Positions 1 to 64,000 of a DNA stretch of 64,000 bases are shown here, one piece after another. A model generated the notes under the pieces. That model did no database searches, was not told the DNA's origin, and worked only from the letters and a program-made list of their open reading frames with translations. The stretch's first letter is position 1. Every line of letters starts with the position of its first letter. The position numbers were made by a program, and so were the translations under genes. This stretch comes from Moniliella sp. 'wahieum' (Eukaryota): the NCBI GenBank assembly GCA_003971905.1, contig RSEE01000009.1:248001-312000 (forward strand). Direction: 5' to 3'.

Positions 1-1515
1 ACCTCAAGCTTGAGGCTTGAAGTTTGATCATCTTTTCATCTATTTTCTCCCCTCTGTTTTCTTTCCATTTTTCGTCTACGAGAAGTACCACTCTGTGAGA
101 GGGTAGTGCTGTGGTTTCCCTGCACAGTTCTCAAGTTGGTTGTTGATGTTCGCCTAACTGTCGGCTCAAAGGGTTCTGGTCGCAGGCTGATGTACACCCT
201 CTATTACTCTTACTCGCTCCATCTCCTGCCTCTCTCTTCTGTCTCCTTTCCGTCAGACAGGGTTGCGGCACCCTCTTTTGCCTTAACGCCTTGTTTTGAA
301 GGCTACTTCGCAGCTGACCTTGTACGATCCTCTCCGTCGAGTGATCTCAAAACATTGCACTCCACCACTCTCCTACTGTTGTTTCCCACGTCTTTTCATT
401 GATCCAATTTAAAAGCATATCAGGAGTACGCATACCGGCCGTAGGCCCGGGTGGTCCTCTAGTACTCTCATATCTCCACACGCGAGCTCCACGTCCACCT
501 ACTAGTATGATAGGTTTGTGGTTTGTGTGGTGTTAATTCAATGTGGCGAGAGAAAGAAGCTGGTGCCACGGGATCTGTGCGCATTTGAGATGTGGCTGGT
601 GGCATGTGCCGACCCTCAGCAACCACATGGAGCAGGGACTTCGTTGGACGTTGACGATAAAACCAGCTTGGGACGCAATTAAGTTGACATTCGTTGGGCG
701 AGTTGTGGATGCTTTGGGGGTCAGCTATATCGACAGTTAGATGTTACAACCCGCTTCATGCTAGCGTCAGGCCTCGGGCTCAGGCTGTGGCCTCGGGCTG
801 AGGTCGGCTGCGCACTCGGATGCAGCTGACGCTTCAAAAGCTTCAAGCTTCAAGAGCTTCAAGGCTCTTGAAGCTTCAAGTGTCAGATGTGACATGTGAC
901 ATGCCCCATGTGACATGCCATTTGTCACTAGGTCGCAGGCGAGCTCAGCCTCATCGGCCTCGCGCCTGAGCCTCAGGCGGTATAGGGTACCCTGTTGGAT
1001 CGGCCGGATGCAGCACACTGCCCCCAGGCGAGGTGCTTCTTGCGGGCGCCTGCCTGCGTGCTTTACGCCGGGCCTCCCACTTCAAGCTCCAAGCTTCATC
1101 GATCATCTCACAGCCCCCCTGGGGGTGGCTCTGTACACTCCGCGCACACTCAGTACTCACGGCAGCACTGCGCTGAGTTGAGCGCGCTGAGCGCAACATG
1201 CGACACTCGGCCTTAGCGCTTAGCGCCCTTGACTTCGCAGCAGCCTTGCCGGAGCGCAGTCACTAGTCAGCTAGTCAGACGCCAAGAAGGCTTGGCGCTA
1301 CCCCGCGATGCTGATGAGCACACGTGACGCGTGCCGAGGGCTTTTCCACAGCACTGAGCGCGGGACACATTATGGCCGCTGCAGAGACCAACCGGGGTCC
1401 GTCATCGATCCGTCATCCGTCATCGAACCATAAACACTTTAACCCCTTCTTCGCCAGACCTTGCCCGCCCAGTCACTGTCGCCTCGTTTCCCCCCCGCCA
1501 ACTAGGGCAGAGAAG

Positions 1516-3037
1516 ATGCGTCTGTCGATTCCACTGGTCGCAGTCAGCCTCGCTGCAGCGGCAACCCGTGCCCAACCCGTCCAGCATGTCTCGCTTGCCC
1601 GGCAGAGCGGGGCTGACCCTCTGGACCCAGCTAGCTACTTGGCCACCAAGTTCAAAAACGGCGATGCCCCCCCCGGCGCCCGCCCAGGCGACGCCGCAGG
1701 CAAACCGTCATTCTTCAAGGCCAGGACGCAGCGCAAAACTCCCAAACAGACTGGTGCAGTAACACCATCTTTATTGGTTCGCCTCAGGTGGGCGGGAGCC
1801 AGACCACGGGCTGGACCGAGCTTCCCCAACTGCTCGGCTTTGACCTCAAGCGTGATCTCTACGTAGGCGACGCCAACCAGGGCGGCATCCTTCCCTACTA
1901 TGTCGAGACGGGGAAAGATCCAACCAAGATCAAACGCGTCGTTATCATCCAGCCCGGCAAGCCCCGTGATAGTTGGAAGTACGCCAGCCTGGCCCGCAAC
2001 GATCTCCTCTGCGCCGCCAACAATGCCACCCTGGGCGTGGACTTGTCCACCATCCTTGTTGCTGCGCCTGCTTGGCAGTCCACGTTGAGCAGTCCGCCGG
2101 TGCCGTTCAAGATGGGGACCTGTACTTTGGATCGGGAAGCTGGGCGAGGGCCAAATCTCACGGGGCCCGGGGAATGCATCGGTGTCCTCTTCCGTGCATT
2201 TGATGAGATGCTCGACCTGTTTTTCAACCGCACAACTTACCCCAATGTGAACAACATTGTCCTGGCTGGCCACTCACTGGGTTGCTCCTTTACCCAACGG
2301 TACGCCATGTTGCGCAAGCCCGGACCTAATGACGCCAACCTACGTTACTGGTATGGGAACTGTGGCTCTTACACCTGGCCCACCACCGACCGCCCCGTCT
2401 CGCCAGGCCAGGGGCAGTGCCCGGCTACCGGTTCGACACCTGGCCGTACGGCTTGGACGGTGTACCTGCCTATGCCAAGAACGGATTTGACCGCAACGCC
2501 ACGATTCAGCGCTACTTTTCGAGGACGATGCACCACGCTCTCGGTTCCCAAGACAATGGCGCTGGTGACACGAAGCCGCCTGCGCAATGCGAGGGATCGG
2601 ACCATCTCTCTCGTGGGACGAATTTGGAAAACGCATACAAGCCCTTTAACCCCGCCAACTTTACCCTCGACATTCTTCCTTACTCCCACCAGATTACCCC
2701 ATGCTCTCCGACCCGCAGAGCCAGTACCGTATCTTTGTCGAGGGCATTGATGACCATATGGACGCGCCGGCAGGCAGCGGGAGTGGAAGTTCGGCAGCCT
2801 CCTCAAGTGCCGTCTCGTCGTCTCCCTCGAGCTCGGCAGCCTCCTCGACTACCGCTTCCTCGTCTCCCTCGGGCTCGGCAGTCTCCTCGAGTACCGCCTC
2901 GTTCTCCCCGGCCTCGACGGCACGCTCCGGCTCAGGGTCCGCGCCTACATCCTCTCTTCCCGTCGGGCGCGATGCGCACATCCGTCACAGGACGGTTGTC
3001 TTTTCTGGCTCTGGGCACCGTCGCCTTCTTGCTTTGA
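1516..3037 (+). CDS. Secreted alpha/beta-hydrolase-fold protein with Ser-rich stalk and hydrophobic C-terminus (probable GPI anchor); frameshifted in assembly
   Basis: ATG 1516 begins the signal-peptide-like MRLSIPLVAVSLAAAATRA. Nucleophile elbow VLAGHSLG in ORF 1788-2750, WPYGLD and QCEGSDHLSRG in ORF 2417-3037, Ser/Ala-rich tract at about 2770-2950, terminal LSFLALGTVAFLL*. Confidence 0.75.
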
Positions 3038-3838
3038 AAACATACCTGCATTTCCCCTGCTGCCGCGGGGACAATTGGCTGCTTGTTTTGCACGTGCCAG
3101 AATCAGTCACTCAATTTGTGTTTGTTTGTTACGGAGTTGCTTGTTGTTTCAACCTCATCTCGACACTTGGGTGCTAGTCGCACCGCGGATGATTATTGTC
3201 CTGCATACGTCGTGAACGCCTACATGTGCACAGATGGATTGTACACACAACGGGGACTCAAAATGGTGGGGGCGAATCATCTGTGGTACGGAGCTTGAAC
3301 TCACAGGTATAGTACACAGCTAAGTTTCCCCAGGTGGTTTCGCCGGGCATGAAGCCAAGACGGTTGGTGGAATTTGTGGGAGAGAGCAAAGCGTGCGCCA
3401 AGCTCATCTCCCTCCGCTGCAACTCCGGTGAGCAATTACATTCGGCAGACACGGACGTAGCCTCCCCCTTTGGGCTGGTCCCTTAGAGGAACTTTTAGAA
3501 CCAAAACCTCTTAGTACCCAGCAGTTGAACGTTGAAACGCGGGCGCAAAAGAGGCAATCCACCTCCTCTCTTCCATGTTTTCTCCACGTCGAGCAGCACC
3601 AAGCCACTGCCTTGTCCTCGATGCCTTCGTCTTTTTAGTTGTACCACCCCTGTTATATTCGCCTCCTCCTCTTGTCTTCTCTCCCGACCTTATACTCTGT
3701 GTTCGTGATTTGTTCCTCTGAAGAAAAGGGACGAGTTTGCGGTTGGGCGAACACGCGCATGCAAAATAGGAGGAAACGATATTGTATGAAAGCAATGAAG
3801 AACATGCTCCAATGCGCTGGGACAGCACTGCGAGCAAT

Positions 3839-3935
3839 GGCATCGTGGTGTAGTTGGTTTATCACGTATCCTTAACAACGGCACTTGGTGCGAAGTTAAC
3901 GGATAAGGTCCCCGGTTCGAGCCCGGGCGAAGTCA
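3839..3935 (+). tRNA. tRNA-Val(AAC) with 22-nt intron (3878-3899)
   Basis: GGCATCG acceptor, D arm TGGTGTAGTTGGTTTATCAC, anticodon stem TATCC/GGATA with loop TT-AAC-A|intron|C, T arm CCCGG-TTCGA-GCCCGGG, 3' CGAAGTCA. The intron ends GTTAA, complementary to the anticodon loop. One A:A mismatch in the acceptor stem. Confidence 0.92.
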
Positions 3936-3941
3936 TTTTTT
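3936..3941 (+). terminator. RNA polymerase III terminator (T6)
   Basis: TTTTTT immediately after the tRNA 3' end. Confidence 0.8.
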
Positions 3942-4284
3942 GGCCCACACCCCGTTGTCCATAGCTAGGCTGAGCGCTTGAGCGCCGCAACTTGGCCTTT
4001 CCGTGCATTGCCAGCTGATACTCAGTTTTATATACACCTCTCTTTAGCTCTTGTGTGTATAGCTACCGGTTCGTGGCGAAACGTTACGCGCTAACCGCTT
4101 ACACATATTACTGGCACTGCTCCTTCTGCTTGATCATCACAGGTCACGTGTACCCATCTATCACAGATGCATACGTAAGAGGCAGCGCCACGCCCGCCAC
4201 GCCAGCCCGCTCTGCCCGAGCCAGGTTACCGCCCTCAGCTGCGCTGAAGCAACCAACGCGTTCAACTGGAACGGCTAGACGATC

Positions 4285-5077
4285 ATGTCGGAGCAAGGGG
4301 CCAACCAAGTAAGTCCCTTGGTGCGCATGGACATGGCCGCCATGCCATACCATGCCATCTTTCCCCCCCCCAGGTACTCCGCATCCCCGTCACTGCCAGC
4401 TGCGGCTGTCGCGGCGAGTGCTTGTCAGTGGTGTGCTAACCTAGTCTCCTCTGTTTGCCAGATCAGCGCCTGCTCTTTGCGGCACGCACAGACAATGAAG
4501 AGATGTACCAGGAGATCATCTCTAAGCCTGACACGTTTGACGTGAACTTTCAGGACGGCTTGGGCAACACGGCGTTGCATTATGCTGCAGGCGCGGGCGC
4601 CACAACTGTTCTCCCCCAGCTGCTAGAGGAAGCGTGGATGTGGACCTGCACAACCGCCTCGACGGCAACACTCCGCTCCACGAGGCCATTGCCAAGCTTC
4701 AGGACGAGCATTTGCGCAACTGGGTCGGTACGTGCAGGCGAGATTTCTTGTGTCGAGTTTGGGAGACTGACGTGGCATCTGATTTGGGTAGTGGAGCAGC
4801 TGCTGGAAGCGGGTGCCGACCCCCGCGAAGTCAACAAGAATGGGGACAAACCGGTGGATCTTGTCAATGCGAGCACTCCGCTGGGGAAGGAGCTGTACGA
4901 CAGCCTGCGCAAGGCCGAGGCGACCGCGGGGATCGACGTGGCAGACATTGCAGGTGAGTGCTGGGCGGGGCAGCCTGTCTCTTTGGCGGGCGCTCAGGGC
5001 GGTGGGGCAGGTGGACTGACTGAAGCGATGCAGACGATGATGATGAGGATGACGAGGATGTCTCGGATGACGAGTAG
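4285..5077 (+). CDS. Small ankyrin-repeat protein with acidic tail (multi-exon)
   Basis: MSEQGAN, intron GTAAGT(4309)..TGCTAAC..CAG(4461), then QRLLFAARTDNEEM..DVNFQDGLGNTALHYAA, GNTPLHEA, VEQLLEAGADP..NKNGDKPVDL. Further short introns near 4728-4789 and 4954-5033. Ends DDDDEDDEDVSDDE*. Confidence 0.85.
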
Positions 5078-5731
5078 TGGGGCTGCTGGCCGAACGCCCT
5101 GGCCCTTGCGTTCCCGGCGGGGACGGAAGCGGATGCACTGTTTTTGCCTCTCGTGTGTGCGCTCCAGGGGCGGGGGGGGGGGGGGGGGCAATGCTATGGA
5201 TACTACGGTGGAGAGGGGAAGGGCAGACGGGGAGCGGGGGCTGGTGCAGGGCGTGGAAGAGGGCGGGTGGTGGGGGAGCGGGCAGGTGGGGCTGGCGAGG
5301 CGGGCACGGCCAGTGCAGCAGGACAGACGACGGGGCGAGGCGGCGGAGGGCGGGTGGGCTTACCTAAGGCAGTGTTGCAAACGGCGAGGCAGAAAAACGA
5401 CGGCAAAAAAAGGAACTCTGCTGGCGGCCGGCGGGGGGGCAGCCGAGCAGAGCCGCTGGCGCAAGGAAGAGGCCGCTCGGCTGGCCGTGCTCGGCTGTCT
5501 GGCCAACCGTCAGCTGCGAGCCCCGCCTCGCCCGCCGATCTGCTGTGCGGCGCTGCTGCTGCTCCTCGTCTGCCCATCGCCCGCTCTGTCTGTGCCCGTC
5601 TGGCCGTGCTTGTCTCGTCGCTGTGCCGTGTTGCTCCGTCCTCGCCCGTGGTATGTATCTGGCGCCTGTGGGCCACGTCTGTGCTCTGCGATCTGACGCC
5701 CTCCTGCCAGACCCAGTCGCCTCCTCCCGCC

Positions 5732-8700
5732 ATGCCCCCCTCCTCGGGCCATCCGCCGCCCCCCCCCCCGGCGCATCCGCCTCCGCGGTGGCCTCCCCCC
5801 GCATCCAGCCCATCTCCATCCCCGCTCCCTCGTCTCTCTCCGCCACCACCACCACCTCCTCGTCGCCCGCCCCCGCCCCCCCCGGGCTGCCGCCGATGCA
5901 GACGCAGACCCAGACCCAGACGCAGCGTCCAGGCAGACAAATGCCCCCTCTCCTCGCATCCCAGGCACTGCCTCCCAACCACCCCTCCGCTCACGGCCGG
6001 CAGCTTACCGGACACCCTTTCCCCAACACTGTCCCCCTATCGCGCCTCCAGCCTCACCTCGCCCTTACGCCGCGTGTCGCGCCACCGCCGCCAGAGCAGT
6101 GGCGCAAGTGCCAGCTCCCTTCCGGGATCCCTTCCTATTTCGCTGCCGTCCCAGCTGGCCCAGTACGCTGCCTCCCCCCCGGAACAACTGCCGCTCTCGC
6201 CTCAGTCACTCCCCTCCACTCACGGTGTAGAGGGCCACGAACCGGGCCACCCTGGGACTCTGCTTGGCCTGGGTCGGAGAACGCCGTCCACTCTCCCACT
6301 TCCAGTCGCCGCTCTTCCTCTAGTGACCACACCACTAGCTCTGGCCGCCAAGGACGGCCCAGTACGCCTCCCATTAGGTTATCACCCTCTGCAGTTCCCT
6401 TGGCTCGTCGGGCTAGCCGTTCTCCCGATATGGCCCTCCGCTGCTCTCGTCGCTCGCCTCGGCAGCAGCCAGTTGCCATCTCTGGCTCTCCCCTTCGCGT
6501 CAGCCAAGAGTCAAGTGAGCTTTCCGCCATTGGAGCGTTGGTCCGACGCACTTCCGTGCGTCGGCCCCGGTCTGGCTCAGGAAGTTCAGCCAATAGTAGT
6601 ACCTCTGCTTCCAGTGGGTCCTCCCTCGACGACCAGGCCGGCTTCCTCCGCCCAAGCCACAGCCTTCGCCAATTTGGAGGGTCCCCCCTCGGCGTCGAGC
6701 TACGATGCTAGCGATGCGTACGGCTCTTCCCCGCGTCAGCAATCCCATCCCGCTGCTCCCATTTTCATTCCTCATCATGAGCGGGCAGGGCAAGCACATG
6801 GTCTCGCTCATTCTGCTTTCAGCCCCGGTTCGGTGGCCTCACACCCTCCCTTTCCCCTTCGGCTTTGACGCCCAACCCCGATGCCCGACTCTCTAGCTCT
6901 CCTGTCCTTCTCCGCTCTCCTGCCAGCCCTGGACTGAGTGCCGCTCGGATCTATGCTGCTAGCGGTGGCGCACCAGCAGCCCTGTCCTCCCCTCGATTGG
7001 CTGGGATGCGCGTGACGACGGATGCAGCACTTGGGGTGTTTGCCGGAAATAGCTCCCCTGTTGCCTTTCCTCCTGGAGTTGTCGATTCCAGCGCTCACCC
7101 TGGATCCCCTTCGTCCCTTGCGTCCACTTTTCCAATGCAACAGGGACGAGTCCGGGGGAAATGTCCCAGTCTCCTCCCAAGAAGCGCAGCTTTATCGGGA
7201 TGCCCCCGCGTTCGGGGTATGAATTGAGTGACGATCCGGACGACGTGGGGTCCGAGTCGGACGACTCCGCCTCTGTTGGCTCGGCCGAGGCAGCGTGGTG
7301 GCAACACGGATGACGAGCAAGAGGTGTCGGATGCAGATGGAGAAAGTGGCGGGGAAGACGATGGGTTTGATCAGCTTCCCGATCAAGAGCGGCGGCAGCG
7401 CCACGCTCTTGCCCGTGTGCGGGCTGTGATGGAGGATGACGATGACCCCGACACGACCCGTTTGACCCAGCATCTTCGCATGTCGCGCACCAGTACTCCA
7501 ATGCCGACGAACCCCCCTCCAGCGAGACCGATGTTCTAGCCGACGACCCGGCCACGGCCGAGCAAGATTACGAAGACCTGGAACGAGCGTACCAACGTCG
7601 GTCCAAGCGTGGTTCGCGTGCCTTTTTACAGTTCAACCCTGCCCTTCTCTTTAACGGGGACGATAATGTGAACCAAGCCGATGCCGAGAGCACGCCCGAG
7701 GAGGAAGATTTCCATGGCGACGGGGATATGCCTTCCCCGCCTGACGCACTTGACGAAGGAGATGACGACCAGGAGATCCATGAAGATGGTGGCCAGTTTG
7801 ACGATGGCAACTTAAGCCCGCTCGAGCGCATCTTCATGTATGCCAAGTCGGACATGACCTACCACCCCGCGTCTTGGCGGCCCGGTGTCTGTACGAGTGG
7901 CTGTTTGACATTGAACTCCCCCTTGCTGTCGAATGCATTTTCCCCCTGGTCAACAGTCTTGGCACCGATGGTACGTTTTTCCTTTCTTGGCGCTGTGCCT
8001 GCTAACCTCTTCCTTGCCTCTTTCAGAACTTGAGGTGTCTACGGCATTTGTGCCTAATCTCCATTTGATCATGTGGTACTTTTTCCGCAACTGCCCTCTT
8101 GTCGAGCTGGAGACAGAAGACTTGTCTCATGGCAACGTTGGCGCAGAGAGGCCTCCAAGGACGAAGAGGGGGCTGTTCCGATGCTCAAGCGCCCTTCGTC
8201 TGCCCCTCCGTCGGAAGGCCTCCCTGAGACGGCGAACCGCCCACGCATCCCTGTGGCGGCGTTCACCCCTCTTCTCTGCGCCTTGCTGCTGAGCCAGCAC
8301 TCGATTGTCGCTGATGCAGCGCAGTATGCGCTCAAGCAGTTTATGGCACGTCTGCACGTCGGTCCTCCTGGCTCGGCACTTTCCCCGCTGCGCTCCGCAT
8401 CGGGGGAAGAAGGGGCCGAGGAGGAGCCCCTCCTGCCTGCATACAAGCCTGGCGGTCCCGCCTCGGACAGGACACCCCTCCCCACCTAATGCGCTTGACA
8501 TGGCCTCCTGCGCTGTGACGGACGATGCCGATTTGGTTACCTCGCTTTTGGACCGCGAAGGGGACCCAATCCAAGCAGAGACGTACGAGTTTGGCCGCAC
8601 TGCCCGGCAAGCGATTGAGGACGAGTTGATGGAGAACGTGGTATTTGCGATTGGCCGTCTTCATGCAGACGCGGATGTATCGAGCGGATTCGACGGGCCC

Positions 8701-11162
8701 GAAGGACCCTTGCCTGGGTCGTGGGAGATGCCAAGGTACGATGACTTGCCTGTCACGGGCGGAGCAGCAAGGTGCAGCGCACCACAAAGAGGGCGGCCCC
8801 GGCTTTGCCTGCACGTGCTCCGCTCCAAGGATCGAACTTGGAATCGGACGTGGGTGCCCAGGAGGATGTGGATATGTCTCCTCACGCCGATGCGGAGGCT
8901 GAGAAGATGCAATGGACATTGAGTCCCCCTCCAAGATGGGCAGCAGAACGAGCGGACAAGGTGGATTCCCAACTGGAAGAGGGCGAGGCGAGTGCCCCCA
9001 TCTCACTTGGGGGCGTTTCATCCCCTCCATGATCAAGTGATGGATGAGGCCGATTCGGACCACATGTCCGAGGTTGTGATTGACACCAACACTGAAGCAA
9101 CGGTGGGGCGCATGTCGTCCGTGAGTTTGTTGAGCGCGCTGGTAAGCGCCAAAATTTTCAGTCTCCACTCGCTTGAGACACTCATCGTCCCTGAGATTGT
9201 CCGATTGAGGACCGACCCAGCGTATTTTGTCCGTAAGGAGATTGCCCTGCTCGTTTCGGCAGTAGCCAAGGCTCTGGGCGAACCTGTCGTGCCCAAGCCT
9301 AGCTCCACGACCCAGGAGCAAGTTTCGGGGTCCGAAGCGGAACGTTGCCGGTCCCACATTGAGCGGGTCTTGCTGGAGACCTTTGATCTCCTCCAGCACG
9401 ACGGTATTTGGCATGTTCGCCAAGGCGCATGTCTTGCCATACCTACTCTGTTTGCTCAGGTGAGGGACCTGGAGGTAAGAAGAACCAAGGTCGTCGAATC
9501 GCTTCGTTCTCTGTCTCAAGACGTCTCGCGCCAAGTCCGTTCCACCGTCCTGGAGGTTATGGGCGAGCTCATCTACCTTTTCCATGACACCCGATGGACC
9601 GCCGCCTGAGCTGGTTCGGTACTTCAAGGGGGAACCCTTTGATCTCGAGACCCCTAATCCGGCGCCCCCCATTGGTAGTCCGGGCGAGGATGAACCCATG
9701 GATGCGGGCACGATGGCCAATGCGTTCACCATGGACGAGGGATGGGACCTGAATGCGGCTGCACTCAGCCTGGAACGGCCTTTGGTCTGCGCTTTTAACT
9801 TCCCTGCCGTCGTTCTCACACTGGGCAAGGCTGCCTGGCCCGATTTGTGCCGTATGCATGCCGAGCTGGCCCAAGATGCCAACATCAAGGCCCGTCGCTC
9901 TTTGGCTGCCATCACTCCACGAGCTGGCCAAGATCATCGGCTCGGAGAATACCGGGAAGGACCTGTTACCCTTATTCGACATGTTTGTACTGTGGGACGA
10001 TGCTGAGGTACGCTCGGCCGCGATCGAACACGTGGACCAACTCTTGATCCACGCCCCTTCGGCAGACGCCGAGGCCAAACTCCGTCTCCTCAAGGAAGCT
10101 TGGACGGGTGTCTTCGCTCGCGACTCGGGTGAGGGAACGGTTGGCGGAGCTGGTGCCCGCTTTGGCCCCCAAGTTCCTTCTATCCGACGAGGAGGGCAAC
10201 TTGGTTGCCCTTACCCAACTGGCTCTATATCAGATTCTGTAGCCTCGGTGCGCACAGTTGGCGCTCGTGCGGTACCGGTGCTTTACAATACGTTCAACGA
10301 GAACGATCCCGTTTGGCCGATGGCTTTTTGGGCATGGTCAGCGATATGGCTGACTCAGAGCGATACCGGCATCGTCTTTCGTTCCTCTCTGCGTTGCAAG
10401 CCTTGCTGGAAGCTCATTTGCCTGCCTCCCTGGTCACCTCCATTTTCTTGCCTCGTCTCTTGCGAATGGGCAGGGAAGACAAAGTGGTGGATGTGCGGAT
10501 CAGCCTCGCTCGTGTGATGGCCCAGCTGTGCGGAGTGGACTCGTTCTATTACCCTGCTCCCGAAGGCAGGCCTGAAGAACTGACCATGCTGTGTCAATCG
10601 TTGGCGCAGGACAAGTCAACAAGTACGGCAGGTGGTGGCGCTTGCCTTACCTCATTTGGTGGGAACTGCGCCGATGTGTTCACGTCAGGAGGCGGATGCG
10701 AAAGAGGATGAACCGCCGCGTCGGGCGCTTGTCTTGGGCCCTGCTGATGGGGGTCCGCACCGCCCGCCATCACCCGAGAGCGATGAGGACCACTCTCACG
10801 AGATGGGATTGTCCGACTTTGGCCAACTTTCGGCTGAACATCTCTACGGTCTGACGGCGTTGGACGCTGATTCTGCTCATGATGGCGACACGGTGCACGT
10901 TCCGCTCCAAGATGGACCCGGCCTTTCTTCTTCGGCATACCAGATGTGGCAAACCCAAGATACCGCCCACAATGACGATGACGATGACGACGACGACGAC
11001 GAGGCCTCGCCGCATGATAACCCCGCGCCTCACTCCACCGGCTCGGCCTCGACCTCTGCCCCCGACCCGGATGATGATTGGGTTTCAGCCATGGACGTGG
11101 GCAACAGTGAGGATACTCTGGGCCCATCGGATCCGCACAGGCCTGGTCACCAGCAACGCTGA
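5732..11162 (+). CDS. HEAT/ARM-repeat protein, protein phosphatase 4 regulatory subunit 1 (PP4R1)-like, with long low-complexity N-terminus; frameshifted
   Basis: LSPLERIFMYAKS, DPAYFVRKEIA, DGIWHVRQGAC, QDVSRQVRSTVLEVMGELIYLF, CAFNFPAVVLTLG, HELAKIIG, DSVASVR, DKVVDVRISLAR are HEAT-type motifs. Intron 7971-8026. Start codon uncertain. Confidence 0.75.
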
Positions 11163-11814
11163 CGCTGGTGACTTCTGCACTCGGTCGTACATGTTCGGAT
11201 CCATAGAGATGCATCAATCATATACTCTCTAACCCACCCCCGCATTCCCATGCCCCATGCACTTTGGTGGGCCCTCTGAGCTATTATAAAGGATCGATAA
11301 AGGACGGGATAGCGGCGACTTCATTCGATAATTTAAGGTAACTTGACCTGTGAAGAAGGGGGAGAATCGACAGAGTGGAGACCCAACGTTGTCTACTGCC
11401 ATGTACAAGAATCATCCAACAAGAAATCGGTGGTATCTGGCGAGAGGGAGGTAAGTGAAGTGAGCGCGGGCTCAGCCAGAGCCCTCATCCGATGTCTGCA
11501 GGCTCACAAAAGCCGCCTGCGTAGAGCCTGACGTAATTTCCAGCGGCTCCATCATGCATCATCGATGATCACGGATCACCGATCGTCGTGCATCATGCAT
11601 CATGCATCAACGTTCAACACGTTCAACGTGGATCAACTTATCCACTCTCCATCCCAACAGTGGGCTGGCTGTCCTGGATTGAATATTGACAGTGCCGGAA
11701 GCTCCATCGACCAGACCCTCCAGCCCCCCTCCCCCTCCTCTTCTCCGTCCCTGCTCCCTGGGATGACGGAAGGAGTATGCCACGCACACGCCCAACAGCT
11801 CTCCATATCGGGAG

Positions 11815-12369
11815 ATGTCGGCCTCCACGGTGCAGATTCGTGGGCCTGGGACAATGTGGTCGGCATTGAATCTGGCCTATAGCCAAAAGGACAGCCCACC
11901 TTCCCGCCTGGTACACGACAGCCCTAATGACTCAAACGAGTTGGAATTGGAACCTGTCATGAGGATGCCGAGTACCACGCCCGATAGACCGGTTGCTGAG
12001 ACCAGCATTTCCCTGGCTCTGTCTCCGGAACAGCGGGCCCGCCTCGACCATCAAGATTGGCAACCGTTGCGATTGATGGCCAATTTGATCTCATCTATAG
12101 CCCTATCGCTGAGACCGCTATCCGGTCCACACCGTGCAGCAGCCGGAACGGTCGCTCATGTCCTCATCTGGACGATCGCTGCTCTCATCGCCCACCTCCT
12201 CTTCCGCCTACACCTCGGGGGCACGCCGAGCGAATGTGAAGCCCTCGCCCTCTCAGCCTTCTCCTACAGGTTGGATACCGCAACTGAGGAGGGCGCCGTG
12301 GCTTACACGGCTACAATCAAAACTGATAGTTCTTTGGATTATCCTGACCACCACCAACCCCCCCCTTAA
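11815..12369 (+). CDS. Hypothetical protein or gene relic
   Basis: 184-aa ORF with one hydrophobic segment; no motif recognised. Confidence 0.2.
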   Translation: MSASTVQIRGPGTMWSALNLAYSQKDSPPSRLVHDSPNDSNELELEPVMRMPSTTPDRPVAETSISLALSPEQRARLDHQDWQPLRLMANLISSIALSLRPLSGPHRAAAGTVAHVLIWTIAALIAHLLFRLHLGGTPSECEALALSAFSYRLDTATEEGAVAYTATIKTDSSLDYPDHHQPPP

Positions 12370-13356
12370 TCTGAGCGAGGATGGGGCACGGTAATGCCAA
12401 AGTGTGGGGATGTCGGAGCAGCAACTGTTTGTCTGTTGTCGGAGGATGATGACGAGATCTAGATCGTCAAAACGCGCCCCCCCCCCCCCCAAGCTGGGAA
12501 TCGGTGTGATACTACCAAACTCCTTAACAGCGCAAGCCCCTTAGACCCCCGTTCTCGCCTCCTGGGTCTGTCCAACTCAGCCAATACAATTCACGATACT
12601 ACATCCCAGTACTTTACTGCCGCTCTTTTTTGCCACCGCTGCTCCGGTGGCTGCTCATCTCGCCCATCCCGGCCCACACACTCCATTACAACTAGGTGTT
12701 ATGATAGTCGACCTTGCTCTCGTTCAGGAGGTAGACGACCGATATTATCTTTGTTGTCGCCAACGCGCAGCTCCTACCCTCTCCCCCGTGGGTACTTCAA
12801 ACAGCTCTGTGGTCATCATCACCCCAGCCCGGCCTCCGGCACCCGTGCTTTCCCTTTGGATCACACTGGTTGAGATGGTGGGGGAGTGGTATCGGGCCCA
12901 AACCGCCCATGCAGCAGCGACAAAAGGCCCTGGACCATGTTTTGCTCTTCATCGCATCGCTGCCTGCCATCACGCGTCCAGGAGGTCGGATCGGGCTGAA
13001 ACCCTCACTGCCCTTGATTTCCTCCCTGGCACGCCACTCTCCTATCATACTCCAGAATACCGTGGAGCTAGCCTTTGACGGTTCCTTCCCCCTGATGAAG
13101 GTGTGTTCCAACATGCCCGCGATCCTAAGTATACAAAACGTGCGTATTAGGGATTACATAGCAACAAAATGCCCGGAAGCCCACCAAGGAGAGCCACTAC
13201 TAGAAAATCTGCTAACGAAAAAATGATCCGACCATGCAATGACAAAAGAAAGATCAGAGCACTAAATTTATACTTGTTGCAACATGATTAATGACGAAAG
13301 AGTCTTGAGGTAGTGAGGAGTGAGGCCAAACGCGTAAGAAGAACAAGTCGACAGCG

Positions 13357-14214
13357 CTAATGCGTCGTATTAGGCCATCTGTACAGCATGTCGGCCATGT
13401 AGTCCATCTTGAGGGAAGTGTGTGACCCAGAAGGTGGAATAGACATGGCAGGCACAGTGAGTCCACAGCTGGACGTTGGTGTTGAGCTAAAGAATGCTTC
13501 TGGCAAGGCGGGCATTGCAGGAGTAAACATAGTTTCGTGAGGTGCGTAGTAGGGCGTTGGAGCTGACAACATCGGGCCCGGGTCGACCAGAGAGTTAGGA
13601 CCTTGCTGAGCAATGGTAGACAGATAGGAGGTGCGATGAACGAGGGGACAGGCGCAGTCGTCTGCGTTGGTGGACTGAGAGACGGCCATGAACTTATGGG
13701 AATGATTGGAGGGGTAGTAAGGAGGGATGAGACTTGCTGGCAGGGGAGGTGAAGGCTCTAAGGAGATGCGATGCGAGGATCGAAGCGAGGCTGATGAAGG
13801 AGAGGCAGGCTCCACGGGAAAAGAGGGAACTTCGACCGCAACAGGATGGGGCTCATCGATGCTTCCTTCCTCCACTTTGTATTTCTTGCCAGTGGCTTGT
13901 CCACGACTGGCTCTGCGTTTAGCCCTGAACCTGGACTGCGCCCGACGGTTCTGTTCCCGTCTACGAAGGGAAATCGAGCCGTCCGATCGTCTCTGGCCTC
14001 TACGCCAGGAAGTCGCTGTCGCGTTGGTATTGCAACGCGGGAGAGCCTTAATGGTCTTATGATACGTTGGTCGAGAGAAAGTCGAGTTCGAGGAAAGTGG
14101 GATTGGCCGGGAATCGTTAGAGACAAAAGCTTTTCCCTGCTGACTGAGGGTGGCGGTTCCGTCATCGGTCGAAAGGAATGAGTAGATCGAGTAAGAAAAT
14201 GCAGGTGAATCCAA
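13357..14214 (-). CDS. bZIP-like transcription factor (basic region)
   Basis: RRREQNRRAQSRFRAKR matches the fungal bZIP basic region N-x7-R. Intact 285-aa ORF with TATATA upstream on the minus strand (about 14400-14405). Confidence 0.75.
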   Translation of the reverse strand: MDSPAFSYSIYSFLSTDDGTATLSQQGKAFVSNDSRPIPLSSNSTFSRPTYHKTIKALPRCNTNATATSWRRGQRRSDGSISLRRREQNRRAQSRFRAKRRASRGQATGKKYKVEEGSIDEPHPVAVEVPSFPVEPASPSSASLRSSHRISLEPSPPLPASLIPPYYPSNHSHKFMAVSQSTNADDCACPLVHRTSYLSTIAQQGPNSLVDPGPMLSAPTPYYAPHETMFTPAMPALPEAFFSSTPTSSCGLTVPAMSIPPSGSHTSLKMDYMADMLYRWPNTTH

Positions 14215-17069
14215 CCATTCTTGCGTAGGGACAGGGGGTGGTAAGACCCAGTGAAGGCAGTGGTAGCCATGATGAACCGGCCGAGAGTATATAGTCGGTG
14301 AGTTTCCACTCTCTCACAGGCTGTTCGTGGTGGAGGCTGGTGGGGAAGTGGGGCAGGAAAGTGTTTGTTTCCGCCATCAGGGTTCGTGGGTGGGGGGTTT
14401 ATATATTTCTACTGCTGCGAACGGGTGCGTTTGCTCGCCACCCCGCCCGAAAGATCCGTCACACTCGGCTGTCAAGACCCATGGAGCTGCGCATCCCTTA
14501 TCCCTGAGTGAAACAAAACCCTCTTTGGAGGGCCAGCGACTGGTCATCGAGATGGCCATATATTATGCATCATGCATGGCATCGTAAGAGACCAAAGCCT
14601 TTGTGACGGTTCCTATTCGCTATTTCCTCGGAGGGCCCTATGTTGACAGAGCCAAAACTCAAGGTGTCTGTGAATCCCCTGGACTCGGACCAGGGCCAAG
14701 CTCCAGTAGAAGCTTTGAAGTCACAAAGTCACCAAGTTACAAGTGAAGTCACTGGTGTACTAGTCATCGTCATCGATTGTCATCGATTGCCATCGATCAT
14801 CGATCAATATGCCCTGAGATTGCTGGATCGGAGAGTTTTTGAGTTGCAAAGATGCATGCTTCCGATGTGTTGAACGTTGATATATGATACCTGATGCATG
14901 ATGCTTGTTGTACCAATAAAAGCCGTTGACCAAGTGTGATAATGCCAGCATGTCTCCTATGCTCGCGCGATCGATGATCGAGACCATAATCGTGTATCAT
15001 GTATCATGCACCATACATCTCTTGGTTCATCGACATCGCTCACACGTCTGTGCCGCGCTCATATTCGTCTGCGCTACATCCGATTTGGAAGCAAAAGTGG
15101 TGGGAGTCAAGTCTCCACTGGTCTCCTACATCAAAAGGGGGCTGGCACCAGCAAGCCGCACACGCCGGAGGATGAGCGATCCCGATATGGGGCGCAGCGT
15201 TTGTTTGTCTCAGCCTTAAGCCGTACTGCAAATGACATGCAAGCATTAATCATTAGACCACACGATGCTGTGTTTGGATCTCTGCGCTGTGCACTTTTGG
15301 CCATCGATCATAGACATCTCGATCATCAGTAATATGCATGCATCATGAGAGAGGCATCGTGCATTATATACTTGCTCATTCTGCAGCTCCCTCGCCATCT
15401 TGGAAGCATTAATCAAGTTGGATATGCAAACATACCACCGAATAGTCGTACATGCATGGTTGCTATAATGGGGATTCAATACTACTGTTGAGCGCTCACT
15501 GAGCTCTCTCAGAGCTGAGAATTAGGACCGTCACAGCTCACCGCCTTGGGCGTGAAGACGAAGACAGCGATCAAGCTGACGATGGAAGAAAATTCGTATA
15601 GGTGATCAAGTGTTTGCGCCAATTAAGCAAGCGCCAAAAGAAAAGAGACCCCGCACACATGGTCATTAATCATTGAACAACCTCCTCACTATTGGTGAGA
15701 ACCAAAACTGGTAGAAGCGGTTAGCCCTAACAAATGCACTCGGCCACTACTATTTCTTTCTCTTGCAGCGCCTTTGCTGAAGCTTGAAGACGCTCACGCC
15801 CTGTCCCGAATAATCAAGCTTCAAGGACCTATTGTGGCCGCAATCACTCATCAGTACGCAGCAATCCATCAGTGCGCCACAGCGTGTATGTATATAGACA
15901 CAGACAAACGTTGATGTCATTCTCAGTGATGGACGAGGGGCTTCTTAGTGTAGGACCGCCGAGCCCCGTAAGTGTCTCTCTTCACGGTTCAGAATATGAG
16001 CACGGGTGAGTGCCGCGGATTGTCTGATCTTCTCCCACACACAAACTTTGGTACTCGGAGCTGCGCTAGGTAATTTTGGTGCTAACGACGACCACATATA
16101 TGCACCATGCCCCACCCCGAGAGAAACACGCTGAACCACCTTCGTTTATATAACAGATCGAGTCTTACCAGGTCTTACTGTTGATTCAACTGTGATGTCT
16201 CAGCCTGAGATCTAATCCTTTTGCCATATATTACTTCTGTTGGAAGAGACAAAAGGGTTCGATCAAGCCGAAGAGTATATAGGTGGTGGCTTCCGAGGAC
16301 AAAATAAGGGGAGGCAAAAGGTGATAAGACGCCTTTTGGCCTACCTACGGAGAGGAGGGGTCGCGGGTCCCACCATGAGCGTGCATGGAATCGTCACCTG
16401 TCACTAGCGCCATTACACATTAATACCATTAGTGCGCATTAGTGGCGCTTATACAGAGACGTCATTGCTCATCATCTGTATTACCCGTCTGAATCTGCTA
16501 GCGACAGTAGCACTGTAAGGCCAGTATCGTGTGGAGGGCGGGTCTACACGTGTATATAGGGAATCGTAACTACATTGGAAGCTTCTCTTGACGACAGTTG
16601 TGGTAGCTAAGTTTTCTGTGCACAATCCATAATAGATCTCAGGTATCGTCCAGTTCTAAGATCTACTGTGAGTTGTGAGAATGCTACATGGTGCGAAAAA
16701 AACAGATACATATATAAAGCCTTTTGCTTGGTATATTATAAGAGAACGCGCGTATAGGAGCCAATGCTGAGTCGCATGCTCGCGCACGCCTCCCATACGC
16801 CGCTTTTTGAGGGTGGGAGTGACATGTCATCATGACATGCCTTCCCTTCTTCGACAAGGCCACGAGCCATGGATGTCTTGTCTGATTGGACGACGGTGCT
16901 GAGCTGTGGTTTACCAGTGTGACATGTGAATATGTGACGGACGGTGTGGTGTGTGCGCCACGTGAGGGCGAATACCTCAAAGAGTGAGATACCTCATGGA
17001 TTCAGGAAATGTACTATAGCCGTTTCTTCTTCTGCAGGATGCACCTGTGCTTTACTGACCCGAAACAAC

Positions 17070-17250
17070 TGTCACAGTCGGGGCTAAGGCGAGGGAGACC
17101 AGGATCGGACTAGGCCAAGGGGTGTAGCAATCGTTCGTGGGGAAGAAGCAAGAACAGAGGACATGGTGCGAAGTGGAAGGAACAGGGAAGGAGCGAGACG
17201 CTCGAGACGAAGAAATTGGAAATGGGAGCGAGATCAGCCAAACTATGACA
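17070..17250 (-). repeat. 3' LTR (181 bp, complete)
   Basis: TGTCAC...ATGACA; 17146-17250 is identical to 22642-22746. Confidence 0.93.
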
Positions 17251-17267
17251 TTGCCCCCTTTCAGACC

Positions 17268-20200
17268 TCATCTCCCGGGCGGCGACGAAGGCGAGAGAGG
17301 GCGAGTCGGCGGGCATGGGAGACAGGCTTATCGGGGTAGAGGGCGTGGAAACGAACCACTGGCTCGGCGTCATGAGACATGTCCGCAGCGGGTACCCACT
17401 CCCTCTCGTGGACAGGATAGCCCCGGAAGTGAACAAAAAGTACTCAATGCGGCCTCCACGACCCTTGCGGCGAGAGTCGAGGACATGCTCGACCTCGTGA
17501 TGAACCGCACCATCATCAGCAAACTCGGGGAGAGGAGGCGGGGGCTCGATCAAGCGGGCAGGGACCACGTCACCAGGGGTGTAGGCTCGCAAGCGGGACA
17601 CATGGAACACGTCATGGAGGTGTAGGTAGTCGGGGAGGCGGACCTGGTACGCGGCGCGGCCCACGGCGCGGACAATGGGAAAGGGGCCGAGGTAGCGATA
17701 GTCCAGGCCGTCAGAAGGCCGCTGGCTGGACACATACCCGTCCCGACGGACCAAAACAGGCTGGCCGGCAGTGAAGGAAGCCGCCTCGGTGCGCTGCTGA
17801 TCGGCATAATGCTTGTAGCGTTCTTGGGCCGCGGCGAGCGTGCGGCGGGCCACCGCCTGGGCCGAACGCAAATCCTCCAGATATGACGCAGCATCGGGCA
17901 CGGGCGAAGTGGAGGGCTCCAACTCCCCCCGGGGGGAGTAACCATAGGTGAGGACAAAGGGGGACTGGTGGGTGCTCGAGTGGGAGGACGAGTTGTAGGC
18001 GAATTCGGCCGTGGGGAGGAGATCGAACCAGTTGGACTGCTGCTCGTCGAGGTAGCAGCGGAGGTACTGTTCGAGGATCTGGTTGAGTCGCTCAGTCTGG
18101 CCGTCCGTCTGGGGGTGGTACGCGGTGCTGAGGCTCGACTTGATGCCCAAGTCGGCACACAAGGCTTGCCAGAAGTGGCTTGTGAAGGTCGGTCCCCGAT
18201 CACTCACCAGATCCCGGGGAAGGCCATGGTAGCGAAAGACCTGGTGTACAAACTGGCGTGCGAGCTGGGGCGCAGTGTCCGTCGTGTGGGCGGGAATGAA
18301 GTGACCCATTTTGGTAAAACGATCCACCACCACCAGAATCGCGTCGTAACCATTGGATCGGGGAAGCTGGGTAATGTGGTCCATCGTCAAGTGGGTCCAC
18401 GGGCCTTGGGGAGGGGAAAGGGGCTGAAGGAGTCCAGCGGGTTGGTGGCGAGGCGCTTTGGTCCGTTGACAGCGGTCGCACGAGCGCACGTAGGCCCACA
18501 CGTCGGCTGACAGGCGGGGCCACCAATATTGAGCGCGGACACGGGCCAACGTCTTGTCGCGCCCTTCATGGCCCGCCAATGCCGAGTCGTGGGCTTGGTG
18601 GAGAATGGCAGCGCGGATCGGCGGGTCGCTGGGGACGTATACCGGTTTCCGTGCCACAAAAGGCCGTCGCGGACCGTCAAAGCATGGCGGGGTGGGCGTG
18701 GAGCCGTAGCAAGGGACCAACGAGGGTCACGAGGCAGGAGTTGGCGGATGCGCTGTCGAATCTCGTCGGCAGACACTCGCCCCACCACCGGTGTATCGGG
18801 GTCCGCCGCCATGAGCTCGAGGGCGGCGGCAGAACGTTCGGACATGGGCTCCACCAGTACTTGAGGTGCCGCGTCAGCGGGCCGGGGCCCCTCAGCGAGG
18901 TCGGGACGGCGCGACAACCCGTCAGCCGCACCATTCTTCTGCCCGGCACGGTACACCATAGCAAGGCGGTAGGGGGACAGGGTCTGGCGCCATCGGCCCT
19001 GGCGGCGGTTCAACAGGCGGGGACGGCGGAACGTAGCAATGGCCTCGTGGTCCGTAAGCACTTGGACAGTCTCAACACTTTCGACGTAATGGCGCCACAC
19101 CTCCACGGCGGCCACGATGGCCAGCACCTCCTTTTCGGACGTAGTATAGTTCAGCTCGGCCGCGGTGAACTTGCGAGAATGGAAGGCGACCGGCCGCCAA
19201 CGACCGTGAACATCCTGCTGGGCGAGCACCGCACCAAGCGCCGCGTCCGACGCGTCAGTCTCGAGGCGAAGGGGGCGAGTGGGATCAAAGTGGCAGAGGA
19301 GGTGGGGCGAGGCAAAGACGCGCTTGAGCTCGGCAAACGCCTCTTCGCAGGCTGGGGTCCAAGAAAACGCTGGTCCTTGCGTGTCAGGTCGGACAGAGGG
19401 GCTGAGATACGGGCAAAAGAACGGACGAAGTGACGGTAGTAGTTGGCGAAGCCGAGGAAGACTTGGACTTGGCGAGGGGTTCTGGGTGTTGGCCACGACC
19501 GAATCGACTCAACCTTGGACGGGTCCATCCCGATCCCGTCAGGCGAAACGACGTAGCCCAGGTACTCGGTGCGGCGTGTGTGGAACTGACACTTGTCGGG
19601 GTTGAGGTAGAACTTGGCCAGCTGCAGACGCCGGAGGACCTCGGCAACGTGGCGCTCGTGCTCCATCTCATTAGTCGAAAAGATGAGGATGTCGTCGAGG
19701 TATGCCAATACCGAGACGTCGAGGAGGTCACGGAGGAGGTCGTTCATCACAGCTTGGAAGGTGGCAGGGGCGTTGCAAAGGCCAAACGGCATAACAAGGG
19801 ATTCAAAGTGTCCGTACCGAGTGCGGAAGGCAGTCTTACTCTCGTCGCCTTCTCTCACCCGCAACAAGTTATACGCCCCACGGAGGTCAAGCTTGGTGAA
19901 GATGCGGGCCCCCGAGAGGCGGTCCAACGAGTCACTAATCAGAGGCAGAGCCAACCGGTTCTTGATCGTAACCGAGTTGAGCGCACGATAGTCCACGCAC
20001 AGGCGCAACGAGCCGTCCTTCTTTTTGACAAACAGGACGCCCGCGCCGAAGGGAGACTTGGATGGACGGATGAACCCTGCAGCCAGGTTCTCCTTGAGCC
20101 ACTGGGACAAGGCCTGCATTTCGCCCGTCGACAAGGGGTAGAGGCGAGTGAAGGTGGGGGCGGCGCCGGGGACAAGGTCGATGGCGTGATCGGCGGCACG

Positions 20201-21300
20201 ATGGGCGGGGAGCGTCTTAGCCCCTGACTTGGAAAAGGCGCTAAGGAAGGAGTGGTAGCGGGGAGGGACTGTCTGGCGGACGTGCTCGAGGTACTCGGGT
20301 GTGTCACACTCGTCGGGAAACATTGGCTCGGGACCGCCAGCGACCGCGACGGACGAGACGGCCAACTCGGGCTCAGGGGGAAATGCGACGTTTACCATGG
20401 CCTCGGGTTCCTTGACCACCTCGAGCTCAAACTGCTCCAGAGAGAGAATGTCAATAGGCGGTCCAGACCGAGAAGGCAAGGAGGGACCCGGGCCAGAGGG
20501 CGCCGAGGAGGGGGTGTGGGGAAGAGGCTGCGTACCGCGCGACGGGGGGTGGGACGAGTGGGTAAGAGAGGGGGGAGGGGACGGGCTGGGAGGGAACCGA
20601 GGAGGGAAAAGGAATCGAGTTGACAGAGGGGGGCGAGATGGGGTATGGGGAGGTGGACTTGGGCCGGGGCCCGGGCGAGTGCTGGTGCTGGTGCGTAGTC
20701 TTGGTCTTGGGCTGGTCTTGGTGCTGGGGCTGGTCTTGGTGCTTGGTCTGGTCTTGGTGCTTGGGCTGGTCTTGGTGCTTGGGCTGGTCTTGGGGCTTGG
20801 GTGGGGGTTGGGGCTGAGGCCGGGGTACAGTCGTGGAAGGCATATGGTGATCACGGCACTGCACCTTATCAAAGTAAAGGGTGTGCGAGGGGTAGTCGGT
20901 GCTGGGGTTGTGAGTCTCAAGGAAAGGGAGGCCGAGGATGAGGGGGTGATGGAGGGAAGTGAGGAAGAACTCCTCAGTTGAGACATGGGAGCCGATCACG
21001 ACAGGCGCCTTCACCGCTTGGGTCACCAGACCCGAGGAAATGGGACGCCCGTCTACCACCCTGACGACCACAGGCGACGGCAGCGTGCGAGGAACCAGGC
21101 CATGCTGGCGGGCAAAACCATGGTCCATGAAAATACTGTTCGCACCAGAGTCGACCAAGGCGGTGACCGGGATCGGGGAAAAGGGAGACGGAGACGAGGG
21201 GCCAGGATGCAGATGGGCGAGTACCGTGAAAGACCGAGAGGAGGGGGGACAGGGCCCCACTGCCGCCTCAGACAGAATCAGCGGCGGGGCCGAGGAGGCG
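17268..21300 (-). CDS. pol: Pol polyprotein: aspartic protease, reverse transcriptase, RNase H, integrase, chromodomain (split by frameshifts)
   Basis: ALVDSGA (PR); [34 protein letters not shown] (RT); LETDASD, VLTDHE (RH); HQAH..GHEG..CDRC, MDHI, SDRG, DGQTER, LGPF (IN); [21 protein letters not shown] (chromodomain). Confidence 0.95.
20697..20802. repeat. 18-bp coding tandem repeat (about 5 copies) in the PR-RT linker
   Basis: Unit approximately CTTGGGCTGGTCTTGGTG; reads (PKHQDQ)n or (TKTSPS)n on the minus strand depending on frame. Confidence 0.85.
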
Positions 21301-22628
21301 GCGGGGAGACCTGGACGTGGGGCACTCGGCAATGAGGTGGTCACGGGAACCGCAGTAGAAGCACGCACCTTGAGCGCGGCGCTCGGTGCGCCGTGCCGCC
21401 GCTTCGGCGGTGGCGGTGGCTGCGCTGAGGTCCATGGGCTCGGCTTCGGGCGACGAGGGCCGAAACCAATGATTGCCGCCCGATCCCGGGGAGGTTGCGG
21501 TACCATGAGCGCCCAACGATTGCGATTGGTCGATGTCAATGGCCGCTGTGCGCAGTTGTTCGAAACTGATCCGTCCAAAGTGAGCCGACTCGCCGCGGGA
21601 GGCGATTGCGTCACGCACCCGCGGCTTCAAGCCGTACAGAAAGTGATAGTAGCGGTCCTCATCCGACGCGTTGGGGTTCCAGCGACGCAGCAGAACCGTG
21701 AACGTAGCGGAATAGTCCGCTGCAGATCCCGTCTGCCGAAGACGACCAAACTCCTCAAACGCCTTCAGCGCCGGGTTGCGCTCGCCCCACTGCTCCAGGA
21801 AAGCTGCGCGAAACGCAGGCCAAGACCGGAGGGCGGGTGTGGTGCGCGCCTCCAGGGGAAGGGCCACCTCCGAACCGAACTGCTCGACCCAAGTGAGGGC
21901 CTCCCCCTGCAGCAGGCCCATGAAGCGGTCGATCCATGCCGCCGCGCCCAGATGCGTGAGGGCGACGCGCGCGTAAATCTCGAAGGAGTGACGACGTGCT
22001 GGGCCTGGACCCGGTCCCGAGAGTTGGGATTCGCACCAGACGACGGGCGGAAACGAACGGGCTCGAACATCTTCGGCTCTTCCGACACCTTGTTCGGGAT
22101 GGCGGTCAGATCACCATAAGGCCCAGGGGGGGAGCGGGGGCGGGGCCCGAGGACACCACGCCAGTTTGAGCCTCCCGTACCGAGGCGGCCAACCGGGCCT
22201 CTTCCGCGGCGAGCGCCGCCTCCTCCCGCCGCTGACGGAGGCGGTGCTCACGGCGCTTCGCCTCTTGCTCATCCTCGAAAGCGCGGCGCTGGTCCTCCTG
22301 GGCTGCAAGGTAGGCCTGGTGTTCCCGGGCCTCCGTCAACAGAAGCTGGCGCATTCTGCGGGCCTCATCGACCCGGCGCTGAGCGGCCTCGAGGTCCAGG
22401 CCGGACAGGTCGGAGGCAGGCAATGTATACCCCGGGGGCGCGGGCGCAACAGACGGAGCTGCATGGGGGGGTTCAGAGGGGCCAGCCGGGTGGAACCACT
22501 CCGGGCCATCGTCGTCGAACGGAGCGTCAGAGGGGGGTCGGACGGGGGTCGGATCGGCCGCGCCGCGCGATGGTGTGCGGCGCGCTAGGGTTACTGGGGT
22601 CATGGGGGTTGTCGTGGATCGAGGACAT
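21268..22628 (-). CDS. gag: Gag polyprotein with CCHC zinc knuckle (frameshifted)
   Basis: LLQGEALTW..SWPAFRAAFL..LRQTGSAADY..FLYGLK (gag core), EPMDL, CFYCGSRDHLIAEC knuckle; N-terminal coiled coil in ORF 22106-22603. Confidence 0.9.
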
Positions 22629-22633
22629 CTCTG

Positions 22634-22746
22634 GTCGGGCTAAGCAAGAACAGAGGACATGGTGCGAAGTGGAAGGAACAGGGAAGGAGCGAGACGCTCG
22701 AGACGAAGAAATTGGAAATGGGAGCGAGATCAGCCAAACTATGACA
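22634..22746 (-). repeat. 5' LTR, internally deleted or truncated
   Basis: 105 bp identical to the 3' LTR, joined to GTCGGGCTAAG; about 60 bp and the inner TGTCACA terminus are missing. Confidence 0.85.
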
Positions 22747-24994
22747 ACAACAGCCTCTGGATAGTATACACCCCACACTGCCAGTATGGCCACGCGCGCA
22801 TAACCTTCGGCCTCACTGTCCGGACTCGCCCATCAATATATGCATTAATGTCACTCGCATATGTGTCAGTCAGTGCGTCAATACTTAATTCTAGAGAGCT
22901 TGCCAGCTTGGCAAAGTGAACTCAGTGCTAAGTACGCTAAGTACGCTAAGTACTCAGGTACTCAGTACTCATGCATCCATGGTACTCATGACACTCTCCA
23001 TAGTATCTATTTTCGCTAATAGTTACTGTAGTCACCACAGTGTTGCACCCCCAGAGGTAAGCATGTGACGCCGCGCACATTAATTCCGTGAAACGGTTGG
23101 CCGTTTGCAGTCACACACGGTGAATGATCTACTGGTTGTTTGCTTGGTGAAGCTAGTGACGCCGGTGACCTGAGGCGACGTGTTCGGTGTTGCCGGGTGT
23201 CTCGCTAACGTCTAACATGCGCTAAAGACAGGACCACAAGGATACTACGTACCGGGCCCGTAGTAGTTGTGCCGCGCTCCCGGCCCGCGAGCCCCCTTTG
23301 GCCTTGAAGCTTGACACTTAAAGCTGAAATCCATTGCAATGTGTGATCATCCAAAGTCTTGAAGCTTGAGATCGAGCTCGAGAACGATCAGATCTGAGAT
23401 GAGAGAGAGATAATCGATAATCGATAATAGGAGATGGAGTCGATGGCGAAGAGGACACTTTTGGCCGGGCGCAACTTGGCTTCTGGATGGACATGCATGC
23501 AAGAAACGTTTCCTTGTCCTTGTATAAGAGTTGAGGCCTGAGGGCGGCGCTGAGGGGATACCGGAGATGCAAGAAAGCAGAAGCAGGCCAAAGAGAAAAA
23601 ATGACTATAGGACGGCTCTTCGATAACCGCGGACGTTCTTGGAGGATCGATGGATGACGAATGAATGACGCGTGAAATGCGACATGGGCAATGCATGAGG
23701 TCTGAGCCTCAGATCTCACTGAGATCTGAGGGGGCCCAAGCGATGGGTGAGTCTCTGAGTTCAACGAACGTTCACTATAGCATCGCGAGTCCAGCTGCCA
23801 GGCTGTCCAGACGACGGACACGGGACGCTTGTCCCAGTGGTTGCATGTGATGTAGTGAAGCTACAAAAAAAACTGATCAGATGCTACGGTGACATGCAGG
23901 TGTGACAAGAAGTGGCAGGCGACTCAGTGACCTAGTGACCGGTGACGGGTGACCGGCCTTTGACCTCCGTTTCTGTGAATCAATTAATTGACGCCTCATA
24001 AAACGTACAGTCCTGCCACGCGCCACGCGACCTGGGTAACCCTATCGACCACCGGACACCGGCGACACGCCACTGCCCGCAGCCAGACATTTTAAACGTT
24101 CAACGTTCAGACGTTCAGGGCCGACAGCCATCCTCGCACGGCCTCCTGCGTCGCTGCGGTGCACGTCGGCCAGTCCAGACACCATCATCGATCCATCGGC
24201 GTCGTCTGCATTCACATCACCTCCCCTCTCGCCTCCACTCCCCCCGTCCTCCCGTCCTCCGCCCCCCGCCTCGCACCAGTTCCCGCCGGTTCCAGCCTTG
24301 TGACAGCTCCCCGATCTACCCTTGCCCCACCGAGTGCTACTGCCTCGTCCCGTCGCTCAGCGCTCAACAGCGTTCAACGAACGTCCAGTGCGCCGCTCTG
24401 CGTCCACCGTTCACCTCAGCTCACAAGGCACCGAATCCAATCGGTGTGCGCGCCTCCCCCCACCCCCATCACCAGGTCACCGGGTGTTCCCTCTTTGCCG
24501 TCCATCTGCCGGTCGCCTCTGTCGCACGAGTATCTTCGGTGCGTATGATCTACTGCGTTGACATGGTGACAGTCTTGCCTGGCTTTGGCTTTGGCTGTTT
24601 TTCTGTGCCTGAACCTCGACACGTAGTACTTTATCGAAGATCCCCACGGTTGCTGATTGAATCTGCCGCAGCTTAGCATCGCTTTAGGAGGCTCTAGGGC
24701 GTTCAAACTTTGGCTCCACAATTCAAGGTCCTTGACTAGCTTGCTCCCTCCCCAGTGCAACCCGTACCATTCTGAGCACTGAGGTTCAACTCGGTCAACG
24801 TGCAACCCCAAGCTCCCCCGTTCTACCTACACCTCCTTCAGATCTCAGAGGCGCTGTCTCAATTTGTTTTGCTTCCTACGGCCTCAGCTACGCTTTGTCA
24901 CGTTCGATCTTCCCTTGCAACAACTTCGTTTGACGCAAGATCACCTCCCTTTTTCACGCTGTCTTATTCTTCTTTGAAACGACCCTGTCCCTCC

Positions 24995-26047
24995 ATGACC
25001 TCCCCCTCGACTTTCTCTCCACGACTGAAGACGGCGCTGGTGGTGGTGGATGTGCAGCACACGACTTTGTTGATGGGTCCCTCGCGGTACCTGGGGCAGA
25101 CAAAGTCCTTCCATGTATCGAATCATTGATCCGAGCCCACGGCGCAGGCGGCGCAGCAAGTCCATGGGACATGGTTATATTTACACGTGTACGTTCCGCT
25201 CTCATGCATCCTGCCCTTATCCGTTCCCTTTTTCTGCGGGAATTCTGGTCAGAGAGACATTGTGGGGGCCGGGGCGCCTGAATGGCGGTGTTCCTGCTGG
25301 CACTGGAGATCCGATTCTGTCGGAGGCCATCCAACATCCAGCCCAACAGCCTCATTCCCCTCCTGCTGCTGTCTCTCTGGCTCCTAACCCCAAAGCGAAC
25401 TGAACCTGGAACGTTCATCATTGCACTGTTGATCCTCAAACGTAGCGCGTTGAAGTGGCTCTTATTGACTGACCGCTGATGCTGATGCCAGGACGACCAT
25501 CCAAAGGGCACGTCTCGTTCGCAAGCACGCATTCCCTCCCCCCCTTTGAGACGATCACTGTCGACGCACAGGGCCACCGCATCCCAGATGGCCAGTCCGG
25601 GCTCGAGGCGATTCATCAGGTTTTATGGCCGGACCACTGTGTCCACGGGACGCATGGGCTGCTCTGGTGCCGGCTGTGCAAGCTGCGATGGAGGAGCTCA
25701 TGGCGCGCAACAAGGGTCCCACGGTGGTTGACCTCCCCAAAGGGCAATTGGCTAATGAAGACTTTTACTCGGCGTTTGCCAGTGTGGGGTACACGGCCTT
25801 CACCCCCCTTGTTCGCATCTTAGCCCAGGCGGGTATCGAGCAGCTCGTGGTAATTGGGCTTGCGACAGACTACTGCGTCAAGTCAACAGTTGTTGATGCT
25901 CGCAAATTTGGCTTTGTCACCCTTTTGGTTGAGGACGCTGTCGCTGGTGTCGATCCGAGTACGACTGGCAAGGCACTGGAGCTCATGTCACTCAAGGGGT
26001 GCCAGAAAATGGATGCATCGAGCTTGTTGGCCCAGCTCAAGGGCTGA
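24995..26047 (+). CDS. PNC1: Nicotinamidase/pyrazinamidase (isochorismatase family); 303-nt intron 25189-25491
   Basis: TALVVVDVQ..DFVDGSLAVPG; splicing yields FTR|DDHPKGHVSFASTH; LWPDHCVHGTHG; YSAF; GLATDYCVKST with the catalytic Cys. Confidence 0.9.
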
Positions 26048-27122
26048 TCGATGATCGATGTTTGACGATTCATGAGCTTATTGGCCAGTAATCCAGATTT
26101 GGGATCTTTTATCGGTCCCCTTGTTCGAGAGGACCAAGGACCCACCCAGGTATGTCTGGTCTGTGTCTTGTTTGAATATGTCATGTGCTCCACAGGAGCC
26201 TTGAAGCTTGACGCTTGAGCAAAGCATTGGACGTGTGGTGCTGCAGACATTGGGCCTTATAGTTATTCTGGGTTTAACATCTTGTGGAAGATGAGTTCTT
26301 CAATACCTCAGTGGTCCCGTAGTGCCTGGTGTGGCACTATTAGCTTTCGGTTGCAAAGCATCAAGCTTCCACATGGTTCGGCAAAACATAGTAGTACTAT
26401 TGTCTTCGGCCTATTCAGGGCACCTCGTAAACCTTATCAACATCCCAGCAGAAATCGCGTGTGTGCGCTCCGTCGGGGCTCACGGTACTCAGTGTACTCA
26501 AATGCTCATCAAGCTTCAAGGCAGGTACCCTCCTATATCACCGAACACTTTGTCGATGCTTACCAATACTAAGAGGGGAGCAGTAGTCACTGGTCACTGC
26601 TATGCCAACAAGCCAGGGTCGGACGGTCGTCGCCGATATCGTGTAGGGCATCATTCTCTTGCCTATAGGCGGCTGGCGTCTCACCACAAACAAAAAGGTT
26701 ACTTGTGGCCTTCTCGCACCGCATGGTAAGGGGGTGGAAACGGGATTGGCTACATCTATATTCCACCGTGTATACAAGCACAAAGAAGACTGTTGGCGCG
26801 TTCACCTACTGAACACCGGGTATAGAACATACCGGCCATACTTTTTTCGCTGATGTAACACAGTAAGGTGGCCATCACCTCGGGAATCATAGATAGCGTC
26901 ACGAGAGCCACAGTAGGCCCAGGTGATGAGGGTGAGGGTTATAGGTCCTCGGAAAAGGTCACAAAGGTGAACACCAAAAAAATTGCCAGAACAGAGCGTG
27001 TTGCATCTCTGAGCAAACTTCTTCTACGACTCCAAAAGATATAATAAGTGTTTGGTAATAAAGGCGCGAGGGGCATGCTTCAAACTGTGAAGAGTAAGTG
27101 ATTCCTCAAGGGTCCGACAGAA

Positions 27123-27203
27123 TAGGATCAGGAGGACTATAGAAGGATCAGGAGGATCGGGGGATCGGGAGGATCGGGAGAATCAGGAGGATCACATGAG
27201 GAT
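27123..27203. repeat. Degenerate 9-bp minisatellite (GGAGGATCR)n
   Basis: aggatcaggagga...aggatcaggaggatcgggggatcgggaggatcgggagaatcaggaggatcac. Confidence 0.7.
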
Positions 27204-27369
27204 AAAAGGAGGGTCGATCAGGCTGTTGTGGCGGTGAATACTATATAGACAAAGCTGGGTTTACTGGTATACTTATGGCCCAATAAAGAGTTACTCCGGC
27301 GCGCAACAATACGCCGCGAGCAATCGTCATCCGCCACCGTCAACCATGCATCCACAGCAGTGCCACAGG

Positions 27370-27596
27370 CTCTTCCTCAATATCCTCTCGTCGGAAGCAT
27401 CGTCGAGGGAGTAGCGGGAAAAGTGCTCCACTTGGAACTTCCAGGTTTCAGTTTCAGGATCAAAGCTTACGAACGTCTTCTTGCGAGCCTTGAGGTGGAC
27501 AAGAAGCTGCGTGTAACGTGGGCAGTGGTTCGGGTTGGTCGGTGCTTTGGTCGACTTGTCTGTTGCCCAGCAGCGTTGATCAATCGGCCCGCACAT
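27370..27596 (-). pseudogene. Isolated fragment of Nup98/Nup145 autoproteolytic domain
   Basis: CWATDKSTKAP..PRYTQLLVHLK..TFVSFDPETETWKFQVEHFSRYSLDDASDE has the HF|S cleavage motif followed by an acidic tract. No FG repeats or Nup96 part nearby. Confidence 0.75.
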
Positions 27597-28119
27597 CTAC
27601 GCGTTGCCCAGCAGCGTTGATCAATCGGTCCGCGCAGCCACGCAACGAGTCATGCTGTTGCCCCCCCTCTCAGATCTCAGATCTCGCGTCTAAAATGCCT
27701 ATATTGTGGGTTTTCCTTTTTTTCCTGTCTGAAAGTCATGCTCTTGGAGCCTGTGTGTCATTGAGATCCCATCACTGTGCTTGTGCACCTTGGGGGTTTG
27801 CAATGATCAGTTATTCGTTTTCTTTCTCTCGGTCGTTTGTCGTTGTACCTGTGGAAAACACACCCCTCTTCTCGATCGTTCCTATCTTTTTGTACGAGAG
27901 TCAGTCTTCGTTCACGTCACGGTCATCACATTTTATCGTCAAGAAAATATATAGGCAAGGTCCTGACCAGGCCTCTGCCCCAGAAGTTGGGAAAGGGGGC
28001 CACAATGTGAGTCTCACAGACCTGAGGGGCAGGATTTCCCCAATCAATTGTGGTTCGGTATCGATCGCTTTTGCCCACGGGGAAAAATAAACAAAAAAGA
28101 AATATCGTTGTTGAAAGAG

Positions 28120-29423
28120 CTACTGCGAGCAGGACGTTGCATCAAGCCGCCAACCCCTGCGCCCGAAGAGAATGATCATCAAGGCCACCGCCTCGAACGT
28201 ATCCTTCGCAACAAAAAGCAAAGCCTGACTCAACACGGTCTTGATAATGTGCGAGTCCAAGCCATGGTAGGCTCCTCGCACACCCCTTGGCCCGCTCACC
28301 ACTTCCGCAAGGATGCCCCACATGCTCGTACGTCCCCCGGATGAGGATGCTTCCCGCGCCTGCAAGCGCAGCTTTGCGAGGATCAGTGGGAAGGTCACAC
28401 CGTTGCCACGGTTTTGGAAGCTGCGCCCAATCCAAATGTTTGGAGAGGCGTGGTGCCCTTTTTCCTTGTTACTTTCAGAAGGGCTTCCTCATTCCTGGTG
28501 TGAGATGGAGGTTAGTATAGGGAGAAGGAAGTGTTAAAAGAAGGATACGTGGGAAAGACGCACGGTTTGAACACCCATACGTCAGGCCCGGGTTGAGGCA
28601 TAGGAGCATCGTCGGCTTGAGGCCAGAGTAAAACCAGTCAGGCCATGGTCTTGGTAGATCTGTTTGGCAATCCGATAACGCTATGGTCAACAGGAGCAGG
28701 AGAAGGTAGAGTCGGAGAGGACGTGGGGATTGCTCGGTCTCGCCGGTTGTGAGCGGATCGGTTCCATTATCAACGCTCATTCTGGGTTTCTCCTCCGGTG
28801 CTGTCGTGGATGGGGCCGAGCGAGTTGAGGCCAATTGCTGCTTGGTGGCAATAAGGTGCATGGGCAGAATGATAAGTTGCGCCATTGCACCCGCCACCGT
28901 GCCAATCCCTAGTTCCGTTAAGGTCGACAGATGGGCACCGGAAGGGGAGCGGCGGAGGAGCCGCCGCACATACTGGGTGCGCAAGAGCGTGTACCAGTAA
29001 AAGTAGCACAACTCTGTTGCCCGTGTTCCAATTCAACAGGTTGCGGTCAGCGCAGAAAACGGAGGTGTGTGGAGTGGGGAATATACATACGCATAAAGAA
29101 CGTGCTGACCATTGTAGCTGAGAACCCCTTGTACAGGCCCAGGATCTGGCCGTGGGAAAGGTGAATCAGCAGCCCATGGAACAAAGGTATCCGCCCACGC
29201 ATCCATCCAGCCACCTGGCCGTCACCGAACGAAAGTCGGCGCTTGCGAGGGGTGCCATCGGCTGCATACAGGTCTCCGTGATCGTAATGCGTCTTGCTCG
29301 GATCAGCCTGAATCCGAGTCTTGATCGTGTCGAGGGGGAAGACGGCGGCACTGGCCAGCACACCGCTCAATGCATCGGCAACAGCCGTTTGAAGGACGGT
29401 GAGTTGACATTTGATGCACTCAT
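28120..29423 (-). CDS. Mitochondrial-carrier-family protein, peroxisomal adenine nucleotide transporter (ANT1/PMP34-like)
   Basis: FPLDTIKTRIQA, GLYKGF, CYFYWYTLLR, ELGIGTVAGAMAQLIILP..IATKQQ, YSGLKP..LCLNPGLTYG, TFPLILAKLRLQ, IIKTVLSQALLF; three carrier repeats, with introns and frameshifts. Confidence 0.85.
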
Positions 29424-29979
29424 ATGCCAAAGGCAGAAGTTGGTGAATTCGTGCGGGTGGTTTATGCAGTTTGATAGAGAAGACAGGAGAAGTGATGGTG
29501 GTCGTGAGGGGTTTCTCCCTGTTACAGCACTAGGGTACACCGATATATATTAAAGCCACTTGGCCAGGGGCTTATTTTGTCACAACAGCGTTTTGTCCCG
29601 CGGCCGGCGGCTGCTGTGGGGCCCCACACGGTGTGGGGATGATCGATGAAAAAGTGGATGAAGCGGACGAGACTAACTATTATATCGGCTCTCTAACCGC
29701 CGGTAGCCGGTTATCGGTTACCCCACCCACCCATTGCTTTTGGTTGGATGCATAGAAATCTGATATATGACACCACATTGAGCGATGCCACCGGCATTGT
29801 TGTGTTGGGATGAGATTCCCTCATTAACTCATCTTCGTAATACCCCACATTATCGACACCATCCCACCTGTGTAGTTTCATTGGCACACCTTAGTATAGA
29901 CCAAAAGGGCTGTGTGCTTAACTGCCAATTCATTTATAGGCGTCCATCATGATGTATAGATGAGATGGACTGAGTAGAT

Positions 29980-31130
29980 CCTGGGTACTTGCGTGGGAGG
30001 GAAGGATTGCGATTGTGGCTCCGAGACCACAACTGGTTAGCCTGAAGAGGCCGGGCACGTCCAGATTTGATGACGTCACCCGTCAGAGACGCCTCTTATT
30101 ACTTTTTGGCGGTACAATACACTCCCACCAAGTTATGAGTCCTGCACCGCACCATGCAGATAGAGCCAGGGCGAGTGCTGGCCGAGATTGATAATGCATT
30201 TTCATCTGCACCGATCGGAGTTCAGACTGATCTGGGGCCATGAGAATCCCCAACAAGGTACGAAGGACGATCACTTTGACATATGCTCTCGTTAGCCTGC
30301 CTCTCCGGATGGGGAAGGAGATGCGGCAGCCCGTTTTACACCATATATTGCGCCCACACATGCTGCGGCCAACGACGTTGACGACCATATCAATATTATT
30401 ACCACTTATGTTGCCCCCTTGCCAGAAGTGCGCAGGGCCAACGCATCTACGGCGCAGCGGAATCGCTACCGGGAAACAAGGGAGAAGAGCCGGCAGGAAC
30501 TGCTCAAGAAGCTTTTGAAGACGCCGATGGTCGCAATGCAGTGGTCGAGCACAGGAACGCGCTCAACCACACTTGGCTCTCCTCAAACCCATCAGCCGCG
30601 TACCTCCGGTTCACCGACAAGTAGTTTCAGGTTGGTATCCTGCCACTCCGAACTCTGTACCATTCTACGCGCAGCATGTGAAAGACTGGGGCGTCATGCC
30701 TTCGCTTGAATACATCTGGCTTTCCCCTGCCCCCAGTCCAAATTTGGTGCATTCCACGGAATGGTGCGGGAGCCCATTCTCCACAGCTCGTGGGCTCCAT
30801 CCCCAACACCTACATCCACAACGAGCCGACTGTGGCGGATGAGGATGGGACGAGGCGGCGGGGGAGGAAGGAAAAATGATATGATGTGGTTACAGTATGG
30901 GGTGATGCGCTCTAGCGCATTAGTATTAGTATAGGATAGCCGTTGTGATGAGGCTTGGAGTCTCCTTCGGTGGCCCTCTTGAGAGCGATCCGATTGCACA
31001 CTTTATGGTGGTGACGGTGGTGGTCTAGTTCAACCGCAACGATACCTATTACACTGGCACCGATGCGCCAACCGCCGCCGCCGGTGGGTGGCTGCGTTGT
31101 GCAAAAGAGAAAAGAGGAGCGAGGAGACTT
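29980..31130 (+). mobile_element. Decayed fragment of CRE/Cnl1-like non-LTR retrotransposon (3' half)
   Basis: Collinear DNA similarity to about 37676-38720, e.g. tttgatgacgtcacccgtcagagacgcctc vs tttgatgacatcacccgccagggacgcctc, aaggacgatcactttgacat vs aaggacgaccacttcgacat, ggcgtcatgccttcgct vs ggcgtcatgccctcgct. Confidence 0.75.
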
Positions 31131-32934
31131 TGGAGGGTTATAGGCCCTAGGCGCGTGCTGAGGCCTGAGGGGGCCTGAGGCCCCTGAATATAGTAGTAAC
31201 CCCCCGTAGTGGCTCAAAGAGCTGTTTTTTCTTCGCTACTGTGTTGTTAGACGCAAAAATGCGTCATACTACTAGCACGGATGTTGACTTTGGTCGTTGA
31301 TATGATACGTTGATCGTGTGAGCAGCGAGCAGCACTGAGCTTACACGGGGAAAATGTGTGGAGTGTCTGGGAAGCGGCACATGTGCGGCACCAATCCACA
31401 ACGATGCTGTCGCTTAAAATTGCACACAAATAACGCATCTAGGCAATCTTTTGAATCTTGAAGCTGCCGGTAACCGGTGACCCGCGGTGACTAGTGACTA
31501 GTGACTAGCTCAGGCGTTTCAAGCTATAGCAGCTATCCTACTAAGTACTAAACGCGCTATATACGCTTCAAAAGCTTTTCCACTGGTCACTATCACTGTG
31601 GCTACTGTGGCTAATATAGAGTGTGGGTCGGGGTATAGTGACGCGTGATGTGTGATGCCTGACTGTAGTGACTAGTTGACTATAGTGACTATCTGACTGA
31701 TAGCGCGAGTGACATCTGTGACACCTTGTGACGAAGCAGATGCCTACTGTGGGTGGCCGATGTGCACCCCCTCGCACCACACGCTGGGGGGGGGGCGTTG
31801 GCGTAAATGGCAACGGATAACCGTGTTGCTAGCACCCAGCATCCACCTTGGAGCTTGGCAGACTTGGCGGGGATGGAGACCTGGCACATGAAATTTGAAT
31901 CTGGCATGTGAAGCCGCGGGTCTGAGAGTGGTGAACGTGACGTGTGACGCGTGACGCGTGGACTGAGATACGATGGAAATTTCAAGCTCCAGCCGCTGAG
32001 CCTAAACAGGAAACAATCTGTAATCGGTCCGATAAGCATCGCACCACCAGCGCCCCCCTGCCAGTGTGTGCAGATCACCGTTTGCGGTGGCAACACGCAG
32101 GAACAGTGTCCTGTAGTGTCCTGTGGTGTCCATGTCCACCCTCCCCCAACTGAGCTCAAGCGCCCACGCACACCAGCAGTGCTGCGTGGTGGATGAAGGC
32201 AGTGATCGATGATCGATGTGCGTTAGATCTTAGACGTTAGGTACGTTAGGCCTTAGGCGTTATTCGATACAGCTTACATTACAGGCTGCTTGAACCCAAC
32301 GCTATTAGCGCTAACGATTAAATGTCCGGGGTTGCCTGGGCGGCCTGGTGCGGGGCAGGAGGTGCGGGCAGGAGGTGACAGTATGGCTTTAGCAGAATGA
32401 CGCCAGGCACATGCGAGGATTAATTCACCTGCTATACGTACAAGACGACACATGCACAAGCATGCATGCCCGGCCGCCGGCTGGCTGCGCGCATGCAGCT
32501 CCCCGTGCCTGCTCCAGGGCGGCCCCATGCACTGGACCGCATCCAGGCACAGCCGCAATCTCGCGTAGCCGGCCACTGAGTACTGACCCCATGGCCGATT
32601 AGATCAATGTAGCACTAGACGCCAGGATGCCACCAGCCACTAGTCGCTATCGCTGTATCACTCCTGACAGTCACTAGTCACCAATCACCCCTTCTATAAG
32701 CGCAAAGCGTTGCCGAGCACTCACGCCATGCAGCAGCCCAGGCCTATGATCAGTCGGCCCGCCAGCATTCGCCCCGCCCTCGCAGCCCCTCCCGCCGCCC
32801 AACCACCTCGGCGGCACATCCTCCTTTCCACTCCACTCCTCCTCCACTCCTCCCTCCACTCCTCTCTCCACTCCTCCCTCTTGCCCCCCCAGCACCATGC
32901 CCTCGCTTCCCCTTCCTCCGCCGCCGCGCCCGGG

Positions 32935-35319
32935 ATGCGGCGGCCGACTTCAGCACCCCGCCCGCCCCGTTCCAGGGCGCCTTCCCGCTCGCTGTGCTCC
33001 AAGGCCCGCTCCACGATCCAACCCTCGGGCCTTCCGAAGAGAACCTTGAAGATTCCGAATATCTCCAGCTTGGTGCCCAACCCGCCCACCCTGACCCCTC
33101 CACCGCCATCCTCTCGCCCGTGACCGTCACAACGGAACGATATGTGGATGCATCTCCCGCGTCCGGGGTCCCCGGCCAAAGCCCCCACCCCGGCCTATCC
33201 CCCCATGACTACGAAAAGAATCCTACCGGATTTGACGACATCCCAGAGCACCAGGAGTTTGATATGCCCAACATGTGGCGCAGTCCAACCAATGCCTCCC
33301 GGGGCAAGTCGTTGTCCATGATCATTGAGCCCCCAAATTACACCGAGTCCGACAAGCCCTCCTTCAATGGCGAAGGTGCTGCGTGGCTCACCCCAGCCAA
33401 GCTACACACACCATGTCGCCCCCTTTGGACCTCGAGCGAGACCAACCTGAAGCTGAGCCTTCCTCCTCCTCTGCTCCTCCTCTTGGCGATGCTTGGGAAG
33501 ATAGTGTGGACCGCTATGCCGGGCCCAAGAAAGATTATGGTGACCTTACCCGTGTTGATTCGCCTACACGCACCAAATTCTTCCGGGACGATGGTCTCCG
33601 GGCCGGCATCCGGCAACGACAGTAGGTCTCTCCTTTCCCGTCCTGTGTCCCCCCTTACTCTCCTTGCCGATTACCCCCCATCTCCCATATGATGGTATCC
33701 CCTAGCAAATGACCTGACCCTTGATTTGTTCGTTAAGTGTCCAAATGATCGCCTTGACTGGGACGATTGGGGTTGGGGTGTGGCTGAACCTGGGAAGGAC
33801 ATTATCCTGGTGTGGCCCTCTTTTACTCATACTCGCATATCTCACCTCGGGCACCGTTGTAGCAGCACCATGCTCTCCTTGGGTGAGGTCACCACCTTGG
33901 CCCCGGTTACAGGCGCTTACGCCCGCCACTCTTCCGTGTTTAGCTCTGCAAGTTTGGGATTCGCTACGGGCTGGAACCTGGTGATCTACAATGCGATTGC
34001 TTGTGCGGGCGAGGTGACGAGCTGTGCCGTTCTCATCCAGTATTGGACCAATCTTAGCCCTGCTATCTTTGTCACCATCCTCGGTGTAGCCATTGTGGCG
34101 ACCAACATTATCGGTATGCAAACTTTCCCCATTGGCACGCGGGAATGTGTCGTGCTAACTCTGTCTTAACTCTGTCTAGTCGTACGTGCCTGGGCCGAAA
34201 CCGAGTTCTACTTTGCCCTCCTCAAACTCATCATGGTCGTTGGCATTATCATCGTCTGTCTCTGTATTGACCTCGGTGCGGGTTCCGGCCCGCGCCTCGG
34301 CTTTCACTTTTGGCACGACCCGGGCCCCACAGCTGAATATCTTGTACGTGGAGCCGCAGGTCGGTTTACCGGCTATTGGAGCGCTACGATTGCCAGTTTT
34401 TACTCGTATGCAAATTGCGAAGCCATTTCCTTGCTCGTGGCCGAGACAGCCACACCGAGGCGGGGCATGATGAAGGCAACCAAACGGGTGTTTGTACGGA
34501 TTTTCTGCTGCTATCTCAGTATCTGTTTTATGGTCGGCCTGGTGGTTGCATCCAACGATCCTTACATCACTTCGCGTTCTCCCTTTGTGGTGGCCGCCCA
34601 TCGGGCCGGGTGGAAAGGATTGGAATCGGTTATCAACGCTGGTATCCTCATCTCGGCCTGGTCTGCCGCCGATTCGTTGATTCTCAATGGCTCTCGTAGC
34701 CTCATCTGCCTCGCTCAAGATGGAAACGCGCCTGAGATTTTCCTTCGGGTACACCGGTGGGGGGTGCCGTACGTGGCGGTGCTGTTTGTCTGTATGTGGA
34801 TCGCGTTGTCCTACATGTCTGTTACCGAGACGGCCGAAAAAGTGTTCCAGTGGGCTGTATCGTTTAGCTCGTCTGGCATCCTCTGGACATGGGGCGTGAT
34901 CAACATCAATTGCTTGCAAGTGTACTATGGCATGCGTGCCCAAGGCATCCCCCGTTCCGAGCTGCCCTGGGCCACGTGGGGACAACCCTACGCTGCCTGG
35001 TTTGGCCTGGGGCTGCCTCCTCTTCCTTGTAACTGGCGGCTACTCCATCTTCATCCCGCACCATTTCAATGCGGAAACGTTGGTTTCGGCCTATGCTTGC
35101 CCGCTTTTCGATTTGGTTCTGTTAGTTGGATACCAGGTCATTTGGAGCGGATGGGACTGGACTCCCTTGGCAGAGGTGCCCATCCGGCCTTGGCTTATCC
35201 AATATGTGGACAACCCAGAACCCCCTGAACCGCCACAGCGGACGTGGAAGAAGTGGGTCACCTTCCTTGGGCCTAACTTCCTTCTTCTCCCTCCCTCTTA
35301 CCGCTCTTACGCGCGATGA
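32935..35319 (+). CDS. Amino-acid permease (APC/YAT family), with introns and frameshifts
   Basis: GLRAGIRQR|VQMIALTGTIGVG, MLSLGEVTTLAPVTG, GFATGWN, FHFWHDPG, ETATPRR, SPFVVA, NAGILISAWSAADS, GSRSL, GVPYVAV, QPYAAWFGL. Start uncertain (32935 or 33413). Confidence 0.92.
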
Positions 35320-36075
35320 TGTCTTTTCGAGGGCCCACCTTTGCCGCTACTTCCCCCTGCGCAACCCCGCTCCACACTTTTTATATCACGATAACGTCTT
35401 TTAGGGCATATCGCCTGTTGTGCACTGACGTACAATATATGTGTGCATGGGATGATCGATGATCCGATGAACCGTCGTTCGCACAGAGCCCAGCCCACTT
35501 CCTCACCCGTCTTCCATTTCGTGTATGAGTCTGCCTTCCCTTTTGGCTCTAGGGCGGCAGAGATGTACGTCCTTCACTGTCTTTTTGTGGGATTCGTGTG
35601 CTTATGACTATACGCCACTCTGTCCTCTCCCCCCCACACAATTAGCATTCTTCCAATGAAACGGATATTGTAACGGAAATACCTATATCCTTCATCTCAA
35701 GTTTCCTCATGCATGGTCGACGAGGTGTTACTTTACTCTGTTGTCCGGTATAAACAGTTTTGTTTACTTTGTCCAATGTGTTATTTGAGGGAAATTGAGG
35801 GGGGGGGAGCAATAGCTGTTCCGTTTCGCGCATCTCCTCCTCAATCTTTGTGTCACTAATTGACAACAAGAAGCGCTCGCTCCCACAATTTCCAATTCTG
35901 CATCCCTAGTCCGCGTTTTATATCTCGCTCTTCCCTTTCCATTTTGTTTCAGTTCCCTCCTAGTACTAATGTCTCTTGTTTATTCCCACTAACGACCTTC
36001 CCATTTCCCCATCTCGGATATGACATCGGTCTCCCTCATCAACCCCCCCGACTGTTCCAGTCAGTGGTATTATAT

Positions 36076-36257
36076 TGTCGAAGTCGGGGCCAAGGCGAGG
36101 GAGACCAGAGCCGGGACTACCCTTAAGGGATGTAGCAATCGTTCGTGGGATGAAGTATGAGCAGAGGACATGGTGCGAAGGGAAGAACAGGGAAGGAGCA
36201 GACGCTCAGGGGGACAGAGAAATTGGAACTGGGAGCGAGGTCAGCCAAAGTACGACA
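36076..36257 (-). mobile_element. Solo LTR (182 bp) of a diverged subfamily of the Gypsy element
   Basis: TGTCG...CGACA termini; aligns end to end with 17070-17250 (ggcgagggagacca, tgtagcaatcgttcgtggg, cagaggacatggtgcgaag, gaaattggaa, gggagcgag, tcagccaaa); flanks TATAT / TACAC. Confidence 0.9.
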
Positions 36258-37384
36258 TACACACACAACAAGTATATCTCCTTTGGGGTCCCGCTCTTGC
36301 GGCCATGATCGCTCAATGAGCCTCGTCCGTTGTTGAAGAGTGTGCTGCCGCAGGGAGCGAGGTCCCCGTGAACCATTGGGAGTTGCCTCTGCTGCGAGGC
36401 GTATTAGCATCCTCTCCTTGATGCGCTATAAAAGATATTATACTATGCAAAAGGCCACACACAGTCCCTGAGGGCGCCACACCATCTAAAAGACAATGAG
36501 ACGGATTTCATGATTCCTCACTTTCTCTTCTCTTTCTCTTCTCTTCCTCTTCCTCTTCCTCTCTGTCACAGGATTATTATGCTCAGCCCTGTCGGACAAC
36601 TCCAATCAGGCCGCTCCAAAGTACATACGCTCTCGGGTTTTTCATTCTTACCCCGCTTGTATTATCCTTATCTTCAGTTGTTATGGCATCAGATCTTCCC
36701 AACGACCCAACTACAGTGATCGCCTTCACTTACAACTTTTGTGGTCTCTCAACAGGCCACAGCTGTTGTTCTCGTGCGTGTTAACTCCTGCATTGTCCAC
36801 GAGTCTTTGCCTATCTGTATGAAGACCGCAGTGCCGTCCTAGTAAAGATATTCATTGGAGACAGGCGAACAACAGTTTGTACACCGTCCTTTCCTTCTCC
36901 CGCACCCGGGATAGTTCCTCTGTCGCGCCATATATGTATCTATTTGGGGGAAACTTTAGGTAGGAAGAGGGACAGCGATCTCCAAGTGACTATGACTATA
37001 ATGTTAGTCTCCAGTCCCGGCCTGGGTTCTACTAATCTCGACGACATTGGCTTATATTCTCCAGGGAATTAGCAATATACTCCAGAGAATTCGCATGCCT
37101 CTGTCAGACAACGTTTCGAGATGGGCTGGATTTGAACGTGACGAAAAGCGCCATACATGGACAAAGATCCGTCACACGTTCTCAGACTCTGACGCGCAAA
37201 ACAGACGTGCACTGGATTTCCCCATCGAGTGTGTAATGGGTATTGTACAGAAGACGATATGCTATACTAGAAGACTACGGGACCTACGGCGCGGTCAGCT
37301 GGGGCTTCGCCCCAGCTTGGTGCTCGGTGCTTGGTCGCCACCTTTGGACAGAAGTGGTACATTGGCGCTTTTTCCTTTAATCTT

Positions 37385-38925
37385 ATAGTATAGACAAGCA
37401 TTCTGTCGGCAGAGGGCGTTCGGCAGGGCGACCCCCTCGCCCCCTTTTTCTTCTCCATCGCAGTGCGGCCCAAGCTGGAGAAGTTGAAAAGGATCGGCCG
37501 CCGGGGCACCTGGTGATGGCGTACCTGGACGTCATTACGAGATTTTCGGGCCAGAGCCAGGCATTACCGGCCTAGCTGCGGAAATTTTGGCAGACGATGC
37601 GTCATGCCTCACGCTCAACTGCACAAAAGTGCGTCGAGCGGGACCGAGACCAGATTCGGGGGGGTGGCTGCAGGTCCTGGGCACTGTGGGATTGTGGGTA
37701 GTACTGTCGTCGCTCGTGGCTCCGGGACAACTGGCCACCCTGAGAGAGGCCATGCCCAAGTTTGATGACATCACCCGCCAGGGACGCCTCGTACTATGGC
37801 GGTGCAGTACTTAGACCTAATAACTGCGCCACCTGCTCCGCACCATACAGATGGAGGGCGAGCTAGACGATGTACTGGCCGAGATTGATGCCTTCATCTG
37901 TACAGAGTTCAGACGGTTCCGGGGCGACGAGGCCCCCCAAGGTGCCAAGGACGACCACTTCGACATGCTCATGATCCTGCCTCTTCTCCGGATGGGAGGA
38001 TGCCGCAACCCGCTTTACTCGTATATTGCGCCCTACGCCCGTGCCGCGGCCAACGAGGTCAACGACTTTCTTATTACCACACTATGTTGACCGATCGGGA
38101 CCGTAAACAGCTAAGGCCAACGCATTTACGAAGCAACGCCAGGCTGCCGGGAGATGTGGGAGCAGAGTCGACAAGAGCTGCTCCAGAAGGTGGACGATGC
38201 CGATGGTCGCCATGGGTCGAGCACAGCAACCCGCTGAGCCGCAATTGGTTCTCCGCCATTCCATCCACCCCGTGCCTACGGCTCTCTGACAAACAGGTTC
38301 AGGTTGGTCTCCAGCTCCGCAAGCTGTGCCGCTCCACGCGCAGCAAGTGCAAGTGCGGCGTCATGCCCTCGCTGAAGCATTCATGGCTTGCACCCGCACC
38401 CAGGCCAAGTTTATCGGGTTGCACGAGGCAGTACGGGAGCCCATTCTCCAGCTTATGCGTTCCATCCCCGACACCCACGTCCGCAACGAACTGCTGTTGA
38501 GGAAGAGGGTGGGTCGAGGCGGGGGGGAAGCGCTGCGCACCGACTACAGTGTGATGGAGCCTGGAGCAATCGGAGGATCAGGGATGGAGGCGGACCACAC
38601 GCTGCGCGACACGAAAACGCAGGAGGAGCAGCGCGTACCGGAAAGAGTGGTTGATGAGAGCACCGCGACGCCTTGGAACGCCGGGAGAAGGAGGTGCTTC
38701 GGCTGCTGGAACAAGCAGAATGCTACCAAGAACGCCAAGTACCAGGGACGCACTCTTCAAGAGCCGTTTCCCCCCCTAAATTTGACGACGCGAGGATACG
38801 ACGGCACCAAGACAGCGGGCAAGATGTTTGCGCATTGGAAGGATTTGGCTACTGAGTCTCAATGGAAATGGTTCCTTGCTCGGATGTCTATCACGTTCAT
38901 CCGTGTCCACCGCGCTATTACCTAG
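37385..38925 (+). mobile_element. 5'-truncated, degenerate non-LTR retrotransposon with RT and restriction-like endonuclease (CRE/Cnl1-like)
   Basis: GVRQGDPLAPFFFSIAVRPKL and VMAYLD (RT) at about 37413-37530; LP..GG; NWFSAIP..LRLSDKQV; CKCG..C..LHEAVR..NE..RTD (Zn knuckle plus RLE); in-frame stops present. Confidence 0.8.
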
Positions 38926-41900
38926 GGTACGGGACCGGATGGCGAGCACCTGAGGGTCCTGACATCCTGGGGATCCCCCTGGTTCCTTAACCTTGGTGGC
39001 GCTTCCAAGTAACCCCCGCAAGATGAACGGCTCGGTTTAGACGTAGCGTTTCCCCTGTCCCAGACTTAAGCTCTGTCAATGAAATGGACGCGATCTAGAG
39101 ATACTACCAAACTATACGATGGTGGATGTGTCTGTGGGAGGCTCTGTTACGACGTTTGCCAGAGTGCAAGGGCGGGAAGCATATAATTCTAAGGCTTAAT
39201 TATTGATCTCCTCCTGTATGAGCTTGAATAAGAAAACGATGAACTTGACGAGTTTGATGAGAAAGAGAACAAGAGAAAACCACGAGGGTCGGACAAATGG
39301 TTAAACATACACACGTCAACATTTTTAGTGCCTATTTTTAATCCGTCTCATTGAAGGAAGAAAGTGATCTAGGAACGGCCTGCGGTTGTGTTTATCGTTT
39401 TGTTGTTGGCACCACACTCTGTCTCGCTGTTGAAGGATGGTAGATGGTCGGTGGGAAACCCTGATGGTCTATAGGAAACACCCTGGTCGATAGGAAACAG
39501 GATGGCCGATAATCGTGATCGATGAAGCTTGAAAAGTCCACAGTGAGTAAGCCTCAGACAGGGCTGTGCTTCGACTATGTTGATTGTGGTTCTCTAATTC
39601 CCAGACGCTAGTAGATCAGGTTCACCTCGGTTTCATCGGGTTTTCCAAGCTGCGCGCATTCTTCTTCTCATAGCACTGCCCCTTTGTGCCCTGCATTCTC
39701 ACCTGGATGCCTTTCAGATCCCCCTGGGCTTGAGCCTATAGTCCGCGGCCTCCTATGTAGTAATGGCTCTGCACCCAGACTCAACTCTGCCTCCAATCCA
39801 CCACCTTCTCCAGATTATGGGGCTTCTGCCCCTCCGGCTCCTTAGACCAACAGAGACATGGAGGCTCTATAGGGCCGCAACTGCGGAAGGGATTGTGACA
39901 GGGTAGAGGTTAGGTACAAACGAGATTGGCCCTCGGCGCTCTTGGTTCTCAGCTAGAGCTTGATCAACTTGATCCTTGAGCACGTATAATAGCACAGCAT
40001 CCGCTATCCAGAATGTGTACTACGTGTGTGAACATGTGGACCTCCTTGTTATCATCTCTTTACACTTAAGCGTTATACGTTAAAATTTTTAATACACAAA
40101 CGCTCCGAAGACGCGAAGACGTCGTGTGACGTGCGACGGAGAGAAGCGGATCCAACGCCTTTTGACTCCCACAACCGTGGTTGTCGTCGCAGCAAGAACT
40201 GGTACATAACCCGATCGGATGCGATAGCGATATGGTACTGTGCTAAATTCGTGGAGGCGTACTATCCAAGCAATATGCAACCCTTGACAACCCTTTTTTT
40301 GCTGGAGCGGTGCGGACTGGGGGCTCTCGATCTGTACCTGAGTTCACGCTGTGGCGCTGTGGGGGAAGAATGGATTAAGCGTTACCAGGGTAGTCCAACT
40401 CTGTCTCGTCATGTTTTTCCGGAGAATGACAGGTGACATGGTGACAGGTGGTATTGTACCTTAGTGACACACCTGCGCGATATATGACACGATGCATGAT
40501 GGGAAAAGGACACACATGTAAGGGAACCACATGGTCTCGGAAAGCGTTGAGAAGAAGCGATGCGGTAAGCGTTCGCCATACTCGTACACTGTTCGTATGT
40601 ATTGACCAGTCGAGAGACCACACCTCTGGTTCTTCCTCTTATCGTCGGCCGTATATTCTCCGTCTCGCTTTTCCCACGTATGCAGTTCTCAGAATGCAGC
40701 GCAAGAGCCCATCACCTTTTCGGACTTGCTCTGACCTCGATCTGTGGCGCTGAGCCCTGAGCGACCTGGTGGGTCGGGGGTTTGTTTGGGTTTGGGCAAA
40801 AGGCCCCTTCAGCTCTCCTCCAGTCCCTCCTCAGGCCTCAGGAATATAGGAGTCCCGTTGTTTTTTTCGCTTCTGTTTCCTTTTACCGGTTTACCCTTGT
40901 TCCGCATCATATTCCGCAGCCTCTATGTTCTGGGGGCGACGGGCTGTGTAAAGCTCCATGCCCCTCTCTGTAGCTATGTTGGCTTAGAGCAGCACCACCA
41001 CTGCTAGGACGGTTGCATCACCCTCTGGAGGTCCATCTGCATCAGGATACTCTTCAATCCTCTCAACGGGACCCACGCACTCACAAGGTCCCGTCACTCT
41101 CATGATGCATGATGCGTACTGTTTCATCGCTCTGTCGTGCCCCTATTGCTCCGTCGGGGGGCGCCCTGCCTCGCCCAATTACGCTGCGTATTACGCTGCG
41201 TAGTATTATTAACGCGTATATTGTTAGAAACATGTAGAACGGAGGGGCTTGAAAGCTTGAAGCTTGAAGCTTCTGATATCTCTGGCTCGGGGCATTTTTT
41301 CCCGCGGCATCTCGAGCCCCCTCATCGGCCTCTTCCCAGACTGCCACTAAACTCCGGAGCGTATACAGGGCGCCTAGGTACCTCGTTCCCATTGTTCGCG
41401 TCGGACAGGCCACAATATCTGAGAAGGGCGAGGGATCAAGTAGTAGTATTACTGGCAATTGCTCAGTACTGAGTCACTAATACTGTGAAAGCCGTTGTCC
41501 CGACAAGGGACGCTAGTGACTAATCATTAATCATTGCTCCCAATCCTTACAACGTCTCAGATCTCAGATCAGCGCGTTGGCGCGCCAAGTACGTCAACTT
41601 TTCTGTATACTCAGTACGGTCCGTCGTCAGTCGTCCGACGGTCTGATCGATCTGATCGTAGAGCCAAGGAAACGCAGGTCCCCAAGCTCCCCAAAAGTTA
41701 GTCATCGGCCAGCTCTCCGGGCGAGCGCGCGAAGGTCTATTACATCGGCGACCAAGTAATACATTTGCACTGCCCCTTTATGGTCCCGTTGAGGCGTCCC
41801 ACCGCTTGGCTGTGTTGAGGGTGTAATAGCCTCGGAGCGGTATTTTGCGCATCGAATGGCATCAAAAGTATGAGGGGTGGGCGTGATGAGAGAACATCAA

Positions 41901-42671
41901 ACGGCCTCTATACTCGACCACAGGTTGCCTTATTCAAGCTTCAGCTTCCAAAGCTTTTCTCGGATACTGCCCACATCCCCTGCCTGTCAGATCTCAGACC
42001 CAGACACATGCATGAACACGTGCTGCTGAATGATGCAATGGTGATCGAGGTGATCGAAGACATGTGACTTGCTGACAGATCGAAGATCGATGATACGTTG
42101 ACACGTTGACACGTTGACAGGCTTCAGGCGAGGTGGTGCAGGAGGGCGCAGGCTGGTGGCTGCAGGTGCCAAATGCACACGAACGGGGGGGCAGCGACGT
42201 CACATGGCACATGTCACAGCCCGTCACGCACCAGGGCCCACGCATCACGCATTGCATGTCACCTGCAAGGGTCGTAGATAGCTCGATAGCGGCGCCTGCC
42301 GCATGCCAGCTGTCCATGTCAGCGCTCACCGTGAGCGCTCACTGGCACCATGCAACCATGCCACTGGAGGCCACAGGGCGTGGAGCCAGTGGAGCTACGG
42401 CGGTTCGCGTAGTAGGCACCGTCGTAGGCAACGCGGTACACAGCGTCTGCTGGGAGCTAGGCGCCAGGAACAGAAGGCCATACCACAAAACCCAGTGCAG
42501 ACTACTAAAGCGCCTATCGGCGTCTTTACGTACACATCCCGTTTTACAGCTTTAAGCTTCAGCTTCGGGATTCAAGCTTCAAGCTAGCTTCAAGCTCAAG
42601 CTCCAAGGCCCAGGCGCTCAGGTGCCTACATACCCATAGCCCTGTACGTATCGGACAGTGGAGCCGAGTTG

Positions 42672-42706
42672 AACGTTGAACGTTGAACGTTGAACGTTGA
42701 ACGTTG
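42672..42706. repeat. (AACGTTG)5 perfect heptamer array
   Basis: Five exact copies, continuing in phase into ATGCATG. Confidence 0.95.
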
Positions 42707-44352
42707 ATGCATGATGGAGCCAATCGGACAGTGTCGCTTCCTGTCCATGCCATCCTGTGGGGTTCGGGCTTCGCGAGTGGGCACCACAAGGCACTATGTA
42801 TCACTTGCATCGTTCATCACACATTGTCCCCTGACACATGTCACCCGTATCACACATCCCCCAGGATTTTGCTCTCGACATCGTAGGGAGTCGGTGACCG
42901 GTGACGTCAAAGTGAAGTATCCCCCCCGAGATAAAAATACCAGGTGTGCAGGTGTGGGGACAAGATCAATCCGGGGTTCGTCTGGAGTGTTCTTTCAACA
43001 ACAGGGAATGGACCAGAGGGGCTCAAGAACCGATAAAGCCGAGTGCCTGAGCCTGACTGAGGTCCTGGGGGGCCTGAGGGGCCTGAGAGCTGGGGAGTTA
43101 AGAAGTTAAATGTTCATCCACACCAGGGATTTGGTGTTGTGGCCTATAACATGATAACACGTAACAGACCCCTGTGGGGAAGACAGAAGACCGATTTTGA
43201 CCGTACGTGCGCGTGTGCTGCATGCTTCCGAACGCCGAGAACACAATCTTTAATCGTTAATCAACGTTCAACAACGTTCAACATTGTATGCAACGTTCAA
43301 CGTTCAGTACGTTCAGTACGTTACTCAGTACTCAGTAGATATCCTCGGTACTCAGTCTAGTCAAGCACTCAGGTACTCAGTACTCGCTCTGGTTCAGACT
43401 CATGTACCTCACAGTATTCGCATTGCGTTCGACGTCCAACATTCAACCACGTACTCACTACTCACAGTTGTCACGTGGTTGTTGCCTTGTTCGAAGAGAT
43501 CTGCGATCGCAACAAAACGAGCGCAGAGCCACAACGACTGAGACCACCACAGGATGCGGGAGCATCGAATATCGACCAGAGATCGATCCGAGAGTTGTCC
43601 CATATCACATGTTCATAATGCGGGTGCTCTTCAACATATGTCACTGAACAAATGGAGTGCCTCACCGTCTTGCTCGCCCCTTGCTGCGTGAGTAACTGAG
43701 TACTGCGTGTTGTCGGGAATGCGCGACCCCAACAAAGCTTGCTTGCCACATGGAGTGCTGGAAGGCGTTGGTGACGAAAGCTCTATTGCTGCCACAACTA
43801 AGTACTAAGTACTGACTACCCATTCAATATCCATCAAACTCGGCCTCTATTAATCACCCTTCAACCCTCGGCCTCCACTAACCGATTTGTCCAAGCTTCA
43901 AGACGCCGCCAGTAAGGTATCCGAGGCTTGGCTGGAAGGACGGGGGCCTGGGCGTGCGACCTGATGCCTGACGTCCTGAAGGCTGAGGGCCTGACGAGCT
44001 CTGTTTCGGTCGAAGCAGCGCGAGCCGGTGCTCTTTTTTCCTGTATACGTACGTCCTCCACAGCAATGACTCGGGCGGTGAGCTTTAGGAGGACACGCAT
44101 TCCACAATACTCCCCCTCCCAATTCAATCGATGACCCTGTTCGCTCGCTCGCATATGACCGCTCGCAGCAGTCCACCACCGCAGAAGGCTGCACCACTGG
44201 TGTGATGCGCTTGGCTTCTACAGACCGCAGCGCGGCCTTGTTCTGTGCCTGGACTCTCATGTGTGCATATATTCACAGCTTGCCGGGCCGCATTCGCTTT
44301 TTTTATGTTCCTTCCCGCCAACCCACCCCCAACGTCGACACCGCAGCTCAAC

Positions 44353-45714
44353 ATGGCCACATCTGCTGTCGCCCTTACCTCCCCGCCCTTCCCCCACCCC
44401 GCCCGGGCTACCACCCCTGGCTCCACTGCCCTCACTGAGCCTTCCTCCCTCTTCGATGGCCATACTTTGGTATATCCTGACCTCTGGCCCTCTACCCTCG
44501 CCGCTCTTTTCACATCATCTCCCGCGTGTGAGATGGCAGGAACACATACCGCCACATCCTCCATCGGGATCGAGCCTGTACTCCTTGGTCCGTTTGCGTT
44601 TGATGCCACTTTCGAGCCGAGCTTGCTCTCGGTAGCCCACCCGGATGCCTGTCATTCCACCAACGATCTCCTGGGCGACAACTTGAATTTCAAGTCTCTC
44701 TACTCGCTCTCTCAAGGGACAGGTTTGGCATCCTTGGCCCCCTCGCACTTGTCAAACCAGACGATTACCTCTGACAGCCAGAGTTTTCCGTCAACCGCGG
44801 TTCCGCAGAGCCAAGGCGATTATTTTGCTGGCGCCTCGACTGCTTTCCCTCCCTATGTTCAAACCCCAAGCGCTGCATCCACTTGGAATGAAGAGGATAC
44901 GATGGATTGGATCCGCCTTTGGACCATCAGTCTTCCCCCCTGCCCAGTGGCCTGGTCATCCCCTCGACTGTGGCTGATGTGGAGGAACCTAGGATACCCA
45001 AGGCGCTTCCAATTCCGGTCCCCCTCCGCGACCCGATTGCGCCGGGGCCAACTCTATCGGCCGGACAACATCCATCTACAGCTCCTTTGGGAGAAGCGGT
45101 CAAGGCAATGCGAGACGTGTACCGCAAAATGCTCATTACAACTGGAGCATACAGCACATTGTCACCACCCCAACAGAATCCCTCTTGTTCGCTTACCCCT
45201 GCCGAGAGTGACATGGCACCTATCGTCCCAGATAAGGATGCCAACTTGTCGGCTTTGATGTCTGTTCTGGATTGTTCGATGGTCGAGGCACCCAGTTTGA
45301 GCAGCGGAAATACTCCTTCTCCACATGGTGTCAGTGTCGATCACCAGGAACCTTTGTCGCCAGAAGAGGGAGAGGCTCAAGAGCAGAATGAGTCTGCCCC
45401 CCCTCGTCGGCGGCGGTCTCGGCCAAGTCAAGCCCTTTTCCTGTTCTGATTTCGCGAGGGGAAGGGAAGCGACCCTGGGAATGCCCGACGTGCGCAAGGG
45501 CGTTTGAGCGCAAGTCGAATCTTCGTCAACATTTGGATGTGCACAACCGCCGACGGCCGTTCAAGTGCCTCTGTGCAACGATCGCTTTAGCCGCAAACAC
45601 GATTGCCACCGGCACCTCAAGTGCCACCTTGCCCGTGAGAACTTGACGGAGGAACAGCGTGATCTCATCAGCCAGACCTTACCCACTTTGTCCTTTGACG
45701 TGGCACAGGTCTAG
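44353..45714 (+). CDS. C2H2 zinc-finger transcription factor (two C-terminal fingers); frameshifted
   Basis: About 45480-45630 encodes C..C.KAFERKSNLRQHLDVH..RPFKC..C.DRFSRKHDCHRHLKCH across frame breaks; Ser/Pro-rich N-terminus; TAG 45712-45714. Confidence 0.8.
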
Positions 45715-45989
45715 GCGCCATAAATATGCACAACAGTCTATATTGTTCATCTTCATCATCTTTACATCTCATCCTTTTCGGGTTGGAAGGTCGCATTGGT
45801 GAGTACGTGCGCTGCCCCTATGCGCTCGGTTCCATCATACACGACGTTTATATGCCTTCCTCATCGACCATCTCCCCCCTACCCTTCGGATAACCACATC
45901 CTTTTGGTTGTCGCCTCAACTCATTGTAGAGCACATACATATGCCAACAAAACCGGTGCCACCCATCCTACCTCATTTGAACAAGGAAT

Positions 45990-46037
45990 CGCCTCGCCTT
46001 GCCTTGCCTTGCCTTGCTTTGCCTCGCCTTGCTTCGC
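45990..46037. repeat. (GCCTY)n pentamer microsatellite
   Basis: cgcctcgccttgccttgccttgccttgctttgcctcgccttgcttcgc. Confidence 0.8.
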
Positions 46038-46336
46038 CCCTCCCCGCTTCCTACCTTGAGTCTCACTTTTACTCTCTCGCTCCTCATCGCTGTTGTCGAA
46101 TGAGGCTCACAGCTTACAGCTCACAAGCTCAGAAGGACTTTTTTCTTACGTTCCCGGACCTAGAATCGCCTCCTCATTTTGAAATCCACATTGGAGCCTG
46201 TGACATGTGACGTGGATGTGATGTACCCTCATAGGCCTGGCAGAAAGATGACCCCTGCAACGCATGAACGCATGATGTGCATGCATGTGCATGATCTGAC
46301 AGCCACCACCAACCACCACCACCTTCTCCCTTTCCG

Positions 46337-48273
46337 ATGTCCACCACCCCCCTGTTGGGTGCACGCATTGTCTGGAAGGGTTTGCCTGGAACGGTGCGCT
46401 ATGATGGCCCCGTAGACGGCACACGTGGCACGTGGCTCGGGGTGGAGTGGGACGACCCGACGCGTGGGAAGCACAATGGAGTCCATCAGGGCCGGCGTTA
46501 CTTTACCCCTGTCAACACGGGGGAGACGTGTGCGTCGTTTGTGCGTTCCAGTGCTTGTAATTTTGGTTGCTCGCTCCTATCGGTATTGAAAGATCTCTAT
46601 CCCTCCCCCCCCGACGCACCCGCCAGGCCGAACAAGCAGCACTGGACCAAGGCCTACCTGAACCCGAGGTCCGCCGTGCTCGTGCCCGTGCCAAAGCACG
46701 TACCCTGGCCGCACAAAAATCAGCCAACCTGTCGACTTCCTTGGTGGATGGACAGGTGGACAGGTTGGTCTCTTCTGTCCTTGATCCGGCGCGGGGGGAA
46801 AGACGCGGGACCTACAGGCCGCCGCACCAGGTATGTAGCCCTCTGTTTTATCTGGCTTGGCTGACCCCCACAGATCTGGTGATGCTCAACTTGTCCTACA
46901 ACCTATTTGCCTCCTGGAATGGGGTTTTGGACTTGCTGAACGAAACCCCGGGCTGCAGGAGCTGAGTCTGATGGGCAATCGTCTGGCTCCGCTGGATAGG
47001 GACGAGGGGCGTGCGCTCTTTCCGCCAGACTTGGACTCAACATTCACCTCCAATCTCATCTCGCTTCAACTGGGCGGAACGTGGACGTCCCTTTCAGATA
47101 CTTTGGTTGTAACAGCACGGTACCTGCCGCAACTTACCCACTTGGACATGAGGGACAGCCAACTTGTCCTTACCCCTTCGACTCCTCTCCCTGCGCACCC
47201 TTGCCTTGCCTCCCTCGTCCTGGCCGGCAACCAGCTGTCGGACTGGAAGCGGATTTCCGATACCCTAACTGCATTTCCCGCGTTGGTCCAGCTGGATCTT
47301 TCCAACAACCCTTTACCACCTGTCCCACTTGACTTGCCTGTTCCCTCGGGTGGCAGCGAGGCACGCGTCCACCACCCCCACCCCACCGCGACTCTGGCCC
47401 CCACTCTCGCCTGCTTACGGCGCGGTGGCGGGGCAAGCGTTGATGGGCCTGGTCCTGCAGAATGTATCGTTGGGTTGGACAGATCTGGAGCGACTGGACA
47501 ACTGGGTCGCTCGAGGCGGTCTCTTCTCTTCGCCTGGCAGCAGGATCCAAACCCTCCAAGTCACCTTCCTCTCCTCCGAGGGGGGACAGTTTGGTCTGCT
47601 TGCGCCACCGGACGAAGAGGTGGAAGGGATGCTGCGCTCGCGCTCTTGGTCCTCGGTCTCGCCGTTGGTGGGGCGGGCTGGACTGGTGGCCCGGTTCCCA
47701 TCGTTGGTACGGATCAACCATACCGACGTGACGCCCGATGAGCGGCGTGCGGCAGAACAAGCCTTGCTCTTAGCTGCTCAACGGATCTTGCCCACCCTGC
47801 CTTGTCAGGGAGAACGGGACGAGGCATGGGCGTGCCGCGTTCTGGAGGTTCCGCGCCTGGCGCAGCTGGCTACCCAGTACGGCGTCCCCCTCTTGCCACC
47901 CCCCCAGGCTCCACCGATCCCGACCGCGGCACCTACGCTTGCTGCCTCTCTGATGAGCTTGACTGTGGTGCAGGTGGACGAGGCGGTGCCGGTCGAGCCG
48001 GAGCAGGGGGGCGCGTGGGCGGTGCAGGCGAGCGAAAAGAAGCGCGGAGTAGAAGCCAAGGTGCTGCCGTCGATTACGCCGCGCCTGCTGCGGCCCAAGC
48101 TGGCGCGAGCGCTGGGTCTGCCCCGCAGCGCGGGCGCGGCGATGCAGGTGGTTGCGGCGGGCGGCGGGGGCGAGCACCATCCGCTGCTGCCGTTGGCGCT
48201 GGACGAGGCTCGGCGCCCCCTCGGCGTCAGTGGCGGCGACGCTCTGCTGGTGTTTGTCCCGCCGCCTGTGTAG
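46337..48273 (+). CDS. TBCE: Tubulin-folding cofactor E (CAP-Gly, LRR, ubiquitin-like)
   Basis: GTVRYDGPVDGTRGTWLGVEWDDPTRGKHNG (CAP-Gly); LRRs LNLSYN, LSLMGNRL, LVLAGNQL, LDLSNNPL; FPSLVRINHTDVTPDERRAAE; terminal GVSGGDALLV. Confidence 0.88.
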
Positions 48274-48610
48274 CCCCGCCGCCGCCGACCCACACATAGC
48301 CGACGCGTCCTCGTCCCAATATCCAATCCAGTCGCCGCAGTCCCGGCTATTCCTATTAGACCCGCCGACACGGGCACAGCGCCCGTGTGAAGTGGCGCCC
48401 CTGCGCGCAGACGGGGCCAGTGCGGCGGTGCGCGGCGGGGCATCACGTGACCCTACGTGGCACTGGCGAGCGCCCGACGCCGCTGGGATGCGGCGGTGAC
48501 AAGCCCGCGCCCGGTAAGCGGGCGCTGCGCCAGAGCAGTGTGGCGCCGCCACCGCGCTTCTGCCCACTCCTGCCCACCACCGCCCGCTGCCGCCCGCTCG
48601 CCCCGGCCCC

Positions 48611-50466
48611 ATGTCGCGCATCGCCGACCTCCGCAGCCGCTTCGAGAGCCCCAGCGCCGCGCGTGCCGACCCTCCCAAACCGCCCATCCCCACTGGGCGC
48701 AAACTGCTGCCGCTCCCCACCGGCGCAGCACGCACCAGCCCCTCCCCGACCTCGACCCCGACCCCAACGCCGACCCCGCCGCCGCCCGCTCCCCCCTCCC
48801 CTGCCCGCCTTGTCCACCTGCACGATGTCGTTGCGCCCCCCGGCACGGGCGCCTTGATGGCCGCCCAACGCCGCGCCGCCGAAGAGGCGCTCGACGCTCC
48901 TGCTCCCGAGACGGAGGGGGCACCGCCCAAGTCCCCCGAAGCGTCGGCCGAGCCCACACTGATGATGACCGAGCTGGATGGGACGATGCTGGCCAACCCG
49001 TTTGCTTCGTTGGAGGAGGAGCGGGAGTCGGCCCGCTTCTCCAACATCTCTCTTGGCCAGGGAGAGGAGACGACGCCGACGACGCCGGCTGGGACCGAAT
49101 GGAATGCACAGCAGGCCAGTCGGGCCGGGCGGGCGGGGCGAGAGAGCGCGTTGGTGCCCCTGAGGGTGCGGCGCAAGAGGAACTGCGGAACGAGTTTGAG
49201 CGCGCGCGGCGCGCGTCGCGCTCGCTCGAACCCCAGCCGGAAGTGGAGGAGGATGGGATTGATTGGACGTTCTGGGGCCGGGTCATGAACGATTACCAAG
49301 AGGTGGCCCGGAACCATCCCGACGAACTTTCGGCCGCGGTCCAGGCCGGCGTACCAGATACGTTGCGCGGTATGGTGTGGCAACTCATGTCGGGAAGCAA
49401 GAACGAAGAGCTTGAGATGATCTATGCGTATTATCTCAAAGAACAACAGAACGATCCTGCGGCGCAGGCGGTACGGCGCGACGTGCTGCGTTCGCTTGCC
49501 TCCCCCCCGCTCGGGGGTGGATGCAGGCGCCTTCGCCCCCCTCGCCCACGGCGGTGGGCAACATTGTGGCTGCCTACTCACTCTACGACCCAGCTTGTGG
49601 CGCTTGCCCCGGAGTGCAGTACGTCGTGGCCGCCTTGGTGGGCACCATGCCAGACGAAGAAGCATTTGGAGCGTTGGTGCGGCTGATGCGGGTGTACGAC
49701 CTAAGGGGTCACTATGCGCCCGGCTTGCCCTCGCTCCAGTTGAGGCTGTACCAGCTGGCAAGACTGGTGGAGGACCAAGCGCCTCTGCTCCATGCCCACC
49801 TGGCTCGGAACAAAGTCAAGGTGGCGGACTATGCGGCGCCATGGCTGATGACCGCATTTACATACCGCTTCCCACCTCCGTTGGCGCGGCGCGTGTTGGA
49901 TGCCGTGTTTGCGGAAGGGCTGGAGGTGCTGTTCCGATTCGCGTTGGTACTCTTGTTGGAGAATGAGACGCGGTTGTTGGCGCTTGGGCAGGAGGAGGCA
50001 TTGGCGCTGTTGCGCGACACGGTCCTGGCGCCTTGGGCGGCCGATGCGCTCAACCGGAGGAATCGGGAACGGAAGAGGTGGATGCAGATCGAATTGCTCG
50101 CCAAGCCTTCGCTTTGCGTCTCGACACGTTCGATCTCGATACGTATGCGTCCGAGTTTGATGAAAAAGTGCGTGCGGCCGCCGCCCATCGGAGGGAGACC
50201 GAAGCGCTCAAGCTGGTCCACAAGAACTTGACCGCCGCGTACGCGAATTGGAAGAGGCCGCTACCGCCCAAAGTGCCGAACACGTCGAACTTACCAAACA
50301 GATTGTTGTTGCCAACCTGGCCCGGGATGAGATGGCAGACGAACTGGCCAAGTACAAGATGATGTACGCCGAGGCCGTCTTGGCCGCCGACCAGGCCCGC
50401 GCACGCTCTTCCTCCTCCTTCCCGGGCCCGCCAACACCGGGGTCTGTCTCCTCGCCTCCCGCCTAG
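48611..50466 (+). CDS. TBC-domain Rab GTPase-activating protein (GYP5/EVI5-like)
   Basis: IDWTFWGRVMNDY..AVQAGVPDTLRGMVWQLM, AVRRDVLRS, AYSLYDP, DEEAFGALVRLM, APWLMTAFTYRFP, VLDAVFAEGLEVLFRFAL; C-terminal coiled coil. Confidence 0.9.
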
Positions 50467-52026
50467 CTGTCCTTGGGCCCAGCGGTCATGTATGAATGGA
50501 TCACGCTGTGGAGATGTGACTCGGAGAGCACAGAGGGGCAAGTGGCGCTTGGCGAACTTGCGGCGGGGAAGTTCATAAGAAGGCGTGAAGGGTGAAGGGT
50601 GAAAGGTGAAGCATGGAGTCGTTTCGCAGGTCCCCCGATTTGGGTCAACCGGACGCGACCGAACATAGTGTAGTCGGGTCCGGCCAAGCTGTGTTGCTAG
50701 TATCGCTTCGTGCTGGTGATGTATTACGGGCCCTTGGATTCCGTCTTTGGGAGGCCGGCAAGGTGTCGTGCTAGTATCTTAGACCAACATGACCGGTTTG
50801 GGAAATGGGCACAGCGGCCTCTGCGGATCCTGCTGGACGTTCTGATAAAGTGTTAGTTTCGTGTGCTGATTCGCGGCGCCCAAAGAATATACCGGAATGG
50901 GGACTGAGTACGATCAAAATTGATATGTCGATGGTAGGACTAACCCTGTCTCTTCCAGGTGTGGCAGAAGGCTTAGGCCCAACCAATTAAGCAACCGCCA
51001 GTGCGATTGCACTGCTCTGCATCTCTTCCAGAGGTTCTCCACCCTTGCTTGGGTTCCTCTGGTCTTACAGTCGGGCTGGATGAACTGGATGGCATGGACA
51101 GCGCCGCCAACAGAAGGGTGAAAAAACAGAAAAAGCAGACGGACGAAGAGGAGTGGAACATGCCACCCGAGGTGATGGCCTGGGCGGAAAGGAACTGTAT
51201 GCCCATGATGCATGACCTAGGAATCGATCCGCACAGAAAAGCATGTGGATATCCACAGGCAATACCAGCTTGTATAACTGTTTTTGGCTCGTAGGTTGCA
51301 GGTGGCAGCTTGCGAGTTGAATGGCTCGCCACTAGACGCTGGAGTGTCGACCCCACAGAGTCACTGAGGTCGGTGTGCTTCAAGGCTGGCGGCGTGGCAG
51401 CGGCAAGAAGTGTCCGTTGCCCAGGTCAAACGGAAGCTGGATCCACATTCCAATCGAGCCAGCGCTGGGTGCTGGAAGGAAACTGGCTGGCACTCGTCAG
51501 TTGGACGACGCGGACCACCGGTGACGGTGACCGGTGGTTGATGCATGATGCATGATGATGCATGGATCCATGGACGTGGCTATTGGGCCGGTCACCAGCT
51601 ACTCGCATCTTCGGCGAGGCAATGCCGGCTGGTGGCGGCCCTGCTGGGCGCTGCGGCCTCCACTTGTCCCTCGCCCCGACCCGACCAGTGCACTCGAGCT
51701 GCTCTCGCCTGCTCCGGCACAGGGGCAGAGGCCATGCATAGTGCTCGACGCATGATCCATGATCCATGATGCATGGTGGTCATTCAGTGGCTGGCGTGGC
51801 GGGGCACTAACCGGTGACCGGTGACCCCGCTTGCAAATTGCTCGGGCCTGCGCGGAGTTAGCCGGTCGACTGGCCCGAGCCAGGGTGCTGGCGGGCCGCA
51901 CGGGGGCAGCAGCCTGCAGCAGCTGGGCATGACAATGTACGTAATGCGTCTGAGATTCTGCAGCGGGGCTGCCTGCGGATAGAATTGGTGCTGGTGCGTG
52001 TTTCGGAGCGTGCGCGCGTGCGAGGC

Positions 52027-52069
52027 AGCCGGAAGCGGGAAGCGGGAAGCGGGAAGCGGAAGCGGGAAG
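52027..52069. repeat. (GCGGGAA)n heptamer microsatellite
   Basis: agccggaagcgggaagcgggaagcgggaagcggaagcgggaag. Confidence 0.8.
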
Positions 52070-52694
52070 GGGCGGAGCGCACGGGTGGCGCATGGCTGCC
52101 CCTGTGCGGGGCTGGGAGCGCATCACGGGCGCCTGACTGCGGCGGCTGCGAACAGCAGCGCCGCGCCAAGGGGCGCGTAGGCGCATGGGTGCGTGCTGGT
52201 GCGCCGCAGTCTGCCCTACGCGCGGGGCTGCGCTGGCTGTGAGGATCGAGAGCATCTGAGGCGTCTCCTGCCAGGCTCCAGAGAGACGGCGTGGCCAGTG
52301 GCTGCGGCAGGCGCAGGCAGGCGGTCGAGTCATGGGTCGAGTCATGCGTGGGCTGCCCGCGGCCGGCTGTGGCAGTGGGATGGATGTGACATGTGACATG
52401 TGACATGCGGTGGCGGCGTGGAGCTTGGACAGGCATTAAGCGCTAAGCATGGCTGCATGCATGCATGCAGCATGCCGCATGCACGAACCCAGCATGTGAG
52501 ATTGATGATTTGAACATCAGAGCTCCCCCGCAGCAGCCCAGCCAGTGCGCTGCGCCGCACTAGCCCAGTGCCCCCCCCCCTCCACAAGCTATTAATTACA
52601 CAGCGCTCAGCCTCAGCCGCCGCTTCTCTGCTGCGCTTGCTGCCACCACCCCACCCCCACCACCACCGCCTCCTCGCGTGCCACCCCCCCGGCC

Positions 52695-55240
52695 ATGCTC
52701 GATGCCATTCGCACGCGGCTGCGCTCTCGCCAAAGCCACACTCCCTCCCAGTCCAAGCCTTCGTCCCAGCCCCAGCCCCACGCTTCGTCCCAGTCCCAGT
52801 CCCAGCCCCAGCAACAATCCCCGCCACAAGCCCAGACCGCCGACAAGCAGCAACCCAGCACGGGTCCCACCCGCAATGCGTCGCCTGTCGCCCGCCGCAT
52901 GAGCCAGCACCAGCCCCGCCGCTCCTTCGCCTCCCCCCGCGCGTCCTTTGCCGCCTCCCGCCCCTCTGCCTCTGCTGATGCCTCTCCCCCCCGGTCCCCC
53001 CGCCACTCGTTCAGCGGCAGCCGCCTCTCGCGCAACTTGGGCTCCATCCGCCACAAGCTCCACCCCCTCCTCCACTCGGGCCCCCTGGGCAACCACTCGT
53101 CCCAGTCCCGTCTCAGCAGCAGTGCCGAGCCCGACTCGTCTTCTGTCCTGAGGCTGACGCCGAGGGCAGTTCCGTTGCCGGCGCAACCAACCCAGAAGGA
53201 AGCCGGAACACGTTGAACCAAGCCTCCTCGGCTGCCAACCTCGCCGATGGCGCCGAAATCCCCGCCCAGTTCCGCGACTTGTTTCCAACAATGGCCGGCT
53301 TCACGAGCCTGGCTCGGGCAACATTGCTCCGTATCCCCTCTTGCCCTCCCTGTTGCCCTGTACGGTACCGCCACCAACACGGCCTGGACCGAGCCGATGT
53401 ACACTATATTCGAGCTGCCCCTGCCACCAGCCCGGCGACACGGTACGTCCCCCCCATCTCGCGCCTTGTTGCTATCTGCGAACTGACGCTGACTTGCCGA
53501 TGCGGTTGCAGACCCGGTTGAGAAGTGTGCCTACGTGGGCTATCTTCTCAATTCCCCCGACGGCAAGCAAACCTATGCGATTGCATGGGGCAACCCGCTT
53601 TGCCCCCGGACAACTACGCGTATGTGGCACAGCGGTGGGTGCACAAGGTTGAATCGGAGGGCAAGCGGCCGCTCTGGTCCTGCTGCTCGGAGGACTTTAT
53701 GGATGTGCTTACCCGTGCGCATCCGCATGTCATTGGGGACGAGCCTCTGGTGGGCGCTAGCAAGCTCAGTGCCGGTGCCACCTTGGATTGGTCCGGGTTG
53801 ACCTGCATCCATGAAGACGCGGTGGACCCGCGGCAGTTCCATGTGGACCAGACGGAGAAGTTTGTCCGGACCAAGTTGCGCAAGGCGCATCGCAAGGGGC
53901 TGCGGATCGTTGAGGCCCATGGCCGCTTCCCTGACCCCATTGTCGATGGCTCCTCGGCCCTCACACGCGCACAAGTGGAAGAAGGCATCTTGACCTGGAA
54001 AGAATCCAAGGCGGTCAAAGGGGCTCAAATCCATGCGTCCGATACGGAACCGTGGGCGTGACCTGAGCCACCGCAAGTACTTTTACGCTGTTGCGCCCGA
54101 ACACCTCCGGAGGAAGAGGAGGCCAGGGCACCCGGGAAGCCCGCCGCCAGTGCAGGCAACCTCACTACGGGAGGGAAGAGCACGGCGACGAGCCAGTCCA
54201 ACTTGAGTGTGCCCACGTGTTGCTGGACTACCACGAAGATGAAAAGGTGGTGGGGATGTGTGTCTTGGCACCGATTGCGGAGGGCAAGTATGTGGTCAAG
54301 TGGCTGTTGGAGTTTGACCAGGACGTCAAGGGCACGTCCGAGTGCTTGATTGTCATGTGCTTGAACGGTTGCGCGATGCTGGCTCGCCCGATTGGCCGAC
54401 GCCGTCCAAGAAACCAAAGGAGGATAAGCCTCTGTCCAACCGTGAAAAGGCTCGTCGGGCCCGTAAGGCTCGGCAGGAGGCCCCAAGCTCAAGCTCAGCT
54501 CAAGCTCAAACTCAGGCCCAGGCTCCATCACAGAACGACCTTCCACTTCGCAGGTGACCGAAGCTGGTACGGGTGCGGCCCCAGGAAAATCGTTGCAGTT
54601 CAGGCCCCTGTCAACACGCTTACCCAGCTAAGCAAGCCGAAGAACCTTCGCCACTGAGAATGGGAAGCAAGAGGGCAAGTCCGAAGGGGCCACGCCTGCT
54701 TCTACACAACGCCTTCACACACGCCCCAAGCGACGGTGCTCGCGGTGCCAGAGCCAACGCCGATGCAAGTCAAGTCGACCGCATCGAGTGTCGACACGTC
54801 CTCGGCTGCCTTGTTCCTCTGCAGGGTGGACAAGGCGTCGGCCAATTGGGACAAAGCAAACGCCCGTTGCACTTCGCTCTCCTTTGGCATTTCGGGCGGG
54901 GAGTTGAAACCGGGTCGGAACATGCACGTGGGCCTGCGGTTTACCACCGTGACCGCCGCCTACAATGCTCTTAGCAAAACGTTCCACTTGGCTTCCAAGG
55001 GCTCGTTCCGCACCAAGTTTGGTGCGTCGCACGAGGTGACCAATTTCATTTGTTTCCCCCAAGGGTCCCTGGGCTTCAAGATGATTGATGCGATTGTGGT
55101 GCGTTGAAGGAAGATCAGACGCAAGCGACGGACGTGGAGGCGATTTTGGCCAAACCCTCGTCGGACGCTGATGCTCCTACGCCCACGTCCGACTCGCCCC
55201 AGCTACTTCCACACCGCTCCCACCTACGGCGGAGGCGTAA
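52695..55240 (+). CDS. Free-standing DUF2156 (LPG_synthase_C / aminoacyl-tRNA transferase) protein resembling the transferase domain of fungal ErdS
   Basis: Ordered motifs YGTATNTAW (53361), AIAWGNP, VRTKLRKAHRKG, GILTWKE..GAQIH...PW, HRKYFYA, GMCVLAPI..YVVKWLLEF..GTSECLI, LSFG, YNALSKTFHL..KGSFRTKFG..ICFPQGSLG. Intron 53443-53511. Stop at 55107, or about 55240 if a frameshift is corrected. Recognised from remembered family motifs. Confidence 0.75.
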
Positions 55241-56327
55241 AATCCCACCTTTGCCACAGATTAAATTCCATTTGGAGAGGTCATCAATCATCAGTCCATG
55301 GCGTGGCATCAAATTGGATCGCTGGTCTGGTCTGGTTTGCTTTGCTCTTTTTTTCTTCGCTTGGCTGTTGTTCCTCTCGTTTTGCGTTTGTGTTTCCTCT
55401 ACCTTTTCCCATTTACCCTTTTACTTTCCTTACGACTACCCCCGTTTCGCCATTTATCTTTCCTTGCCCCTCTTTTTTGCCCTGTCTCCTGGGCCGTTGG
55501 CGTTCCCTCACCTAGGTTTACATATGGCTCGGTCTGTCAGGTCGCAAATGTTGCTAATTGCCAGGCGCCCGCTGTTGGGCTCGATCTCTTTGCTTGGTTG
55601 GTAGCACCGCTCCGTTCTCGGTGGGTTGGGATTGGAGCTCAAAGACCGACACCAGATCCGGACTTGCAGTGGGCGTTGCCAGCCTTTTCTGTATGCATGA
55701 TGCATTTTATATGGTCCCGCAGACATGGCAATGCGGCTGCCTCTCGGTTCAAACTAATAATAGCTCTATGGCGTGGGCATGCTATGGGGAGGTTGAGGCG
55801 TTTGCTGGAGGGTGCGCTGGAATCGGCAAGTGGTGTTGATGTTGATGTTGAGGTGGAGCGTTGATTGCTGCTTGCTGGTTAATGATTGGGCTGCTGACTT
55901 GGCGAGAACAAAAGCGGCAGTGGGATCTCAGTCTGGGAACGCTGACTGGGACTGCTGACTAGGCGAGCCCAGAACAGGCAGTGCGAATCAGCCAACCGAA
56001 GAAACACCCAGGCGGAAAGAACAGAAAAAACGAAAAAAAGCACGCGCAGAATTGCAATTACGAAATCGCCCCAGGGCGACTGTTCGCCTTGAGCCAGAGC
56101 CTGAAGCTGCGGCGTAAGTCTAAGCCCCAGCCTGGCTGGAGGTTAGCCACACGCACTCGGCTCTACTCGCCCAGGTGTTGCTTCAGCCGGCCGCCTTTGT
56201 GCCGGTTACTCCCACCACCTTTCTCACGCCCCCGGCGTTCGGCTGAGCACGCGCACGCCCCTCCAGCACGCCCCCGCCACCCCCACCCCGCCCATCTGGC
56301 ACGTCCCCCCCCCTCTCCCCTCGCACC

Positions 56328-59300
56328 ATGAGCGACTCGGGCTTGCCAACCGACAACCCCCTCCTGGGGCGGCTCCACAACGAAGACTTGGGGTCAGAAT
56401 CATGGGCCGCAGTGCGTCCGGGCAGAGTCGGCGTTCTGCCTTCCACACCTCGAGCCCCGCGACGTGCTTAGCCCCGCGCCTGCATCCGACCCTGCGCCCG
56501 CCTCCGACTGGAGGAAAACGATGAACGACTTGGTGCGGCAGTGGTCGGACGAAACATTCGCCGCTGCAAGAAATTATCCCTCCCCCCCCGTCAAACCGCT
56601 TCCGGACGGCCCGGGCCTTTCCCAGCGCGCTACGGTCCAGGTCAAGCGGTTGGCCTACCACATTGTGGCGCACAAGTTGCGTTCGACCGGGCCCGAGTGG
56701 GCACAGCAGATCGCCTTGGCCTTTGGCCAGATCGAACAGGTGGCGTTGGCGTTAGGAGGAAGTGGTGCGCGTGGCGGACGAATCGCGCGGGATGAAGGAA
56801 GACTTGTAAATAAACTCTTGTTGGGCGTTACCAATGCGCTGGCCGAGTCCAACAAGGAAGAGGTGCGCAACCAACGTGCCTGGTCGGCCAATACCGAGGA
56901 ACGGATCCAAGCGCTGGAAAACGATTGGCGCTTGCGCATCGAGGCGATGGAGCAGGCACAACAGACTGCTTGGAGCAAGTCCAGAATACGGTGCAGGGCG
57001 ATATCAAGATGCGTGCGTTGGCCGAAGTCAAAGCCACCTTGCTCTCCCGCGCCTCCTTGTCCTCCGCTGGAGGAACTGGGGTGGACCAGCGGAGGGAGCA
57101 AGGCCATCCAATGAGCGCGATGCGGTGGGTACGGGATATGGTACCCCAAGAAATGGACCGCTTCGGGGAGAGGTGAAAGCCGAGCTTGTGCCCACTTTGG
57201 AAGACCAGGTGCGCACGCGATGGAGAAAGATGCAGCCCTTGGTGCACACCGAGGTGGAGAAGGAGATGCGTCGGGTGATCCGTGCCGAGCTCGAACAGGA
57301 CATTCGTCCATTGGTTCGCGCCGAACTCGCCAACGAGCTCGCCCCGTCGTCCAAACCGAGGTGGAAAAGGAAGTACAGCCGTTGCTGCAACAGGAAGCGC
57401 AGAAAGCTACCCAGGCTTCCCTCGAGCTGGCACGGCCTTCCTTGCGAGACGAAGTACGGACCATGGTACAGGCCGAACTGGCACGATTCAAGTTGGCCCA
57501 AATCAGGCAAGACAAGTGCGAGCTGCCCCAGGTGTCTTTACACCAGCTCAGCAGGCCCAACCGGGCCTAACGGAACAGGTCAAACCACTGCTTGACCCAA
57601 CGCAACAGGGCCTACTCGATCTAGAAACTGCAGGCCAGCAGCAGGCTCAAAGGCCATGCTTGGCGCACGAAGACAGGTTGGGCCTTGAGGCCCGACTGGT
57701 GCACGAGGCCAAGTTGGTACGGGATGCCAAACTGGCACGAGAACGAGAGGCCGAACTGGCACGAGAAGCCGAACTGGCACGAGAAGCTGAACTGGCACGA
57801 GAGGCCGAACTGGCTCAGCAGGCCAAACAAGCACTAGAGGCCAAGCTTGCCCTTGAAGCCAAGTTGGCGAAAGAGATTCAGCAGGCTAAAGAAGCACAAG
57901 AAGCCAAACGGGCTCTAGAAGCCAAACGCGCACAAGAAGCAAAACGGGCTCAGGAGGCCAAGCTAGCACAAGAGGCCAAGCTGGCACAGGAGGCCAAGCT
58001 ATCCCAAGAGGCCAGACGGGCAGAAGAGGCCAAACTGGCTGAAGAGATCAAATCAGTTCAGCGAGCTCAGCAAGTTCAACAAAGCAAGCTGGCTCAACAG
58101 GTCGAGCCTTTTATCACGACGCGGCAAAGCTCGCAAGTTGAGTTCGACAGTCATGAAGCAGTTCTTGCCTCCCAACAACGCACTTCTAGCTTGTCTGCGG
58201 TGGAGACGACGGGCTCTTCAATGTCATCCCATCCTTTTATCCTCCCACCCCCTTCTGCTCGTCAATCCGCACCCACGTCGAAGTCTGCGTCGCCGTCAAC
58301 TGCCGAGGGTGGGCCCCGTTCCCGGTCCGCTGTCGTCCGCCCAGCTCAGGATCCGCCACCGGTCGTTCCACCGATACGCACAACGAGAGATGCTGGCCAA
58401 TGGCTTGAAGCACAGCAGGCGATCCATGCATCTCTCTGGCGCGCAACTGCTACAAACAATCTCAGCGGCTTTGCCCTCTGGGCCAGCGTCCCATTGGTAC
58501 TCCAAGCTTACCCGGCATTTGAGCAAGACGACTCGGAAATGAGCTGGCCCGAGTTTGTCCAGCTCTTTACCGAGGTTCTCTGACGACCAAGGCATCAGAT
58601 GGACCTTGCCTCCTGATGCTCCTTCTAAATCTTTGGCCTCAGTTCCTGGTTCAGCAGCTCCAACTCTCACTCCTCCCCCTTCGGCTAGCCATCCCCCTTC
58701 CTCCAATACCCAAGGGGGCACAACAAGTGCTAGCCCCCGTCGCTCAACGGCCCACGTCCAGCCCGTTCGCTCCTTCCCCGAACCACGCTCCCCTCTCACC
58801 CATCCACCATTCTGCCCCATTTCCTCGAGCCGCTTCGCCTGAAATAGCAGCCCCGCCATCCCGCAGACGGTCGAGCCTGGAGCCCAACAGCTCTACGTCC
58901 AGGCCGCCATCTCATCGAGCCCCTCGCCGAAGTCCTGCTCCCAACAGGGCCATGTCGTCCGACTACCCCCCTCCCAAAGCTCGCGCTTCCTTCTCCCCTC
59001 CACCCTTCGACTCGGAACACCCCGCCCTTCCGCCCAGGCCCGAAGCAGACGGGGCGAACGCCCATCCCGCTCACGTATGGAATGGGACAGGCACCTTTCC
59101 TCTCACTCTTTCTCGCGCGGCACAGATGTCAGCCCCGGGCGGCACGACCACTCGCGGTATGACCACGACCGGTACGACCACGACCGGTACGACCACGACC
59201 GGTACGACCACGACCGGTACGACCACAGCGATACGACACACAGCCGATACGAGTCTGACCGAATGGACCGCGAGAGGTATGGCCGGGATCGATACGACCG

Positions 59301-59681
59301 AGTGGGAGCGGTACCATCGTCAGCGGTCCGACTATGAGCGGTACGATCGTGAGCGCTAGTCCTGAGCGGTACAGTGCGGAGCGGTACGAGCTGGCGAGGG
59401 ACGAGCGGGGGGGACGAGCCTGAGCCACCCCGGCCTTCTTCCCGACACAGTTCCGAGGCCCACGACCGTTCCCATCCCAGCCTTGCGTCTCGGCTGCAAT
59501 CGGCCAAACGGGGCTCGCCTGCCGACAAGGAAGAAGCGCCGCGGCCCACGGCTCACCGCTCTGCCGCCCAAGCTACCTCGTCCCGTTCGTCTCGTTCGTC
59601 TCGTCGGCCCTTGGGCCAGGCGCGCGTGGTAGAGCGAATGCGCCGGAGCAGACCGAGTCCAAACGACGCCGCATCGAGTGA
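56328..59681 (+). CDS. Hypothetical low-complexity coiled-coil protein with internal tandem repeats; frameshifted
   Basis: Chain of overlapping long + strand ORFs (56464-57114, 56925-57176, 57220-57570, 57282-58583, 58555-58842, 58616-59359, 59374 onward); AREAEL/AQEAKL hexapeptide repeats; RYDHD repeats. Ends uncertain. Confidence 0.6.
57702..58040 (+). repeat. 18-bp coding repeat array (A[RQL]EA[EK][LR])n
   Basis: gaactggcacgagaagcc-type units, about 18 degenerate copies. Confidence 0.85.
59141..59226 (+). repeat. 15-bp tandem repeat (GACCACGACCGGTAC)n
   Basis: Four exact copies at 59161-59220 plus degenerate flanks; reads (DHDRY)n. Confidence 0.9.
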
Positions 59682-60537
59682 CCTGTCTCGGCCTCCACCA
59701 TTTCCTCTTTCTTTCCCTCTCTTCTTCCTCTTTCTTCTTCCTCGTTTTCTTCTTTTTTTCCTCTTTTCTCTTTCTTCTTTATTCTTTCCTCATTCTTCTT
59801 TCCTCTTTCTTGGTTTCGCTTGGGAAACGACCGCAGTTCTCCTCCATCGCCTTTCCGACCACGCCCCCTCCCCTCCCGGTGGTCCGCTACGAGGTTACGA
59901 CGACTTGTGTTTCCCTTGCCCCATATGTCCCCAAGGCATTGGTCCTCGTGAGGCCACCCTCCACCGTCATTGGATCCCGCCATCTTTCGGAACAGGTAGG
60001 AAGGGCGCCTCTGCATCTTCGACACTTTCTATGCGCCCGCCAAGTCGTTGGAATAGGCCGATAGCCCCGCGCCAAGCTTTCGTATTTCGCCCTTGTACTT
60101 TTCCATCTCCTCGGCTTTTGGCTCCTCTCGTCTACTCGTCCGTCTCTTCTGGTTTGGTTCAAGATAGAAGGAGAGGAGGCTATCCTCCGTGTCCATTCGA
60201 TGTATTTGGTTTCTTAAGACTCAACAAGTAGGTGCCACCCTACCCCAGTTTTATAGTCTCATCACTATCGACAGCTGTGGGCATGCAGTGTACCAGATTT
60301 GAGGAGCGAGGTTGATAGCGGTAATGGTGGCGGGGAGAGGAGGTAGAGATAGCAGGGGCGGGAGCCGGGGCATGCATGGTTGGTGGTGGTGGGGGAGCTA
60401 GTTTGGATGAGCGCAAGACAACTACCAACACAACATGAGCATGGATGCATGAGGCAAGCATGGATTCCATTAAAGAGCACGGATCGATACGGGCCACCAA
60501 AAAAGGAATTAGCGGATCACTGCAGGTTTGACCTCCT

Positions 60538-60866
60538 TTACTCGCGCTTGTACTGGCTGGTAAACTCTTGCTGCAAGGTTCGGGTCAGCAACCGAGTCAA
60601 ACAAAGCAAGGCAAGGCAAAGGCCCAGGAGAGGGAAGAAAGAAGAAGAAACGTACGTTGACCGTCAGCAGCTTGGTGTTGGTGCCGGGGGCAATCTTGTT
60701 CCAAGGCTCGGGGTTGTCCTTGTGGTTCCACACAATCGTCGGGCCCTGCGACAAGCGGTAGAGGTACCACATCGCGCCGGCAAGCACGCACCGCCGGTGA
60801 TGACGTAGATGGGCACCGCCTCGGGGCGTACCAGTACTTCTTGAACGCGCGCAGGCCGGCCGACAT
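60538..60866 (-). CDS. NDUFA4/B12D-family (MLRQ) mitochondrial respiratory-chain subunit, two exons
   Basis: MSAGLRAFKKYWYAPEAVPIYVITGGA..AGAMWYLYRLSQGPTIVWNHKDNPEPWNKI..NTKLLTVN, intron GTACGT..GCTGAC..CAG, then QEFTSQYKRE*. Confidence 0.85.
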
Positions 60867-61628
60867 GGTAGGAAACGGAGGAGAGGTGGAGGTGGAGGTG
60901 GAGGTGGAGGAGAAGAGGGAAAACGGCGGCTGGAGCGGCGATTTTTAATCGTCCCGGACCCCGCCGGGCCGAGCAGGGAGGGCTGGGAGCTGCATCATGC
61001 ATGCGACCTCAGATGCGGTGCGCAGGCGTGGGAAAGCAGGCGCATCACCGGTCGACCGGCCGCATCGGGGGCCGCCGGCGTGGCTGTGTGCCCCTGTGCC
61101 CCAGCGCTGCGTTCGGCTGAGGACAGCGCCAGTGCGCGGCCGCGGCTCCCCGCACCACAGCTGTTACCCGGCGGGAGTGCCAGCACGGTGGCTGGCCCGC
61201 ACCAGGCCAGTGTGAGGGCTCACAACCCAAAGTTTCAAAAGCCCCAGGCGCCCGGCCGCTGCCCAGCCTCCCGCGCTGGCGCTCCGCCTGCCTGGCCAGC
61301 CCGTTCCGCCCCGCGCTTTTCACAAACGGCGGAAACGTAAACAAATCCGTCGCCCAGCAACCCAGTCACTGACAGGGCCCAGCCAGCACAGGCCGGCACT
61401 CGGTACTCGACGCCCTCAGGGGAGCTATGACATGGTGACAACCGCCACGCAAGCCGCAGGGCGGCTGATGGCGCTGATGGTCGATGATAGATGACGTAAG
61501 GTGTAACTCACAGGGACCGTCCTGTGTGATGTCGCATGTCACATGCCGCTGTCACGCGGGCTTGTTCAAGCTGCAAGTGACGCGCACCCGCTACGCCACT
61601 CCGGGTACGCCGCTGCTGCCATACGCCT

Positions 61629-61680
61629 CGCTCAGGACGAAGCAATTGGAAATGGGAGCGAGATCAGCCAAACGATGAGA
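61629..61680 (-). repeat. About 50-bp scrap of the Gypsy LTR end
   Basis: gacgaagcaattggaaatgggagcgagatcagccaaacgatgaga vs LTR gacgaagaaattggaaatgggagcgagatcagccaaactatgaca (3 mismatches in 45). Confidence 0.8.
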
Positions 61681-63145
61681 TTTGACAGCTGCTACGCCAC
61701 GGTGCTCCGCCTCTCGGAGGCTATCTATTGACAACATCTTGTGTGTGTAATACCAGGGCTGAGGACGGAGGCGTCCCCTCAATACTTGATCCCTTGGCAG
61801 GCATTCCCGCAACCGAGTGCCAGCACGGCTACCCCCACGTTACCCATTCCGATGTCCACAGTTACTCTTTAAGCTTTACCATCAAGAGTATAGTCCAAAA
61901 AAATGCAATGTGGCGGCGACGCGTAGAGTGTGATGAGACCTGGAGTCCAGATGGTCCTCGAGGGTGATGCAATCGCACTGATGGCGGTGGTGTTGGTCTA
62001 AGCCAACCAGCTACGCCTACTGAGGAACATCAAGCAGCGAGTCGCCACCAGGGGCTATACAGCTGAGCAAGGAAAACAGGGGAGAAAAACAGAACTCCCA
62101 GGCATGAGGAGGAACTGAAGGGACATTGGCCAAAGCACGAGCCACCCGGTGGCTCAACAGAGCGCATTCCGGCGCTCTGTGGCGGTGGCTGGCTCCCCCA
62201 GGCGCGGAGGTGGAGCACTTCCGGCCTCACTAGCCCCGAGGCTCCGCAGGCGCCAAAGACTGGTGGCGCACGCATAGCCACGTAAGCGCGCGTAAGCCCC
62301 AGAGACTAATAGTCTTCTCTCCTGTAGCTCTCAGACCTCATCCTGTTTCCCATCACCAACGCCAATCTCGCGCCCGCAAGAGATCGCCTACGCTACTGTC
62401 CTATTATACACTTCAGCATCCATTGCGGTCTCCATAGGCGGGTGGATCAGGGCGTCGCTCCAGCTCCACACGCGTCACTCCAACAAGCAAGCGCCGCAGC
62501 CCGATCCACACCTTCCACGCCTATATGGCAGGCCAGCGGTGCCGGCCAAGCCTTCTCGCCTTGCGATAGATCAAGCTTCAAGCTTCAGTCGATCACCAGG
62601 GGAACGGTTGAAAAGGACTGGATATCTCAACTGGTGTTGGTGTGGTACCGTTTCAGGCCACCCCCCCCGTCCACGTCCATCTTTGGAGAGGCAACAACGA
62701 TGTAGTCCAGATTGCTCCGTTGTTCTCCTGATCTAACCTACGGGGCAGGGGCCGGTGACCTGTTGCTAAGCAATGCCAACCCAGCTGGCACGGTCGATGT
62801 ACCCTCTGGGACTGCGCTCTGGTGAACCCCTGCAAAAGTCCCCCGAAGAATCGGTGGAACAACATGATTCATGCCCAGCACAGTTCGCCACACCAAAAGA
62901 ACCAGGCCCTAGCTCCAGCCGTAGGGAGAGGGATCCAGCAGGACCGTCCATTCCAATGAGGTCATACGAACTCTTCTGCGTTCTGTGCAAGGAGGATGCT
63001 GATGCAAGAAGAGGCAGGTGTGTGCGGGGCATGGGAGGAGAGAGAAAAGATGAGCCGGAGGCAAAGAAGGAGCAGTTGGGAAAAAGGGAGAGCTAGGGAG
63101 TCCAAGACACGTGTTGAGCGAAACTGCCGGCATGCTGCATGGACG

Positions 63146-63815
63146 TTAAAAGTTGATCAGGTCGTTGGTGATCACATACCACGTTCCTGCCGCTGCCGCT
63201 GCCGCGGCAAGGGCGAGAAGGAGGGCAACCAACGGCAGGGACACCTGAGGCATGCGCGAGGTAGATGCCTTGGCTTGTGCGCGCAGCTGGGCATTCTCTG
63301 CTTGCAGCTGCGGGATGGATGGGGACGTCGGGAGCTCCTCCGCTTCTTCCTCGGGCACCACTGCCGAGGTAGGAGGCAAGTAGGCCACGCGCAACTTTTG
63401 CTCGCTAATCTCGGCCTTGTTCACCGACGCCCAAAATTCCGTAGAAGGGAGACTGGTAGCGGTGGGACTGGCAGGCGCGCTCTGTACCAGAAACTTGTCC
63501 CGGCACTTGGCACTGAGCAGCGGTTCCTCCGCCATGGCCTGCAGCATAATCAGTACCTCGGCCGAACCCCCGGCAGGGACAAGCCAGTATTGGGCTTAAC
63601 ACAGTACTGCTTGGGCGCGGTCGTCTTGATTTTGAAAGCGACGGGGTGAGAGTGTGGGTTGGTGATGGTCAACGGTTGAGTGCCCAGGCGGGTCAAGGGG
63701 CGCGGGAAGCCCAGTTGAGAGGGCGGATCGAGTCTGGGAGGTAAGGCGAGTGAGAGGGGCAGGGATGGGAGGGTGCAGGGAGACAAAGGGGAGAAAGGAC
63801 GTACTTGACAGCCAT
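63146..63815 (-). CDS. VAMP-associated protein (VAP/Scs2-like; MSP domain and C-terminal TM anchor)
   Basis: MAVK|LDPPSQLGFPRPLT (intron 63804-63734), VAFKIKTTAPKQYCVKPN (VAP signature), KCRDKFLVQS, EQKLRVAYL, hydrophobic tail LPLVALLLALAAAAAAAGTWYVI. Confidence 0.9.
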
Positions 63816-64000
63816 AACGACGATCGAAGGTGGCTGGTGGCAGAGGTGGAGAAGACGGTGGTGGGGCAAGCTTCAAGCGCCTGGCGTTCAACAAAGCTTG
63901 ACAAATTGGCGTGGCGTCCTGTCGCCTTTTGCTGAGAAGGGGTTGAAACCGCTTGGACCGACCAGCCAGCCCCTCTGGCGCTCAGGCGCTCAGGCCGCCG

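Follow-up and report, generated by a model that had tools for sequence, protein, structure and literature searches.

Introduction

Mutations caused by a short template switch, in which a nearby sequence is copied as its reverse complement, are described in the relevant passages of PMC5453318 and PMC8794818 and give a precedent for this class of mechanism. Palindromic scars are also left by transposons: in Ac/Ds footprints the flanking DNA is copied palindromically (PMC4561436, section on excision products), and MULEs, hAT and Transib elements have a hairpin-type chemistry in common (PMC5499845, in the part concerned). For basidiomycetes, the portion of PMC12730594 dealing with duplications lists hAT families whose duplications measure 5, 6 and 7 bp, and CMCT elements whose duplications measure 2-5 bp. 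Excision of mPing needs bases 1 and 3 of its duplication, a change of the middle base having little effect (PMC4561436, same section). Heptamer repeats of bacteria have been given a polymerase-size explanation (PMC4692102, in the part on this point), and surveys of simple sequence repeats (SSRs) usually end at 6-nt motifs according to the relevant part of PMC6387519, so that heptamers go uncounted.

We have analysed a stretch of 64,000 nucleotides (the window; contig RSEE01000009.1 of Moniliella sp. 'wahieum', all positions given within the stretch) in which intergenic DNA carries small repeats that resemble each of these systems in part. The best named protein matches of the window have only 45-49% identity and come from assorted fungi.

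Results

A first-pass annotation of the window had described intergenic arrays with a period of 7 bp, made of a palindrome A-NNNN-T plus one base, with T-N-A at each junction. We confirmed that the T-N-A plus palindrome pattern is real and found it stronger than stated there. The A-NNNN-T palindrome is present in 23 of the 23 intervals that had been cited, with at least two full copies exactly 7 apart in 12 and one full copy with partials in the other 11. The window contains 241 occurrences of T-N-A/N4/T-N-A, and N4 is palindromic in 103 of them, against 7.16 expected (maximum 16) in 200 order-3 Markov runs and 7.17 ± 2.64 (maximum 14) in 200 block-wise 1-kb order-2 runs, both composition-matched. 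The flank pair T.A alone shows this excess, and T-N-A is the anchor; the 15 other flanking pairs X.Y have a palindromic share of 3.5-8.5%, as expected by chance, and C-N-G (21/414), G-N-C (27/454) and A-N-T (6/147) show no excess. The length of the filler is equally fixed: palindromic fillers between T-N-A pairs are enriched at 4 nt only, those of 2 nt (24/93), 6 nt (4/130) and 8 nt (1/107) being at chance level. All 16 four-base palindromes occur between T-N-A pairs, at least 13 having been noticed before.

Enrichment over Markov controls, a check that the annotation had named, was clear for exact period-7 tandem repeats of at least 14 nt, which number 48 against 4.7 expected in 30 order-3 Markov simulations. 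A 6-bp palindrome is contained in 31 of these repeats and is of the A-NNNN-T type in 29, where the spacer base is C or G in 13 each, A in 2 and T in 1, in agreement with the C/G preference already reported (26/29). Pairs of the same palindrome separated by one base are of the A..T type in 24 cases, against 2 for C..G, 3 for G..C and 0 for T..A, with an expectation of 0.01 and a maximum of 1 in 100 simulations; A..T pairs with spacers of 0, 2 or 3 nt number 0 each, and neither other flanking bases nor another spacing gives the effect. When palindromes were not assumed, the strongest lag-7 self-correlation among the 64 trinucleotides was that of TAA, TTA, TGA and TCA, the top four. The two T-N-A copies mostly have the same N (GG 46, CC 31, AA 5, TT 4; mixed 17), which shows that the second copy is direct and not inverted. 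Arrays of period 8 to 10 keep the 4-bp palindrome and T-S-A and lose the 6-bp palindrome, and the period-8 units have one extra base, mostly as TCAG/CTGA. The 6-bp palindrome is therefore a by-product, and the better form of the rule is T-N-A, where N is usually C or G, joined to a 4-bp palindrome. The alternation of two dyads at a distance of 3.5 bp, to which meaning had been given, is a trivial arithmetic outcome of any tandem of a palindrome plus one base.

We found also that the commonest element is a 12-mer and not an array: a 5-base direct repeat T-N-A-x-y around y'x', which repeats its final x-y in inverted form. Among the exact period-7 runs that contain the core, 12 nt is the most frequent length (28/76), with 6 runs of 11 nt, 9 of 13 nt, 4 of 14 nt and 17 of 15-17 nt; the phase T-N-A-x-y...x-y, read on one strand or the other, is that of 26 of the 28 runs of 12 nt. 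When we looked without bias for 5+2+5 structures whose 2-nt spacer is inverted, we obtained 37 against 4.67 expected; once oriented, they have T at position 1 in 26/37 and A at position 3 in 29/37, position 5 being unbiased. T-S-A-x-y repeated around a 2-nt filler occurs in 115 cases against 3.7 expected, with the inverted x-y copy as filler in 85/115, and by side these 2-nt fillers are 85 left-type versus 5 right-type-only. Direct joins around T-S-A-x-y, with a filler of 0, are not enriched (6 vs 3.8). Fillers made of the two palindromic bases (P2) plus 1 or 2 extra bases are enriched (31 and 29 vs 3.5 and 4.0), and by our reading of the listed four-nt fillers 12 of 29 are built solely of xy and y'x' modules, for which only 4 of the 256 possible 4-mers qualify by chance. 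We read the fillers as templated rather than random. All 16 xy are used, at frequencies that track the T-S-A-x-y background within about 0.2- to 2.7-fold, and no flank position is conserved beyond the motif itself.

The non-coding stretches hold about 85 loci, of which 72 are single units, and most loci are single 10-12-mers. The copy number of the repeat units is mostly 1.7-2.4, the longest arrays reaching 5.7 units. Exact period-7 runs were located for AAGCTT+C at 838..854 (within a complex AGCT/T-S-A cluster, 831-880), 42571..42585 and 62571..62587; AAGCTT+G at 41253..41272; ACATGT+G at 887..903 and, with 3.4 copies, 52384..52407; AGCGCT+T, with a T-T-A junction, at 1212..1226; ATCGAT+C at 14791..14806; ATCGAT+A, with a T-A-A junction, at 23409..23428; ATCGAT+G at 32203..32218; AACGTT+C at 24095..24109; AGATCT+C at 27668..27685 and 41555..41570; ACTAGT+G, in three copies, at 31487..31508; ACGCGT+G at 31944..31960; AGGCCT+C at 40829..40842; ATGCAT+G at 41101..41115; ATTAAT+C at 41521..41535; ACCGGT+G at 42892..42905 and 51810..51826; and AGTACT+A at 43797..43813. 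Other period-7 arrays are those of ATCGAT+G immediately past the end (26044) of an isochorismatase ORF, at 26045..26060, and close downstream of an amino-acid permease ORF, at 35451..35464, and that of AGTACT+C at 22958..22971, which period-8/9 variants adjoin (22927-22965).

Several loci are composite. The three copies of ATGCAT+C at 11589..11609 adjoin an ACGT/TCA unit, the last TCA being common to both. The longest array, at 42668..42714, reads on the minus strand (TCAAC+GT)x5+TCAAC, that is 40 nt or 5+7x5, and is followed by a TGATG-CA-TGATG element with the last TGA in common. At 51539..51557, TGATG-CA-TGATG-CA-TGATG has a length of 19 nt, exactly 5+7x2. At 43261..43337, AACGTT units of period 10 and then 7 are followed by ACGTTCAGT with period 9 and by AGTACT+C with period 7. 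Some chains show a two-direction pattern at one site: at 14871..14887, ACGT and TATA palindromes flank one common TGA, which reads as a putative leftward plus a rightward event at the site GT-TGA-TA.

A Gypsy-type retrotransposon interior on the minus strand (17110..21626; protease, RT, RNase H and integrase domains by Pfam) served as internal negative control and has 0 loci in 133 T-N-A sites, and the four Pfam-supported ORFs have 0 in 106. Pooled, this is 0 in 239 sites against about 7.5 expected at the window-wide rate (80 loci per 2554 T-N-A sites), so that the near-absence reported for coding sequences and the Gypsy element held for that element and these ORFs. Codon periodicity is lower around the loci (Mann-Whitney p = 5.7e-6). 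Arrays of the same kind were found on two independent metagenome contigs, L079 (TGAGATC x3, TAACCGG x3 and TGAAGCT) and L047 (TCAAGCT, TTATCGA and TCAACGT).

Discussion

We read the arrays as neutral mutational scars, that is 7-nt insertions at T-N-A that were later extended, and not as a code. The process behind them looks like a very specific mutation process, so far undescribed, and the literature searched contained no description of the T-N-A plus palindrome rule; a search on heptanucleotide repeats in Ustilago gave nothing relevant either to the heptamer-rich DNA of smut fungi mentioned in the first-pass annotation. The annotation's proposal of a mutational or repair process survives as a specific process with a small inverted copy, and the fold-back or staggered cut at T-N-A that it imagined agrees in spirit with the finer structure found here (5-nt direct repeat, 2-nt inverted copy, 12-nt mode, same N twice).

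The best-fitting molecular cause of the scars is a short template switch during DNA synthesis, an attribution that we make tentatively. The elementary event would be a-b-T-N-A -> a-b-T-N-A b'a' a-b-T-N-A, its direction as an insertion being deduced from the anatomy of the elements; the form of this structure on the opposite strand is T-N-A-x-y y'x' T-N-A-x-y. Of the 7 inserted nt, two would be an inverted copy and five a direct copy, and each event would create a 4-bp palindrome (hence a 6-bp A....T palindrome) and a second T-N-A, because T is complementary to A and b'a' to ab. The growing strand would detach from the template over its last five nucleotides (a-b-T-N-A), the T-N-A end would re-pair in inverted orientation, on itself or on the T-N-A of the opposite strand, and the two bases b'a' would be copied; the 7-nt mini-hairpin a-b-T-N-A-b'-a' would then remain looped out while synthesis restarts at a on the original template. 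Arrays may grow by further events, leftward or rightward, at either T-N-A copy and by ordinary slippage of the heptamer, which is now prone to form hairpins. In coding DNA such 7-nt insertions would be purged by selection, and in the Gypsy copy they would not yet have accumulated.

In favour of a template switch, the insert is the reverse complement of a sequence within a few nucleotides, b'a' complementing the two bases before T-N-A, the four-nt fillers include those built only of xy and y'x', and the window offers no transposon evidence. The paralogues and LTR copies within the window gave no informative 7-nt indel. The restriction to T-N-A is left unexplained, since C-N-G, G-N-C and A-N-T should re-pair likewise and show no excess, and a base requirement this strict is more suggestive of a protein. 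For steric reasons it is doubtful that T can pair with A across a single base, and the inter-strand version requires a central mismatch. On 5+7n alone one would expect neither the 15-17 nt runs nor arrays that end in another phase, and the model does not foresee the extra base of the period-8 units. We are aware of no earlier case of a template switch whose 5+2 geometry is fixed.

The main rival, possible but on the whole unlikely, is a T-N-A-specific DNA cutter (a cut-and-paste transposon, or else a transposase or nuclease that has been domesticated) that leaves hairpin-type footprints. A staggered 5-bp target duplication T-N-A-x-y would be left after excision, a flank hairpin opened 2 nt off its tip would add the two palindromic P nucleotides y'x', and repeated hits on the duplicated target would build the arrays. 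In the textbook picture, a hairpin-type excision footprint has just this anatomy, with a direct 5-bp duplication and a 2-nt palindrome of zero spacer. The fixed geometry and base specificity look enzymatic, the P2 plus 1-2 base fillers are enriched, and T-N-A is identical to the requirement of mPing (PIF/Harbinger). The mPing type has a 3-bp duplication and precise excision in the relevant section of PMC4561436, and from that chemistry we were unable to arrive at the 5+2 product. At approximately 90 scars per 25 kb, the non-coding DNA would have had to go through insertion and excision enormously often. The target of a transposase dimer is usually symmetric; here T-N-A is asymmetric, at positions 1-3 of the 5-mer, and the palindromic bases are one-sided. 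The direct joins and the broad junction spectrum expected of end joining are missing. In the 64-kb window, no TIR element with such a duplication was found beyond one chance-level candidate (13564-14648, TIR 10/12), and none of the 190 ORFs scanned (42 + 148) has a DNA-transposase domain.

Ordinary replication slippage on chance palindromes is improbable as the cause. Under this reading every heptamer would be open to duplication, with preferential expansion and persistence of the hairpin-forming ones (palindrome + 1), which would be the only ones left to see. It accords with the folding of the arrays as single-stranded DNA, which is better than that of shuffles (42664-42712, -11.2 kcal/mol, z -5.0, with T-G-A in the loop), with the excess in the window of short tandem duplications of period 8-11, and with the over-representation of heptamer repeats in many bacteria, ascribed to the polymerase footprint in the part of PMC4692102 concerned. 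Slippage, already judged insufficient by the annotation, needs two starting copies and cannot make the commonest 5+2+5 element of 12 nt. Palindromes of the C..G, G..C and T..A types form equal or better hairpins and give so few of the pairs counted above, and the window has no excess of even-length palindromes in general, whatever their arm length.

Still less probable are selected cis-elements, in the form either of palindromic binding sites in arrays or of a structural signal in promoters or chromatin. Binding sites of dimers are typically palindromic, and the loci are confined to intergenic DNA, often near gene ends, as directly past the ORF at 26045. All 16 palindromes are nevertheless roughly at their background (T-S-A-x-y) frequency, most loci are single units, a 7-bp spacing would make neighbouring dimer sites overlap, the flanks have no conservation, and the 5+2+5 anatomy makes no sense for a binding site; a promoter or chromatin code, which had been envisaged, is thus unlikely. 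A sequencing or assembly artefact is the least probable of all, as coding DNA and the retrotransposon are spared, the independent contigs L079 and L047 show like arrays with several different palindromes, and we know of no error mode that inserts 7 nt with a site-specific inverted copy.

Comparison with known systems

As in quasi-palindrome or 'four-point' template switches (as set out in parts of PMC5453318 and PMC8794818), a nearby stretch would be copied here as its reverse complement before a return to the template, and perfect small hairpins would arise in one step. Unlike in those switches, the switch point would always be T-N-A, the inverted copy always has 2 nt, the return point would lie 5 nt upstream, which would result in the direct duplication, and the events are frequent enough to shape intergenic sequence; a fixed geometry or site rule for template switches was not found in the literature searched.

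With hairpin-type footprints and V(D)J coding joints (hAT, Transib/RAG, MULE), for which two P nucleotides are typical in the coding joints, the scars have in common a direct duplication of target length and P nucleotides derived from the flank. Both are evident here, as two direct copies of T-N-A-x-y (115 with a 2-nt filler vs 3.7) and as inverted x-y fillers (85/115; 37 vs 4.67 in the unbiased search). A symmetric target with P nucleotides on both flanks is not seen, with T at position 1, A at position 3 and a ratio of 85 to 5 between the sides. The asymmetric motif within the 5-mer, the one-sided P nucleotides, the near-invariant junction and the arrays of up to 5.7 units differ from such footprints, and no element was found in the 64-kb window. 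PIF/Harbinger elements (Tourist, mPing; PMC4561436, same section) require T and A with a free middle base, as here. Their duplication is of 3 bp, against a 5-nt repeat with a 2-nt filler here; mPing inserts in T-W-A, against N = C or G in 77/86 same-N cases; and its excision is precise and scar-free, against the scars that remain here.

Arrays of transcription-factor sites would have few motifs and conserved flanks; we found 16 palindromes near background and unbiased flanks. Bacterial intergenic heptamers (cyanobacterial STRR, Xanthomonas GGGAATC; PMC4692102, in the part concerned) resemble our repeats in period 7, intergenic position and many loci. They have one or few non-palindromic, often G-rich units per genome in long arrays, often as inverted pairs, unlike the eukaryotic repeats described here, which have 16 unit types, a T-N-A plus palindrome grammar, mostly 1.7-2.4 copies and 72/85 single units. 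With microsatellites (SSRs) they have in common that they are short non-coding tandem repeats open to slippage change, with head-to-tail copies of one heptanucleotide unit (48 vs 4.7). The unit sequence of an SSR is unconstrained except by composition, and the SSR is born from a chance duplicate; here 29 of the 48 units are A-NNNN-T plus one base and, unlike SSRs, obey a symmetry rule and a site rule.

Content of the window

The window is fungal nuclear DNA with a GC content of about 57%, and its gene models, based on ORFs, Pfam hits and codon periodicity, are approximate. A Gypsy-type retrotransposon with protease, reverse transcriptase, RNase H and integrase domains (Pfam) occupies the minus strand at about 17.1-21.6 kb. 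Other ORFs with Pfam hits correspond to an amino-acid permease, a RabGAP-TBC protein and LRR and ankyrin proteins, and a domain scan showed further isochorismatase, mitochondrial-carrier, B12D and MSP-domain exons. The closest relative of the permease ORF stands at 84%, with best named hits 45-49% identical (Fistulina, Xylona, Aspergillus), and the protein search returned no match for the RabGAP ORF among longer proteins.

The Gypsy reverse transcriptase matches many eukaryotes, several basidiomycetes among them, including Tilletia, Tremellales and Sporobolomyces. Taken together, the protein matches point to a fungal source that is probably a basidiomycete. The flanks of the element carry only a 105-bp identical direct repeat (17146-17250 / 22642-22746), without matching 5-bp flanks. 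The true LTR start probably lies near 17070 and the 5' LTR copy looks truncated; an LTR-like solo copy at 36076-36258 is longer and 84% identical, with a 54-bp fragment at 61629-61682. Tandem repeats of longer period (42, 18/36, about 36 and 15 nt) were also seen in GC-rich, ORF-rich stretches at 2791-2916, 20683-20812, 57759-58033 and 59174-59215; these are probably coding repeats, unrelated to the heptamer grammar.

Period-7 repeats are anchored on T-N-A

All window counts refer to one 64-kb window. The first-pass annotation had described 7-bp arrays of an A-NNNN-T palindrome plus one base in 23 intervals; the stated palindrome was present in 23/23, with at least two full copies at 7-nt spacing in 12/23. 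The period it had proposed was borne out by 48 exact tandem repeats with a period of 7 and a length of 14 nt or more, for 4.7 expected. A 6-bp palindrome is contained in 31 of these 48, and in 29 of the 31 it is A-NNNN-T, with C (13), G (13), A (2) or T (1) as the spacer base. The reported preference for A-initiated palindromes was equally clear: with classes named by their outer bases, pairs of the same palindrome one base apart numbered 24 for A..T, 2 for C..G, 3 for G..C and 0 for T..A. No A..T pair was found at spacers of 0, 2 or 3. The expected count is 0.01. The range of palindromes proved wider than first tallied, all 16 four-base palindromes being present.

An assumption-free lag-7 self-correlation over the 64 trinucleotides ranked TAA, TTA, TGA and TCA as the top four, which confirms the T-N-A anchor. 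T-N-A/N4/T-N-A occurs 241 times in the window and its N4 is palindromic in 103, compared to 7.16 (max 16) in global order-3 simulations and 7.17 ± 2.64 (max 14) in simulations preserving per-kilobase composition. For the remaining 15 flank pairs (X-N-Y), the palindromic share of N4 is 3.5-8.5%, which is the chance level. The 103 hits collapse to 85 loci, 72 of which are single units.

These loci sit where codon periodicity is low (p = 5.7e-6). The earlier impression that they avoid coding sequence and the Gypsy element held, with no locus among the 133 T-N-A sites of the Gypsy interior or the 106 sites of four Pfam-supported ORFs. Hand-drawn non-coding intervals contain 101/103 hits, a figure that is not independent since the intervals were drawn partly with the elements in view. 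No 7-nt indel was found between LTR copies, nor between the paralogues at 30015-30865 and 37716-38528 (0.85 kb, 72% identical), whose indels are mostly of 1, 3 and 5 nt. Pfam gave no hit for this pair, which may be an old element or an unannotated gene family.

The elementary element is a 5-nt direct repeat around a 2-nt inverted copy

The 6-bp palindrome is a by-product of T-N-A adjoining a 4-bp palindrome; arrays of period 8, 9 and 10 (for example ACGT+TGAC, GTAC+TCAG and AGCT+TCAAG) retain these two components and have no 6-bp palindrome. The middle bases of the two T-N-A copies were GG in 46 cases, CC in 31, AA in 5, TT in 4 and mixed in 17; the identical base in both copies indicates that the unit is a direct repeat enclosing a palindrome. 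Even palindromes showed no general enrichment in the window at any arm length. Only odd palindromes of 11-13 bp were enriched (80 vs 49 and 47 vs 14), and these are the arrays themselves.

Exact period-7 runs around the core (n = 76) exhibited a sharp mode at 12 nt (28/76), with 6 runs of 11 nt, 9 of 13 nt and 4 of 14 nt. Among the 28 runs of 12 nt, 26 share one phase, T-N-A-x-y y'x' T-N-A-x-y, or its reverse complement. As a 7-nt tandem duplication yields at least 14 nt, the 12-nt element is not such a duplication; it is a 5-nt direct repeat around an inverted copy of its own last two bases. When T-N-A was not required, 37 such 5+2+5 elements with inverted spacer were counted for 4.67 expected and, once oriented, 26/37 have T at position 1 and 29/37 have A at position 3.

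Repeats of T-S-A-x-y (S = C or G) separated by fillers of 0, 1, 2, 3 and 4 nt were observed 6, 23, 115, 31 and 29 times, for 3.8, 4.0, 3.7, 3.5 and 4.0 expected, respectively. The two-nt filler is an inverted copy of x-y in 85/115 and solely of the T-N side in 5/115. Reading the filler list by eye, we found that 12/29 of the four-nt fillers are made only of xy and y'x' modules, so that the extra bases are templated, not random. No additional conserved position was detected in the flanks of the elements, and xy is chosen in line with how often T-S-A-x-y occurs in the background, to within about 0.2- to 2.7-fold.

Chains, arrays and variant forms

In several chains, two different palindromes flank one shared T-N-A and each matches its outer flank, as expected if a single site were struck once leftward and once rightward; at 14871-14887, for instance, GT-TGA-TA gave ACGT and TATA. 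The longest array measures exactly 5+7x5 = 40 nt and another exactly 19 nt. Runs of 15-17 nt (17/76), however, end in other phases. Besides clean repeats of the event a further process is at work, probably slippage.

A (TGCA)n/(CATG)n tract at 52446-52483 holds a 20-bp perfect palindrome (52452-52471); a 4-bp palindromic microsatellite of this kind is the product expected of repeated 2-nt inverted copying. Short exact repeats of other lengths commonly contain T-S-A (7/13 period-8 units, 3/4 period-10 units). In the non-coding stretches at 43040-43090 and 43960-43994, CCTGA/GCCTGAG words abound at irregular spacing (periods 6, 8, 9 and 15). A minority class, not generated by the 5+2 model, consists of perfect even palindromes T-S-A-x-y-y'-x'-T-S'-A whose two middle bases are complementary; eight were found, for about 1-2 expected, at 4-13, 869-878, 11558-11569, 15489-15498, 16820-16829, 23388-23397, 41462-41473 and 42331-42342.

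Possible origin of the elements

The anatomy of the element, its site rule and fixed 5+2 geometry, its non-coding distribution and the near-random choice of xy together argue that the arrays are neutral mutational scars, which we regard as highly probable when the mutational readings are combined. For the molecular cause we tentatively favour, at somewhat short of an even chance, a short template switch in DNA synthesis. The end of the growing strand, a-b-T-N-A, would fray and re-pair through its self-complementary T..A, two bases would be copied in the inverted sense, a 7-nt mini-hairpin would remain looped out and synthesis would pick up again at a. Such a switch accounts for the exact 5+2 product with the same N in both copies, for the one-sided inverted copy and both orientations, and for the templated longer fillers and the lack of any mobile element. 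In computed single-strand folds of the arrays, T-S-A lies in a three-base loop. Specificity is the weak point of the template switch: C-N-G, G-N-C and A-N-T should work, yet they do not.

The main rival, an enzyme that reads T-N-A and leaves footprints, is possible but rather unlikely. A direct duplication with flank-palindromic junction bases is what transposases that form hairpins classically leave as a footprint (PMC4561436; PMC5499845), and basidiomycetes are reported to have transposon families with 5-bp duplications (PMC12730594). The element mPing (PIF/Harbinger) requires exactly T and A as the outer bases of its duplication, and the middle base has little weight (PMC4561436). However, with the 3-bp overhangs and precise repair of mPing-type chemistry, the 5+2 product could not be derived in any scheme that we constructed. 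The motif is moreover asymmetric within the 5-mer, the P bases are all derived from a single side, there is hardly any variation at the junction, direct joins are not enriched, and neither a candidate element nor a transposase was found in the window.

The window search for exact 9-nt terminal inverted repeats with target-site duplications of at least 3 nt gave none with T-N-A. A relaxed search (5-bp T-N-A-N-N, 3-bp T-N-A or 7-bp duplications) gave a single candidate at 13564-14648 (1075 bp), with TGACA direct repeats and inverted ends matching at 10/12 positions (ACATNGGGCCC), which is the only transposon-like candidate in the window with a T-N-A-N-N duplication. It is at about the chance level, since by our own estimate about 0.8 such hits are expected, and its similarity does not extend inward.

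Further models were dropped. Retained transposon-end dinucleotides (a T-N-A target-site duplication followed by xy, y'x' and T-N-A) leave the xy after the second T-N-A unexplained and would require 16 element families. A hAT-type footprint, from a nick offset by 1 nt on duplications of 5 or 7 bp, predicts a filler other than the one observed; a staggered cut of 3 or 5 nt, once filled in, would repeat with period 3 or 5, and there is no excess of filler 0; head-to-head fusion predicts complementary N, whereas CG/GC cases number 8 and those sharing C or G number 77. Plain slippage fits the data poorly and is improbable, selected binding-site arrays, which also fit poorly, are a still more remote explanation, and an artefact, another poor fit, is scarcely credible.

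Taken as a whole, the elements may reflect an undescribed, highly site-specific insertion mutagenesis in this fungal lineage, a proposition that we hold to be evenly poised. A polymerase fold-back or a PIF/Harbinger-like T-N-A-reading enzyme would add exactly 7 nt (2 inverted and 5 direct), and would have rewritten about 6% of non-coding T-S-A sites and created each of the 16 kinds of palindromic heptamer microsatellite de novo. Should this reading hold, it provides a clean, sequence-readable mutational signature with a defined site (T-N-A) and product (5+2 nt), and its growth path is visible from single event to microsatellite. Palindromic repeats and small hairpins could then arise in one step and at a high rate, and the responsible enzyme would become identifiable through genetics. 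The retrotransposon copy being free of scars, the signature could also serve as a molecular clock for the non-coding DNA of the lineage.

Other genomes and comparison with known systems

A metagenome scan for three-unit (AAGCTT+S) arrays gave at least 121 loci. Among the matches listed, the grammar outside the seeds was weakly enriched in two contig groups (18/218 and 8/71 vs 5-6% for other flank pairs) and absent from the remaining groups. Clear further arrays of T-N-A and palindrome were present in few of these listed contigs, namely L079 (TGAGATC x3, TAACCGG x3, TGAAGCT), L047 (TCAAGCT, TTATCGA, TCAACGT) and L004. The prokaryote scans for three-unit arrays gave at least 122 loci for AAGCTT+S, at least 120 for CAGCTG+S and at least 120 for TCATGA+S, counts that are lower bounds for all three units and give no ratio between palindrome classes. 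Heptamer arrays of other palindrome classes are thus common too in prokaryotes, and the strict A..T-only rule seen in the window therefore seems not to hold universally. Among the matches listed, many Pseudomonas-group genomes (Pseudomonas and relatives; loci L169, L172, L126 and L144) carried long, perfect arrays of AAGCTT+C or AAGCTT+G with a maximum of 11 units, and TCATGA+S arrays were frequent in filamentous cyanobacteria.

A search of open-access full text found no description of the T-N-A/palindrome rule, whether for fungi or for other organisms. In standard repeat surveys, microsatellites are motifs of 1-6 nt (PMC6387519), and surveys ending at 6-nt motifs overlook such classes. The elements of the window can be placed among templated small insertions or footprints, with an unusually strict site and geometry rule. 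Bacteria have an excess of heptamers, and one article passes on the proposal that it stems from the length of DNA held by the polymerase (PMC4692102); no T-N-A/palindrome grammar is described there. A polymerase-based cause of the elements in the window could bear on this old unexplained excess.
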